Positions 1-39,949 of a stretch of DNA of 39,949 nt are shown here, in pieces. The stretch comes from Elusimicrobiota bacterium (GTDB lineage: Bacteria > Elusimicrobiota > UBA8919). The stretch is taken from assembly GCA_043816185.1 (NCBI GenBank), contig JBDRIG010000104.1, forward strand, positions 1-39,949, read 5' to 3'. Position 1 is the stretch's first letter. The number at the start of each line of letters is the position of its first letter. The translations under genes were made by a program, and so were the position numbers. The notes beneath the pieces are model-generated. The model saw only the letters and a program-made list of their open reading frames with translations, was not told where the DNA came from and searched no databases.

Positions 1-212
1 CCAGATTCTCATTGTTGGAAATCAGTTTTGAAAGGGTTGCAAGAAAGTGGCCCCTGCGACTGTTTAACAAAAACACAGGACTCTGCTAAAATCGTAAGAT
101 GATGTATAGGGTCTGACGCCTGCCCGGTGCTGGAAGGTTAAGGAGAGATGTCATTTGCCGCAAGGCGGAGAAGCGTTGAACCGAAGCCCCAGTAAACGGC
201 GGCCGTAACTAT

Positions 213-986
213 AAGTTGGACCGCTCCGACGTCAGTCGGAGTTCAATTGTAGTTCCGTTAATAAATCTGACCAAATGCTGGAAAATCCTATTAGGTTCAC
301 AGTACGACTTATCTGATTTAAGCGTGACAATCTGTGAAATAAGGACAATCAGCAGGAAAGAGGTTCAAAATGGAGAATATCAACAATCTTGATGTTGGGG
401 AAATTCCTCAGGCAATTGGCTATTATTTAGCTGGTTTTACTGATGGGGAAGGAAGTTTCAGCATTAGTTTTAGACCTAGAAGTGAGTACAAACAATTTTG
501 GAAAGTTTCTCTTTGCTTCAATATCTCACAAAAAGACAAAGTTATATTGGCATTGTTTAAGCGCCATTTGAGATGTGGAACACTGAGATCTCGACCAGAC
601 GGTGTTTGGTACTACGAAGTCAATAATCTCCACGCAATAGAAACCAATATTATTCCGTTCTTTGAACGATTTCACTTCCTCTCTGCAAAAAAAAAGAGAG
701 ATTTTGCGAAATTTGTTCGAATCACGCGAATGATTCAAGAAGGTAAACATTTGACCCGAGAAGGGATCAAGGAGATTCTTGAAGTTCGGCGTGACATGAA
801 TGATGGTGGCAAAAGAATCTATAGCGAAAATGAAATTCTGAAAAGATTTCATAATGAGCCAATCCCCAGAGACTAAACGTCAGATCCCGCTTAAATGGGA
901 ATGATATAGTCCGGTCTCTGCAGCAATGTAGAGAGTTGGTAAGTAAAATCCAACCTTTGTAGAAATCCTACAAATGTAACAATACG
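213..986 (+). mobile_element. Group I intron in 23S rRNA at E. coli-equivalent position 1917
   Basis: The exon AACTAT|...|AACGGTCC rejoins to canonical H69. The 5' exon ends in U and the intron ends in G986. IGS GTAGTT pairs with AACTAT (U-G). Core elements: P AAATGCTGGAAA, Q AATCAGCAGG, P3 TCTGAC/GTCAGA, R CAGAGACTA, S ATGATATAGTCC. Confidence 0.95.
370..876 (+). CDS. Single-motif LAGLIDADG homing endonuclease (intron L1917)
   Basis: YLAGFTDGEGSF motif, F.ISQ strand, IIPFF...L..KK.DF..F helix; GAGG upstream; lies between the Q and R elements of the intron. Confidence 0.95.
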   Translation: MENINNLDVGEIPQAIGYYLAGFTDGEGSFSISFRPRSEYKQFWKVSLCFNISQKDKVILALFKRHLRCGTLRSRPDGVWYYEVNNLHAIETNIIPFFERFHFLSAKKKRDFAKFVRITRMIQEGKHLTREGIKEILEVRRDMNDGGKRIYSENEILKRFHNEPIPRD

Positions 987-1710
<724 letters not shown>

Positions 1711-2705
1711 AAGTTCCGACCTGCACGAATGGCGTAACGATGGGGGCGCTGTCTCAACGATGAATTCGGCGAAATTGTGCTGTCAGTGAAGACGCTGACT
1801 ACCCGCAACAAGACGGAAAGACCCCGTGGAGCTTTACTGCAATTTAATTTTGAATTACGGAGTTATCTGCGTAGAATAGGTGGGACCCTTTGAAGTTTCG
1901 CTTTTGGGCGAGATGGAGGGGACAGTGAAATACCACCCTGATATTTCTGTGGTTCTAACTTTGTGCCATATATCTGGCCAGAGGACATAGTTTGATGGGC
2001 AGTTTAACTGGGGCGGTTGCCTCCTAAAATGTAACGGAGGCGTTCAAAGGTCACCTCAGCGCGAATAGAAATCGCGCATCGAGTGCAAGGGTATATGGTG
2101 GCTTAACTGCAAGACATACATGTCGAGCAGGTGCGAAAGCAGGACCTAGTGATCCGGCGGTTCGAATGTGGAATTGCCGTCGCTCAACGAATAAAAGCTA
2201 CCCCGGGGATAACAGGCTTATTTCCTCCAAGAGTCCATATCGACGAGGAAGTTTGGCACCTCGATGTCGGATCACCCTATCCTGGGGCTGGAGTAGGTCC
2301 CAAGGGTTTGGCTGTTCGCCAATTAAAAGGGTACGTGATCTGGGTTCAGTACGTCGTGAGACAGTACGGTCCCTATCTGTTGCGGGTGATATGAAATTTG
2401 AGAGGATCTGATCATAGTACGAGAGGACCTGATTGGACGAACCTCTGGCGTACCGGTTGTCGTGTCAACGGCAGTGCCGGGTAACTAAGTTCGGACGGGA
2501 TAAATGCTGAAAGCATATAAGCATGAAACCCACCTCAAAACAAAATTTCACAACTCTCATTTGTTTTCGCAAGAAAACAGTGGGTGTACGAAGGCCACAT
2601 GCAGACTACGTGTTTGATAGGCAGAAGGTGTAAGTGGTGTAAGCCATTGAGCTGATCTGTACTAATTGGCCGTTTGACTTGACCATATTATTTGGTTTTA
2701 TAAAA

Positions 2706-2801
2706 AGAACACGGAACAGACACAGAACAAAACACGGAACAGGCACGGAACAGTTCCGCGTCAGTTCTGTGTGTTTTTTAAAGTTCCGTGTCAGTTCAGT
2801 G
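2706..2801. repeat. Tandem ~11-nt repeats arranged as an inverted pair in the 23S-5S spacer
   Basis: Four ACACGGAAC(AG)-type units followed by complementary (G)TTCCGTGTCAG-type units. Confidence 0.85.
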
Positions 2802-2807
2802 GTTTTT

Positions 2808-2927
<120 letters not shown>

Positions 2928-3003
2928 TTTATTTTTAAGTCGCAGACAGTTGGGTCCCGACAAGTCGGTATTAAAAATCAAACCCAACCGAGACAAAGGA
3001 AGG

Positions 3004-3040
3004 TATCTTCTTTTGCATTTTCAAAGAAGATATTTTTTTT
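3004..3040 (+). terminator. Rho-independent terminator of the rRNA operon
   Basis: 10-bp stem TATCTTCTTT/AAAGAAGATA followed by T8. Confidence 0.8.
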
Positions 3041-3287
3041 AATGAGGACGTTTAGTAAAGACTGAATATAAAGCCCATCATTCGGTTTCCATTTGCGTTT
3101 TAACAAGTTTTGGTAATAGTTCAGTCAGACTAAAAAATAGTCCTATTTCCGTATTATTTTTGTGGAGTGACACTGCTTGCGGTGTTACAATAACAGCACA
3201 AGTGCTGTCAATCCAAAATTTCCAAATCTCTCAGAATCATTAAACTGTTACTCAAAACTTAATTTTTACCATAGTAGGATGAGAAAT

Positions 3288-3956
3288 ATGAATGAAAATA
3301 AATCCAAAGATAAAATATTGAAAGTCAAACCACCAACTGATTACCCTCCAGAGGAAGGTTGTTACCTGCGTGGTAACGATTTTTCGCCAGTAGCGGTTGC
3401 GGTTATGCTAAATTACCCCCGAGAACAGACCCCACCTGAGATTGAACAGTTAATTAGGGTATCGATTGAAAAGGGCGCAGTTTTAGCCGGTACATTACAG
3501 ACCGAGAATATCGGGATTGAGAAAATCGTCACTAACATCGTGGCAAATCCAAACATCCGATATTTAGTTCTTTGTGGAACCGAGGTTGCTATGCATAACT
3601 CAGGGGATGCGCTTAAATGCCTCCTAGAAAATGGTGTCAATGAAAGGCGTACCATTGTTGGTTCTAAAGCCATAACTCCATATCTTTTTAATATACCCCT
3701 TGAATCTATTAAACGGTTCAGAAAACAGTTAACATTGATAAATCTGTTAAACGAGATGAATCCCGAAGTTGTGGAAAAGGCAGTATGGTCTTGTTATCAG
3801 GAAGAACCAACTAAATTTCAGAATTACACACTCAATGATCCAGGGGCATATCCTGAGTCAGCAATATGTTCTAAGCTTACCTGTCGTATTAAAAAACCCC
3901 AGGAGATTGAAGATTGGGAGATTGACGATATCTTAAAACAAATAGGAGGTGAGTAA
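3288..3956 (+). CDS. MtrA/MtxA-family (tetrahydromethanopterin S-methyltransferase subunit A-like) corrinoid protein, soluble
   Basis: YPPEEG.Y..G...SPVAV, GTLQTENIGIEKIVTNIVANPNIRYLVLCGTEVAMHNSG, IVGS....PYL.NIP.E.I.RFRKQ, DPGAYPE match MtrA motifs; no C-terminal TM anchor. Start placed at ATG 3288 (AGGA upstream); 3279 is possible. Confidence 0.88.
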   Translation: MNENKSKDKILKVKPPTDYPPEEGCYLRGNDFSPVAVAVMLNYPREQTPPEIEQLIRVSIEKGAVLAGTLQTENIGIEKIVTNIVANPNIRYLVLCGTEVAMHNSGDALKCLLENGVNERRTIVGSKAITPYLFNIPLESIKRFRKQLTLINLLNEMNPEVVEKAVWSCYQEEPTKFQNYTLNDPGAYPESAICSKLTCRIKKPQEIEDWEIDDILKQIGGE

Positions 3957-3958
3957 AA

Positions 3959-4378
3959 ATGGCAAAAGCAAGATGTGGCCGAATTCTTAACGAGGACATT
4001 TACATAGAAGAAGGAGATAAAACTACATTGTACTTCATCAATCAACTCAGGGCTTATCAAGTGGTGTTAGCGGCACTTAAAGCCTTAGACCAAGATATCT
4101 GCCACGATGGGTGTAGTCTACCTTCAACAGTGAACAAAGTAGTTAAGAGATTGGATAAACTCAAAAACGACCTGGAAGTCTCAGATGTAGAGGCTGAGAA
4201 AAAAGAAAATCTGCTTTCAAAAGTAAACAAGTTTTTGGCAGATGCTAACAGGTTGCCCCAGGATACATCCCAAACTTGCCGAAAGTCGGCAGGGGAGTGT
4301 ATAATCGGGTCGGGTTGCTTTGCGACAGGAGCTTTAAATCTCATAGATATTATTGAGCCAAAGGCTCCAAAAATCTAA
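3959..4378 (+). CDS. Hypothetical Cys-rich helical protein (paralog of next gene)
   Basis: 139-aa ORF, AGGAGGTG RBS, 2 nt after the mtrA-like stop; motifs IC-x3-C and C-x6-C-x5-CF. Confidence 0.85.
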   Translation: MAKARCGRILNEDIYIEEGDKTTLYFINQLRAYQVVLAALKALDQDICHDGCSLPSTVNKVVKRLDKLKNDLEVSDVEAEKKENLLSKVNKFLADANRLPQDTSQTCRKSAGECIIGSGCFATGALNLIDIIEPKAPKI

Positions 4379-4398
4379 AAAGAAAGTGGGTGATAAAC

Positions 4399-4743
4399 AT
4401 GCAGACAGAAGCTTTAGAGAATCAAATACAAGGGCTAAACATTGTGCTCGGTGCTCTTCAATCTGCCACAGGTGAGATCTGCAAAAACTGCATCGGTCTT
4501 GAAGGAGCAAAGACTAAGGTGGGTAAAATGTCAAAAAAACTCGGCATGGATTTGCAGGCTGCAGGGATTTGTTGTGAGAAGACAAAGGCAGATTTACAGG
4601 CTCGCATAGATAGTATTTCTAAGGCAGCCGAAGAACTTGAGGTAGCAGAAGAATGCGAATGCCAGAAGACTGCTAAAAACTGTAAGATGGGAGAAGCGTG
4701 TTTTGTAAATGCTGTAATAGAGTTGATGAAACTCGTCCAGTAA
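4399..4743 (+). CDS. Hypothetical Cys-rich helical protein (paralog of previous gene)
   Basis: 114-aa ORF from ATG 4399 with GGGTGA RBS; 8 Cys; motifs IC-x2-C, CC, C-x6-C-x5-CF. Confidence 0.85.
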   Translation: MQTEALENQIQGLNIVLGALQSATGEICKNCIGLEGAKTKVGKMSKKLGMDLQAAGICCEKTKADLQARIDSISKAAEELEVAEECECQKTAKNCKMGEACFVNAVIELMKLVQ

Positions 4744-4855
4744 TGTTTGTTCTCAGGCATGCGTGAGGGAGAAGGTTCTGCACTCTTCTCTTAATTCCCT
4801 TGAGCGTTACTTTCCCCTCACACTTTTTATAAATAATAATTAGGAGGTGCTGAAA

Positions 4856-5818
4856 ATGAGAAAATATTATGTTTTTACAGCATTTACTTTGCTATTAGCC
4901 GCTATCAGCATAAATATGGCTTATGGCTGTTCTAATCGCGGGTTAGAAAAAGTCACTCTAAGAATTGAGGGAATGAATTCATCCTGTTACGCTCCGATTA
5001 TGCAGGATGCTTTGTTGAAGATTGGAGGCGTTAAAAAAGCTTCTGTAAACTTTGAAAATGCTGAGGCATTGGTTGAGTTTGAGGCTGGCGAAGTTACCGT
5101 TGATCAGCTAATTCAAGTAGTGAAAAAAGCCGGTTATAATGCTCTGGTTAAAGAGACAGTCAATGAAGTTAAAGAAACAGTCAATAAATGTGAAGAAACT
5201 ACGAATAAGAATATAAGTAGTACAAAAAGTAATTATCTACCTTTAATAATCGGGATATTTCTATCAATTGTGTTAGTTTTTGCATGCCTAAAAATAAAAG
5301 TAATCACAAGTCATAAGACTATGTTGAGAATAGTAAAGCAGGCATTCGCCACTAAGTTGTCCCTGATAATTGGCTTAGCATTTGGTATAATTTATGCTTT
5401 CATATACCTAACTCTTGGCCACAAGATAGCGTACACTATCAACGGCTGGGTAGTTAATATGACAGGATCGGATCTTCTGGCTGTTTTGGTTATGGCTTTT
5501 TTGATTGCAATTGTGATGGCACTTTTTACCTATGCTACTAAGAAATGTGGAATTAGCAAATCAAAAAAGTCTGGCGTTGGACTTTTAGGAATATTATTTG
5601 CATTACTTGTATCATTTGGCGCTTGTTGTGGACCAATTATTATTTCACTAATCGGCGTTGGAGCCTCCATGATTTTAGCTAAATATAGTGGTTTATTTGT
5701 ACCTGTTTCCATTATTTTATTAGTAGGAGGTATAATTCTTAATATGAGAACTATAGAAAAAGAGGAAAAATGTGTGTGTTGTACCCCTGATGACGACATT
5801 AAATTAAAGAAAGAATGA
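4856..5818 (+). CDS. Heavy-metal-associated (HMA/MerP-like) domain fused to a multi-TM domain with a MerT-like CC..P motif
   Basis: AGGAGGTG RBS; signal-like N-terminus; VTLRIEGM...GVKKASVNFE...AGY HMA fold; about 5 hydrophobic segments incl. SFGACCGP; C-terminal CVCC. Confidence 0.8.
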   Translation: MRKYYVFTAFTLLLAAISINMAYGCSNRGLEKVTLRIEGMNSSCYAPIMQDALLKIGGVKKASVNFENAEALVEFEAGEVTVDQLIQVVKKAGYNALVKETVNEVKETVNKCEETTNKNISSTKSNYLPLIIGIFLSIVLVFACLKIKVITSHKTMLRIVKQAFATKLSLIIGLAFGIIYAFIYLTLGHKIAYTINGWVVNMTGSDLLAVLVMAFLIAIVMALFTYATKKCGISKSKKSGVGLLGILFALLVSFGACCGPIIISLIGVGASMILAKYSGLFVPVSIILLVGGIILNMRTIEKEEKCVCCTPDDDIKLKKE

Positions 5819-5834
5819 GAGGAGGTGAAGAAAC

Positions 5835-5975
5835 ATGGCCGAACGTCTTTGTGGACTCACAGGCAAAAAGCTAAACTTTCCTGGGGATTGTAAGAAGTGC
5901 GAGTATCTAAAACCTCGGGGAAAGATGAACTGTTGCACCTATAAGGGACCTGTCAAGAAGAGTTGTTGCAAGTAA
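5835..5975 (+). CDS. Small Cys-rich (metallothionein-like) peptide, 46 aa, not in ORF track
   Basis: GAGGAGGTGA RBS 6 nt before ATG; translation MAERLCGLTGKKLNFPGDCKKCEYLKPRGKMNCCTYKGPVKKSCCK. Confidence 0.75.
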   Translation: MAERLCGLTGKKLNFPGDCKKCEYLKPRGKMNCCTYKGPVKKSCCK

Positions 5976-6055
5976 TGGCAAACAAAAGAAGCGGGCTTGC
6001 AACTTCACTTAACCCGGGCTTTGCGGCTCCGTTCCACTTCGCCTAAACCGCCTGC

Positions 6056-6180
6056 GAGGGAATGGAGGGAATTGGAGGGAATGGGGACAGTCCCCTTATT
6101 TTCGCGAATTAAATCGCGAATAATTGCTCACGAATAAAGGCAAATATCACGAAAAAGGCGCGAATAAATATTCGTGATAG
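6056..6180. repeat. Repeat junction: 3x GAGGGAAT(T)G, palindrome GGGGACAGTCCCC, then ~12-nt CGCGAAT/CACGAA units
   Basis: Read directly; perfect 6-bp inverted repeat at 6083-6095. Confidence 0.65.
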
Positions 6181-6193
6181 GAGCGAAGCGACA

Positions 6194-6727
6194 ATGATTA
6201 AAACCAAACAGGAAAAACATGAGTTTGTAAAGTCGTTTGAAAAAGAAATAACGGCGGCGAAGAATTTTTGTTTTGCCGGTTATCAGGGTCTGACAGTTAA
6301 AGAACTTGAAGATTTAAGAAAAAAGGTGAAATCTACCAATGCAGAATTTCGTGTTATTAAAAATCGTCTCGTCGCAAAAGTTCTCAAAAATCTTACCTGC
6401 CCGCCGTTCGTCAGGCAGGAAATTGCTCATTTGGACGAGCATCTCAAAGGTCCAACCGCAATAGTTTTGGAAAAGGGCGACCCTGTTAAAACAATTAAAA
6501 CGCTTTTCATATTCTCAAAAAATAACAATAAACTAAAAATAAAGGCAGGTTTTTTTGATAACAAATTTTTGTCAGCAGATGATATGATGAGAGTTGCATC
6601 TTTGCCTTCAAAAGAACAACTTATAGCACAGGTTGTTTTTGGTATATCAACGCCGCTTGTTCGTCTGATGAATGTCTTAAACGCACCAATGAGAAATTTG
6701 GTTTTGGTGTTGAAACAGGTGAAGTAA
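6194..6727 (+). CDS. rplJ: 50S ribosomal protein L10
   Basis: YQGLTVKELEDLRK, VIKNRL, LKGPTAI, LPSKEQLIAQ. Confidence 0.95.
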   Translation: MIKTKQEKHEFVKSFEKEITAAKNFCFAGYQGLTVKELEDLRKKVKSTNAEFRVIKNRLVAKVLKNLTCPPFVRQEIAHLDEHLKGPTAIVLEKGDPVKTIKTLFIFSKNNNKLKIKAGFFDNKFLSADDMMRVASLPSKEQLIAQVVFGISTPLVRLMNVLNAPMRNLVLVLKQVK

Positions 6728-6866
6728 GATGTAAGAGGCATAGTAGAGTGTAAAACAGTCGCGGAACATATGAGTAAGTAAAATCCTTAAATATAGAAAA
6801 AGGTTTAAAAGACATTAAAAGATTGAATAATTCTTAATTCTGTTGTTAAATTGGGGGGTGGAAAAA

Positions 6867-7250
6867 ATGGCTATAAATGGAAAAGACGATCTTTTGGAAG
6901 CAATTGCTAAAATGACCGTCATTGAACTGGCTGATTTTGTCAAGACACTTGAGGAAAAGTTTGGTGTATCTGCAGCCTCTTTTGCATCTGGTCCAGCGGT
7001 AGCATCTGCTGGAGTTGGAGTGGTAGCGTCAGAGGAAAAAACTGAATTCAATGTTGTTCTTACGTCCGCAGGTTCACAAAAAATCAACGTGATTAAGGTT
7101 GTGCGCGAAATTACAGGATTAGGTTTAAAAGAATCTAAAGACCTTGTTGATGGTGCGCCAAAACCAATCAAAGAGAATATTCCAAAAGTACAGGCAGAGG
7201 AAATAAAGAAGAAACTTACCGAAGCAGGTGCAACCGTTGAAGTGAAATAA
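6867..7250 (+). CDS. rplL: 50S ribosomal protein L7/L12
   Basis: [42 protein letters not shown]; start at ATG 6867. Confidence 0.97.
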
Positions 7251-7359
7251 TATATCCAAACAAGGATACTGAATAACTACACCAAACACAATTTAATATT
7301 TGGTTAAGTTTGATCAGCGTTCGGTTTGTATTCTGGTGTTTGCGAACGGAGTGAGCATA

Positions 7360-10300
7360 ATGAAGAGAGTCAATTTTGCTAAGTTTTCGTCGATCATTGA
7401 TTTGCCAGACTTGCTTGAGGTTCAGAAAAATTCTTTTAAGGAGTTTTTGCAAGAAGATGTTCCAGCGGATAAAAGAAAATTGACAGGACTTCAGGCGTCG
7501 TTTCTCGACGTTTTTCCTATTAGTTCTTCGAATGGTGAATATACACTCGAATTTCTTTCCTACGAATTAGGTAAACAGAAATTTACAGAAGAAGAAGCGC
7601 TGCTTACCGATTCAGACTATGCCGTTCCTCTTAAGGCGATATTTCGACTTCTTGTTCGACAAGAAAAAGGAGATCCGAAAGAAATCTCCGAGCAAGAAAT
7701 CTACGTCTGTGACCTTCCTTTGATGACCAAAAAAGCAACATTCATTATAAACGGTGTTGAGAGGGTTGTTGTGACCCAAATGCATCGTTCCCCTGGTGTT
7801 ATTTTTGAAAAAGACGAAGAAACACCAATTTCAATTTACGGTAAATCTCTTTATTTTGCCAGAATTATTCCATATCGTGGTGCATGGGTAGAACTTGAAT
7901 TTGACGATAAAAATATTCTTTGGGCAAGGATTGACAAAAAGAAAAAATTTCTTATCACTACACTTTTGCGCGCCATAGGAATTGAAAATGATTCTGATAT
8001 TTTAAAATTTTTTTATAAGAAGGAAGAGATTTTGTTGAACGACAAAGTCATTGGACGAATTATTGCTAATGATATAGTTGACACCAAAACAGGTGAGATT
8101 TTAGCAGAAACAAATCGTTTCATTACAAAAGATTTATTAGCAACACTACTTTCATCTGGACTAAAATCAGTTTTCGTTATAATCACTGAAGTTTCTGTGA
8201 GGGAATCGGAAAAGTTAACCGCGAAAGATATGACAATTTCAGAAACACTTGCATTGGATAAGATTAAGACGAGAGCCGATGCAATAATGTATATCTACCG
8301 TCAGAATCGAGCTATGGAGTATGTAAAGCCCGATCAGGCGACAGAATATTTTGAAAATTTACTATTAAAAAATCCGAAAAAATATGATTTATCAAAAGTT
8401 GGTAGGTTTAAGATAAATAGAAAATTAAAAAATGTTTTTGAAGAACTCGGTTTTGAGTTATCAAAAGAGACCAAAAAAACCCTAACAATCGAAGACATAG
8501 TCGCAACTGTAAAATATATTATAGATTTAAATAATGGAATTTCTAACAACGATCGTCAGATTGACGACATAGATCATCTTGGCAATCGACGAATACGAGC
8601 AGTTGGTGAACTTTTAGAAAACCAAATACGAATAGGTCTCGCACATATGGTTCGACTGACAAGAGAGAAGATGAATTCTTTTGACCGCTCGCAAGCCACA
8701 CCGCGGAACATTCTCAACACTCAGCCAGTCATTGGCATTATAAAGAAATTTTTCGGCTTAGGGCAACTGTCTCAGTATATGGATCAAATAAATCCTTTAG
8801 CAGAACTTACACATAAAAGACGGCTTTCGGCACTTGGCCCTGGCGGTCTCCATAGAAAGCGCGCTGGTTTTGAAGTGCGAGACGTTCATTATACTCACTA
8901 CGGGAGAATTTGCCCGATTGAAACCCCTGAAGGAGCAAATATTGGATTAATAACTTCGCTTGCCTGCTATTCAAGAGTAAACGAATACGGGCTTTTAGAA
9001 ACACCTTATAGAAAAGTGGTAAATTGTAGAGTTACTAATGAGATTGATTACTTAACTGCTGATAAAGATGACGATCTTATTATTGCGCAGGCAAATTCGC
9101 CTATTGATGAATCGGGAAAATTTATTTTGCCACCTATTTCAGCTGCAAAACAAGCGTCAAGATTGCAATCAGATGGTGGGACTACTATAAACAGTATTTC
9201 TTGTCGACATGGTGGTGAATTTATTTTTGTTTCCCCCGATAAAATTGATTATATGGATATTTCGCCACTACAAGTTGTTTCAACCTCCGCTGCACTTATA
9301 CCGTTTTTAGAGCATGACGATGCGAATAGAGCGCTTATGGGTTCAAACATGATGAGACAGTCAGTTCCCATTATAATGCCTGAGCAGCCAGTAGTCGCAA
9401 CAGGCATTGAAGATAATATCGCAAAAGATACGATGGCAATTGTTGTATCAGAAAAAAACGGAGAGGTTTTAAGTGTCGATGCTAATCAAATTGCTGTTAA
9501 AGACAAGAAAACGGGTGAGATTGACATTTACAAACTTAAAAAATTTGAGAGGTCAAATCAAGATACCTGTATAAATCAAATACCAATTGTCAAAAAGGGA
9601 GATTTAGTTAAATCAGGTCAACCGATTGCCGATGGTGCGTCTACAAAAGATGGTTCTTTGGCTCTTGGTAGAAACGTATTAGTTGCTTTTATGTCGTGGG
9701 AAGGATACAATTTTGAAGATGCTATTATATTATCTGAGAAATTAGTTAGAGAAGACGTTTTTACATCTATTCATATACAAGAGTTTGTTGTTGAGGCACG
9801 AGATACAAAAATGGGTCCCGAGGAAATAACAAAGGATATACCAAATGTGTCAAAGGATGCGTTATTAAATCTCGACAATGATGGCGTTATTGTTGTCGGA
9901 AGTGATATTGTTCCTGGTGATATTTTGATTGGAAAAATTGCACCAAAGGGCGATCAGCAAACAACACCTGAGGAACGACTTTTAAGAGTGATATTTGGCA
10001 AAAAATCTGAAGAGGCAAAAGATGTTTCACTTTATGCTCCCCCTGGTGTCTATGGAAAGATTTCTGATATTAAGATATTTGAAAGAAGAGAAAGGTTATC
10101 TAAAGAAGAAATGAAAAAACAGATAACAGGTATAGAAGCGAAATATAAAAAAGAAATCGAAACAGCTAAAACAGTTTACGATGAAACAGTAAGGGCAATT
10201 CGAAGTTCGAAGTCTAAAGATGAAGATCAAAAATCTACGTCCGAATGTTTACATCGAGGGTCAAGTAAGGAAGGATTGGCAAAAGCGAAAGATCTTTTCA

Positions 10301-11148
10301 AAAAACGATTGGAAGAAATAAAAAAAGCTGAAAAATTTGAAAAAGAAGCTCTAAAAAATAGCGATGAACTTCCAATAAGCGTGAATAAAATTGTCAAAGT
10401 TTACATTGCAACCATTAGAAAAATTCAAGTTGGTGATAAAATTTCAGGTCGTCATGGCAACAAAGGAGTGGTGGCAAAAATTCTTCCAACAGAGGATATG
10501 CCATATCTTCCCGACGGTACACCTGTTGATGTTGTAATATCACCACTGTCTGTTCCGTCACGAATGAATGTAGGTCAGATTTTAGAGATGATGCTCGGTT
10601 GGGCTGGTATTCAGATGGATTATCAGGCGATATGCCCTGTGTTCAACAGTGCGAAAGAGAATGAAATAAAACAACACATAGCACTTGCAAAAGAATATCT
10701 AGTATCTAAAGGAGTAAGAAATGACTTTTTGCCAGACAACAGTTGCCGCATCACGCTTTATGACGGAAGAACTGGCATTCCTTTTTTAGAAAAAGTCACA
10801 ATTGGATATGCCTATATTATGAAATTAGCACATCTTGTAGACGATAAAATGCATGCTCGTTCAACAGGTCCATATTCGCTTATAACAAGACAACCACTTG
10901 GTGGCAAAGCACATGGTGGTGGACAAAGAATCGGAGAAATGGAAGTATGGGCGCTTGAAGGTTATGGTGTTGCTCATACTTTGCAGGAATTCTTAACTGT
11001 AAAAAGCGACGATGTAATAGGTAGAACAAAAATGTATGAGGCAATAATAAATGGTAAACCAATAACCCAAATGGGAACACCAGAGTCATTCAAGGTTTTG
11101 GTGAAAGAATTACAATCGTTGTGTTTAAATATAGAATTATTGAAATAA
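7360..11148 (+). CDS. rpoB: RNA polymerase beta subunit
   Basis: FIINGVERVVV, DDIDHLGNRR, HYGRICPIETPEG, GDKISGRHGNKG, GGQRIGEMEVWALE; start at ATG 7360 with GGAG. Confidence 0.98.
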   Translation: MKRVNFAKFSSIIDLPDLLEVQKNSFKEFLQEDVPADKRKLTGLQASFLDVFPISSSNGEYTLEFLSYELGKQKFTEEEALLTDSDYAVPLKAIFRLLVRQEKGDPKEISEQEIYVCDLPLMTKKATFIINGVERVVVTQMHRSPGVIFEKDEETPISIYGKSLYFARIIPYRGAWVELEFDDKNILWARIDKKKKFLITTLLRAIGIENDSDILKFFYKKEEILLNDKVIGRIIANDIVDTKTGEILAETNRFITKDLLATLLSSGLKSVFVIITEVSVRESEKLTAKDMTISETLALDKIKTRADAIMYIYRQNRAMEYVKPDQATEYFENLLLKNPKKYDLSKVGRFKINRKLKNVFEELGFELSKETKKTLTIEDIVATVKYIIDLNNGISNNDRQIDDIDHLGNRRIRAVGELLENQIRIGLAHMVRLTREKMNSFDRSQATPRNILNTQPVIGIIKKFFGLGQLSQYMDQINPLAELTHKRRLSALGPGGLHRKRAGFEVRDVHYTHYGRICPIETPEGANIGLITSLACYSRVNEYGLLETPYRKVVNCRVTNEIDYLTADKDDDLIIAQANSPIDESGKFILPPISAAKQASRLQSDGGTTINSISCRHGGEFIFVSPDKIDYMDISPLQVVSTSAALIPFLEHDDANRALMGSNMMRQSVPIIMPEQPVVATGIEDNIAKDTMAIVVSEKNGEVLSVDANQIAVKDKKTGEIDIYKLKKFERSNQDTCINQIPIVKKGDLVKSGQPIADGASTKDGSLALGRNVLVAFMSWEGYNFEDAIILSEKLVREDVFTSIHIQEFVVEARDTKMGPEEITKDIPNVSKDALLNLDNDGVIVVGSDIVPGDILIGKIAPKGDQQTTPEERLLRVIFGKKSEEAKDVSLYAPPGVYGKISDIKIFERRERLSKEEMKKQITGIEAKYKKEIETAKTVYDETVRAIRSSKSKDEDQKSTSECLHRGSSKEGLAKAKDLFKKRLEEIKKAEKFEKEALKNSDELPISVNKIVKVYIATIRKIQVGDKISGRHGNKGVVAKILPTEDMPYLPDGTPVDVVISPLSVPSRMNVGQILEMMLGWAGIQMDYQAICPVFNSAKENEIKQHIALAKEYLVSKGVRNDFLPDNSCRITLYDGRTGIPFLEKVTIGYAYIMKLAHLVDDKMHARSTGPYSLITRQPLGGKAHGGGQRIGEMEVWALEGYGVAHTLQEFLTVKSDDVIGRTKMYEAIINGKPITQMGTPESFKVLVKELQSLCLNIELLK

Positions 11149-11269
11149 GAAATCGTGGAATAAATGCGGAACCAAAACGCAAAATAGCAGCGGAGTTAAA
11201 ATACAGAGCTAAACCGTGGAACATTTAGTGCCAGTTTTGCGTCGGCTTGGTGTGTTTGTGGAGTAAATA

Positions 11270-14200
11270 ATGGCTAAGTTCATCAAAAATCAATTAAAAA
11301 AAATGTCATTTTTGAAGTCGAAAAGAAAAATATCTCCGCAATTAAATTTTGATGAATTCAGCAAAATCAAAATTTCTCTCGCATTTCCAGACATTATTCG
11401 TTCATGGAGTTATGGTGAAGTGAAAAAACCAGAGACAATAAATTACAGAACATTTAAGCCTGAGAGAGATGGTCTTTTCTGTGAGAAAATATTTGGACCT
11501 GTTAATGATTGGGAATGTAACTGTGGAAAATACAAATGGGTCAAACACAAGGGCATTGTATGTGACAGATGTGGAGTTGAGGTTACAGAATCTAAGGTTC
11601 GTCGAGAGCGGATGGGACATATTGATCTCGCTACTCCTATTGTACATATTTGGTTTTTAAGAAAGAATCCTTCTAAAATCGCAACCCTTTTAGATATGAA
11701 ACTTTCAGATATTGAAAAAATTACTTATTATGCACAGTATGTTGTCTTGTCTGTTACACAAACGGATCATCCTACCCAAGAAGACTCCGCCGGAGAGGAA
11801 AAAAATTCCACCTCGAAAGATAAATTTCCATTGTATGAAAGACAACTCATAACTGACGAAGAATATCAAAAATATATGACTGACCCAGAGTACAGCAATA
11901 AATTTAAGGCTGGAATAGGTGCAAGTGCCATCTTGGAGTTAATAAAAAATATTGATTTGTCAAAAGAAGCAAAAAAAATTAGTTTCGATATCACTAAAGA
12001 AAAATCTGAAGCGAACAAAATTAAACTTATTAAGCGACTTCGTCTAATAAACGGGTTTTTAAAAAGTGGAATTAAGCCAGAGTGGATGATTCTTACAACA
12101 ATTCCAGTTCTGCCGCCTGATTTAAGACCTTTAGTTCCTCTTGAAGGTGGTAGATTTGCCGCATCGGATTTAAACGATTTATATAGAAGAATAATAAATA
12201 GAAATGGCCGTCTTCGTCATTTAGAATTGCTAAATTCACCTAAACTTATGATTCACAACGAAAAACGACTGTTGCAGGAAGCAGTCGATTCGCTTATTGA
12301 AAATGGCGCCAAAGGGAAATTTGTAACAGGTGCTGGCAATCGTCCATTAAAATCGCTTTCAGACATTATTAAAGGAAAAACAGGTCGTTTCCGTCAAAAT
12401 CTTCTTGGTAAGCGAGTTGATTATTCTGGGAGAAGTGTTATAGTTGTTGGCCCAGAAATGAAATTACATCAGTGTGGCCTGCCTAAAGAAATGGCTCTCG
12501 AATTATTTAAACCATATATTATCAGAGAAATAATAAATCGCCAGTTAGCAACATCGCTGAAAGCTGCAAAAAGATTTTTGGAAAAACAGAGACCAGAAGT
12601 CTGGGATATATTAGAGATTATAATAAAAAATCATCCAATTATGTTGAATCGTGCACCTACTTTGCATCGTCTTGGTATTCAAGCATTTTATCCAGTTCTG
12701 ATTGAGGGTCGCGCTATACGACTTCACCCCTTAACTTGTTCTGCGTTTAACGCAGATTTTGATGGTGACCAGATGGCAGTTCATATTCCACTCTCAGTAG
12801 AAGCGATTAAAGAGGTTAGTGAAAAAATGCTTTCAACTCAAAACCTACTTATTCCTTCAAGCGGGAGACCAGTTGTTTCGCCAAGTCAGGATATAATCGT
12901 TGGATGTGCTTACCTTACAAAACCTAAAGACGGCGTTCCGGGTGAGGGAATGGTTTTTTCGGATACTGACGAGGTTTTATCTGCATATCAAAATGGGCAT
13001 ATTGATCTCAATGCGAAAATAAAAGTAAAAGGAATAAATAAAATAAAAGAGAAAACAGAAAACAATCAAATAAATTCACCGCAAAAAGCACAGGAAACAA
13101 GAAAGCAAGAAACAAAAAATTGGATCGACTATACAACCGTCGGTAGAGTGATATTTAATACTGTGATTCCTATCGAACTCGGTTTTGTTAATAAATCGAT
13201 TGGAAAAAAAGATGTTGCTAATATAGTGGAAGAATGTTTTAAAAAATTAAGCAACGAGAAAACAGTTTTGCTTTTAGATAAAATTAAAAAAATAGGTTTT
13301 CATTATGCAACATTATCTGGTTTTTCAATTTCTGTTGACGATCTTGTTATTCCAGAAGAAAAAACAAAAATAATACACGAAGCACGTGAAAAAGTAAAGG
13401 AGTTTGAAAAACAAGCAACAAAAGGGATTATCACCAATAAAGAAAGATATGAGAAAATTATTGACGAATGGACGAGGGCTACAGATAAAATTTGCGATTT
13501 AATGTTTAGTAAAATGGAAGCACAAGAAAAAGCTCCATACAAAGAAACTGAGTCGAAATTTAACTCAGTTTTTATTATGTCAAATTCTGGTGCTAGGGGA
13601 TCGCGTGCACAAGTGAGGCAGTTGGGTGGTATGCGTGGACTTATGGCAAAGCCTGCAAAACGATTGACCGGTCAAGTAGGTGAGATTATTGAGCAACCAG
13701 TTGAAGCAAGTTTCCGTGAAGGACTTACTATTTTAGAGTATTTTATTTCGACTCACGGTGGAAGAAAGGGACTTGCCGATACAGCACTTAAAACATCGGA
13801 AGCTGGCTACTTAACTCGTCGTCTGGTTGATGCGGCACACGATGTTATTATAACAGAAGACGATTGTGGCACATTAAATGGAATAAAAGTAGAAGCTATT
13901 GTTTCTGGCAATGATGCAATAGAGTCGCTATCTGAAAGAATTGTTGGAAGATGTGCGCTCGATAGTATTGTTGGTGTTATCCAAACTACCTCGAAGGATG
14001 GTGAAACTATCCAGAAACACCCAGATGAATATAAAGAAGAACTCATATTAAAAGAAAATGATATAATAACGCAAAAACAATCAAAAATGGTATCTCAAGC
14101 TGGGATCGAATCTATTAGAATTCGCTCTGTTTTGACGTGTGAAACAAAAAATGGTGTTTGTGCAAAGTGCTACGGAGTTAATCTCGCAACTGCTAAATTA

Positions 14201-15571
14201 ATAGAAAAAGGCGAGGCAATAGGAATCGTAGCAGCACAGTCTATTGGTGAGCCAGGTACACAGTTGACATTGAGAACTTTTCACGTTGGCGGAACCGCAT
14301 CTAGAATTGTGAGAGAGGCAAATATTGTCGCGGAAAAAGATTCAACGATAAAGTTTTTCAATTTAAAGCATGTTATTAATCGTTCAGGAAAAATAATAGT
14401 TGTTTCCAGAAATGCTGAAATGCAACTTATTTCAAGTTCATCCGACTTAACTAATCGGATAGGCAAGTCGAAGAAGATTTACAAGCTTCCATATGGAACA
14501 GAAATAAAATTTATAAAAGATACAAAAGTCATAAAAGGTACAGTAGTTGCGTCGTGGGATTCCTATACACTTCCTATTATAACAGAACATTCTGGTCATA
14601 TTCACCTTAAAGACATTACTGATGGATTAACGATGTCTGTAGCAGAAAATAAGGCTACACAACAGAAAGAACGAGTAATTATTGAACATCTTGGAATAAG
14701 AATGAATCCGCAGATAGTAATAATTGATACGCATTCTGCAAAAAAGGTTGCAGCATATTCGTTACCAATTGGGAGTCACCTTGTTGTTGGTGATAATCAG
14801 CCTGTCGAAAAGGGAGATGTTATAGCAAAAATTCCACGCGAGCATGCAAAAAGTAAAGATATTACAGGTGGACTTCCGAGAGTTGCTGAACTTTTTGATG
14901 CAAGAAAACCTAAAAATACGGCAATTATTTCTGAACTTGAAGGAATAGTTGCGGTTGGTTCTAACGAGAAGGGAACCATCGTTACTGTTAAAAGCGAATC
15001 AGCAACGGAGATAGAATATAAAATTCCACAAGATAAACACTTGATTGTTTACGAGGGTGACAGAGTAACAGTTGGCGAAGCATTAACCGACGGTTCCATT
15101 GATCCTCATGATATACTGAATGTTTTGGGTGTTAAAAATGTTCAAGAGTTTTTGGTTAACGAAATCCAGGAAGTTTATCGTCTACAAGGTGTAAGCATCA
15201 ACGATAAACATATTGAAGTTATTGTTCGGCAGATGTTGTTAAATGTTAAAATAGAAAAATCAGGTGACAGTAGTTTTCTCGAAGGTGAATTTGTAAATAA
15301 ATTTGATTTTGATGCAGAAAATAAAAAAATTGAATCGAAGAATGGTGTGCCAGCTGAAGCAAAATTTGTGCTCCTTGGAATTACTCGTGCAGCACTTTCT
15401 TCGAGATCGTGGATTTCTGCCGCTTCATTCCAGGAGACATCAAGAATTTTAACAAATGCAGCTGTTCACGGTGCGATCGATAATTTAGTCGGCTTAAAAG
15501 AAAATGTTATTATCGGTCATTTAATTCCTGCTGGTACAGGTTTTAATAAAAGCACAAATACGCGTGAATAA
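11270..15571 (+). CDS. rpoC: RNA polymerase beta' subunit
   Basis: KPETINYRT, NADFDGDQMAVH, SIGEPGTQLTLRTFH, SAASFQET. Confidence 0.98.
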   Translation: MAKFIKNQLKKMSFLKSKRKISPQLNFDEFSKIKISLAFPDIIRSWSYGEVKKPETINYRTFKPERDGLFCEKIFGPVNDWECNCGKYKWVKHKGIVCDRCGVEVTESKVRRERMGHIDLATPIVHIWFLRKNPSKIATLLDMKLSDIEKITYYAQYVVLSVTQTDHPTQEDSAGEEKNSTSKDKFPLYERQLITDEEYQKYMTDPEYSNKFKAGIGASAILELIKNIDLSKEAKKISFDITKEKSEANKIKLIKRLRLINGFLKSGIKPEWMILTTIPVLPPDLRPLVPLEGGRFAASDLNDLYRRIINRNGRLRHLELLNSPKLMIHNEKRLLQEAVDSLIENGAKGKFVTGAGNRPLKSLSDIIKGKTGRFRQNLLGKRVDYSGRSVIVVGPEMKLHQCGLPKEMALELFKPYIIREIINRQLATSLKAAKRFLEKQRPEVWDILEIIIKNHPIMLNRAPTLHRLGIQAFYPVLIEGRAIRLHPLTCSAFNADFDGDQMAVHIPLSVEAIKEVSEKMLSTQNLLIPSSGRPVVSPSQDIIVGCAYLTKPKDGVPGEGMVFSDTDEVLSAYQNGHIDLNAKIKVKGINKIKEKTENNQINSPQKAQETRKQETKNWIDYTTVGRVIFNTVIPIELGFVNKSIGKKDVANIVEECFKKLSNEKTVLLLDKIKKIGFHYATLSGFSISVDDLVIPEEKTKIIHEAREKVKEFEKQATKGIITNKERYEKIIDEWTRATDKICDLMFSKMEAQEKAPYKETESKFNSVFIMSNSGARGSRAQVRQLGGMRGLMAKPAKRLTGQVGEIIEQPVEASFREGLTILEYFISTHGGRKGLADTALKTSEAGYLTRRLVDAAHDVIITEDDCGTLNGIKVEAIVSGNDAIESLSERIVGRCALDSIVGVIQTTSKDGETIQKHPDEYKEELILKENDIITQKQSKMVSQAGIESIRIRSVLTCETKNGVCAKCYGVNLATAKLIEKGEAIGIVAAQSIGEPGTQLTLRTFHVGGTASRIVREANIVAEKDSTIKFFNLKHVINRSGKIIVVSRNAEMQLISSSSDLTNRIGKSKKIYKLPYGTEIKFIKDTKVIKGTVVASWDSYTLPIITEHSGHIHLKDITDGLTMSVAENKATQQKERVIIEHLGIRMNPQIVIIDTHSAKKVAAYSLPIGSHLVVGDNQPVEKGDVIAKIPREHAKSKDITGGLPRVAELFDARKPKNTAIISELEGIVAVGSNEKGTIVTVKSESATEIEYKIPQDKHLIVYEGDRVTVGEALTDGSIDPHDILNVLGVKNVQEFLVNEIQEVYRLQGVSINDKHIEVIVRQMLLNVKIEKSGDSSFLEGEFVNKFDFDAENKKIESKNGVPAEAKFVLLGITRAALSSRSWISAASFQETSRILTNAAVHGAIDNLVGLKENVIIGHLIPAGTGFNKSTNTRE

Positions 15572-15626
15572 AAAAATGTAAATGTTCGTGTTAAATCTAT
15601 AATAATTTATTTTTTCAAAAAAGTGC

Positions 15627-15655
15627 TTGACAAGTTTTACGTTATTTTGTACAAT
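15627..15655 (+). promoter_or_regulatory. Sigma70-type promoter of the str operon
   Basis: TTGACA-N17-TACAAT with AT-rich upstream tract, 120 nt before rpsL. Confidence 0.8.
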
Positions 15656-15775
15656 CAAAAATTCATATAATAAAAATAGGATTAAGCGACGGAGATTAAG
15701 AATTGAGTAGTAAAACTTAATCTATAATGCCCTGTTAAAAACGGGACAACCTAATTTTTATTATTAATATTAAAT

Positions 15776-16183
15776 ATGTTAACTGTAAATCAATTAGTCA
15801 GACATGGAAGATTAATGTTAGGTCGGAAAAGTAAAACTCCGGCGTTAAATGGGTCACCTCAAAGAAGAGGTGTTTGTACAAGAGTTTATACAACTACACC
15901 AAAAAAACCAAATTCTGCTTTAAGAAAAGTTGCAAGGGTAAAATTAACAAGTGGTTTTGAAGTTACTGCTTATATTCAAGGCATTGGACACAACTTGCAA
16001 GAACATTCAATTGTTCTGGTTAGGGGTGGAAGAGTTAAAGATTTACCTGGTGTAAGATATCACGTAGTAAGAGGAACACTTGATGCGACGGGCGTGGCAG
16101 ATAGAAATCAGGGTCGCTCAAAATATGGTGCAAAAAAATCAAAGAAGGGTGCGGTAAAAACAGAAGCGGCACGGCCAGCGTAA
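15776..16183 (+). CDS. rpsL: 30S ribosomal protein S12
   Basis: [21 protein letters not shown]. Confidence 0.98.
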
Positions 16184-16317
16184 AGACCAAATCATAAATC
16201 TAAGATCTAAAATAAACAGCGATAGTAGGCTGATATAAAAATACGGCGATATGTTTTTTCGCATAAATATATCGACCGGTATTTTCAATAACGACTTCAC
16301 AATTTATAGGTGTTAAT

Positions 16318-16791
16318 ATGAGCAGAAAATCAAAAAAAATAAAAAAAGAACCAGCTAAACCTGATTACAAATATAATAGTTTGATCGTGTCACGTTTTAT
16401 ATATGACATGCTGAAATGTGGGAAAAAATCTCATGCTGAAGCAATTTATTATGGTGCGATGGATATAATAAAACAGAGGTCAAAGCAGGAGCCGATGACA
16501 GTTTTAGAGCGCGCGATAAAAAATGTAAAACCACTTTTAGAAGTAAAACCACGTCGTGTTGGTGGAGCAACATACCAAATCCCCATTGAAGTAAAGCATG
16601 CTCGCGGTATTGCTCTTTCTGTCAGATGGCTTTTAATGTATGCAAGACAAAGGAAAGGCAAATCGATGGCCGAGCGATTAGCGTTAGAAATAACAGATGC
16701 TGCTAACAATACCGGTAGCGCAATTAAAAAAAGAGAAGATTCTCATAAAATGGCTGAGGCAAATAAAGCGTTTGCGCACTATAGATGGTGA
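16318..16791 (+). CDS. rpsG: 30S ribosomal protein S7
   Basis: [26 protein letters not shown]. Confidence 0.98.
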
Positions 16792-16813
16792 TAAAAACAG
16801 AATCGGGAATCAT

Positions 16814-18967
16814 ATGCCTGTTTTAGAAATGGAAGAAAAAAAGACGGACAAAACAAAAATGAGCGATTTATCAACTATTAGAAACATTGGAATTATAGCA
16901 CATATAGATGCAGGTAAAACAACAACTACCGAGCGTTTACTTTTTTATAGCGGAAAAATTCATCGTATAGGTAATGTTGATGAAGGAACCACAACTACCG
17001 ACTGGATGGAGCAGGAGCAAGAACGCGGTATAACCATAACTTCTGCTGCAATAACATGTGAATGGCTAGGGCATACTATTAACGTTATAGATACTCCTGG
17101 TCACGTTGATTTTACCGCAGAAGTTGAAAGATCGCTACGTATTCTTGACGGAGCGGTTGTTGTTTTTTGTGGTGTAGGTGGTGTTCAACCGCAGTCTGAA
17201 ACAGTGTGGCGTCAAGCAAATAAGTATAAGATTCCACGAATCGCTTTTATCAATAAACTCGATAGAACGGGTGCAAATTTTTTCAATGTTGTTAAGGCGA
17301 TGAAGAAAAAACTCAATGCAAATCCTATACCGTTACAAATACCTATCGGTATCGAAGATAAATTTTCTGGAATAGTTGATTTAATAAGAATGAAAGCATT
17401 TCAATATACAGATGACCTTGGTGTAAAATTTGAAGAAATAAAAATTCCACATGATATGGATTCTATCGTCAAAAAACATAGAGCGAAATTAATTGAGATA
17501 ACTGCCGATGTCGATCATGATGTTATGCATAAATTTGTATCAGGGGTTGGCAAGGTTACGGAGAGTGAAATAATCAATGCGATAAGATTATCGACGATTT
17601 CAGGAAAAATAGTTCCAGTCTTATGCGGTTCTTCTCTAAAAAATAAGGGCGTTCAATTTTTGCTCGATGCAATTACTCTATATTTACCTTCGCCAATCGA
17701 TGTATTATCTACCGATGAAACAAATCCCGATGTTGGACACGCAGGAAAGGTCAAAATTGTTGCCGATGAAAAAAGACCAATGTCAGCACTTGCATTTAAA
17801 ATCCAAACAGACCCGTTTGTTGGTCGTTTAACATATATTAGAGTTTACTCTGGGGTTATTAAAAGAGGGTGTTCTGTTTATAATTCGACACGCCAAATAC
17901 GAGAAAGAATATCAAAGCTCGTAAAAATGCATTCTAATGACCGCGAAGAGGTTGATGAGGTAAAAGCGGGTGATATAGCGGGTGTTGTTGGTTTCAAAAA
18001 AACATTTACAGGTGATACACTTTGTGACGAAGAAAATCAGATAATTCTTGAAAATATAAAATTTCCAGATCCTGTTATCTGGCTTGCGATTGAACCTAAA
18101 ACCAAGTCCGATGAGGAAAAACTTTCTAAAGCACTTTCAAAACTTTCCGAGGAAGATCCAACATTTAAATTTAAAATAGATGTCGAAACAGGGCAGACGA
18201 TTATTTCTGGAATGGGTGAACTGCACCTTGAAATCCTCGTCGATAGAATGAAACGTGAATTTTCTGTTGTAGCAAATATAGGTGCACCTCAGGTTGCTTA
18301 TAAGGAAACAATAAAGAAATCTGCCGAAGCAACAGGAAAATTTATTCGACAGACTGGTGGCCATGGGCAATATGGGCATGTCGAATTATTAGTTGAACCC
18401 AACTCGAAAGGAAGTGGTTTCGAATTTATAAATGATATTAGAGAGGGTCGTATTCCGAGAGAGTTTTTTTCATCAATTGAGAATGGAATTGTAACAGCTC
18501 TTGAAACAGGTGTTTTAGGAGGATTTCCCGTCGTTGATATTAAGGTAACACTTTTGGACGGCTCGTATCATGAGGTTGATTCATCGGATATTGCTTTTAA
18601 GATGGCAGCATCAATTGGAACAAAAGAAGCAATTAGAAAAGCAACACCATCTTTATTAGAACCAATAATGAAGTTAGAGGTAATCACACCAGAGGAATAT
18701 CTTGGCGATATTCTCGGAGATATAAACTCTCGTCGTGGAAGAATCGAAAACATTTTGGCAGATAAGGGTGCTCATTCAACTTTGCATAGTGATCATTCTG
18801 TTGGTGGGATTCATACGATTGATGGGCATATTCCATTAGCGTCAATGTTTGGTTATTCATCATCGCTGCGTTCATTGTCGCAGGGGCGAGCAACTTATAC
18901 GATGGAACCAGCATTTTACGAGAGCGTTTCTGAAAAATTAGCGCAGGAAATTTTGGGAATAAAATAA
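16814..18967 (+). CDS. fusA: Elongation factor G
   Basis: [30 protein letters not shown]; start uncertain (16814, 16829 or 16859). Confidence 0.96.
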
Positions 18968-19043
18968 AAAAGCAGAATTATGAATGAAAAGGGCGAATAG
19001 TGAATGAAAAGGCAATGCATTATTCTGTCGTAAGGAGGTTTTT

Positions 19044-20249
19044 ATGGCGAAGGAAAAATTTGCGAGGACAAAGCTGCATGTCAATGTTGGAACTATTGGT
19101 CATGTTGATCATGGAAAAACTACACTAACGGCAGCCATAACGAAGGTTCAGGAGAAAAAAGGTTTCTCAAAGTTCGTCAGTTATGACGAAGTTGCCAAAG
19201 CATCGGAGTCACAGGGTAGGCGTGACGAGACAAAAATTTTAACCATCGCTATAAGCCACGTTGAGTATGAGACAGAAAAAAGGCATTATGCTCACATTGA
19301 TTGTCCTGGGCATGCCGACTATATTAAAAATATGATAACAGGTGCTGCTCAGATGGACGGTGCAATACTTGTTGTTTCAGCATCAGATGGTCCTATGCCT
19401 CAAACCAGAGAGCATATTCTTCTTGCTCGTCAGGTCAATGTTCCACATATTGTTGTTTATCTCAATAAAGTTGATACAGTTGATGACCCAGAACTTGTTG
19501 ATTTAGTTGAAATGGAAATAAGAGATCTTTTGAAAAAATATCAATTTGATGGAGACAAAGTTCCGATTATCAGAGGAAGTGCTCTCAAAGCGATGCAAGG
19601 CGACACAAGTGAATTAGGGGAACCGTCGATTTGGAAACTAATGGAAGCAATAGATGCTACAATTCCAGATCCAAAACGCGATATAGATAAACCATTTTTA
19701 ATGAGCGTTGAAGATGTTTTTACAATTACAGGCCGAGGAACAGTCGCAACAGGTAGAATTGAGCGCGGGATAGTAAAAACTGGCGATGCGGCTGAATTAG
19801 TGGGAATTCAGGAAACAAGAAAATCGGTTGTTACATCAGTCGAAATGTTTAGAAAAATTCTTGATGAGGCTCAGGCTGGTGATAATGTCGGTGTGCTTTT
19901 GAGAGGGATTGAGAAGGGTCAAGTAGAACGTGGACAGGTAATAGCAGCACCAGGATCTATTACACCACACAAAAAATTCAGAGGACAGGTTTATGTTCTT
20001 ACGAAAGATGAAGGTGGAAGACATACCCCATTTTTCAATGGCTATAGACCACAATTTTATTTCAGAACAACAGATGTTACAGGTGTGGTCAATCTTCCCG
20101 AAGGCGTTAAAATGATAATGCCAGGTGATAATGTTGAGTTTGTTGGCGAACTTATAGTGCCAGTTGCGATGGAAAAAGAACTGCGTTTTGCAATTCGTGA
20201 GGGTGGACATACCGTCGGAGCAGGTGTTGTAAGTGAAATAATTGAATAA
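19044..20249 (+). CDS. tuf: Elongation factor Tu
   Basis: [43 protein letters not shown]. Confidence 0.98.
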
Positions 20250-20259
20250 GAAAGGTTGG

Positions 20260-20332
20260 AAATTGAATATATTTGTAGTTGGTTTTGTAGTGAGTGGTCT
20301 TTAGACCACTCATCTTTAGACCGTTCATATTT
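20260..20332. repeat. 73-nt REP/MITE-like palindromic element, copy 1
   Basis: 69/73 identical to 24164-24236; perfect IR TGAGTGGTCT-TT-AGACCACTCA preceded by GTAG. Confidence 0.85.
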
Positions 20333-20359
20333 TACGATTTTTAATTCACAGAGATTATT

Positions 20360-20698
20360 ATGGCGAAAACAGAACAATTGGTATCAATTTTAGGCGGGGA
20401 TAGAATAAGAATTCGATTGCAGACATATGATCATAAAACGCTTGATCAATCGCTCCTTGAAATAATTCAGGCAGCAAGGCGTACAGGTGCATCTATTTCC
20501 GGTCCCGTTCTTTTGCCCACAAGAATAAAAAAATATACAGTGCAGCGTTCGCCGCATTGCGATAAAAAATCACGCGAGCAGTTTGAGGTGAGAATACACA
20601 AACGACTTGTTGATATAATACATCCGACACCTCAGACAGTAGATGCGCTGATGAAATTAGATCTACCAGCTGGTGTGGATGTGGAGATAAAGGCGTAG
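20360..20698 (+). CDS. rpsJ: 30S ribosomal protein S10
   Basis: [31 protein letters not shown]. Confidence 0.97.
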
Positions 20699-20755
20699 AA
20701 TCGAAAAACAGATATAAAAATTTTGTGTCAATTTAGCGTGTTCGCGGTGTAAACA

Positions 20756-21442
20756 ATGAAATCAATCGTAGGAACAAAGATCGGTATGACACAAATATAT
20801 TTAAATAAAGGAGAGGCGATTCCTGTGACAGTGGTTTCTGCGGGGCCTTGCGTCGTTACCCAAATCAAAACAATTCAAACAGATAAATATAATGCAATTC
20901 AAGTGGGCTATTGTCCTACAATAGAAAAAAGACTCAATAAACCACAGCTTGGCCATCTCAAAAAAGCCTGTGCAACCGACACAAAATTGTTTAAGGTTTT
21001 GAAAGAATTTCGCATTGATGATCCATCTAACTATAAATTAGGTCAAGAAATAAAATGCGATCTTTTTTCCGTTGGTGATTTTGTAGACGTGACAGGTATT
21101 TCAAAAGGGCATGGTTTTCAAGGTGTTGTTAAAAGGCATGGTTTTGCCGGTGGCCCTAGTACTCACGGACAGTCGGACAAACAGCGTGCACCAGGTGCCA
21201 TTGGCCCACAGAGACCGCAAAAAGTAAGAAAAGGTTTAAGAATGGCAGGCAGAATGGGTGGCATTGGTGTTACTATTCAAAAATTAAAAGTTGTAAAAAT
21301 AATTCCTGAGAAAAATATTTTGTTGGTGAGAGGCGCAGTACCAGGTGTAAGGAATGGGCAGGTTGTTATATCTTCTGCTGTAAAGAAAACTAAGGTTTCT
21401 TCCGTGGTTCCTAAAAAAGAAGTTAAAAAAGCAAAAAAATAG
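20756..21442 (+). CDS. rplC: 50S ribosomal protein L3
   Basis: GTKIGMTQ, SKGHGFQGVVKRH, RGAVPG. Confidence 0.97.
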   Translation: MKSIVGTKIGMTQIYLNKGEAIPVTVVSAGPCVVTQIKTIQTDKYNAIQVGYCPTIEKRLNKPQLGHLKKACATDTKLFKVLKEFRIDDPSNYKLGQEIKCDLFSVGDFVDVTGISKGHGFQGVVKRHGFAGGPSTHGQSDKQRAPGAIGPQRPQKVRKGLRMAGRMGGIGVTIQKLKVVKIIPEKNILLVRGAVPGVRNGQVVISSAVKKTKVSSVVPKKEVKKAKK

Positions 21443-21515
21443 ATGTTTACAGAAAAACAAAAGGATTTGTAAAGTCGGAATTATAATCTTATAAAATCAA
21501 GACGTGGAGAAAAAT

Positions 21516-21770
21516 ATGAATAAATTTTGTCAAAGTTGTGGAATGCCGATGAAAAAAGATCCGCAGGAAGGCGGGACAAATTCTGATGGTACTAAGAATG
21601 CTGACTATTGTAGTTTCTGTTATCAAAAAGGAGCATTCACACAGCCCAATCTAACAGCAAAACAGATGCAAGATTTTTGTATTGAGAAAATGCGGGAAAT
21701 TGGAATGCCAAAATTTATAGGCTGGTTGTTTACTCGAAATATTCCTAAATTTAAACGTTGGAAGAAGTAA
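21516..21770 (+). CDS. Putative zinc-ribbon domain protein (Zn_ribbon_2-like)
   Basis: FCQSCGMPM...GTN.DG.KN.DYC.FCY..G.F...P..KRW pattern; GGAG RBS before ATG 21516. Confidence 0.85.
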   Translation: MNKFCQSCGMPMKKDPQEGGTNSDGTKNADYCSFCYQKGAFTQPNLTAKQMQDFCIEKMREIGMPKFIGWLFTRNIPKFKRWKK

Positions 21771-21894
21771 GCCAACTAAAAGTGGTGTATAAAAACTGGA
21801 ATTGGAAATTGTGAACGATTTTGCAATTCGTGGTATTGGAAACTGAATGTAGCTGCGAAGTCTCCTTGCTATTTCGCAGTTTACGGATGTTAAT

Positions 21895-22506
21895 ATGGAA
21901 ATAGATATTTATAATATAAAAGGTGAAAAAACTGGAACTATAGCACTACCTGAAAATGTTTTTGGTGCGAAGATAAATATTCCACTAATGCATGAAGTAG
22001 TTACATGGTATCTTGCAAATTCTCGGCAGGGAACACATTCTGCAAAAACACGCGCAGAAGTTTCTGGTTCTGGTAAAAAACCGTGGAAGCAAAAAGGTAC
22101 TGGTCGTGCACGCGCAGGAAGTATTCGTTCGCCGCTGTGGCGTCATGGTGGTATAATTTTTGCAAAAAAGCCAAGAGACTTTTCATATTCAATGCCGAAG
22201 AAAAAAGTTCACATTTCTCTTTTATCAGCACTTTCTTCAAAGGCAAAGGATTGTTCGATTATAGCATTAGATGAGCTTAAAATAGATGTGCCGAAAACAA
22301 AATTGGTTGCGAAAATAATATCCGTTTTAGGCGGGAATAACAAAGTTCTTCTTGTGTCAAAAAGAGATAAAACGCTAAATATGGCATCAAGGAATATAGC
22401 AAATTTATTTTTACATGATGTTAACGATTTGACAACTTATAATGTTTTAAATGCAGATAAAATAATATTCACAAAAGAAGCTTTGGACAGAATAGCACAG
22501 GGATAA
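21895..22506 (+). CDS. rplD: 50S ribosomal protein L4
   Basis: KTRAEVSG.GKKPWKQKGTGRARAGS. Confidence 0.97.
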   Translation: MEIDIYNIKGEKTGTIALPENVFGAKINIPLMHEVVTWYLANSRQGTHSAKTRAEVSGSGKKPWKQKGTGRARAGSIRSPLWRHGGIIFAKKPRDFSYSMPKKKVHISLLSALSSKAKDCSIIALDELKIDVPKTKLVAKIISVLGGNNKVLLVSKRDKTLNMASRNIANLFLHDVNDLTTYNVLNADKIIFTKEALDRIAQG

Positions 22507-22576
22507 GTTGCAGGCAATAAGAACTAAGAAACTTAATATTTAAAACGAACTGGGCGAGTGGTTTAATCCTATTACT

Positions 22577-22864
22577 ATGAATTCTTTCGATATAATAAAA
22601 AGACCAATTATCACAGAAAAAGCGACGAAGTTAAAAGAAATCAACAATAAATATGAGTTTGTTGTTGAAAAAAATGCAACAAAAGGGCAGATAAAAGAAG
22701 CGATTGAGCAGTTATTCAAAGTTAATGTTGAAAAGGTTCATACTGCTATATTGCCAGGGAAATTAAGAAGGCAAGGTGCACACGCAGGTTATAGAAACGA
22801 TTTTAAAAAAGCGATTGTGGATATAAAGAAGGGGCAATCAATAAAGATTGTGGAAGGTGTCTAA
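22577..22864 (+). CDS. rplW: 50S ribosomal protein L23
   Basis: PIITEK, IKEAIEQLFKV.V, KKAIV. Confidence 0.96.
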   Translation: MNSFDIIKRPIITEKATKLKEINNKYEFVVEKNATKGQIKEAIEQLFKVNVEKVHTAILPGKLRRQGAHAGYRNDFKKAIVDIKKGQSIKIVEGV

Positions 22865-22928
22865 GAGACAGAGTATAGCGATTGGCAAGATTTAAATTAA
22901 CAACATTTCACATTAGTCGGTAATTAAT

Positions 22929-23765
22929 ATGGGTATAAAAACATACGTACCATACACGCCGTCGAGGCGGTTTATAACAAGCGACGATTTTTCAGATGTA
23001 ACGAAAAAAACTCCTGAGAAGTCACTGCTACTTCCATTAAAAAGAACAGGTGGTAGAAATAATACAGGACATCTTACCGTTCGACATCAGGGCGGTGGTC
23101 ATAAGAAGATGTATCGAATAATTGATTTCAAAAGAGATAAAAGAAATGTTGTAGCCGATGTTATTGCTATTGAATATGATCCAAATCGTTCTTCGCGAAT
23201 AGCGTTAGTTAAATATCCAGACGACGAAAAAAGATATATTGTTTGTCCGCTCAATCTCAAGGTCGGCGACAAAATTGAAAGTGGAGAAAATGTAGAAATA
23301 AAAATTGGTAATGCATTGCCGATTTCAAACATACCGTTAGGAATCGAAATTCATAATTTAGAACTTATTCCTGGTTTCGGTGCAAAACTCGTTCGCTCGG
23401 CTGGCGGTGTTGCACAGATTATAGCAAAAGAAGGTGATTTTGCACACATAAAAATGCCATCTGGCGAAGTAAGAATGATTTCGCTTAAATGTTATGCGAC
23501 AATCGGGCAAATAGGAAATCTTGATCACGAAAATATTGTTTTAGGTAATGCTGGAAGAAAAAGACATCTGGGGATTAGACCGACAGTTAGAGGAACGGCC
23601 ATGAACTCAGTTGATCATCCGCATGGTGGTGGTCGTGGAAAATCAAAAGGCAATAATCAACCACAATCGCCGTGGGGTCAGCCCGCGAAAGGTTTCAAAA
23701 CCCGTTCAAAAAAGAAATGGACCAATATGTATATTGTTAAAAAGAAACCCAAGGGAGTAAGATAA
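22929..23765 (+). CDS. rplB: 50S ribosomal protein L2
   Basis: GGRNNTG, YRIIDFKR, IEYDPNRS, AMNSVDHPHGGG. Confidence 0.98.
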   Translation: MGIKTYVPYTPSRRFITSDDFSDVTKKTPEKSLLLPLKRTGGRNNTGHLTVRHQGGGHKKMYRIIDFKRDKRNVVADVIAIEYDPNRSSRIALVKYPDDEKRYIVCPLNLKVGDKIESGENVEIKIGNALPISNIPLGIEIHNLELIPGFGAKLVRSAGGVAQIIAKEGDFAHIKMPSGEVRMISLKCYATIGQIGNLDHENIVLGNAGRKRHLGIRPTVRGTAMNSVDHPHGGGRGKSKGNNQPQSPWGQPAKGFKTRSKKKWTNMYIVKKKPKGVR

Positions 23766-23813
23766 CGCACAAATAAAGATATTTGAATATTTGAGTAGTA
23801 AATGGAGTGAACA

Positions 23814-24101
23814 ATGTCAAGATCAACAAAAAAAGGTCCATATATTGACGAGAAACTTTTTAGCAAAGTTGAAAAACTCAACAGTATGGGAAAAAAAGTT
23901 CTAATTAAAACATGGGCGCGAGCATCTGTAATTCCACCAGAGTTTGTAGGTCATACATTTGGCGTTCACAATGGTAGAAAATTTATATCAGTCTATGTAG
24001 TTGAGAATATGGTAGGTCATCGTCTCGGTGAATTTTCGTTAACAAGATTTTTCAGAGGTCACGGAGCCGCGCATACAAAAGAGGCGTTAGAAAAAACATA
24101 A
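23814..24101 (+). CDS. rpsS: 30S ribosomal protein S19
   Basis: [26 protein letters not shown]. Confidence 0.97.
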
Positions 24102-24163
24102 GAAATAGTGTGTGTTTTGCTTTTTGTCTTTCGTTTCTCGTGGCTCATTTCTCGTTGTATCGT

Positions 24164-24236
24164 AAATTGAATGTATTTGTAGTAGGTTTGGTAGTGAGTG
24201 TTCTTTAGACCACTCATCTTTAGACCGTTCATATTT
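24164..24236. repeat. 73-nt REP/MITE-like palindromic element, copy 2
   Basis: 69/73 identical to 20260-20332; embedded in pyrimidine-rich heptamer repeats (TTTCTCG-like). Confidence 0.85.
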
Positions 24237-24312
24237 GATGGCTCGTTTCTCTGCATCTTGTTTCTTACGTCTCATAGTCACTTGTCTTATTACGCCTTAC
24301 ACTGGTATTTAT

Positions 24313-24654
24313 ATGGAATCAAAAGCAATACTAAAATTTGCGAGAAGCTCATATAGAAAAGTCAATCAGGTGCTTTCGCTTATAAGAGGCAAGCGGGCTG
24401 ATGAAGCAGGCCATACTCTATCGTTTATTAAGAAAGGCTCCGTTTCTCTTATACAAAAAACATTGAAATCGGCTATTGCAAATAGTGGTCATCTTAAAAA
24501 CCCAGAATCAATTTTTATTAAAAAAGCATTTGCTACAATGGGTCCTCCGATAAAAAGAATGAGGCCTGGCGCAATGGGTAGAGGTAATCCTTATAAAAGA
24601 AAGACCTGTCATTTAACAATAGTGGTTGGAGACAGTAAGGGCAGAAAATCGTAA
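24313..24654 (+). CDS. rplV: 50S ribosomal protein L22
   Basis: LIRGK, KSAIAN, KRMRPGAMGR, KTCHLTIVV; start at ATG 24313. Confidence 0.96.
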   Translation: MESKAILKFARSSYRKVNQVLSLIRGKRADEAGHTLSFIKKGSVSLIQKTLKSAIANSGHLKNPESIFIKKAFATMGPPIKRMRPGAMGRGNPYKRKTCHLTIVVGDSKGRKS

Positions 24655-24699
24655 ATCGTCGATTATTTATTATTCATTTTGTAGTTCATAGGTGTTAAT

Positions 24700-25488
24700 A
24701 TGGGACAAAAAATTCATCCAAAGGGTTTAAGATTAGGTTATGTTGCTGATTGGGATTCTAAATGGTTCTCGCGTCGCAACGTGGCCGATCTAATAGAAGA
24801 AGATTTTCATATAAGAAAGTTTGTGAAAGAACGGCTAAAATTTGCTGCTGTTTCAAAAATTATCATTGAAAGAGCAGGAAAATATCTGAAGGTTAACATT
24901 TTTTCCGCCAGACCTGGAATTATAATTGGAAAACGTGGTGCAGATATCGAATCGCTTAAAAAAGAAATTGAAAAAATTTCAGATAAAAAAACAATTGTAA
25001 ACATAATGGAAGTAAAATCGCCTGGAGCAAATGCTCAACTTGTTGCTGAGGGTATTGCCTTTCAACTTGAAAAGAGAGGTTCTTATCGCCGTGCCATGAA
25101 AAAAGCGATTGAAAAAGCACTTGAATTGGGTGCTCTTGGCGTAAAGATTATGGTTGCAGGACGGCTTAATGGTAATGAAATTGCAAGAACTGAATGGTTA
25201 AGAGAAGGAAGAATTCCTTTACATACACTTAGAGCGGATATTGACTATGGCTTTGCTGAGTCACTTACAGCTATGGGAATCATTGGTGTCAAGGTTTGGA
25301 TATTTAAAAAAGAACTCTTCAAAAGAACGGAAAAAGAAATGTTAGACGATGCGCGTCTTATTGAAAAACCGGAAGAAGAAATCGCTGAAATTAAAGATGA
25401 AAAATTGCCAGAAGTAGATAAAAAAATAATTGAAGAAGAATATGATAATATAGTCGTTGAAGGGGGCAGTGGGGGCGGTAGTAAGTGA
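24700..25488 (+). CDS. rpsC: 30S ribosomal protein S3
   Basis: MGQKIHPKGLRLG, RPGIIIGKRG, GRIPLHTLRADIDY. Confidence 0.98.
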   Translation: MGQKIHPKGLRLGYVADWDSKWFSRRNVADLIEEDFHIRKFVKERLKFAAVSKIIIERAGKYLKVNIFSARPGIIIGKRGADIESLKKEIEKISDKKTIVNIMEVKSPGANAQLVAEGIAFQLEKRGSYRRAMKKAIEKALELGALGVKIMVAGRLNGNEIARTEWLREGRIPLHTLRADIDYGFAESLTAMGIIGVKVWIFKKELFKRTEKEMLDDARLIEKPEEEIAEIKDEKLPEVDKKIIEEEYDNIVVEGGSGGGSK

Positions 25489-25588
25489 TAGGTGGTAAGC
25501 GGCAAAGTAGATTCGCCGCAAACGATAAGCGATAAGTTTTTTCTTAATCTTTACCACTTAATCCTTAGTACTAATTTCTGGTGTTATA

Positions 25589-26002
25589 ATGTTACTATTA
25601 CCAAAAAGAGTAAAATATAGAAAGCAGCAACGTGGTAGAATGAAAGGTAATGCCTCTGGCGGAACAGAGGTAAGCTTTGGTGAATACGGTATTATGGCAC
25701 TTGAACGTGCATGGATTACAGCAAACCAGATCGAGGCATCACGAATTGCTCTAACTAGGGCAATTAAAAAAACAGGAAAGGTTTGGATAAGGATTTTTCC
25801 TGACAAGCCCTACACAAAAAAACCTGCTGAGACCAGAATGGGAAAAGGCAAGGGACTTGTTGAAAGGTGGGTTGCTGTTGTTAAACCTGGTCGTGTTATG
25901 TTTGAGATTGCTGGTTTAACAAAAAGCGAAGCGCAAGCAGTATTTAGACTTGTTGAACATAAACTTCCTATAAAAACAAAATTTTTGGAAAGAGGGCAAT
26001 AG
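25589..26002 (+). CDS. rplP: 50S ribosomal protein L16
   Basis: [25 protein letters not shown]. Confidence 0.98.
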
Positions 26003-26097
26003 GGTAGTTGAGAATTGAGAACCGAGAGTTAAGAATTGTTGTAAGCGTTAGATATTAAAATCTATAGTTCTTAGTTTTCGATTTTCGATTGATTGAT

Positions 26098-26316
26098 ATG
26101 GCAAAAGAAAAAAAAGAGATAAATTTAAGAGAACTTACGGCTGACGAATTGTCAATGCATCTTGAGGAAACAAAAGAAAAATTATTTCATCTTAAATTTG
26201 GGCACAAAACAACCCCACTTAAAAATCCATTAGAAATAAGGCATTTGAAAAGACAGATAGCGAGAATTTTAACGATAATAAAAGGCGGCGGTAAGGAGCA
26301 GGGCGTTAAGGGTTAA
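26098..26316 (+). CDS. rpmC: 50S ribosomal protein L29
   Basis: KEKLFHLKF, NPLEIRHLKRQIARILT; start at ATG 26098. Confidence 0.95.
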   Translation: MAKEKKEINLRELTADELSMHLEETKEKLFHLKFGHKTTPLKNPLEIRHLKRQIARILTIIKGGGKEQGVKG

Positions 26317-26366
26317 GACTTAATCTTTAACAAGGCGAAGCAACTCAATCCTTACACTGATTTAAT

Positions 26367-26624
26367 ATGAGAAGAACAAAAACTGGTACTGTGGTTTCTG
26401 ATAAAATGAATAAAACAAGGGTGGTAGAAGCGGATTGGGTTACACGTCATCCACTCTATCAGAAGATTGTCAACCGTAAAACTAGATATTATGCTCACGA
26501 TGAGAAAAATGAGACACACATTGGAGACAAGGTCGAAATAATAGAAACGAGACCTTTATCAAAATTAAAAAGGTGGCGAATAGTAAAAAAGCAGGGTGTA
26601 GAATTTAGCAAAGTTAGTAGCTAA
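26367..26624 (+). CDS. rpsQ: 30S ribosomal protein S17
   Basis: [27 protein letters not shown]. Confidence 0.97.
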
Positions 26625-26638
26625 AATCTCTAATCAAT

Positions 26639-27007
26639 ATGATTCAAGAACGTTCTATAATGACCGTGGCTGATAATACTGGTGCTAAAAAAGTAAGATG
26701 CTTTCGTATGCTTGGTGGAAGTTACAGAAAACGTGCTTCGCTCGGTGATGTGATAGTAGCATCTGTGTTTAATGCGTTGCCAACAGCAACCATAAAAAAA
26801 GGCGAAGTGGTAAAAGCGGTAATAGTAAGATGCGTGAAAGAGACTCGGCGTTCCGATGGAAGTTACATAAAATTTGATGATAATGCTGTTGTTATAATAA
26901 ATGATGAGCATGAACCGAGGGGAACAAGAATTTTTGGTCCAATCGCAAGAGAATTGCGTGAAAAAAACTTTTTGAAGATCATTTCATTAGCACCGGAAGT
27001 TGTGTAA
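26639..27007 (+). CDS. rplN: 50S ribosomal protein L14
   Basis: [28 protein letters not shown]. Confidence 0.98.
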
Positions 27008-27092
27008 AAATAGGGCGTGAGAAAGAGTAGGTAATAGAGTTTAGGGATCAATAATTTTAACTAAACCCTAACTACTACTATTCGATTATAAT

Positions 27093-27419
27093 ATGCATAT
27101 AAAAAAAAAAGATAAGGTTATTGTTTTGGCAGGTAAAGATAAAAATAAAACAGGTGAGGTTCTGAAGATTTTTTCGGATAAAAAAACCGCAATTGTTGCA
27201 AAGGTTAATTTTGTAAAAAGACATACAAAACAGACGCAGGTGGATCCTGGTGGTATCAAGGAAAAAGAGGCACCGATTCCAGTTTCACGACTTATGCTTA
27301 TTTGTCCAAAATGTAATAAACCAACAAGAGCGAAGTGGGATATTTTGTCCGCTACAATAGACAAACCCGACAATAAAAAGTCGCGTGTTTGTAGAAAATG
27401 CGGGGAAATGATTATATAA
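27093..27419 (+). CDS. rplX: 50S ribosomal protein L24
   Basis: IKKKDKVIVLAGKDK, GGIKEKEAPI; carries two CxxC pairs. Confidence 0.96.
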   Translation: MHIKKKDKVIVLAGKDKNKTGEVLKIFSDKKTAIVAKVNFVKRHTKQTQVDPGGIKEKEAPIPVSRLMLICPKCNKPTRAKWDILSATIDKPDNKKSRVCRKCGEMII

Positions 27420-27493
27420 AAATAAGGGGTTAGAGAATTATAGAATGGTTAAAGTCGGTAATTTTTAACCACCTATTGCTCTCTGATATTAAT

Positions 27494-28060
27494 ATGGCGC
27501 GTTTAAAAGAAGTATATAAAGAAGTTATTGTTCCTGAGTTGATGAAAAAACTGTCACTAAAAAATATTCATCAAGTTCCGAAACTTAAAAAAATAGTAAT
27601 TAATATGGGTGTTTCGGATGCCAGGGAAAATCCGAAGGCGATAGATATTGCAGCAGCGGAACTCGCTGCAATAACTGGGCAAAAACCACTTTTGCGTCGT
27701 GCCAAAAAATCAATATCTGCTTTTAAGTTAAGAGAAGGCATGCCTATAGGGCTTAAAGTTACTTTGCGTGGTAATAGAATGTACGAATTTTTTGACCGAT
27801 TAGTTAGCATATCTATTCCAAAAATAAGAGATTTTAGAGGACTCGAACTCTCTAAATTTGACGGAAGAGGCAATTATAATCTGGGTTTGATAGAACAGTA
27901 TATTTTTCCAGAAATCGTGCTTGATAAATCTGACAAAGCAAGAGGAATGAATATAACAATTGTGACGACGGCAAATAATGATGAATATGCAAAAGAATTT
28001 TTATTAATGATGGGAATACCTTTTAGAAAGATGGTAGGCGATAAATCGGAAAGGTTGTAA
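27494..28060 (+). CDS. rplE: 50S ribosomal protein L5
   Basis: [27 protein letters not shown]; start at ATG 27494. Confidence 0.97.
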
Positions 28061-28103
28061 GTCGAAAGTAGTAAACGATTTTACAATTTACGGGTGTTAA
28101 ATT

Positions 28104-28289
28104 ATGGCGAAAAAGTGTCTTGTAATAAAACAAAGAAAAACTCCAAAATATTCTTCAAGAAGATATAACAGATGTCGTATCTGTGGTCGTCCACGTGGAT
28201 TTTTAAGAGATTTTGGTTTGTGTAGAATTTGTTTTAGGGATTTTGCCCACAAAGGTTTGATTCCAGGGGTTACAAAATCGAGTTGGTAA
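28104..28289 (+). CDS. rpsN: 30S ribosomal protein S14, Zn-binding type Z
   Basis: 61 aa, RCRICGRPR...[16 protein letters not shown]. Confidence 0.97.
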
Positions 28290-28389
28290 GAGATAGTTTG
28301 CAAGAGGTATACGAATAAGTGCACAGAATAGATTAATCGAGCGTTTTGTTAATATTCGACTAACATTCGAGGAATAAGCGGAGTTAAAT

Positions 28390-28785
28390 ATGATTTACGA
28401 TCCTATTTCAGACATGCTTTGTCAAATAAAAAATGCCACAAGAAGATCCAAAGAAAAAGTGGATATATCTGTTTCAAGTATAAAAGAAGGAATTGCTAAG
28501 GTTTTGAAGGAAGAAGGATATATTTTAAACTATAAACGGCTCGATGATAATAAGCAATGTATTTTAAGAATTTTTTTAAAGTATTCGCAGAATAAAAAGT
28601 CAGCAATAACAGACATTAAACGAGTTTCAAAATTATCAATGCGTGTGTATAAAAAAACTACACAATTGCCAAGGGTTTTAAGTGGAATAGGGATAGCAAT
28701 AATTTCAACCTCCCACGGGCTGATGACTGATAAGAAGGCGAGAGAGGAAAATCTTGGTGGCGAAGTAATTTGTTACGTCTGGTAA
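28390..28785 (+). CDS. rpsH: 30S ribosomal protein S8
   Basis: DPISDML, LKEEGYI, ISTSHGLMTD, GGEVICYVW. Confidence 0.97.
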   Translation: MIYDPISDMLCQIKNATRRSKEKVDISVSSIKEGIAKVLKEEGYILNYKRLDDNKQCILRIFLKYSQNKKSAITDIKRVSKLSMRVYKKTTQLPRVLSGIGIAIISTSHGLMTDKKAREENLGGEVICYVW

Positions 28786-28840
28786 AAATGGTCGTAGGTT
28801 GTAAATGGTTAATTGTTGATTAACGATTCACGGGGTTTAT

Positions 28841-29419
28841 ATGAGCAGAATTGGAAATAGTCCAATACCGATACCGAGTAGTGTTAAGATAAATATTGCT
28901 AATAACGAGATATTAGTTGTAGGTCCAGCTGGTAAACTTGCAAGGAAGTTTCATCCCGAAATTTCAATTAAAATTGAAGATAATTCTATTATTCTCAAAA
29001 GGAGTTCCGATGATTTCAAAGCGGTTCACGGAACAACACGTGCACATGTATTTAATATGGTGCAAGGGGTTGTTACGCCATTTGAAAAAAAACTCGAAAT
29101 TCAGGGTGTCGGGTATAAATCGCAACTCGCGGGAAAAAAACTAACCCTACAAGTCGGTTATTCTCATCCAGTTGAGTTTAATATTCCAGATGGCGTAGAC
29201 ATTACTACTGATCCAAAAGGGCTTTTAATTACGCTTAAATCCGTCGATAAAGAAAAACTTGGAATGATTGCTTCACAAATAAGACAAAGCAAAGAGCCTG
29301 ATTCATACAAAGGTAAAGGCGTTAGATATCTTGGTGAACATATTAAGAAGAAACTTGGTAAGTCGGCAATTGGAGTTGGTGCATCTGGAGCAGCAGCCAC
29401 CGGCGGAGCAAAGAAGTAA
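28841..29419 (+). CDS. rplF: 50S ribosomal protein L6
   Basis: MSRIG..PI, GVGYK, GYSHPV, YKGKGVRY. Confidence 0.97.
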   Translation: MSRIGNSPIPIPSSVKINIANNEILVVGPAGKLARKFHPEISIKIEDNSIILKRSSDDFKAVHGTTRAHVFNMVQGVVTPFEKKLEIQGVGYKSQLAGKKLTLQVGYSHPVEFNIPDGVDITTDPKGLLITLKSVDKEKLGMIASQIRQSKEPDSYKGKGVRYLGEHIKKKLGKSAIGVGASGAAATGGAKK

Positions 29420-29518
29420 GAAGAGTACAAATAGAAATACCAAATAGAGACACCAAATAACCATACTGAATTATTCGATTAAAGTTCGGTTTTTATTTGG
29501 GTGTAAGTAGAGATAACA

Positions 29519-29869
29519 ATGTTAAATAAAAAATTACAAGCACATTCAAGAAGAAAGGCAAGGATAAGAAAAAAAATTTTTGGGACTGTTGAAAAACCAA
29601 GAATGGTAATTCACAAATCAAATAAATATATGTATGTTCAGTTTGTAGATGACTTAAATGGAAAAACCTTATTATCGATTTCATCATCAACGCTTAAATT
29701 AAAAAATGCTGCAAATATCGCAGCGGCTGTTTCTCTTGGTGAGGTAGCGGGTAAAAAGGCAGTTTCAATTGGAATAACGCAAGTTGTGTTTGATAGAGGT
29801 GGATATATATATCATGGAAGGGTTTTGGCATTTGCTGATAGTGCTCGAAAAACAGGGTTGAAATTTTAA
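29519..29869 (+). CDS. rplR: 50S ribosomal protein L18
   Basis: [21 protein letters not shown]. Confidence 0.97.
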
Positions 29870-29925
29870 GAGGCAGTGGTAAATAGTAGGGATTAAGAAA
29901 AAATTTAATTCTTAATTTTAATATT

Positions 29926-30390
29926 ATGGATATAAAAAAAGAAATCGTTGTTTCGATAAATCGTGTGACGAAAGTTGTGAAAGGTGGAAAGAGATTTTCT
30001 TTTAATGCACTTGTTGTAGTAGGTGATTGTAATGGAATCGTTGGCGTTGGCTTAGGTAAGGCGAAAGAGGTTCAATCGGCAATTAAAAAAGGAACCGCTT
30101 CCGCTAAAAAAAATCTATTTACAATTTCTTTAAAAAATACGACAATTCCGCATGAAATCACGGGTATTTATGGTGCTGGGAAGGTTTTTATGAGACCTGC
30201 GTCTGTTGGCACAGGGCTTATTGCGGGTGGTGCTGTAAGATCTGTTTTGGAAGCAGCAGGTGTTAAAGATGTGCTTACAAAATCATTGAGATCGTCAAAT
30301 CCATTCAATGTCGTTTATGCCACAATTGATGGTTTGCAAAAATTAAGAAATAAAGAGGACGTGGAAAAACTTTTAGGAAAACAGTTTTAG
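29926..30390 (+). CDS. rpsE: 30S ribosomal protein S5
   Basis: [23 protein letters not shown]. Confidence 0.97.
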
Positions 30391-30473
30391 AAAAACAGTA
30401 AGAGGCAGTAGTAAGTTATAAGAAGTAAATTTTTTTTGATAGTTACAATTTACAACTTAATTCTGATTTTATT

Positions 30474-30926
30474 ATGAATTTATCCGATTTAAAACCGAAG
30501 GTTGGTTCGAAGCATAGAAAAAAAATTATTGGTCGTGGCCGTGGTTCAGGGCATGGTGGTTCTGCCACAAGAGGTATGAAGGGGCAGAACTCACGTTCTG
30601 GGAGAGGTACTCGTCCAGGATTTGAAGGCGGACAAATGCCTCTTATGCGTCGTATTCCAAAAAGAGGATTTACAAATATTTTCAAGAAAGAATACGAAAT
30701 AATAAATGTTAGTACACTTGAAGAAGTTTTTGAACCCAATACTGATCTTAACAAAAAAATTCTTATCGAAAAAGGGTTGATAAGAGGCAAGTTACCTTTG
30801 AAAGTTTTGGGTGCTGGTGAGCTGAAGAAACCACTAAAAATTACTGCTGACAAATTTTCAAAAAGTGCAATTGAAAAAATAAGGAAGACAGGTGGAGAAG
30901 CGATAAGTGCAAGGAGTAAGGAGTAG
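30474..30926 (+). CDS. rplO: 50S ribosomal protein L15
   Basis: GRGRGSGHG, GFEGGQMPLMRRIPKRGF. Confidence 0.97.
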   Translation: MNLSDLKPKVGSKHRKKIIGRGRGSGHGGSATRGMKGQNSRSGRGTRPGFEGGQMPLMRRIPKRGFTNIFKKEYEIINVSTLEEVFEPNTDLNKKILIEKGLIRGKLPLKVLGAGELKKPLKITADKFSKSAIEKIRKTGGEAISARSKE

Positions 30927-30990
30927 TAAAGTTAACAACTAACCTCTATCCCTTGATTTCTGACCCCAACCTCCAACTCTTGATATTAAA

Positions 30991-32316
30991 ATGATTCAAT
31001 CGTTTGGCGATATTTTTAAGGTTCCTGAGTTAAAAAAGAGGGTTTTGTTTACTGCGGTTGTAATTATTGCTTACAGGATTGGCGTAGCAATACCAATTCC
31101 TGGAATTAATATTGCAGCGTTTAAGGCATTTTTTGCCCAGCAAACAAACACACTTTTTGGATTTATGGATATGTTTTCAGGTGGTGCACTTTCGCGGCTA
31201 TCAATTTTTACACTTGGAATAATGCCATACATCAATGCGTCAATCATTTTTTCACTTTTGCAAGTAACAATTCCATATCTCGAGAAACTCTCTAAAGAAG
31301 GTGAAACGGGAAGAAAAAAAATTACACAGTGGACGAGGTATGCAACCTTAATCCTTGCAATAATACAATCACTGGGCTTGACACTTTTTATGATAATGCC
31401 GATGAAAGCGCCTGGCGGCGAATCTGTTGTGATGAATCCTGGCACATTATTTGTTTTCATTACAGTTTTAACTATGACAACTGGTACCGTTTTTATAATG
31501 TGGCTTGGTGAGCAAATTACTGAGAGTGGTATCGGTAATGGTATTTCACTCATAATTTTCACAGGTATCGTTGATCGTTTGCCGTCCGCTGTTAAGAATC
31601 TTTTTTATATGATAAAAACACATGAGATGTCGCTTTTTACCGGTATCTTAATTTTAGGAGCAGTTTTTGCAATAATTGCACTTGTTGTTTGGGTTGAGAC
31701 AGGTCAAAGGAAAATTCCGGTTCAATATGCAAAAAGAGTTGTCGGCAGAAAAATGTACGGTGGTCAATCAACCTTTCTTCCTATAAAGGTTGACCAATCG
31801 GGGGTAATCGCCGTAATTTTTGCTGTTTCATTGATGTCGGTTCCAATGACACTTGCACAATTTACACATAGTTCTGGTTTTATGAAAAAATTTATTGATT
31901 GGTGGATGCGTGGAACTATTTTCTATGAGATAATTTATGGCGCATTGATTGTGTTTTTCTGTTATTTTTATAATTCAATAACTTTGAATCCAAAAGACAT
32001 TGCTGAAAATATGAAAAAATGGGGTGGTTTTGTTCCTGGTATGAGGCCAGGCGAACCAACAGCTAATTATGTTCAGTGGGTTTTAGCAAGAATCACTTTG
32101 GGTGGTGCTCTTTTTGTCACGTTTATAGCAGTATTACCCGATTACTTGAGAAAATTTGTGAATGTTCCGTTTTTTTTCGGTGGTACCGCACTTTTGATTG
32201 TTGTTGGTGTTGCACTCGATACTATTGGTCAAGTAGAGTCGCATCTTATAATGAGACATTACGACGGATTCTTAAAAAAAGGTAGAATTAAGAGTAGATG
32301 GTTTAACATTAAATAA
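30991..32316 (+). CDS. secY: Preprotein translocase SecY
   Basis: LGIMPYINASII, WLGEQIT..GIGNGISLIIF, FGGTALLIVVGV. Confidence 0.98.
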   Translation: MIQSFGDIFKVPELKKRVLFTAVVIIAYRIGVAIPIPGINIAAFKAFFAQQTNTLFGFMDMFSGGALSRLSIFTLGIMPYINASIIFSLLQVTIPYLEKLSKEGETGRKKITQWTRYATLILAIIQSLGLTLFMIMPMKAPGGESVVMNPGTLFVFITVLTMTTGTVFIMWLGEQITESGIGNGISLIIFTGIVDRLPSAVKNLFYMIKTHEMSLFTGILILGAVFAIIALVVWVETGQRKIPVQYAKRVVGRKMYGGQSTFLPIKVDQSGVIAVIFAVSLMSVPMTLAQFTHSSGFMKKFIDWWMRGTIFYEIIYGALIVFFCYFYNSITLNPKDIAENMKKWGGFVPGMRPGEPTANYVQWVLARITLGGALFVTFIAVLPDYLRKFVNVPFFFGGTALLIVVGVALDTIGQVESHLIMRHYDGFLKKGRIKSRWFNIK

Positions 32317-32368
32317 TGCGAGTAATATGAAACAAATAAACTTACTTATAGTTTGCATGGAGTAAACA

Positions 32369-33016
32369 ATGAATCTAATACTTTTTGGAGCACCTGGTTC
32401 AGGCAAAGGAACGCAGGCATTGTCCATAGCGAAAGAAAAAGGGATTTCGTTTATTTCTACTGGCGATATACTTCGTGAAGCAGTTATATCAAAGAGTTCT
32501 CTTGGGCAAAAAATTGCTGAAACTATATCAAGAGGTTCTCTTGTTTCAGATAGTATAATTCTTGGAATAATTGACGAACGTCTAAGAGAAACCAATTCTA
32601 AAAACGGATTTTTGTTAGATGGGTTTCCAAGAACGCTTCCACAAGCAAAATTATTTGAAGGGTTACTTTTGTCAATCAAAGAAAAGATTGATAAGGTAAT
32701 TTTATTAGATGTAACAGAAGAAAATATAGTTCAGCGAATTCTTTCACGACGAACTTGTAAAAAATGCGGTGCCAAATTTAATTTAGAAACGCTTCCGCCA
32801 AAAGTTGATGGTGTTTGCGATGATTGTGGTGGTTCGCTTTTTCAAAGAAGTGATGACACTGAAAAAATTGTCAAACATCGTCTTTCCGTCTATTATATTG
32901 AAACACAACCGCTCGCTGATTATTATAAAAACGAAGGTCTTTTGGTTACCGTTGACGGTAATAGACCTGTTGAAGAAATATCCAAAGAAATTGCTGCTAT
33001 ATTACACGATTATTAA
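32369..33016 (+). CDS. adk: Adenylate kinase (Zn-LID type)
   Basis: GAPGSGKGTQA, LDGFPRT, CxxC...CxxC LID, QRSDD. Confidence 0.97.
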   Translation: MNLILFGAPGSGKGTQALSIAKEKGISFISTGDILREAVISKSSLGQKIAETISRGSLVSDSIILGIIDERLRETNSKNGFLLDGFPRTLPQAKLFEGLLLSIKEKIDKVILLDVTEENIVQRILSRRTCKKCGAKFNLETLPPKVDGVCDDCGGSLFQRSDDTEKIVKHRLSVYYIETQPLADYYKNEGLLVTVDGNRPVEEISKEIAAILHDY

Positions 33017-33099
33017 AAAAGCAGGTTAATGGCAGGCTAAGGATTAAGAAACTTAATACTCGAAGAGAATGAAACAACCAGCTTAATTTCACTATTAAT

Positions 33100-33849
33100 A
33101 TGATTTGCATAAAGTCGCCAGATGAGATTATTGGCATGCGGAATGCCTGTCGACTTGCAGCAGAGGTTTTAGATACTGTTGGGAAAAATATAAAATTAGG
33201 AATATCAACAAAGGAACTTGAAACCATTGCCGCAAAAAAGATAAAAATACTTGGTGCAAAGTCGGTGTTTTTAGGTTATCATGGTTATCCTGGCGTAATT
33301 TGTACTTCAGTTAACAATGTTGTTATTCATGGTATTCCATCGACACAAAAACTTAAAGAAGGCGATATTGTTGGAATTGATGTCGGGGTTATTTTAGATG
33401 GATTTTGTGGGGATACGGCGAAAACTTTTACAGTAGGAAGAATTTTGCCAGAAGCAGAAAAACTTTTGAGTGTTTCCGAGTTGTCGCTAAAAACCGCCTT
33501 AGGAAAGTGTAGGGCAAATTGTCGTGTCGGTGATGTTTCAGGGGCAATACAAACGGTCGTCGAAAAAAATGGGTTTTCAGTTGTCAGAGATTTTGTTGGA
33601 CATGGTGTTGGTAGACAATTACACGAAGATCCACAGATACCAAACTATGGAACGCCGGGCGTAGGATTGCGAATTCCTGAAAACTGTTGTCTTGCTGTCG
33701 AGGTTATGGTAAATCAGGGTGACTGGCACGTAAAAATACTTGATGATAGTTGGACGGTTGTTACGCTTGACGAAAAACTTTCGGCACATTTTGAGCATAC
33801 TGTTTTAGTGAAAAAAGATAGTTGTGAAGTACTAACTAATTATAAATAA
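33100..33849 (+). CDS. map: Methionine aminopeptidase type I
   Basis: CTSVN.VVIHGIP, GHGVG..LHEDP, SAHFEHT. Confidence 0.97.
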   Translation: MICIKSPDEIIGMRNACRLAAEVLDTVGKNIKLGISTKELETIAAKKIKILGAKSVFLGYHGYPGVICTSVNNVVIHGIPSTQKLKEGDIVGIDVGVILDGFCGDTAKTFTVGRILPEAEKLLSVSELSLKTALGKCRANCRVGDVSGAIQTVVEKNGFSVVRDFVGHGVGRQLHEDPQIPNYGTPGVGLRIPENCCLAVEVMVNQGDWHVKILDDSWTVVTLDEKLSAHFEHTVLVKKDSCEVLTNYK

Positions 33850-33968
33850 AAGTAGCAAATAAAAAATACTCGAACGAAGCACTGAATAGTTGTATCGAAT
33901 CTTAATCAAATATTCAGTTCAGTTTGTTGTAATAAATTCGGTTTTCGTTTGAATATGGGTAAGCAAAT

Positions 33969-34196
33969 ATGCAAAAAGAGGAAAAAATTGAAGTAGTAGG
34001 TATAGTAAAAGAGGTTCTACCGTCGGCAATGTTTCGCGTTCAAACTGAAAATGGTCACAGTGTTATTGCTAGAATTTCTGGAAAAATGAGGATGAATTAT
34101 ATTCGTATTATTATCGGTGATAAAGTAAAAGTTGAACTTTCACCATATGATTTAACAAGAGGAAGAATTACTTATAGAGAGAAAGGAAAACAATAG
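33969..34196 (+). CDS. infA: Translation initiation factor IF-1
   Basis: [29 protein letters not shown]. Confidence 0.97.
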
Positions 34197-34252
34197 GAGC
34201 GATTAAGGATTGAAAACTGGGAGTTGAAAATTTAATAAATCAAAAAATTCTT

Positions 34253-34294
34253 AATTCTTGGTTTGAAATTTGCAATTAGTTTTATCTTAATTCT
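34253..34294. repeat. 42-nt repeat, copy 1 (upstream of rpmJ)
   Basis: 39/42 identical to 36321-36362. Confidence 0.75.
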
Positions 34295-34308
34295 TGATTG
34301 ATTTTAAA

Positions 34309-34422
34309 ATGAAAGTACGCTCATCAATAAAACCATTTTGTAAAAAATGTAAGATTGTAAAACGTAGCGGTGTATTGCATATTATTTGCAAAAATCCAAA
34401 ACACAAACAGAGACAGGGATAG
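34309..34422 (+). CDS. rpmJ: 50S ribosomal protein L36 (not in ORF track)
   Basis: Translation [37 protein letters not shown]. Confidence 0.97.
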
Positions 34423-34500
34423 GGGCAGGGTGTAGGAGATTGGGTATAGTAAAATCAGTGATTTTTAATTACCTTTTGCTCCTTACTCCTTAGTGTTATT

Positions 34501-34896
34501 ATGGCACGAATAGCAGGTATTGATCTACCAAAAGGAAAAAGAATAGACATAGGACTTTCCTACATTTATGGAATAGGGAGAGTTCTTGCAAAGGAAATTT
34601 TGGACGAAGCAAAAATTGATCCATCAAAAAAGGTAAAAGATTTAACAGAAATAGAGGTAGGAAAACTTGCAGGAATTATTTCATCCGATTATAAGGTTGA
34701 AGGTGATTTGCGTCGTGAGATTGTTAGTAATATTAAGAGGTTGCAAGAAATAGGAACATACAGAGGATCGAGACATCGCAGAAATTTGCCTGCCAGAGGT
34801 CAGAGAACAAAGACAAACGCGAGAACAAAAAGAGGAAAGAGAAAAACGGTCGGTGCGGTTAAAATGGAAGTTAAAAAAGAAAAGGAAGCGAAGTGA
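34501..34896 (+). CDS. rpsM: 30S ribosomal protein S13
   Basis: [29 protein letters not shown]. Confidence 0.98.
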
Positions 34897-34972
34897 GATT
34901 GGTGACAGGAAAAAGTGAGTAGTAAAATCAATAGATTTTAATTACCGTTACAATCCACTTCCTAATGTTAAT

Positions 34973-35455
34973 ATGGAAGAAGAAAAATCAAAAGAAATTG
35001 AAGAATCAAAATTAAACAAACCAACAGTAAAAAATGACTCTGCTTCAAAAAAAGCAGCACCGGATGCCCATCATCTCGTAGCGAAACGTAAATCAAGAAA
35101 GAAATTAACTTCAACAAGTGGCAAGGTTTTTATTAAATCGTCATTTAACAATACAATTATCACAATTACTGACGACAAAGGTGATGTTATAAATTGGGCT
35201 TCAAGCGGTTCTTCTGGTTTTAAGGGGACAAAAAAAGGAACACCGTTTGCCGCTCAAATAGCGTCAGCAGGTTGTGCACAAAAAGCGGCCGAAATGGGAT
35301 TAAAATATGTTTCGGTTTTTGTTTCTGGGCCTGGAAGTGGTCGCGAAACAGCTATAAGAGCATTGCAGTCGTCTGGTTTATCAGTTACTTCTATCAAAGA
35401 TGTTACGCCTATTCCACACAATGGGTGTAGACCGCCAAAGCAAAGGAGAGTGTAA
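34973..35455 (+). CDS. rpsK: 30S ribosomal protein S11
   Basis: [34 protein letters not shown]; long charged N-terminal extension. Confidence 0.97.
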
Positions 35456-35531
35456 AAGAGGCAAAGCGTAGGGGATAGTAAAATTAATAATTTTTTAATC
35501 AACCCCTTATTTTTTACCTCTTAGCGTTAGT

Positions 35532-36173
35532 ATGGCAAGATATTTAGGACCTAAATGTAGAAGATGTAGACAAGAGCAAATACCTTTATTTTTGAAAGGT
35601 GAAAGATGTGGTACGCCCAAGTGTTCCATCATCAAAAAGAAAGGGCCTCCTGGACCCCACAAAAAAATGATGAAAAAACCGTCTGAGTACTCTATTCAGT
35701 TGCGTGCTAAACAGCAAGTGAAAAGAATTTACGGTGTAATGGAGCGACAATTTAGAAGATATTTTTACAACGCATTAAAACACAAAGGTATGACAGGTTT
35801 TAATCTTTTATTGTCTTTAGAGATGCGGTTGGACAATGTTGTTAGACGACTTGGATTTTCGTCGTCGATTTCAGGTTCCAGACAGCTGGTTCTTCATAGA
35901 CATGTCAAGGTCAACGATAAAATAATAAACATACCGTCGTATCAAGTAAAAGTAAACGATAAAATTCAAGTAGTAGATAAGCTTAAAGAAAGTCCGTCTG
36001 TTAAAAAAGCGGCAGATATGCTTTCAAAAAAAGGTGTATCACCATGGTTGTCGTTGGATCTCTCTAATTTATCCGGTTTGGTTATAAAACAACCATTAAG
36101 AGAAGAAATGTCCATTCCGTATGACGAGGAAAGACCAAAAGAACAGTTGATTATTGAATTATATAGCAAATAA
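35532..36173 (+). CDS. rpsD: 30S ribosomal protein S4
   Basis: MARYLGPKCRRCR, LEMRLDNVV.RLG, EQLIIELYSK. Confidence 0.97.
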   Translation: MARYLGPKCRRCRQEQIPLFLKGERCGTPKCSIIKKKGPPGPHKKMMKKPSEYSIQLRAKQQVKRIYGVMERQFRRYFYNALKHKGMTGFNLLLSLEMRLDNVVRRLGFSSSISGSRQLVLHRHVKVNDKIINIPSYQVKVNDKIQVVDKLKESPSVKKAADMLSKKGVSPWLSLDLSNLSGLVIKQPLREEMSIPYDEERPKEQLIIELYSK

Positions 36174-36320
36174 AGAGGTAGTTGACACTATTTCGTTAAG
36201 TTCAGTTCGTCATTTCGAGCGTTTTTGTTTGTCATTGCGGGCGAAGCGAATGAAATGAGCGACGAAGCAATCTCGCTTTTAGCACAGAGATTGTCACGAG
36301 CCAATAAATCGGAAATTCAC

Positions 36321-36362
36321 AATTCTTGATTCGAAATTTGCAATTAGTTTTATCTCAATTCT
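36321..36362. repeat. 42-nt repeat, copy 2 (upstream of rpoA)
   Basis: 39/42 identical to 34253-34294. Confidence 0.75.
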
Positions 36363-36397
36363 CAGTTTTTAATTAATTTTATAGGGGGTTATAAAAA

Positions 36398-37381
36398 ATG
36401 CAGCTTCCCGATATAGTTAGGCCTCAGAAGATTGAAAAAAATATCTCTTCTGATTTGACTTGTGGAAAATTTGAAATTTCGCCATTTGAGAAAGGTTATG
36501 GACATACGGTGGGGCACTCACTTCGCCGTATACTTTTATCTTCATTGGAAGGTGCTGCTGTTGTAGCCACTCGTATAAAAGGTGCTTCACATGAATTTAC
36601 AACACTGCCAGGGGTTGTGGAAGATGTAATGAGTATAGTACTAAATCTTAAAAAAATAAGATTTAAAACTTATGGTACCGATGAGCTTCAGACGCTTAAA
36701 TTGTCGGTTTCAAAAGGCGGTGCAGTTTTGGCATCATCTTTCGAAACAAACTCAAATATAGAGATTGTAAATCCTAATTTTGTTATTGCTACGCTTGAAA
36801 CTGGTGGAACCCTGGATATGGAAATTGATGTCGCGAAAGGTAGGGGTTATTTGCCCGCCGGAAAAAACAAAAGATATGGTCAGCCAGTAGGAACTATTTT
36901 TGTGGATGCACTTTTTTCACCGATTACCAAAGTTTTTTATGAAGTTGAAGCAACCCGTGTTGGTCAAGCAACCGACTACGATCGTCTAATTATGGAAATA
37001 TGGACTGATGGTTCAGTAAATCCAGAAGATGCGCTTATTTTTTCGGCAAAACTTTTGAATGATTCGATCAAAGTTTTTATGAACTATGATGAAGACGAAA
37101 AGGTATCTCCACAGGTTTTAGAAAAATCGATATCTATCGAATCTAACGAATCCGATGAACCCTATAGTGATATTCTAAATCAGCCGGTTGAAATTATAGA
37201 GCTTTCAAACCGCGCAGCCAATTGTTTAAAACAGGCAAAAATAAAAACAATAGGAGAATTGGCTAAAAAGACGAAAGAAAAACTTCTTGTTTATAAAAAT
37301 TTTGGAAAAAAATCTCTTGATGAGATAGAAATGAAACTTAAAGAAATGGGTGTTTCGTTAAAGGAGAGCGAAGAGCAGTGA
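36398..37381 (+). CDS. rpoA: RNA polymerase alpha subunit
   Basis: PFEKGYGHTVGHSLRRILLSS, DALFSP, NFGKKSLDEI. Confidence 0.98.
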   Translation: MQLPDIVRPQKIEKNISSDLTCGKFEISPFEKGYGHTVGHSLRRILLSSLEGAAVVATRIKGASHEFTTLPGVVEDVMSIVLNLKKIRFKTYGTDELQTLKLSVSKGGAVLASSFETNSNIEIVNPNFVIATLETGGTLDMEIDVAKGRGYLPAGKNKRYGQPVGTIFVDALFSPITKVFYEVEATRVGQATDYDRLIMEIWTDGSVNPEDALIFSAKLLNDSIKVFMNYDEDEKVSPQVLEKSISIESNESDEPYSDILNQPVEIIELSNRAANCLKQAKIKTIGELAKKTKEKLLVYKNFGKKSLDEIEMKLKEMGVSLKESEEQ

Positions 37382-37455
37382 TGAATAATAGGCGATAGAG
37401 ATTAGGTGCTAAATTTTTTAATCCCTATAATCTATAATTTAGTCCTGGTGTTAAT

Positions 37456-37806
37456 ATGAAAAATAAGAAGAACAGAAAATTAAACAAAACAACCGAGCAT
37501 CGTTTTGCGATGTTAAGAAATATGAGTACGTCACTTATAGAAAATGAGTCGGTTGAAACTACTCTTGCTAAAGCAAAAGAACTTGTAAAATTTGCTTCCA
37601 AAATTATAACATTAGCAAAGAAAGGTGGTTTAACTTATAGGCGACGTGTTTTAATGGACATAAAATCACCAGATGCGATAGAAAAACTATTTGGCATTAT
37701 AACAGAAAGATATAAAGATCGCCCAGGCGGATATACTCGCATTTATAAATTAGGTCGCCGTGTTTCCGACGGAAGCGAAATGGCAGTTGTGAAATTGGTA
37801 GAATAA
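37456..37806 (+). CDS. rplQ: 50S ribosomal protein L17
   Basis: HRFAMLRNM, TTLAKAKEL, RPGGYTRI. Confidence 0.97.
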   Translation: MKNKKNRKLNKTTEHRFAMLRNMSTSLIENESVETTLAKAKELVKFASKIITLAKKGGLTYRRRVLMDIKSPDAIEKLFGIITERYKDRPGGYTRIYKLGRRVSDGSEMAVVKLVE

Positions 37807-37880
37807 AGGCAATTAAAAATTGAAAATTAAAGATTGTTTGTTTTAATTTTTTCGATTTTTAGTTTTTAATTGGTGTTTCT

Positions 37881-38909
37881 ATGTTTGATTATTTTTTTTC
37901 ACTTTTTTCAAATGACATGGGAATTGATCTTGGCACAGCCACGACCCTCGTTTATGTAAAAGGGTCTGGCATTGTTTTAAGAGAGCCATCAGTAGTTGCA
38001 TACAACAAAGAAACGCATGTGATAGAGGCCATTGGTGAAGAAGCAAAAAAAATGGTCGGTAAAACACCTGCTTCAATTGAGGTAATAAGACCATTAAGAA
38101 ATGGTGTCATTGCCGATTTTAATATTACCGAAAAGATGATTCGGCATTTTATTAAAAAAGTCCACAAAAGAAAAACACTTCTTCATCCAAGAATTGTAAT
38201 TGGTATCCCATCAGGAATTACAGAAGTTGAACGTCGTGCTGTCCGCGAGGCAGCGGAGCAAGCTGGTGCTCGTGAAGTTTATCTCATCGAAGAACCTATG
38301 GCTGCGGCAATAGGTGCTGGTCTTCCTATTCACGAACCAACAGGCAACATGGTGGTGGATATTGGCGGTGGAACTACTGAAGCAGCGGTGATTTCTTTAG
38401 GTGGGATGGTTGTTTCCAGTTCAATTCGAATTGCTGGTGACGAGTTTGATGAAGCAATTATCTTATTTTTTAAGAAGACATATAATATGGCAATTGGTTA
38501 CAAAACAGCAGAAGGTGTAAAAATTTGTATCGGCTCAGTTTTTCCGTTGAGTAAAGAGGAAACAATGGACGTTAAAGGACTTGATTTAGCACACGGCTTG
38601 CCAAGAACAATAAACGTTTCAAGTAAAGATATAAGATCTGCACTAATGGAACCCGCTAGATCAATAGTCGAGATGGTAAGAAATGTTCTTGAAAGGACAC
38701 CTGCTGAACTTGCATCAGAATTAGTCGATAGAGGAATTGTGCTTGCAGGAGGTAGTTCTCTGATGCGAGGCATGACAGACCTTCTTTCAAAAGAAACCCA
38801 TCTTCCTGTTTATCTTGCACAAGACCCCACGACCTGTGTCGTTTTAGGAACAGGCAAATACTTAGAAGAGATTGAAAACATAAAAAAAACGCGTGAACGG
38901 TTGGAATGA
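37881..38909 (+). CDS. mreB: Rod shape-determining protein MreB
   Basis: [37 protein letters not shown]. Confidence 0.97.
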
Positions 38910-38972
38910 AAGAGGCAATTGAAAATTGAGGATTCTCAACTCTTGATTCTCAATTCTTGGTTGATTTCGTGT

Positions 38973-39773
38973 GTGTATAATAAAAAGTCCATTGTCTTAC
39001 TTTCATTTTATTTAATAATATCTATAATAATTTTGAGTTTCAATGTTAGTCCCGCAGTCAAAGCGATGCGGGATTTTTTATTTTATATAGTCATTACACC
39101 GTATACAAAAATAAATTACATGGTTTCTTCTACTGGAAATCTTGGTACTAATTTAAAAGAAATAGTTAACGCTCATCAAGATCTTCTAAACCTTAAAAAT
39201 CAGAATCAAAAATTATTGTGCGATTTAGTTAGATTAAAAGTACTTGAAGCTGAAAACAAAAATCTATCAGAACTTTTGGGCTGCAAAAAGAATATCAATC
39301 TCAAAACCACAATTGCTAAAATAATAGCAAAACCACCACAGCAGTATTATAAATCGTTAATTATTGATAAGGGAAGTGAAGACGGCTTGGTGGACAGTAT
39401 GGCTGTTTTTGGATTTTATAAAGAAAAGTTTGGTGTTGTGGGGCAATTAACAAATGTTGAAAAAAACACCTCCACAGTTTTAATAATTACAAACCGTATT
39501 TCAAGAGTGCCAGGGTGTATTGTACCTGCATCTGTTGATGGAATTATTGTAGGTAGAGAATCAGATGAACTTGAAATGATTTGGATTTCTGCTGATAGTG
39601 AGATAAAAATAGGTGATGAGGTTGTAACATCAGGTGTATCGGATGTTTTTCCAGCGGGCATTCCTATTGGAATTATTGTGTCTATAAGTCCGTCGAGTCA
39701 TCTTCCTTTCGTGAAAGCATCAGTAAAGCCATATATACCAGCGTTTCAATTGACGAACGTGTTTATTGGATAG
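38973..39773 (+). CDS. mreC: Rod shape-determining protein MreC
   Basis: N-terminal TM, coiled coil (LEAENKNLSELL), IIDKGSEDG, GDEVVTSG...FPAGIPIG; start taken at GTG 38973 because the upstream part of the ORF is repeat sequence. Confidence 0.92.
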   Translation: MYNKKSIVLLSFYLIISIIILSFNVSPAVKAMRDFLFYIVITPYTKINYMVSSTGNLGTNLKEIVNAHQDLLNLKNQNQKLLCDLVRLKVLEAENKNLSELLGCKKNINLKTTIAKIIAKPPQQYYKSLIIDKGSEDGLVDSMAVFGFYKEKFGVVGQLTNVEKNTSTVLIITNRISRVPGCIVPASVDGIIVGRESDELEMIWISADSEIKIGDEVVTSGVSDVFPAGIPIGIIVSISPSSHLPFVKASVKPYIPAFQLTNVFIG

Positions 39774-39949
39774 CATTGAATAGCACGCGTAAAGAGACTG
39801 TGTTATAACTCTACTTTTGGTCATCTATGGAAAAGCATGTCAAGTAGAAAATAGCATCCCCTTTGTCAAAAATCAGCATCTTTTGACACGCTTCCTTCCC
39901 GCTAAACGGGTGGAGATAAACGAATATAAATTTGTAAATGACACCAATA

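Follow-up and report, generated by a model that had tools for sequence, protein, structure and literature searches.

An MtrA-like protein and an undescribed family of four-cysteine partners in a small bacterial genomic island: a candidate module for corrinoid-based metal(loid) methyl transfer

The window (the whole 39,949-nucleotide stretch of DNA analysed here, from an Elusimicrobiota bacterium: NCBI GenBank assembly GCA_043816185.1, contig JBDRIG010000104.1, positions 1 to 39,949 of the forward strand) carries an island of about 3.1 kb that is inserted between the L10 leader and rplJ, separating the two. The island holds a five-gene module: an MtrA-like gene, genes for two Cys-rich paralogs (CysA and CysB), a gene for a membrane protein with an HMA domain and a gene for a Cys-rich peptide. 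The MtrA-like protein and the Cys paralogs are adjacent or fused in nearly every related locus that we could test, and the last two genes are frequent but optional parts of the module. We tentatively favour, at somewhat less than even probability, the explanation that this is one horizontally acquired module, in which a core of MtrA-like protein and CysA/CysB would perform corrinoid methyl transfer and an outer relay would handle a soft metal or metalloid. The features of the locus are as follows.

2922..3045, + strand: L10-leader-like RNA at the left border of the island, outside the module (Rfam RF00557, 27.5 bits against a gathering score of 44; E 0.1)
3040..3287, + strand: left non-coding end of the island, with no counterpart between the 5S/leader and rplJ in genomes G005, G003, G002 and G004
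3288..3956, + strand: MtrA-like gene, predicted soluble corrinoid protein of the MtrA family, 222 aa (PF04208, NF002126, PDB 5LAA)
3594..3596, + strand: codon of His103, the predicted lower axial cobalt ligand, aligned with His84 of the 5LAA protein
3959..4378, + strand: CysA, A-type helical four-Cys partner, 139 aa, with C48, C107, C114 and C120 invariant (alignments A1 and A2)
4390..4743, + strand: CysB, B-type paralog, 117 aa, 8 Cys, with C31, C91, C98 and C104 invariant and an added CxxC and vicinal CC
4744..4855, + strand: structured spacer between the CysB and HMA-membrane genes, with a stable hairpin, then a U-run and the HMA-membrane gene's ribosome site
4856..5818, + strand: HMA-membrane protein, 320 aa, with a signal-like N-terminus, an HMA domain, about five hydrophobic helices and a CxCC tail
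5835..5975, + strand: peptide of 46 aa with 7 Cys, including two vicinal pairs, whose homologues lie beside the MtrA/Cys core
6083..6103, + strand: terminator-like hairpin (6083-6095) and T-run closing the operon, found by the terminator scan

All five open reading frames lie tightly spaced on the + strand between 3288 and 5975, as a preliminary description of this DNA had it, with intergenic gaps of 2, 11, 112 and 16 nt in gene order; the seven-Cys peptide that it named is also present. AGGAGG-type ribosome sites stand 5' of three of the five genes. The MtrA-like frame opens at TTG 3177, and we set its start at ATG 3288, from which homologues of 220-224 aa cover the query fully; CysB has an alternative start at ATG 4399 (as against 4390), and the HMA-membrane frame, listed from GTG 4847, has an ATG at 4856 behind a AGGAGGTG site that gives the 320-aa form held in databases. 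The segment 3040..3287 presumably holds the module promoter; a simple scan found no sigma-70 site there, and the promoter scan, with 9 sites against 8.7 expected, was uninformative. With a minimum free energy of -33.2 kcal/mol, the spacer ahead of the HMA-membrane gene folds more stably than its shuffled versions (mean -22.0, z -3.5; none of 200 as good). It may serve within the operon as an attenuator or stabiliser; its hairpin was not picked up by the simple terminator scan. Across 2900-6250, Rfam at E up to 1 returned no riboswitch, cobalamin riboswitches included, and only the weak L10 leader.

The first protein is a soluble member of the MtrA family with the cobalt-ligand His in place, in agreement with the identity first proposed for it and with the His codon at 3594-3596. 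It matches PF04208 (E 2.9e-40, 138.2 bits, cut-off 25), the soluble subfamily NF002126 of NCBIfam (184.4 bits, cut-off 161) and PDB 5LAA (E 1.9e-35), reaches only 124.8 bits with the mtrA equivalog TIGR01111 (cut-off 249), and has 3699 homologues in the search made with it. The equivalent of His103 is invariant in 33 of 33 aligned family members. Glu73 aligns with Glu54 of the 5LAA protein and is replaced by Ala in some members of the Cys-linked MtrA clade; in the 5LAA protein His84 is the cobalt ligand and Glu54 its hydrogen-bond partner (PMC4915002). The protein is predicted to carry a corrinoid. At the C-terminus there is no hydrophobic anchor, so the transmembrane helix of the MtrA subunit of the membrane MtrA-H complex is absent, and a 40-residue extension ends in a clade-specific acidic tail. 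The loss of the anchor and the acidic tail had been recognised earlier together with a C-x4-C motif, but this motif (C194, C199) is private to the window copy, and relatives carry Trp at the second position.

CysA and CysB are paralogs, as had been proposed (phmmer E 1e-9 to 5e-10), and constitute an undescribed family: neither protein has a match in Pfam, NCBIfam or PDB, and Pfam scans of 28 family members gave no meaningful result. The four Cys are invariant in all 28 aligned members, and the family is rare, with 42 clusters among 1.84 billion representative proteins. Its profile found nothing better among PDB sequences than a Rad50 coiled coil (E 0.058). An AF2 model of CysA (pLDDT 85, pTM 0.79) retrieved only generic three-helix bundles from PDB with Foldseek (best E 0.54) and BAG domains and designed bundles in the wide VIA search (best Z 9.6), and the ESM Atlas gave no usable match for CysA; that the fold searches yielded only generic bundles weighs against the explanation we favour. 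A TAT signal is present in one Cys paralog (TIGR01409, 19.6 bits; cut-off 16.7), as would suit a protein that bears a cofactor.

A scan with the Cys-family alignment A1 gave 79 metagenome loci, 61 of them testable for MtrA adjacency, and in 60 of the 61 a Cys paralog adjoins or is fused to an MtrA-like gene (35 within 300 bp, 24 fused, 1 farther away). The same holds for all five other genome loci with a Cys domain, three of them fusions. CysA is the fused partner, at the C-terminus of MtrA, in 24 of the 79 metagenome loci and three genome loci, and CysB follows CysA or the MtrA-CysA fusion in related loci. The gene association is thus conserved in other genomes, a chance neighbourhood is ruled out by the recurrent linkage across metagenome loci, and the Cys paralogs look like obligate partners of their MtrA clade. 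A complex prediction for the MtrA-like protein with CysA scored 0.19 against a mark of 0.32 and counts neither way. In the plasmid collection we found only distant MtrA plus DUF4346 proteins (36% identity) and no CysA.

The Cys-linked MtrA proteins split from a clade of MtrA-like proteins in arsenic operons with an SH-aLRT of 100, and the window protein falls on the Cys-linked side; the ars-operon clade is its nearest, at 51-65% identity. When methanogen MtrA served as outgroup, its long branch joined the tree within the Cys-linked group, a root that we do not trust. Ars genes lie within 4 kb in 42 of 69 non-Cys loci with near-full-length MtrA. No row with ars context lies within the Cys-linked clade, so the link of the window protein to arsenic is one of kinship only, which tells against the explanation we favour. 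Dehalococcoidia members of the ars-operon clade carry PF04060, the CFeSP-type Fe-S domain, C-terminal to the MtrA domain (E 6e-12 to 2e-11), the same position that CysA occupies in the fusions of the Cys-linked clade. None of the 28 Cys-family members matches PF04060, and the five module proteins have no ferredoxin (Fer4-type) or CdhD match.

The position of the CysA fusion can also be read in another way: the MtrA-like protein could be a CFeSP-like methyl carrier for organic C1 or methylated-substrate metabolism, with CysA/CysB as its Fe-S redox partner and methyl groups shuttled between host methyltransferases. The HMA, membrane and peptide genes would then belong to a separate cassette for metal homeostasis that often shares its mobile DNA. 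The host would suit such a carrier, being a Wood-Ljungdahl organism with CODH/ACS, a CFeSP subunit, two pterin-binding proteins and CobS. Locus L005 has its MtrA-like gene and Cys-domain open reading frame between cooS and acsB, a placement that points to C1 metabolism and so away from the explanation we favour, and the accessory metal genes are missing from 23 of the 49 loci with room for them. Against this stand the canonical CFeSP already present in the host, the association of the nearest clade with ars operons rather than C1 genes, and the neighbourhoods of the 79 metagenome loci, where the core has no recurrent methyltransferase neighbour of the MtrH, MtaB, MttB or MeTr type. Unrelated forms with vicinal Cys do recur there (the peptide, a zinc-ribbon protein, a CC membrane protein, HMA proteins and TusA-like domains with CC), which is more than a hitch-hiking cassette would explain. 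We regard the C1-carrier role as rather unlikely, though far from negligible. The narrower idea that the module supplies the Wood-Ljungdahl corrinoid protein was rejected because the host carries its own AcsC (PF03599 and PF04060) beside ACS and CODH.

The island is missing from 59 of the 60 relatives searched, and window positions 2807-3039 align at 84% to the same-family genome G005, where the alignment ends 29 nt before rplJ. A repeat search found no flanking direct or inverted repeats marking att sites. Beyond the module, the neighbour clusters of the 79 metagenome loci are recombinases, histidine kinases and IS genes. The island contains no ars, mer or regulator gene, which is a point against the favoured explanation, and phmmer with single-sequence queries found no ACR3, ArsR, ArsP, ArsC or ArsM-like homologues in the genome, which is 94% complete. 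The same genome gave no match to MtrH (PF02007), the one subunit searched for among MtrB to MtrH, so the earlier statement that other mtr subunits are lacking holds for MtrH.

The fourth protein had been described as an HMA and MerT-like membrane protein, of which the HMA part stands (PF00403, 29.5 bits, cut-off 24.8) and the MerT likeness finds no HMM support: residues 121-323 have no match to the MerT model PF02411 at E up to 10, a point against the explanation we favour. A weakly similar membrane protein in locus L003 (E 7e-5) reaches 19.4 bits with that model (cut-off 32.9). A hydropathy scan places a vicinal CC in the fourth helix. The HMA part scores 41.8 bits against MerP TIGR02052 (cut-off 92.6), and its best NCBIfam match, also below cut-off, is the UxxU metal-binding (seleno)protein family. 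Its loop, SSCYAP, has a single Cys and no CxxC, where relatives have SCCA with a vicinal pair; the loss of one Cys of the pair in the window copy is a further observation against our explanation. Among 5.8 billion proteins, the whole protein has only four homologues other than itself; a word-index search with its membrane part recovered the same four close homologues, and the ESM Atlas gave only unnamed clusters below 0.9 for that part.

Every homologue of the peptide lies next to the MtrA/Cys core: 26 of the 79 metagenome loci have one, as do genome loci L018 and L082. The other accessory genes among the 79 are HMA proteins (11) and a CC-membrane or zinc-ribbon protein (14). Where at least 700 bp extend past the core (n=49), 26 loci carry at least one accessory gene and 23 carry none; the core can do without the HMA-membrane protein and the peptide, a point against our explanation. 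In 3 of the 79 loci the HMA domains are joined to an ArsM-like domain (NF008823, E 1.9e-69, 234 bits against a cut-off of 263); the signal-like N-terminus of this fusion is hard to reconcile with the use of SAM, which likewise tells against that explanation. The metal(loid) context originally suggested for the module is indirectly supported by the sister clade in ars operons, the HMA-ArsM-like fusions and the recurring Cys-rich genes, but not within the island, which has no ArsR, MerR or ars gene.

There are two further explanations. The corrinoid could methylate sulfide, polysulfide, selenide or telluride on relays of the cysteine persulfide type, giving volatile methyl chalcogenides, an improbable function that would account for the TusA-like domains with a CC motif fused to or beside the core in several loci (PF01206, E 1e-6 to 7e-4), for the AhpC/thioredoxin-like lipoprotein that neighbours locus L129 and for the resemblance of the HMA domain to the UxxU family. 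The TusA matches are weak (29.0 bits against a cut-off of 28.6, then 27.5 and 19.8) and the window has no such domain, and both the HMA domains and their fusion with an ArsM-like domain suggest metals or metalloids; the proposal overlaps our favoured one, differing only in the element. Vicinal Cys pairs and four-Cys sites favour soft ions over Co(II) by general coordination chemistry. This speaks against cobalt or corrinoid handling, the alternative named in the preliminary description, under which the role of the MtrA-like protein would be cobamide storage, escort or remodelling, with cobalt imported by the HMA-membrane protein and the metal delivered by the Cys proteins. We think this very improbable, since no cobalamin riboswitch accompanies the module, cbi, cob and btu genes are not recurrent neighbours of the core and the sister clade lies in ars rather than cob operons, even though the host, with at least seven proteins of corrinoid type, makes or remodels cobamides. 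The idea also draws on isolated cytoplasmic MtrA homologues, which bind cobalamin tightly and have no known partner (PMC4915002).

Under the explanation we favour, a soluble, His-on corrinoid protein of the MtrA fold would work in a complex with the helical four-Cys proteins CysA and CysB. Because CysA is fused at the site where the sister clade has its CFeSP-type [4Fe-4S] domain, we read CysA/CysB as the module's own metal or Fe-S centre, which would either supply electrons to cobalt, so that it stays as or reverts to Co(I), or keep a thiophilic substrate by the corrin. It may be that CysA/CysB form an Fe-S redox partner and not the site of a metal substrate. The optional outer layer would comprise the exported HMA domain, the membrane helices with vicinal Cys, the cytoplasmic CxCC tail and the CC-rich peptide, and could pass a soft metal(loid) inward by thiol exchange, by analogy with MerP/MerT and Hg(II). 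Candidate elements are As, Sb, Hg, Se or Te, and the corrinoid would give a methyl group to the bound element or take one from it. The module contains no enzyme to load the corrinoid with methyl, which tells against the explanation; with no methyltransferase in the module, the methyl source would have to be a host enzyme, for example one of the two pterin-binding proteins. We regard methyl transfer to or from a metal(loid) as a plausible hypothesis. A bolder proposal, which we consider unlikely in its full form, is that anaerobes have in this module a third way to methylate or demethylate metal(loid)s, based on a corrinoid and independent of HgcAB and SAM-dependent ArsM, in which CysA/CysB would be a new Fe-S/thiolate centre that reduces cobalt and presents As, Sb, Hg or a chalcogen, the HMA-membrane protein and CC peptide would be an uptake relay, and the unit would move between phyla as a small island.

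To our knowledge, HgcAB is the only dedicated corrinoid system for a metal, and thousands of bacterial relatives of the MtrA-like corrinoid protein have no assigned function. ArsM and corrinoid side reactions of methanogens account for only part of the methylation and demethylation that arsenic and other soft elements undergo without oxygen. The module offers a defined, compact and mobile gene set with three core genes, in which natural fusions indicate which proteins work together and whose sister clade lies within arsenic operons. Should the substrate prove organic, CysA and CysB would still be a new family of corrinoid-protein partners. The literature searched, which covered few subscription journals, yielded nothing on the module or on MtrA homologues of bacteria in an arsenic or metal setting; matches to "MtrA" (Shewanella, vanadium) appeared to concern an unrelated cytochrome or other topics.

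Among known systems, HgcAB resembles the proposed module in overall plan: a corrinoid protein whose redox partner is rich in Cys, vicinal Cys pairs that may transfer the metal, and a membrane part of five helices. In HgcA a membrane domain is fused to a corrinoid domain of the CFeSP type, in which Cys is the lower ligand, and HgcB is a 2x[4Fe-4S] ferredoxin with a C-terminal CC. The window protein has instead the MtrA fold (PF04208) with a His ligand, CysA/CysB lack a ferredoxin motif or Pfam match, there is no CdhD match, and the membrane part is a separate, optional protein. CFeSP (AcsC/AcsD) likewise joins a corrinoid carrier to a Cys-bound cluster domain for reductive activation, and the sister clade uses that very domain type, PF04060; the corrinoid fold of the MtrA-like protein differs from that of CFeSP, and none of the 28 Cys-family members scanned matches PF04060, the CX2CX4CX16C domain. 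With MerP/MerT the module has in common an HMA domain predicted to be exported, a hydrophobic helix that contains a vicinal Cys pair and a Cys cluster predicted to face the cytoplasm, and the HMA part matches MerP and MerTP-fusion models below their cut-offs; it differs in its loop (SCCA, or SCY in the window, rather than CxxC), in that the HMA comes first and in having no merA or merR. ArsM resembles the domain that replaces the membrane part of the HMA protein in the three fusion loci, although ArsM uses SAM rather than a corrinoid; the window has no ArsM, and the phmmer search of its genome yielded none. Methylcobalamin with thiols methylates As(III) without an enzyme and has been proposed as the donor in methanoarchaea (PMC6950371).

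Methanogen MtrA and the 5LAA protein share the domain and the His84/Glu54 equivalents with the window protein, which is soluble like the cytoplasmic homologues. Methanogen MtrA is set apart by a long branch (1.27 changes per column, SH-aLRT 98) and has no CysA/CysB partners, whereas the window's clade has them; the window protein further differs in its bacterial host, in whose genome MtrH was not found, and in its 40-residue extension with the acidic tail. The nearest relatives, the soluble MtrA-like proteins of ars operons, share the extension up to a 'TWR..QP' segment, beyond which they end in a basic helix or the PF04060 Fe-S domain and the window's clade in its acidic tail. Their neighbours are ACR3, ArsP, ArsR, ArsC and ArsM genes, whereas the window's clade has no ars neighbours and is accompanied by CysA and CysB.

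The five genes of the module lie on the + strand of contig C104, which belongs to a 1.44 Mb genome (94% complete), between the 5S rRNA gene and rplJ:

1-2686, 23S rRNA, partial (the contig starts inside the gene)
2809-2927, 5S rRNA
2922-3045, weak L10-leader match (27.5 bits vs 44)
3288-3956, +, MtrA-like protein
3959-4378, +, CysA
4390-4743, +, CysB
4856-5818, +, HMA-membrane protein (the listing starts at GTG 4847)
5835-5975, +, 46-aa peptide
6083-6095, terminator-like hairpin, 3' of the last module gene
from 6194, rplJ, rplL, rpoB, then a long ribosomal-protein block

Successive genes are separated by 2, 11, 112, and 16 nt, and three of them are preceded by AGGAGG-type ribosome sites. The 112-nt gap (4744-4855), which divides the core genes from the HMA-peptide pair, has a stable hairpin (z -3.5) and, 3' of it, a U-run. 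Directly 5' of the MtrA-like gene, eight close relatives (L087, L092, L099, L100, L105, L108, L109, and L113) keep a conserved stretch of about 75 nt regardless of the DNA further upstream, a probable promoter or operator of the module itself; the corresponding region of the window differs from it. The rRNA genes have a peculiarity of their own: 2686 bases (1-2686) are needed to cover the 3' 1184 positions of the 23S rRNA model, and two LAGLIDADG homing-endonuclease ORFs lie inside (370-876 and 1223-1678; PF00961, E 3e-18 and 1e-29), so the 23S gene probably carries two intron-type insertions.

In genomes of the same family, rplJ comes directly after the 5S gene and a leader-like stretch. Genome G005, for example, aligns to window positions 2807-3039 at 84%, and its rplJ (window 6194) starts 29 nt further. 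Positions from about 3040 to 6164 are therefore an insertion, which contains these five genes and no others. The island parts the L10-leader-like stretch from rplJ, now 3.1 kb away, and autoregulation of rplJ-rplL may be disturbed in the window. PF04208, the MtrA family, was detected in 2 of the 61 genomes of the phylum, the window's own included; the second genome of the genus (78% complete) gave no match. Related contigs have a tyrosine recombinase gene just 5' of the MtrA-like gene; no flanking repeats of the island were found. Two short stretches, at about 2700-2808 (the 23S-5S spacer) and about 6105-6180 (just before rplJ, abutting the right end of the island), have many scattered copies in the same-family genomes G008, G006, and G002 and so look like dispersed repeats.

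The first protein of the module matches PF04208 at E 2.9e-40 and passes the cut-off of NCBIfam NF002126 (184 vs 161 bits), a subfamily of short soluble MtrA proteins; it falls short of the equivalog for true MtrA. The 5LAA protein, which it matches at E 1.9e-35, has been shown to bind cobalamin base-off/His-on through His84, with Glu54 bracing (PMC4915002). By alignment count, the equivalents here are His103 (codon 3594-3596) and Glu73 (3504-3506), so the codon that the preliminary description had singled out as the corrinoid ligand does align with the cobalamin-holding histidine. His103 is invariant in a 33-member family alignment that spans many phyla at a mean column identity of 65%. The same description was right that the membrane anchor is missing, since none is present in the protein, but the C-x4-C motif it saw in the anchor's place (C194, C199) is private to the window's copy, the second position being Trp in relatives. 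MtrH was not found in the window's genome (94% complete). A word-index search returned 3699 homologues of the MtrA-like protein, and a scan of species genomes gave 80 loci in Acidobacteriota, Chloroflexota, Planctomycetota, Actinomycetota, Spirochaetota, Omnitrophota, Nitrospirota, several archaea, and others. The family is annotated, but without an assigned bacterial function; PMC4915002 mentions only the existence of bacterial MtrA homologues. A distant form fused to DUF4346 occurs in one genome of the same phylum (L002, contig G017:C24), where its neighbors are DsbD-like, thioredoxin-like, and weakly ArsD-like genes, and on small Planococcus plasmids of cultured strains (L189).

CysA and CysB, paralogs of each other at E 1e-9 to 5e-10, match nothing in Pfam or NCBIfam, and the PDB contains no relative of theirs. 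Among 1.84 billion representative proteins, a profile search brought up 42 clusters (37 at E up to 1e-10). The family is genuine, though rare. All 28 aligned members keep four cysteines (C48, C107, C114, and C120 in CysA), to which B-type members add a CxxC. The AF2 model of CysA (pLDDT 85, pTM 0.79) has a three-helix bundle, a 23-residue loop with three of the cysteines, and a fourth helix; fold searches with it returned generic bundles only. One paralog, directly 3' of an HMA-ArsM-like gene (L132:2222-2734, and representative protein P0146), has a twin-arginine signal, which fits a protein exported with its cofactor bound.

The linkage between the two families, which the preliminary description had proposed from a single locus, recurs elsewhere. 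The Cys domain is found in 6 of 82 genome loci (the window's, L003, L005, L006, L012, and L018), directly 3' of the MtrA-like gene in all six; three of them (L006, L012, and L018) have the A type joined in frame to the MtrA-like protein (413-475 aa). A metagenome scan seeded with the Cys domain yielded 79 loci, of which 60 have an MtrA-like gene (35 within 300 bp, 24 fused, and 1 farther); in 18 others the upstream contig end lies within 650 bp, so that linkage cannot be judged, and one of these, L150, is in fact a fusion that the contig end truncates and that fell below the detection threshold used. The sole locus with room but no MtrA is L129, whose CysA is truncated. The representative proteins add three further MtrA-Cys fusions. 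We propose that the core consists of a corrinoid protein and two helical 4-Cys proteins dedicated to it; the literature searched contained neither the Cys family nor the module. The L005 copy, in an Anaerolineae MAG (L005:179-7172), has the MtrA-like gene and a shortened Cys-domain ORF between cooS and acsB; upstream are an HMA protein without Cys and a small protein with a CxCxC motif that is found again at the N-terminus of the G017 MtrA fusion.

Most of the MtrA-like family sits in a different setting. When the ORFs within 4 kb of the MtrA-like gene were clustered over the 82 loci and the clusters named by Pfam, ACR3-type SBF pumps were found in 35 loci, DsbD_2 in 19, ArsR and ArsP permease in 17 each, Thioredoxin_3 in 13, ArsM-type Methyltransf_31 in 11, ArsC (LMWPc) in 8, and DGC in 6. 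By these counts the setting is that of arsenic-resistance operons, on which we found no paper in the literature searched. For a tree we took the 126 loci that cover at least 170 profile positions, excluded shorter fragments, and removed 16 metagenome rows with over 90% identity to a retained row, which left 110 MtrA domains. One branch (SH-aLRT 100) sets 42 rows apart from 68. Of the 42, 41 are Cys-linked and the other is L004, where the contig stops within the gene; of the 68, 42 have ars genes, and the context of the remaining 26 is different or truncated. For the metagenome rows the Cys linkage follows from how they were selected; the six genome rows were not so selected and group in the same clade. 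Methanogen MtrA from three genomes, used as outgroup, attaches by a long branch inside the Cys-linked group, and we therefore treat the tree as unrooted. The two clades share sequence up to a 'TWR..QP' segment and then diverge, the window's clade into a short acidic tail and the other into a basic helix, which Dehalococcoidia members replace with a C-terminal PF04060 Fe-S domain at E about 1e-11 (L047:6001-6837, L043:2931-3767, and L077:5890-6837). Mainly because CysA is fused at the C-terminal position that PF04060 takes in those proteins, CysA and CysB would be the redox or metal center of the module.

PF04060 is also a domain type of the corrinoid iron-sulfur protein (CFeSP), including the host's own AcsC. 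The host carries CODH, ACS, and a CFeSP subunit, two pterin-binding proteins, CobS, and six B12-binding-domain ORFs, and is a corrinoid-using anaerobe with possible methyl donors; phmmer queries of its genome with ACR3, ArsR, ArsP, ArsC, ArsM-like, Trx3, and DsbD_2 gave no match. Under one alternative, the module would be a CFeSP-like carrier of organic methyl groups with metal genes hitch-hiking, which we consider unlikely though worth weighing. The recurrent neighbors of the core include no corrinoid-loading-type methyltransferase, activase, or regulator, and the remaining clusters are recombinases, histidine kinases, and IS genes. Handling of cobalt or of the corrinoid itself is given a smaller weight.

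The accessory genes are frequent without being obligatory. Of the 79 metagenome loci, 26 have the peptide (which is also present in genome loci L018, from Nitrospirota, and L082, from a Bathyarchaeota-labelled MAG), 11 have HMA proteins, 14 a vicinal-CC membrane protein or its stand-alone zinc-ribbon-like domain, and 5 a lipoprotein. Where at least 700 bp follow the core (49 loci), 26 have the peptide, an HMA protein, or a CC-membrane protein, singly or combined; the share is 14 of 17 among the window's close relatives and 12 of 32 among the rest. Three loci encode chains of 607-609 aa (L091:1270-3099, L129:1026-2849, and L132:368-2191) that start with a signal-like segment and also contain two HMA domains (loops of the SCCA type), helical repeats with Cys, and a domain resembling ArsM (NF008823, E 1.9e-69, 234 bits vs a cut-off of 263). 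One of the three Cys positions of ArsM appears replaced, and export would be unusual for an enzyme that uses SAM. Several loci have TusA-like domains with a CC motif, either fused to the core or next to it; chalcogen handling by the module is another reading to which we attach a smaller weight.

By a simple hydropathy scan, the window's HMA protein has an N-terminal hydrophobic segment, then 98 hydrophilic residues that include the HMA domain (loop SCY, vs SCCA in relatives), about five hydrophobic helices with CC in the fourth, and a charged tail bearing CxCC. Should the first segment act as a signal peptide, the HMA domain would face outward and the tail inward, as in MerP/MerT. The MerT likeness suggested earlier found no direct support in sequence: the protein has no PF02411 match at E up to 10, and the sole link, through the L003 protein (E 7e-5 to the window's, 19.4 bits to MerT vs a cut-off of 32.9), is weak and indirect. 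For the membrane part of the window's protein, a search of 5.8 billion proteins gave only four homologues.

The recurring vicinal-Cys proteins, HMA domains, ArsM-like fusion, and arsenic-linked sister clade suggest a soft metal(loid) as the object. That the corrinoid core and its 4-Cys partners act on one is our tentative reading, which we hold at somewhat less than even odds. Precedent exists in the chemistry of methylcobalamin with As(III) and thiols described in PMC6950371. The module is of the same kind as CFeSP and HgcAB, in which a corrinoid protein is paired with a cluster partner, but it is built from different folds.

Follow-up and report, generated by a model that had tools for sequence, protein, structure and literature searches.

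Gene map and expanded spacers

The stretch of DNA analysed here (the window, 39,949 nucleotides) comes from a groundwater Elusimicrobiota genome and carries a ribosomal superoperon. Its gene map was borne out by Pfam, with refined starts running from rpsL (15776-16183) to rplQ (37456-37806) followed by mreB and mreC; rpmJ lies at 34309-34425, and the L30 gene is absent from this map. The unusual length of the spacers, to which a first-pass annotation had drawn attention, is accurate for all four junctions it cited (rplD-rplW 70, rplP-rpmC 95, rpmC-rpsQ 50 and rplO-secY 64 nt), and, counting from tuf, 30 of the 32 junctions measure at least 40 nt (median 74.5). The features discussed below are as follows.

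16184..16317, + strand: rpsL-rpsG spacer with internal hairpin, ending ATAGGTGTTAAT-ATG (z -3.01, p 0.01)
20250..20359, + strand: tuf-rpsJ spacer, hairpin made from a 73-nt repeat also in rpsS-rplV (z -3.55)
21516..21770, + strand: Zn_ribbon_2 gene (Pfam PF12674, E 1.4e-25) between rplC and rplD, outside any hairpin element
24102..24312, + strand: rpsS-rplV spacer with the dispersed 73-nt repeat at 24164-24236 (copy at 20260-20332)
25489..25588, + strand: rpsC-rplP spacer with hairpin, ending TTTCTGGTGTTATA-ATG (z -1.85, p 0.05)
26003..26097, + strand: rplP-rpmC hairpin, heptamer arms (TTGAGAA)x4.4 / (TTTTCGA)x2.3 (z -3.97; detected by TRF; palindrome score 44)
27008..27092, + strand: rplN-rplX degenerate hairpin, GAGTAGGTAATAGAGTTTAGGG / CCCTAACTACTACT (z -0.89 sense, -2.44 antisense)
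27420..27493, + strand: rplX-rplE hairpin, ending CTCTCTGATATTAAT-ATG (z -3.54, p 0/200; palindrome score 29)
29420..29518, + strand: rplF-rplR spacer, 13-nt tandem units CAAATAGAAACAC, partial hairpin (z -1.9, p 0.05)
29870..29925, + strand: rplR-rpsE module, TAA-GAGGCAGTGG, GGGATTAAGAA / TTCTTAATTT (palindrome score 25)
30391..30473, + strand: rpsE-rplO module, AAGAGGCAGTAGTAAG ... CTTAATTCTG-ATTTTATT-ATG (palindrome score 26; canonical ends)
33850..33968, + strand: map-infA spacer, long imperfect hairpin (palindrome score 39; z -1.71)
34197..34308, + strand: infA-rpmJ hairpin, GATTAAGGATTGAAAA / CTTAATTCTTGATTG (z -2.77)
34426..34500, + strand: rpmJ-rpsM module, TAG-GGGCAGGGTGTAGGAG ... CTCCTTACTCCTTA-GTGTTATT-ATG (z -2.61, p 0.02)
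34897..34972, + strand: rpsM-rpsK hairpin, ending TTCCTAATGTTAAT-ATG (z -1.54)
35456..35531, + strand: rpsK-rpsD hairpin, AAGAGG..AGGGG / CCCCT..CCTCTT (z -2.27, p 0.015)
36174..36397, + strand: rpsD-rpoA spacer, composite of a genome-wide dispersed repeat and a 42-nt repeat (z -0.94)
37382..37455, + strand: rpoA-rplQ module, GAGATTAG-type arm, ending CCTGGTGTTAAT-ATG (palindrome score 28; z -0.61)
37807..37880, + strand: rplQ-mreB module, the best preserved (z -5.2, p 0/200; palindrome score 41)

The rplQ-mreB module reads TAA-AGGCAATT, an (AATTAAA)n arm, a loop, a (TTTTTAG/TTTTTAA)n arm and TTG-GTGTTTCT-ATG; its 5' foot lies 3 nt past the stop and its 3' foot 8 nt ahead of the start, with TRF arrays of periods 7 and 8 at 37811-37835 and 37841-37867. 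A further array (period 13, 2.5 copies) occupies 29428-29459 in rplF-rplR. The two listed copies of the 73-nt repeat are 94.5% identical, and weaker copies occur on C57, C90, C51 and C110. Similarly, a 42-nt repeat within the infA-rpmJ spacer recurs at 36321-36362 (92.9% identity) in the rpsD-rpoA spacer, for which BLAST gives 71 hits in the rest of the genome and which is followed by an rpoA preceded by its own GGGGG Shine-Dalgarno (SD) sequence. No complementary arms were found around the Zn_ribbon_2 gene, which is missing at rplC-rplD in all ten relatives covering that junction.

Folding, repeat units and polarity in the window

Each of the 34 spacers of at least 30 nt was compared with 200 dinucleotide shuffles. 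Mean folding z was -1.18 on the + strand and -1.19 on the - strand, with 10/34 spacers beating their shuffles at p<=0.05 and 8/34 reaching z<-2. Strong palindromes (score >=24, wobble allowed) were present in 13/32 spacers in sense and 9/32 in antisense, against 3.4 +/- 1.4 (maximum 7) in 40 shuffle sets. The first-pass observation is borne out for spacer length, while only about a third of the spacers are hairpins above chance. Among its examples, rplQ-mreB, rplP-rpmC, rpmJ-rpsM and rpsK-rpsD fold at z<-2, and rplF-rplR, which has a partial hairpin, at z -1.9; three spacers cited for length fold no better than shuffles (rplD-rplW +1.88, rpmC-rpsQ +0.06, rplO-secY +0.70).

Two further generalisations needed revision. 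Firstly, the description of most spacers as degenerate 7-mers was overstated for the window, because TRF at its lowest threshold yields only about eight arrays within spacers, with mixed periods of 6, 7, 8, 11, 13 and 20. Secondly, a constant purine-to-pyrimidine polarity is indeed seen in 30/34 spacers (purine fraction 0.62 in the first half vs 0.46 in the second; genome-wide 0.565 vs 0.528, with this order in 57.5% of 346 spacers), but it carries no strand information, since a purine-then-pyrimidine palindrome reads the same from either strand. The strand asymmetry that had been anticipated could not be shown in the window: z is equal on both strands, and the two spacers passing the neutral-score cut for palindrome alignments give G.T 3 vs A.C 4, so that a G.U bias is not measurable there.

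Intact modules and their cargo in related genomes

Clean modules in same-family genomes begin at the stop codon with a few A and AGGCAG; a purine-rich arm built from tandem 7-11-nt units, a loop and the complementary pyrimidine-rich arm follow, and CTG with about 8 nt (GTGTTAAT) leads to the ATG. These termini occur well in excess of chance: GGC[AG][AG] lies within 8 nt of the stop in 13/21 spacers of L002, 16/26 of L008 and 4/34 of the window (expected 0.9), and the 3' motif precedes the start in 15/21 of L002 and 11/34 of the window (expected 0.4); neither is present in the distant L011 and L013. Relatives' spacers (L001, L002, L003, L005, L008) have mean folding z of -2.6 to -4.8. One 17-mer arm end has 31 exact copies in G010, approximately half of them within the ribosomal region, and 11 of the 16 copies examined outside S10-spc-alpha form canonical modules that run from stop to start, with both neighbouring genes on the same strand. 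Families represented in the window recur as well: that of rplQ-mreB (AATTAAAAAT) occupies the identical junction in L001, that of rpoA-rplQ (GAGATTAA) is found in clean form in G001 and L008, and that of rplR-rpsE (GGATTAAG) matches numerous sites in G001.

Turnover is evident at individual junctions. The same termini bound differing unit families across modules, rpsK-rpsD has four distinct fillings within one genus, and the rplQ-mreB filling differs between the window and the congener G001. Empty junctions, of 1-6 nt or with overlapping genes, are filled in a close relative (rpsC and rplP, separated here, overlap by 29 nt in L002-L006), and the inserted part is the entire module, AGGCAG and GGTGTTAAT included. 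Target duplications are inconsistent, being 8 bp at adk-map in L001, of ATGA type at rpmC-rpsQ and lacking at canonical modules.

Cargo genes between the arms, which the first-pass annotation had proposed to look for, were found in eight relatives, where 15 of 17 genes for 23S_rRNA_IVP (Pfam name; also S23p; NCBIfam TIGR02436), a small four-helix-bundle protein whose family membership was confirmed, lie within such hairpins, with one more partially enclosed and one without. Purine repeats reach the start codon of these genes and complementary arms begin directly past the stop; some of the hairpins have canonical ends within operons. All ten same-family genomes hold 1-13 IVP matches, and the present genome holds none (tblastn with 13 IVP proteins gave nothing below E 0.5), to be read as not found since this is a 94% complete MAG. 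Across 24 genomes including this one, 129/202 junction spacers have z<-2 in 12 IVP-positive genomes vs 24/129 in 12 IVP-negative ones, an association drawn from related, non-independent genomes (L007, L009, L010 and L012 unscored; a thirteenth IVP-negative, G027, L091, had no scorable spacer). Exceptions are G030, with four IVP genes and 0/8 folding spacers, and the IVP-less G016 (3/5) and G020 (4/6).

Of the three readings first offered for these spacers, that of scars of a variable mobile or cassette system is the best supported, given multi-copy families, swapped fillings, empty sites and cargo genes. We consider, with a probability of roughly 0.68, that the expanded spacers are remnants of lineage-wide palindromic repeat modules that sit precisely in the gap from one gene's stop codon to the following start codon. 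Because the same arms enclose IVP genes, the ORF-less hairpins most probably derive, in non-autonomous form, from IVS-like selfish elements, a type known from 23S rRNA. The modules appear abundant, fast turning over and often IVP-carrying in the relatives, and worn-down in this genome, where the lack of an IVP gene, divergence, mostly single-copy state and weak pairing suggest decaying relics rather than an active system. Counter to this reading, the window signal is modest and other co-directional spacers of the same genome fold about equally (mean z -0.96; sample of 150 of 226). Hairpin propensity here extends beyond the ribosomal superoperon; rplU-rpmA, rimP-nusA, pgm-secG and some other junctions also contain modules. 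Two further counterpoints are that the eight Y1/RAYT-like genes examined have unrelated REPs alongside and that reverse transcriptase was found in only 3/10 same-family genomes.

Proposed pairing in the transcript, rival explanations and known systems

In the operon transcript, the arms of such a module would pair, holding the stop and the SD-like AGG of the 5' foot beside an AUG 8-9 nt past the 3' foot; because stop and SD stay near the AUG, translational coupling would survive insertion. The RNA hairpin probably renders insertions tolerable, and the long stem is probably an RNase III substrate as well. Purine-first polarity would derive from the autonomous form, in which the IVP gene has to obtain its ribosome-binding site from the arm ahead of it. 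The geometry is compatible with the earlier suggestion that stems bring stop and start together: of 112 hairpins, 29 have their 3' foot 8-9 nt ahead of the start and 73 have their 5' foot 0-6 nt past the stop, and SD strength at the 5' flank anticorrelates with that near the start (window, rho -0.48, n 32; all core loci, rho -0.40, n 155). SD duplex energies at the 5' flank are -8.6 vs -2.4 in rplN-rplX, -9.7 vs +0.2 in rplR-rpsE, -7.2 vs +0.2 at the 3' flank in rpsM-rpsK, and -5.8 vs +0.2 at -20..-4 in rpsK-rpsD, where an SD-like AAGAGG adjoins the stop and the start has no nearby SD. The third suggestion, of processing or stability elements, is plausible by likeness to RNase III excision of rRNA IVS.

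The tight feet and inverse SD relation also speak for host-selected intercistronic stems setting ribosomal-protein stoichiometry, whether by RNase III/RNase E processing, 3'-end protection or SD-AUG bridging for re-initiation. Genes for RNase III and RNase E/G are present, and neutral palindrome alignments favour G.T over A.C on the sense strand (170 vs 99; composition-expected ratio 0.9-1.3), a count inflated because one family's copies within a genome are not independent. In T4 genes 38 and 25, moreover, a hairpin folded between SD and AUG can bring the two back to a workable distance, shortening 22 to 5 nt and 27 to 11 nt (PMC3014915); by analogy, some 80 nt here would shrink to about 8-9 nt, although the T4 hairpins, as described there, are short, single-copy and mutation-tested, and the present parallel is one of mechanism only. 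However, host selection is an unlikely origin: close relatives' junctions function with 1-6 nt or overlapping stop and start, families are swapped within one genus, modules also hold an unrelated ORF, they decay in this genome while the genes stay intact, and z is equal on both strands.

Local expansion, through slippage of short units during replication together with template switching across a nascent palindrome and with no transfer from site to site, would account for tandem-array arms of variable copy number (seven heptamer copies in one arm at rpmC-rpsQ of L008) and for the private unit, with few copies elsewhere, of nearly each window spacer; over-represented bacterial heptamer simple sequence repeats (SSRs) have been ascribed to polymerase slippage (PMC4692102). 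We consider it improbable, as identical module sequences recur within a single genome at dozens of junctions that have no relation to each other, the same termini surround different unit families and the same arms surround IVP genes. Some ribosomal operons are autoregulated via mRNA structures, and rpsL is preceded by a promoter-like TTGACA-17-TACAAT, yet ordinary regulatory signals (intrinsic terminators or attenuators, internal promoters, ribosomal-protein operator sites) are already disfavoured as a very remote prospect, with 17 terminator-like sites vs 12.2 +/- 3.8 in shuffles, most of the 17 within coding sequence rather than spacers, 47 promoter-like sites vs 62 +/- 7, only rRNA in Rfam at gathering thresholds, and units that vary among junctions and relatives.

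The remnant-module reading finds a close parallel in the 23S rRNA IVS, regarded as selfish and of unknown origin and function, with which the present elements share a long stem of terminal complementary sequences, a four-helix-bundle S23p ORF in the loop (here in relatives), and, ahead of that ORF, an AG-rich SD-like stretch that gives way to tandem heptamers of variable sequence (PMC4990558). They differ in lying in mRNA between stop and next start rather than in rRNA helices, in mostly lacking an ORF, and in having long multi-unit arrays as arms; RNase III excision, described for the IVS, would be a prediction here, and the window holds only ORF-less, decayed copies. The 23S gene of this genome instead has LAGLIDADG ORFs. 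REP/BIME/REPIN elements with RAYT transposases are likewise dispersed, multi-copy extragenic palindromes that lie between co-transcribed genes, turn over fast and have a short, conserved tag at one end; as characterised in the literature (PMC3116915, PMC3333891, PMC3733652, PMC2817692), they measure 20-40 nt and bear GTAG or CGTC, whereas the present modules measure 60-180 nt, bear AGGCAG, have arms of tandem units and are fixed from stop to start, and the RAYT-like genes of these genomes have other REPs beside them. Heptamer SSRs, such as TAACTGA in Beggiatoaceae, Cyanobacteria and Bacteroidetes (PMC4679880) and GGGAATC / GGGGAYT in Xanthomonas and Nostoc (PMC4692102), share intergenic tandem 7-nt units of variable copy number, often a few nt from a start codon, ribosomal-protein operons included, with downstream genes mostly lacking a canonical SD. 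As these sources portray them, they repeat one unit in direct orientation; here an array is joined to its inverted complement, in many families, some enclosing an ORF. The present Elusimicrobiota genome exhibits the decayed state of such repeat-armed hairpins, without the four-helix-bundle protein.

Spacer folding and gene map of the window

The palindromic fillings between stop codon and next start in the ribosomal superoperon and other operons, here called modules, are in the window best read as decaying, ORF-less derivatives of elements resembling the intervening sequences (IVS) of rRNA. In relatives, such IVS-like elements are intact and look active.

Contig C104, which is the window, belongs to a MAG of 1.44 Mb (112 contigs, 34% G+C, 94% complete by a CheckM-type estimate), whose closest named relatives are MAGs of groundwater Elusimicrobia/Elusimicrobiota. 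Pfam matches place four non-ribosomal genes after the rRNA genes, followed by rplJ, rplL, rpoB and rpoC, and then by rpsL, rpsG, fusA and tuf. The distal part carries the S10-spc-alpha genes without L30, then mreB and mreC. Gene starts are our own placement, made without an annotation from homology and the recurrent GGTGTTAAT-ATG context. At gathering thresholds, Rfam reported only LSU and 5S rRNA in the window, where neither tRNA nor tmRNA was found.

Features of the window (rRNA genes and dispersed repeats in spacers)
1-2927: 23S rRNA (3' part) and 5S rRNA
20260-20332 (tuf-rpsJ) and 24164-24236 (rpsS-rplV): 73-nt repeat, 94.5% identical, with partial copies on contigs C57, C90, C51 and C110
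34253-34294 (upstream of rpmJ) and 36321-36362 (upstream of rpoA): 42-nt repeat, 92.9% identical
36190-36290 (rpsD-rpoA spacer): dispersed repeat of the GTCATTTCGAGCG...GCGAAGCG...AAGCAATC type, 71 BLAST hits across the genome

With its GC-richer hairpin core (GTGAGTGGTC..GACCACTCAT), the 73-nt repeat seems to be an element type distinct from the repeat-armed modules. The 42-nt repeat, in which TTCGAAATTTGCAATTAGTTTTATCT occurs, could represent an internal promoter or a further repeat family. By sequence, nearly all spacers of the window are single-copy.

Several other features of this region deserve mention. The 23S rRNA match at 1-2686 spreads model positions 1742-2925 (1184 nt) over 2686 nt; in place of modules, the extra DNA of about 1.5 kb carries LAGLIDADG endonuclease ORFs at 370-876 and at 1223-1678, and two group I introns are therefore probable. 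Directly 3' of the rRNA genes lies an MtrA-like gene (PF04208, 3177-3956); after it come two ORFs that match nothing in Pfam and the gene for an HMA-domain protein, an odd neighbourhood between rRNA and rplJ. A promoter-like TTGACA-17 nt-TACAAT at about 15627-15655, in the 204-nt rpoC-rpsL spacer, suggests that the str/S10 genes may have a promoter of their own as opposed to read-through from rpoC. Lastly, an 84-aa Zn_ribbon_2 gene (PF12674, 21516-21770) between rplC and rplD is missing in all 10 relatives covering that junction and is not enclosed by complementary arms.

The first-pass annotation had described long junctions, nearly every one of them filled by a hairpin with tandem-repeat arms of constant purine-then-pyrimidine polarity. 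The lengths it quoted are correct, and 30 of the 32 junctions from tuf onward measure at least 40 nt (median 74.5 nt). Its five named hairpins all fold, with z (the folding score against dinucleotide shuffles) between -5.2 and -1.9, and three spacers that it quoted for length (rplD-rplW, rpmC-rpsQ and rplO-secY) do not fold beyond shuffles. Hairpins do exceed chance overall, but only about a third of the spacers hold significant ones: against 200 shuffles each, p<=0.05 was obtained for 10 of 34 and z<-2 for 8 of 34, with a mean z of -1.18. When wobble pairs are allowed, 13 of 32 spacers pass a palindrome score that 3.4 +/- 1.4 shuffled spacers pass (maximum 7). A looser requirement for a bridging hairpin (span >=60%, >=12 bp) gave 21 spacers against 16.3 +/- 2.7 in shuffles and was replaced by the palindrome scores because shuffles pass it about half the time; a neutral palindrome test keeps only two hairpins of the window. 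Other co-directional spacers of the same genome fold about equally well (mean z -0.96, 150 of 226 sampled).

Tandem arrays, with periods of 6, 7, 8, 11, 13 and 20, were detected by TRF at its lowest threshold in about eight spacers, only a quarter of the total. The polarity is real, occurring in 30 of 34 spacers as against 57.5% of 346 genome-wide, but it carries no strand information, since a purine-then-pyrimidine palindrome reads alike on either strand, and we dropped it as a strand test. Genome-wide, palindromes in co-directional spacers run purine-to-pyrimidine in 39 cases and the reverse in 11, irrespective of gene strand. Nor could any strand asymmetry of folding be demonstrated in the window, z being equal on both strands. 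The original observation is real but overstated for the window, and the spacers with neither a significant hairpin nor tandem units are long purine-then-pyrimidine relics.

Architecture, dispersal and turnover of modules in relatives

The architecture and position of the modules were established computationally, by comparing 14 genomes of the phylum over the orthologous region. Gene order is conserved across them and spacer occupancy is variable: between genomes, one and the same junction ranges from overlapping or a few nt to 80-180 nt. In same-family genomes, a module begins after the stop codon with a few A and (A/G)GGCAG, continues into a purine-rich arm of tandem 7-, 8-, 10- or 11-nt units, and passes through a short loop into the complementary pyrimidine-rich arm, which ends in CTG and about 8 nt of the form (G/A)T(G/T)TTAAn before ATG. 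Module length is 45-180 nt, and in the relative's locus L008 the main array periods are 7, 8, 10 and 11. The 5' foot of the hairpin lies 0-6 nt past the stop in 73 of 112 cases and the 3' foot 8 or 9 nt ahead of the start in 29 of 112; all modules sit between protein-coding genes.

The weak pairing in the genome holding the window is likewise a computed result. Mean z reaches -2.6 to -4.8 in five relatives' loci (L001, L002, L003, L005 and L008), whereas two distant genomes give -0.5 and -0.7. The 5' and 3' end motifs occur in 13 and 15 of 21 spacers in L002 and in 16 and 15 of 26 in L008, as well as in 4 and 11 of 34 in the window, where 0.9 and 0.4 are expected; neither motif was found in the distant loci L011 and L013.

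Copy number and turnover, also obtained by computation, are both high, many junctions of one genome being filled by one module family. A 17-nt arm end has 31 exact copies in the relative G010; about half of them lie in the ribosomal region, and the others are dispersed. Among 16 copies inspected outside the S10-spc-alpha stretch, 11 belong to canonical stop-to-start modules between co-directional genes, for example rpmI-rplT, rplU-rpmA, rplA-psd and ptsI-lepA. The genome holding the window has modules outside the superoperon at rplU-rpmA, rimP-nusA, pgm-secG, lolA-rodZ, rne-cdsA and two further junctions. Four distinct fillings of rpsK-rpsD occur in a single genus, and rplQ-mreB, which holds an AATTAAA-type module in the window, is filled by a clean GAGATTAA-type module in the congener G001. 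Since empty sites in close relatives consist of just TAATG, TAATTATG or similar, what was inserted is the complete module, with both AGGCAG and GGTGTTAAT. No duplication accompanies canonical modules, but inserts at overlapping ATGA junctions have a copy of the overlap at either end (8 bp at adk-map in the relative's locus L001, ATGA(GA) at rpmC-rpsQ). Compared with a MITE, which has terminal inverted repeats, a target-site duplication of constant length and a related transposase-bearing parent, the modules have arms and inconsistent target duplications.

IVP cargo and candidate drivers

ORF-bearing relatives of the modules carry IVP (Pfam 23S_rRNA_IVP/S23p, a four-helix-bundle protein), and no transposase-bearing parent was found. 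IVP has 1-13 Pfam matches in each of 10 same-family genomes, and its place as cargo was shown by computation. Among 17 IVP genes from eight relatives, 15 are preceded by a purine repeat arm up to the start codon and followed straight after the stop by the complementary pyrimidine arm; one of the others is partly enclosed and one lacks arms. Several of these elements have canonical ends and occupy operon junctions; in two genomes, for example, one lies upstream of glmS. TIGR02436 ('four helix bundle protein') matches the proteins, and DGR Avd weakly matches one of them. Cargo genes between arms, which the first-pass annotation had suggested looking for, are thus present in relatives, but not in the genome holding the window: computation gave zero Pfam matches in this 94% complete MAG, and tblastn with 13 relatives' IVP proteins gave no remnant below E 0.5.

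Two side observations concern G010. An IVP-carrying hairpin (locus L064, G010:C1:200700-201800) lies, judged by eye, between an apparent smpB and a tmRNA gene, and the sequence 3' of the element begins GGGGGTGAACAGGGCTCGACGGG. At G010:C16:39635-41233 and C23:592-2169, a reverse transcriptase adjoins a weak IVP/Avd-like ORF; these loci are probably diversity-generating retroelements.

We extended the IVP survey to the ribosomal region of 14 further genomes from other families. In the pooled data, which omit loci L007, L009, L010 and L012 (unscored) and L091 (from the IVP-negative G027, with no spacer to score), z<-2 was found for 129 of 202 spacers in 12 IVP-positive genomes against 24 of 129 in 12 IVP-negative ones. 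Exceptions occur in both directions: 0 of 8 spacers fold in G030, which has four IVP genes, while 3 of 5 fold in G016 and 4 of 6 in G020, both of which lack IVP. IVP presence goes with folding junction spacers, an association that is no more than suggestive, since related genomes are not independent. As a mover of the modules, IVP is a candidate by association only.

RAYT and reverse transcriptase are not supported as drivers. Y1_Tnp matches occur in all 11 same-family genomes, but the eight RAYT-like genes examined are flanked by other REPs. These Y1 transposase genes (about 230 aa; loci L040-L047 in G010, G005 and G008) are flanked by inverted REPs of their own: six have GGGGAC-type repeats, one a GGGACAGGTAC-type repeat, and that of L046 a repeat-armed palindrome around GGACGTCC. 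REP/RAYT systems fail as a match in these flanks as well as in length and end tag, a REP/REPIN palindrome being 20-40 nt with a GTAG or CGTC tag and the modules 45-180 nt with an AGGCAG end. REPs near stop codons have reportedly been studied as acting through trans-translation. Reverse transcriptase was found in only 3 of 10 same-family genomes and not in the hairpin-rich G005, G008 and G003. Neither intrinsic terminators (17 found, most of them inside coding sequence, against 12.2 +/- 3.8 expected) nor promoter-like sites are in excess.

The closest comparison is the IVS of rRNA. Passages of PMC4990558 describe it as a selfish element whose bordering complementary sequences form a 28-bp stem and whose loop contains a four-helix-bundle ORF, S23p, preceded by an AG-rich SD-like stretch and a strain-variable number of tandem heptamers; RNase III excises it within the stem, and its origin and function are there called unclear. 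The modules share terminal inverted repeats forming a long stem (modestly in the window, strongly in relatives) and, in relatives but not in the window, an S23p/IVP ORF within the loop, which is itself a feature of only some IVS. They differ in lying at mRNA stop-start junctions as opposed to a 23S rRNA helix, in their abundant ORF-less copies and in their long multi-unit arms. Bacterial heptamer repeats were also compared. TAACTGA heptamers lie, according to passages of PMC4679880, close to start codons, also inside ribosomal operons and with few SDs, and PMC4692102 discusses slippage and the excess of heptamer SSRs. Both are direct arrays of one 7-nt unit, whereas modules are inverted array pairs of many unit families. 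Our literature searches returned no account of such junction modules, be it in Elusimicrobia or in ribosomal operons, and modules at mRNA junctions are, as far as these searches show, undescribed in print.

Possible RNA-level constraint and its implications

Two observations are evidence for constraint at the RNA level. Firstly, G.T pairs outnumber A.C pairs 170 to 99 in palindrome alignments scoring both alike, where composition predicts a ratio of 0.9-1.3, with the qualification that copies within a genome are not independent. Secondly, SD strength on the two sides of a junction is inversely related. The anti-SD was taken from three relatives, whose 16S rRNA 3' end is GGATCACCTCCTTT; 16S rRNA was not found in the genome holding the window. 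Pairing energy was computed for 16 nt from the last two bases of the stop codon and for positions -20 to -4 before the next start; stop-side and start-side values correlate at rho -0.48 in the window (n=32) and -0.40 across all core loci (n=155). At 10 junctions of the window, a 5'-flank SD of <= -5.8 kcal/mol accompanies a 3'-flank value of >= -3.2. Ten genes, including rpsE, map, rpsK, rpsD, rpsM and rplE, have no start-proximal SD and instead an SD-like AGG/GAGG adjoining the previous stop, about 60-100 nt upstream. An automated and noisy estimate of effective spacing gave -4 to +7 nt in 27 of 50 cases against a linear median of 81 nt.

With the hairpin closed, only about 8-9 nt would separate AUG from the stop codon and the stop-side AGG, and termination-reinitiation or SD-directed initiation might thereby survive the insertion. 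The analogy is with T4 genes 38 and 25, where, as passages of PMC3014915 have it, a hairpin preserves initiation despite a distant SD; in ribosome-binding sites of this type the intervening hairpin brings the SD to 5-11 nt of AUG. As in IVS, RNase III may cleave the stems too, and the genome does encode this enzyme. The simplest origin for the purine-first polarity would be inheritance from the ORF-bearing form, whose upstream arm would have to provide a ribosome-binding site for the IVP gene, and a G-poor arm beside the following start would avoid false starts.

Our broadest proposal is a tentative one, and we hold it to be possible but rather unlikely. IVP/S23p would be the propagation or maintenance factor of widespread, undescribed palindromic tandem-repeat elements that colonise operon stop-start junctions as well as rRNA. 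The elements would be harmless because the RNA folds back, or RNase III clips it, rejoining SD or stop with the next start, and genomes that lost IVP, such as the one holding the window, would keep eroding hairpins.

Few stretches of bacterial DNA are as compact and conserved as ribosomal-protein operons, and dozens of ribosomal junctions, more so in relatives, hold 60-180 nt of fast-evolving palindrome while the genes on either side show no damage. For annotation, module spacers should not be mistaken for sRNAs, terminators or riboswitches. If the IVP/S23p link holds, rRNA IVS, the abundant 'four helix bundle protein' genes and the bacterial heptamer excess, all three poorly understood, would form one system, and many natural test cases would be at hand for how far a hairpin can part SD or stop from the start under coupled translation. 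Were the broader proposal true, rRNA intervening sequences would gain an origin and IVP a function.
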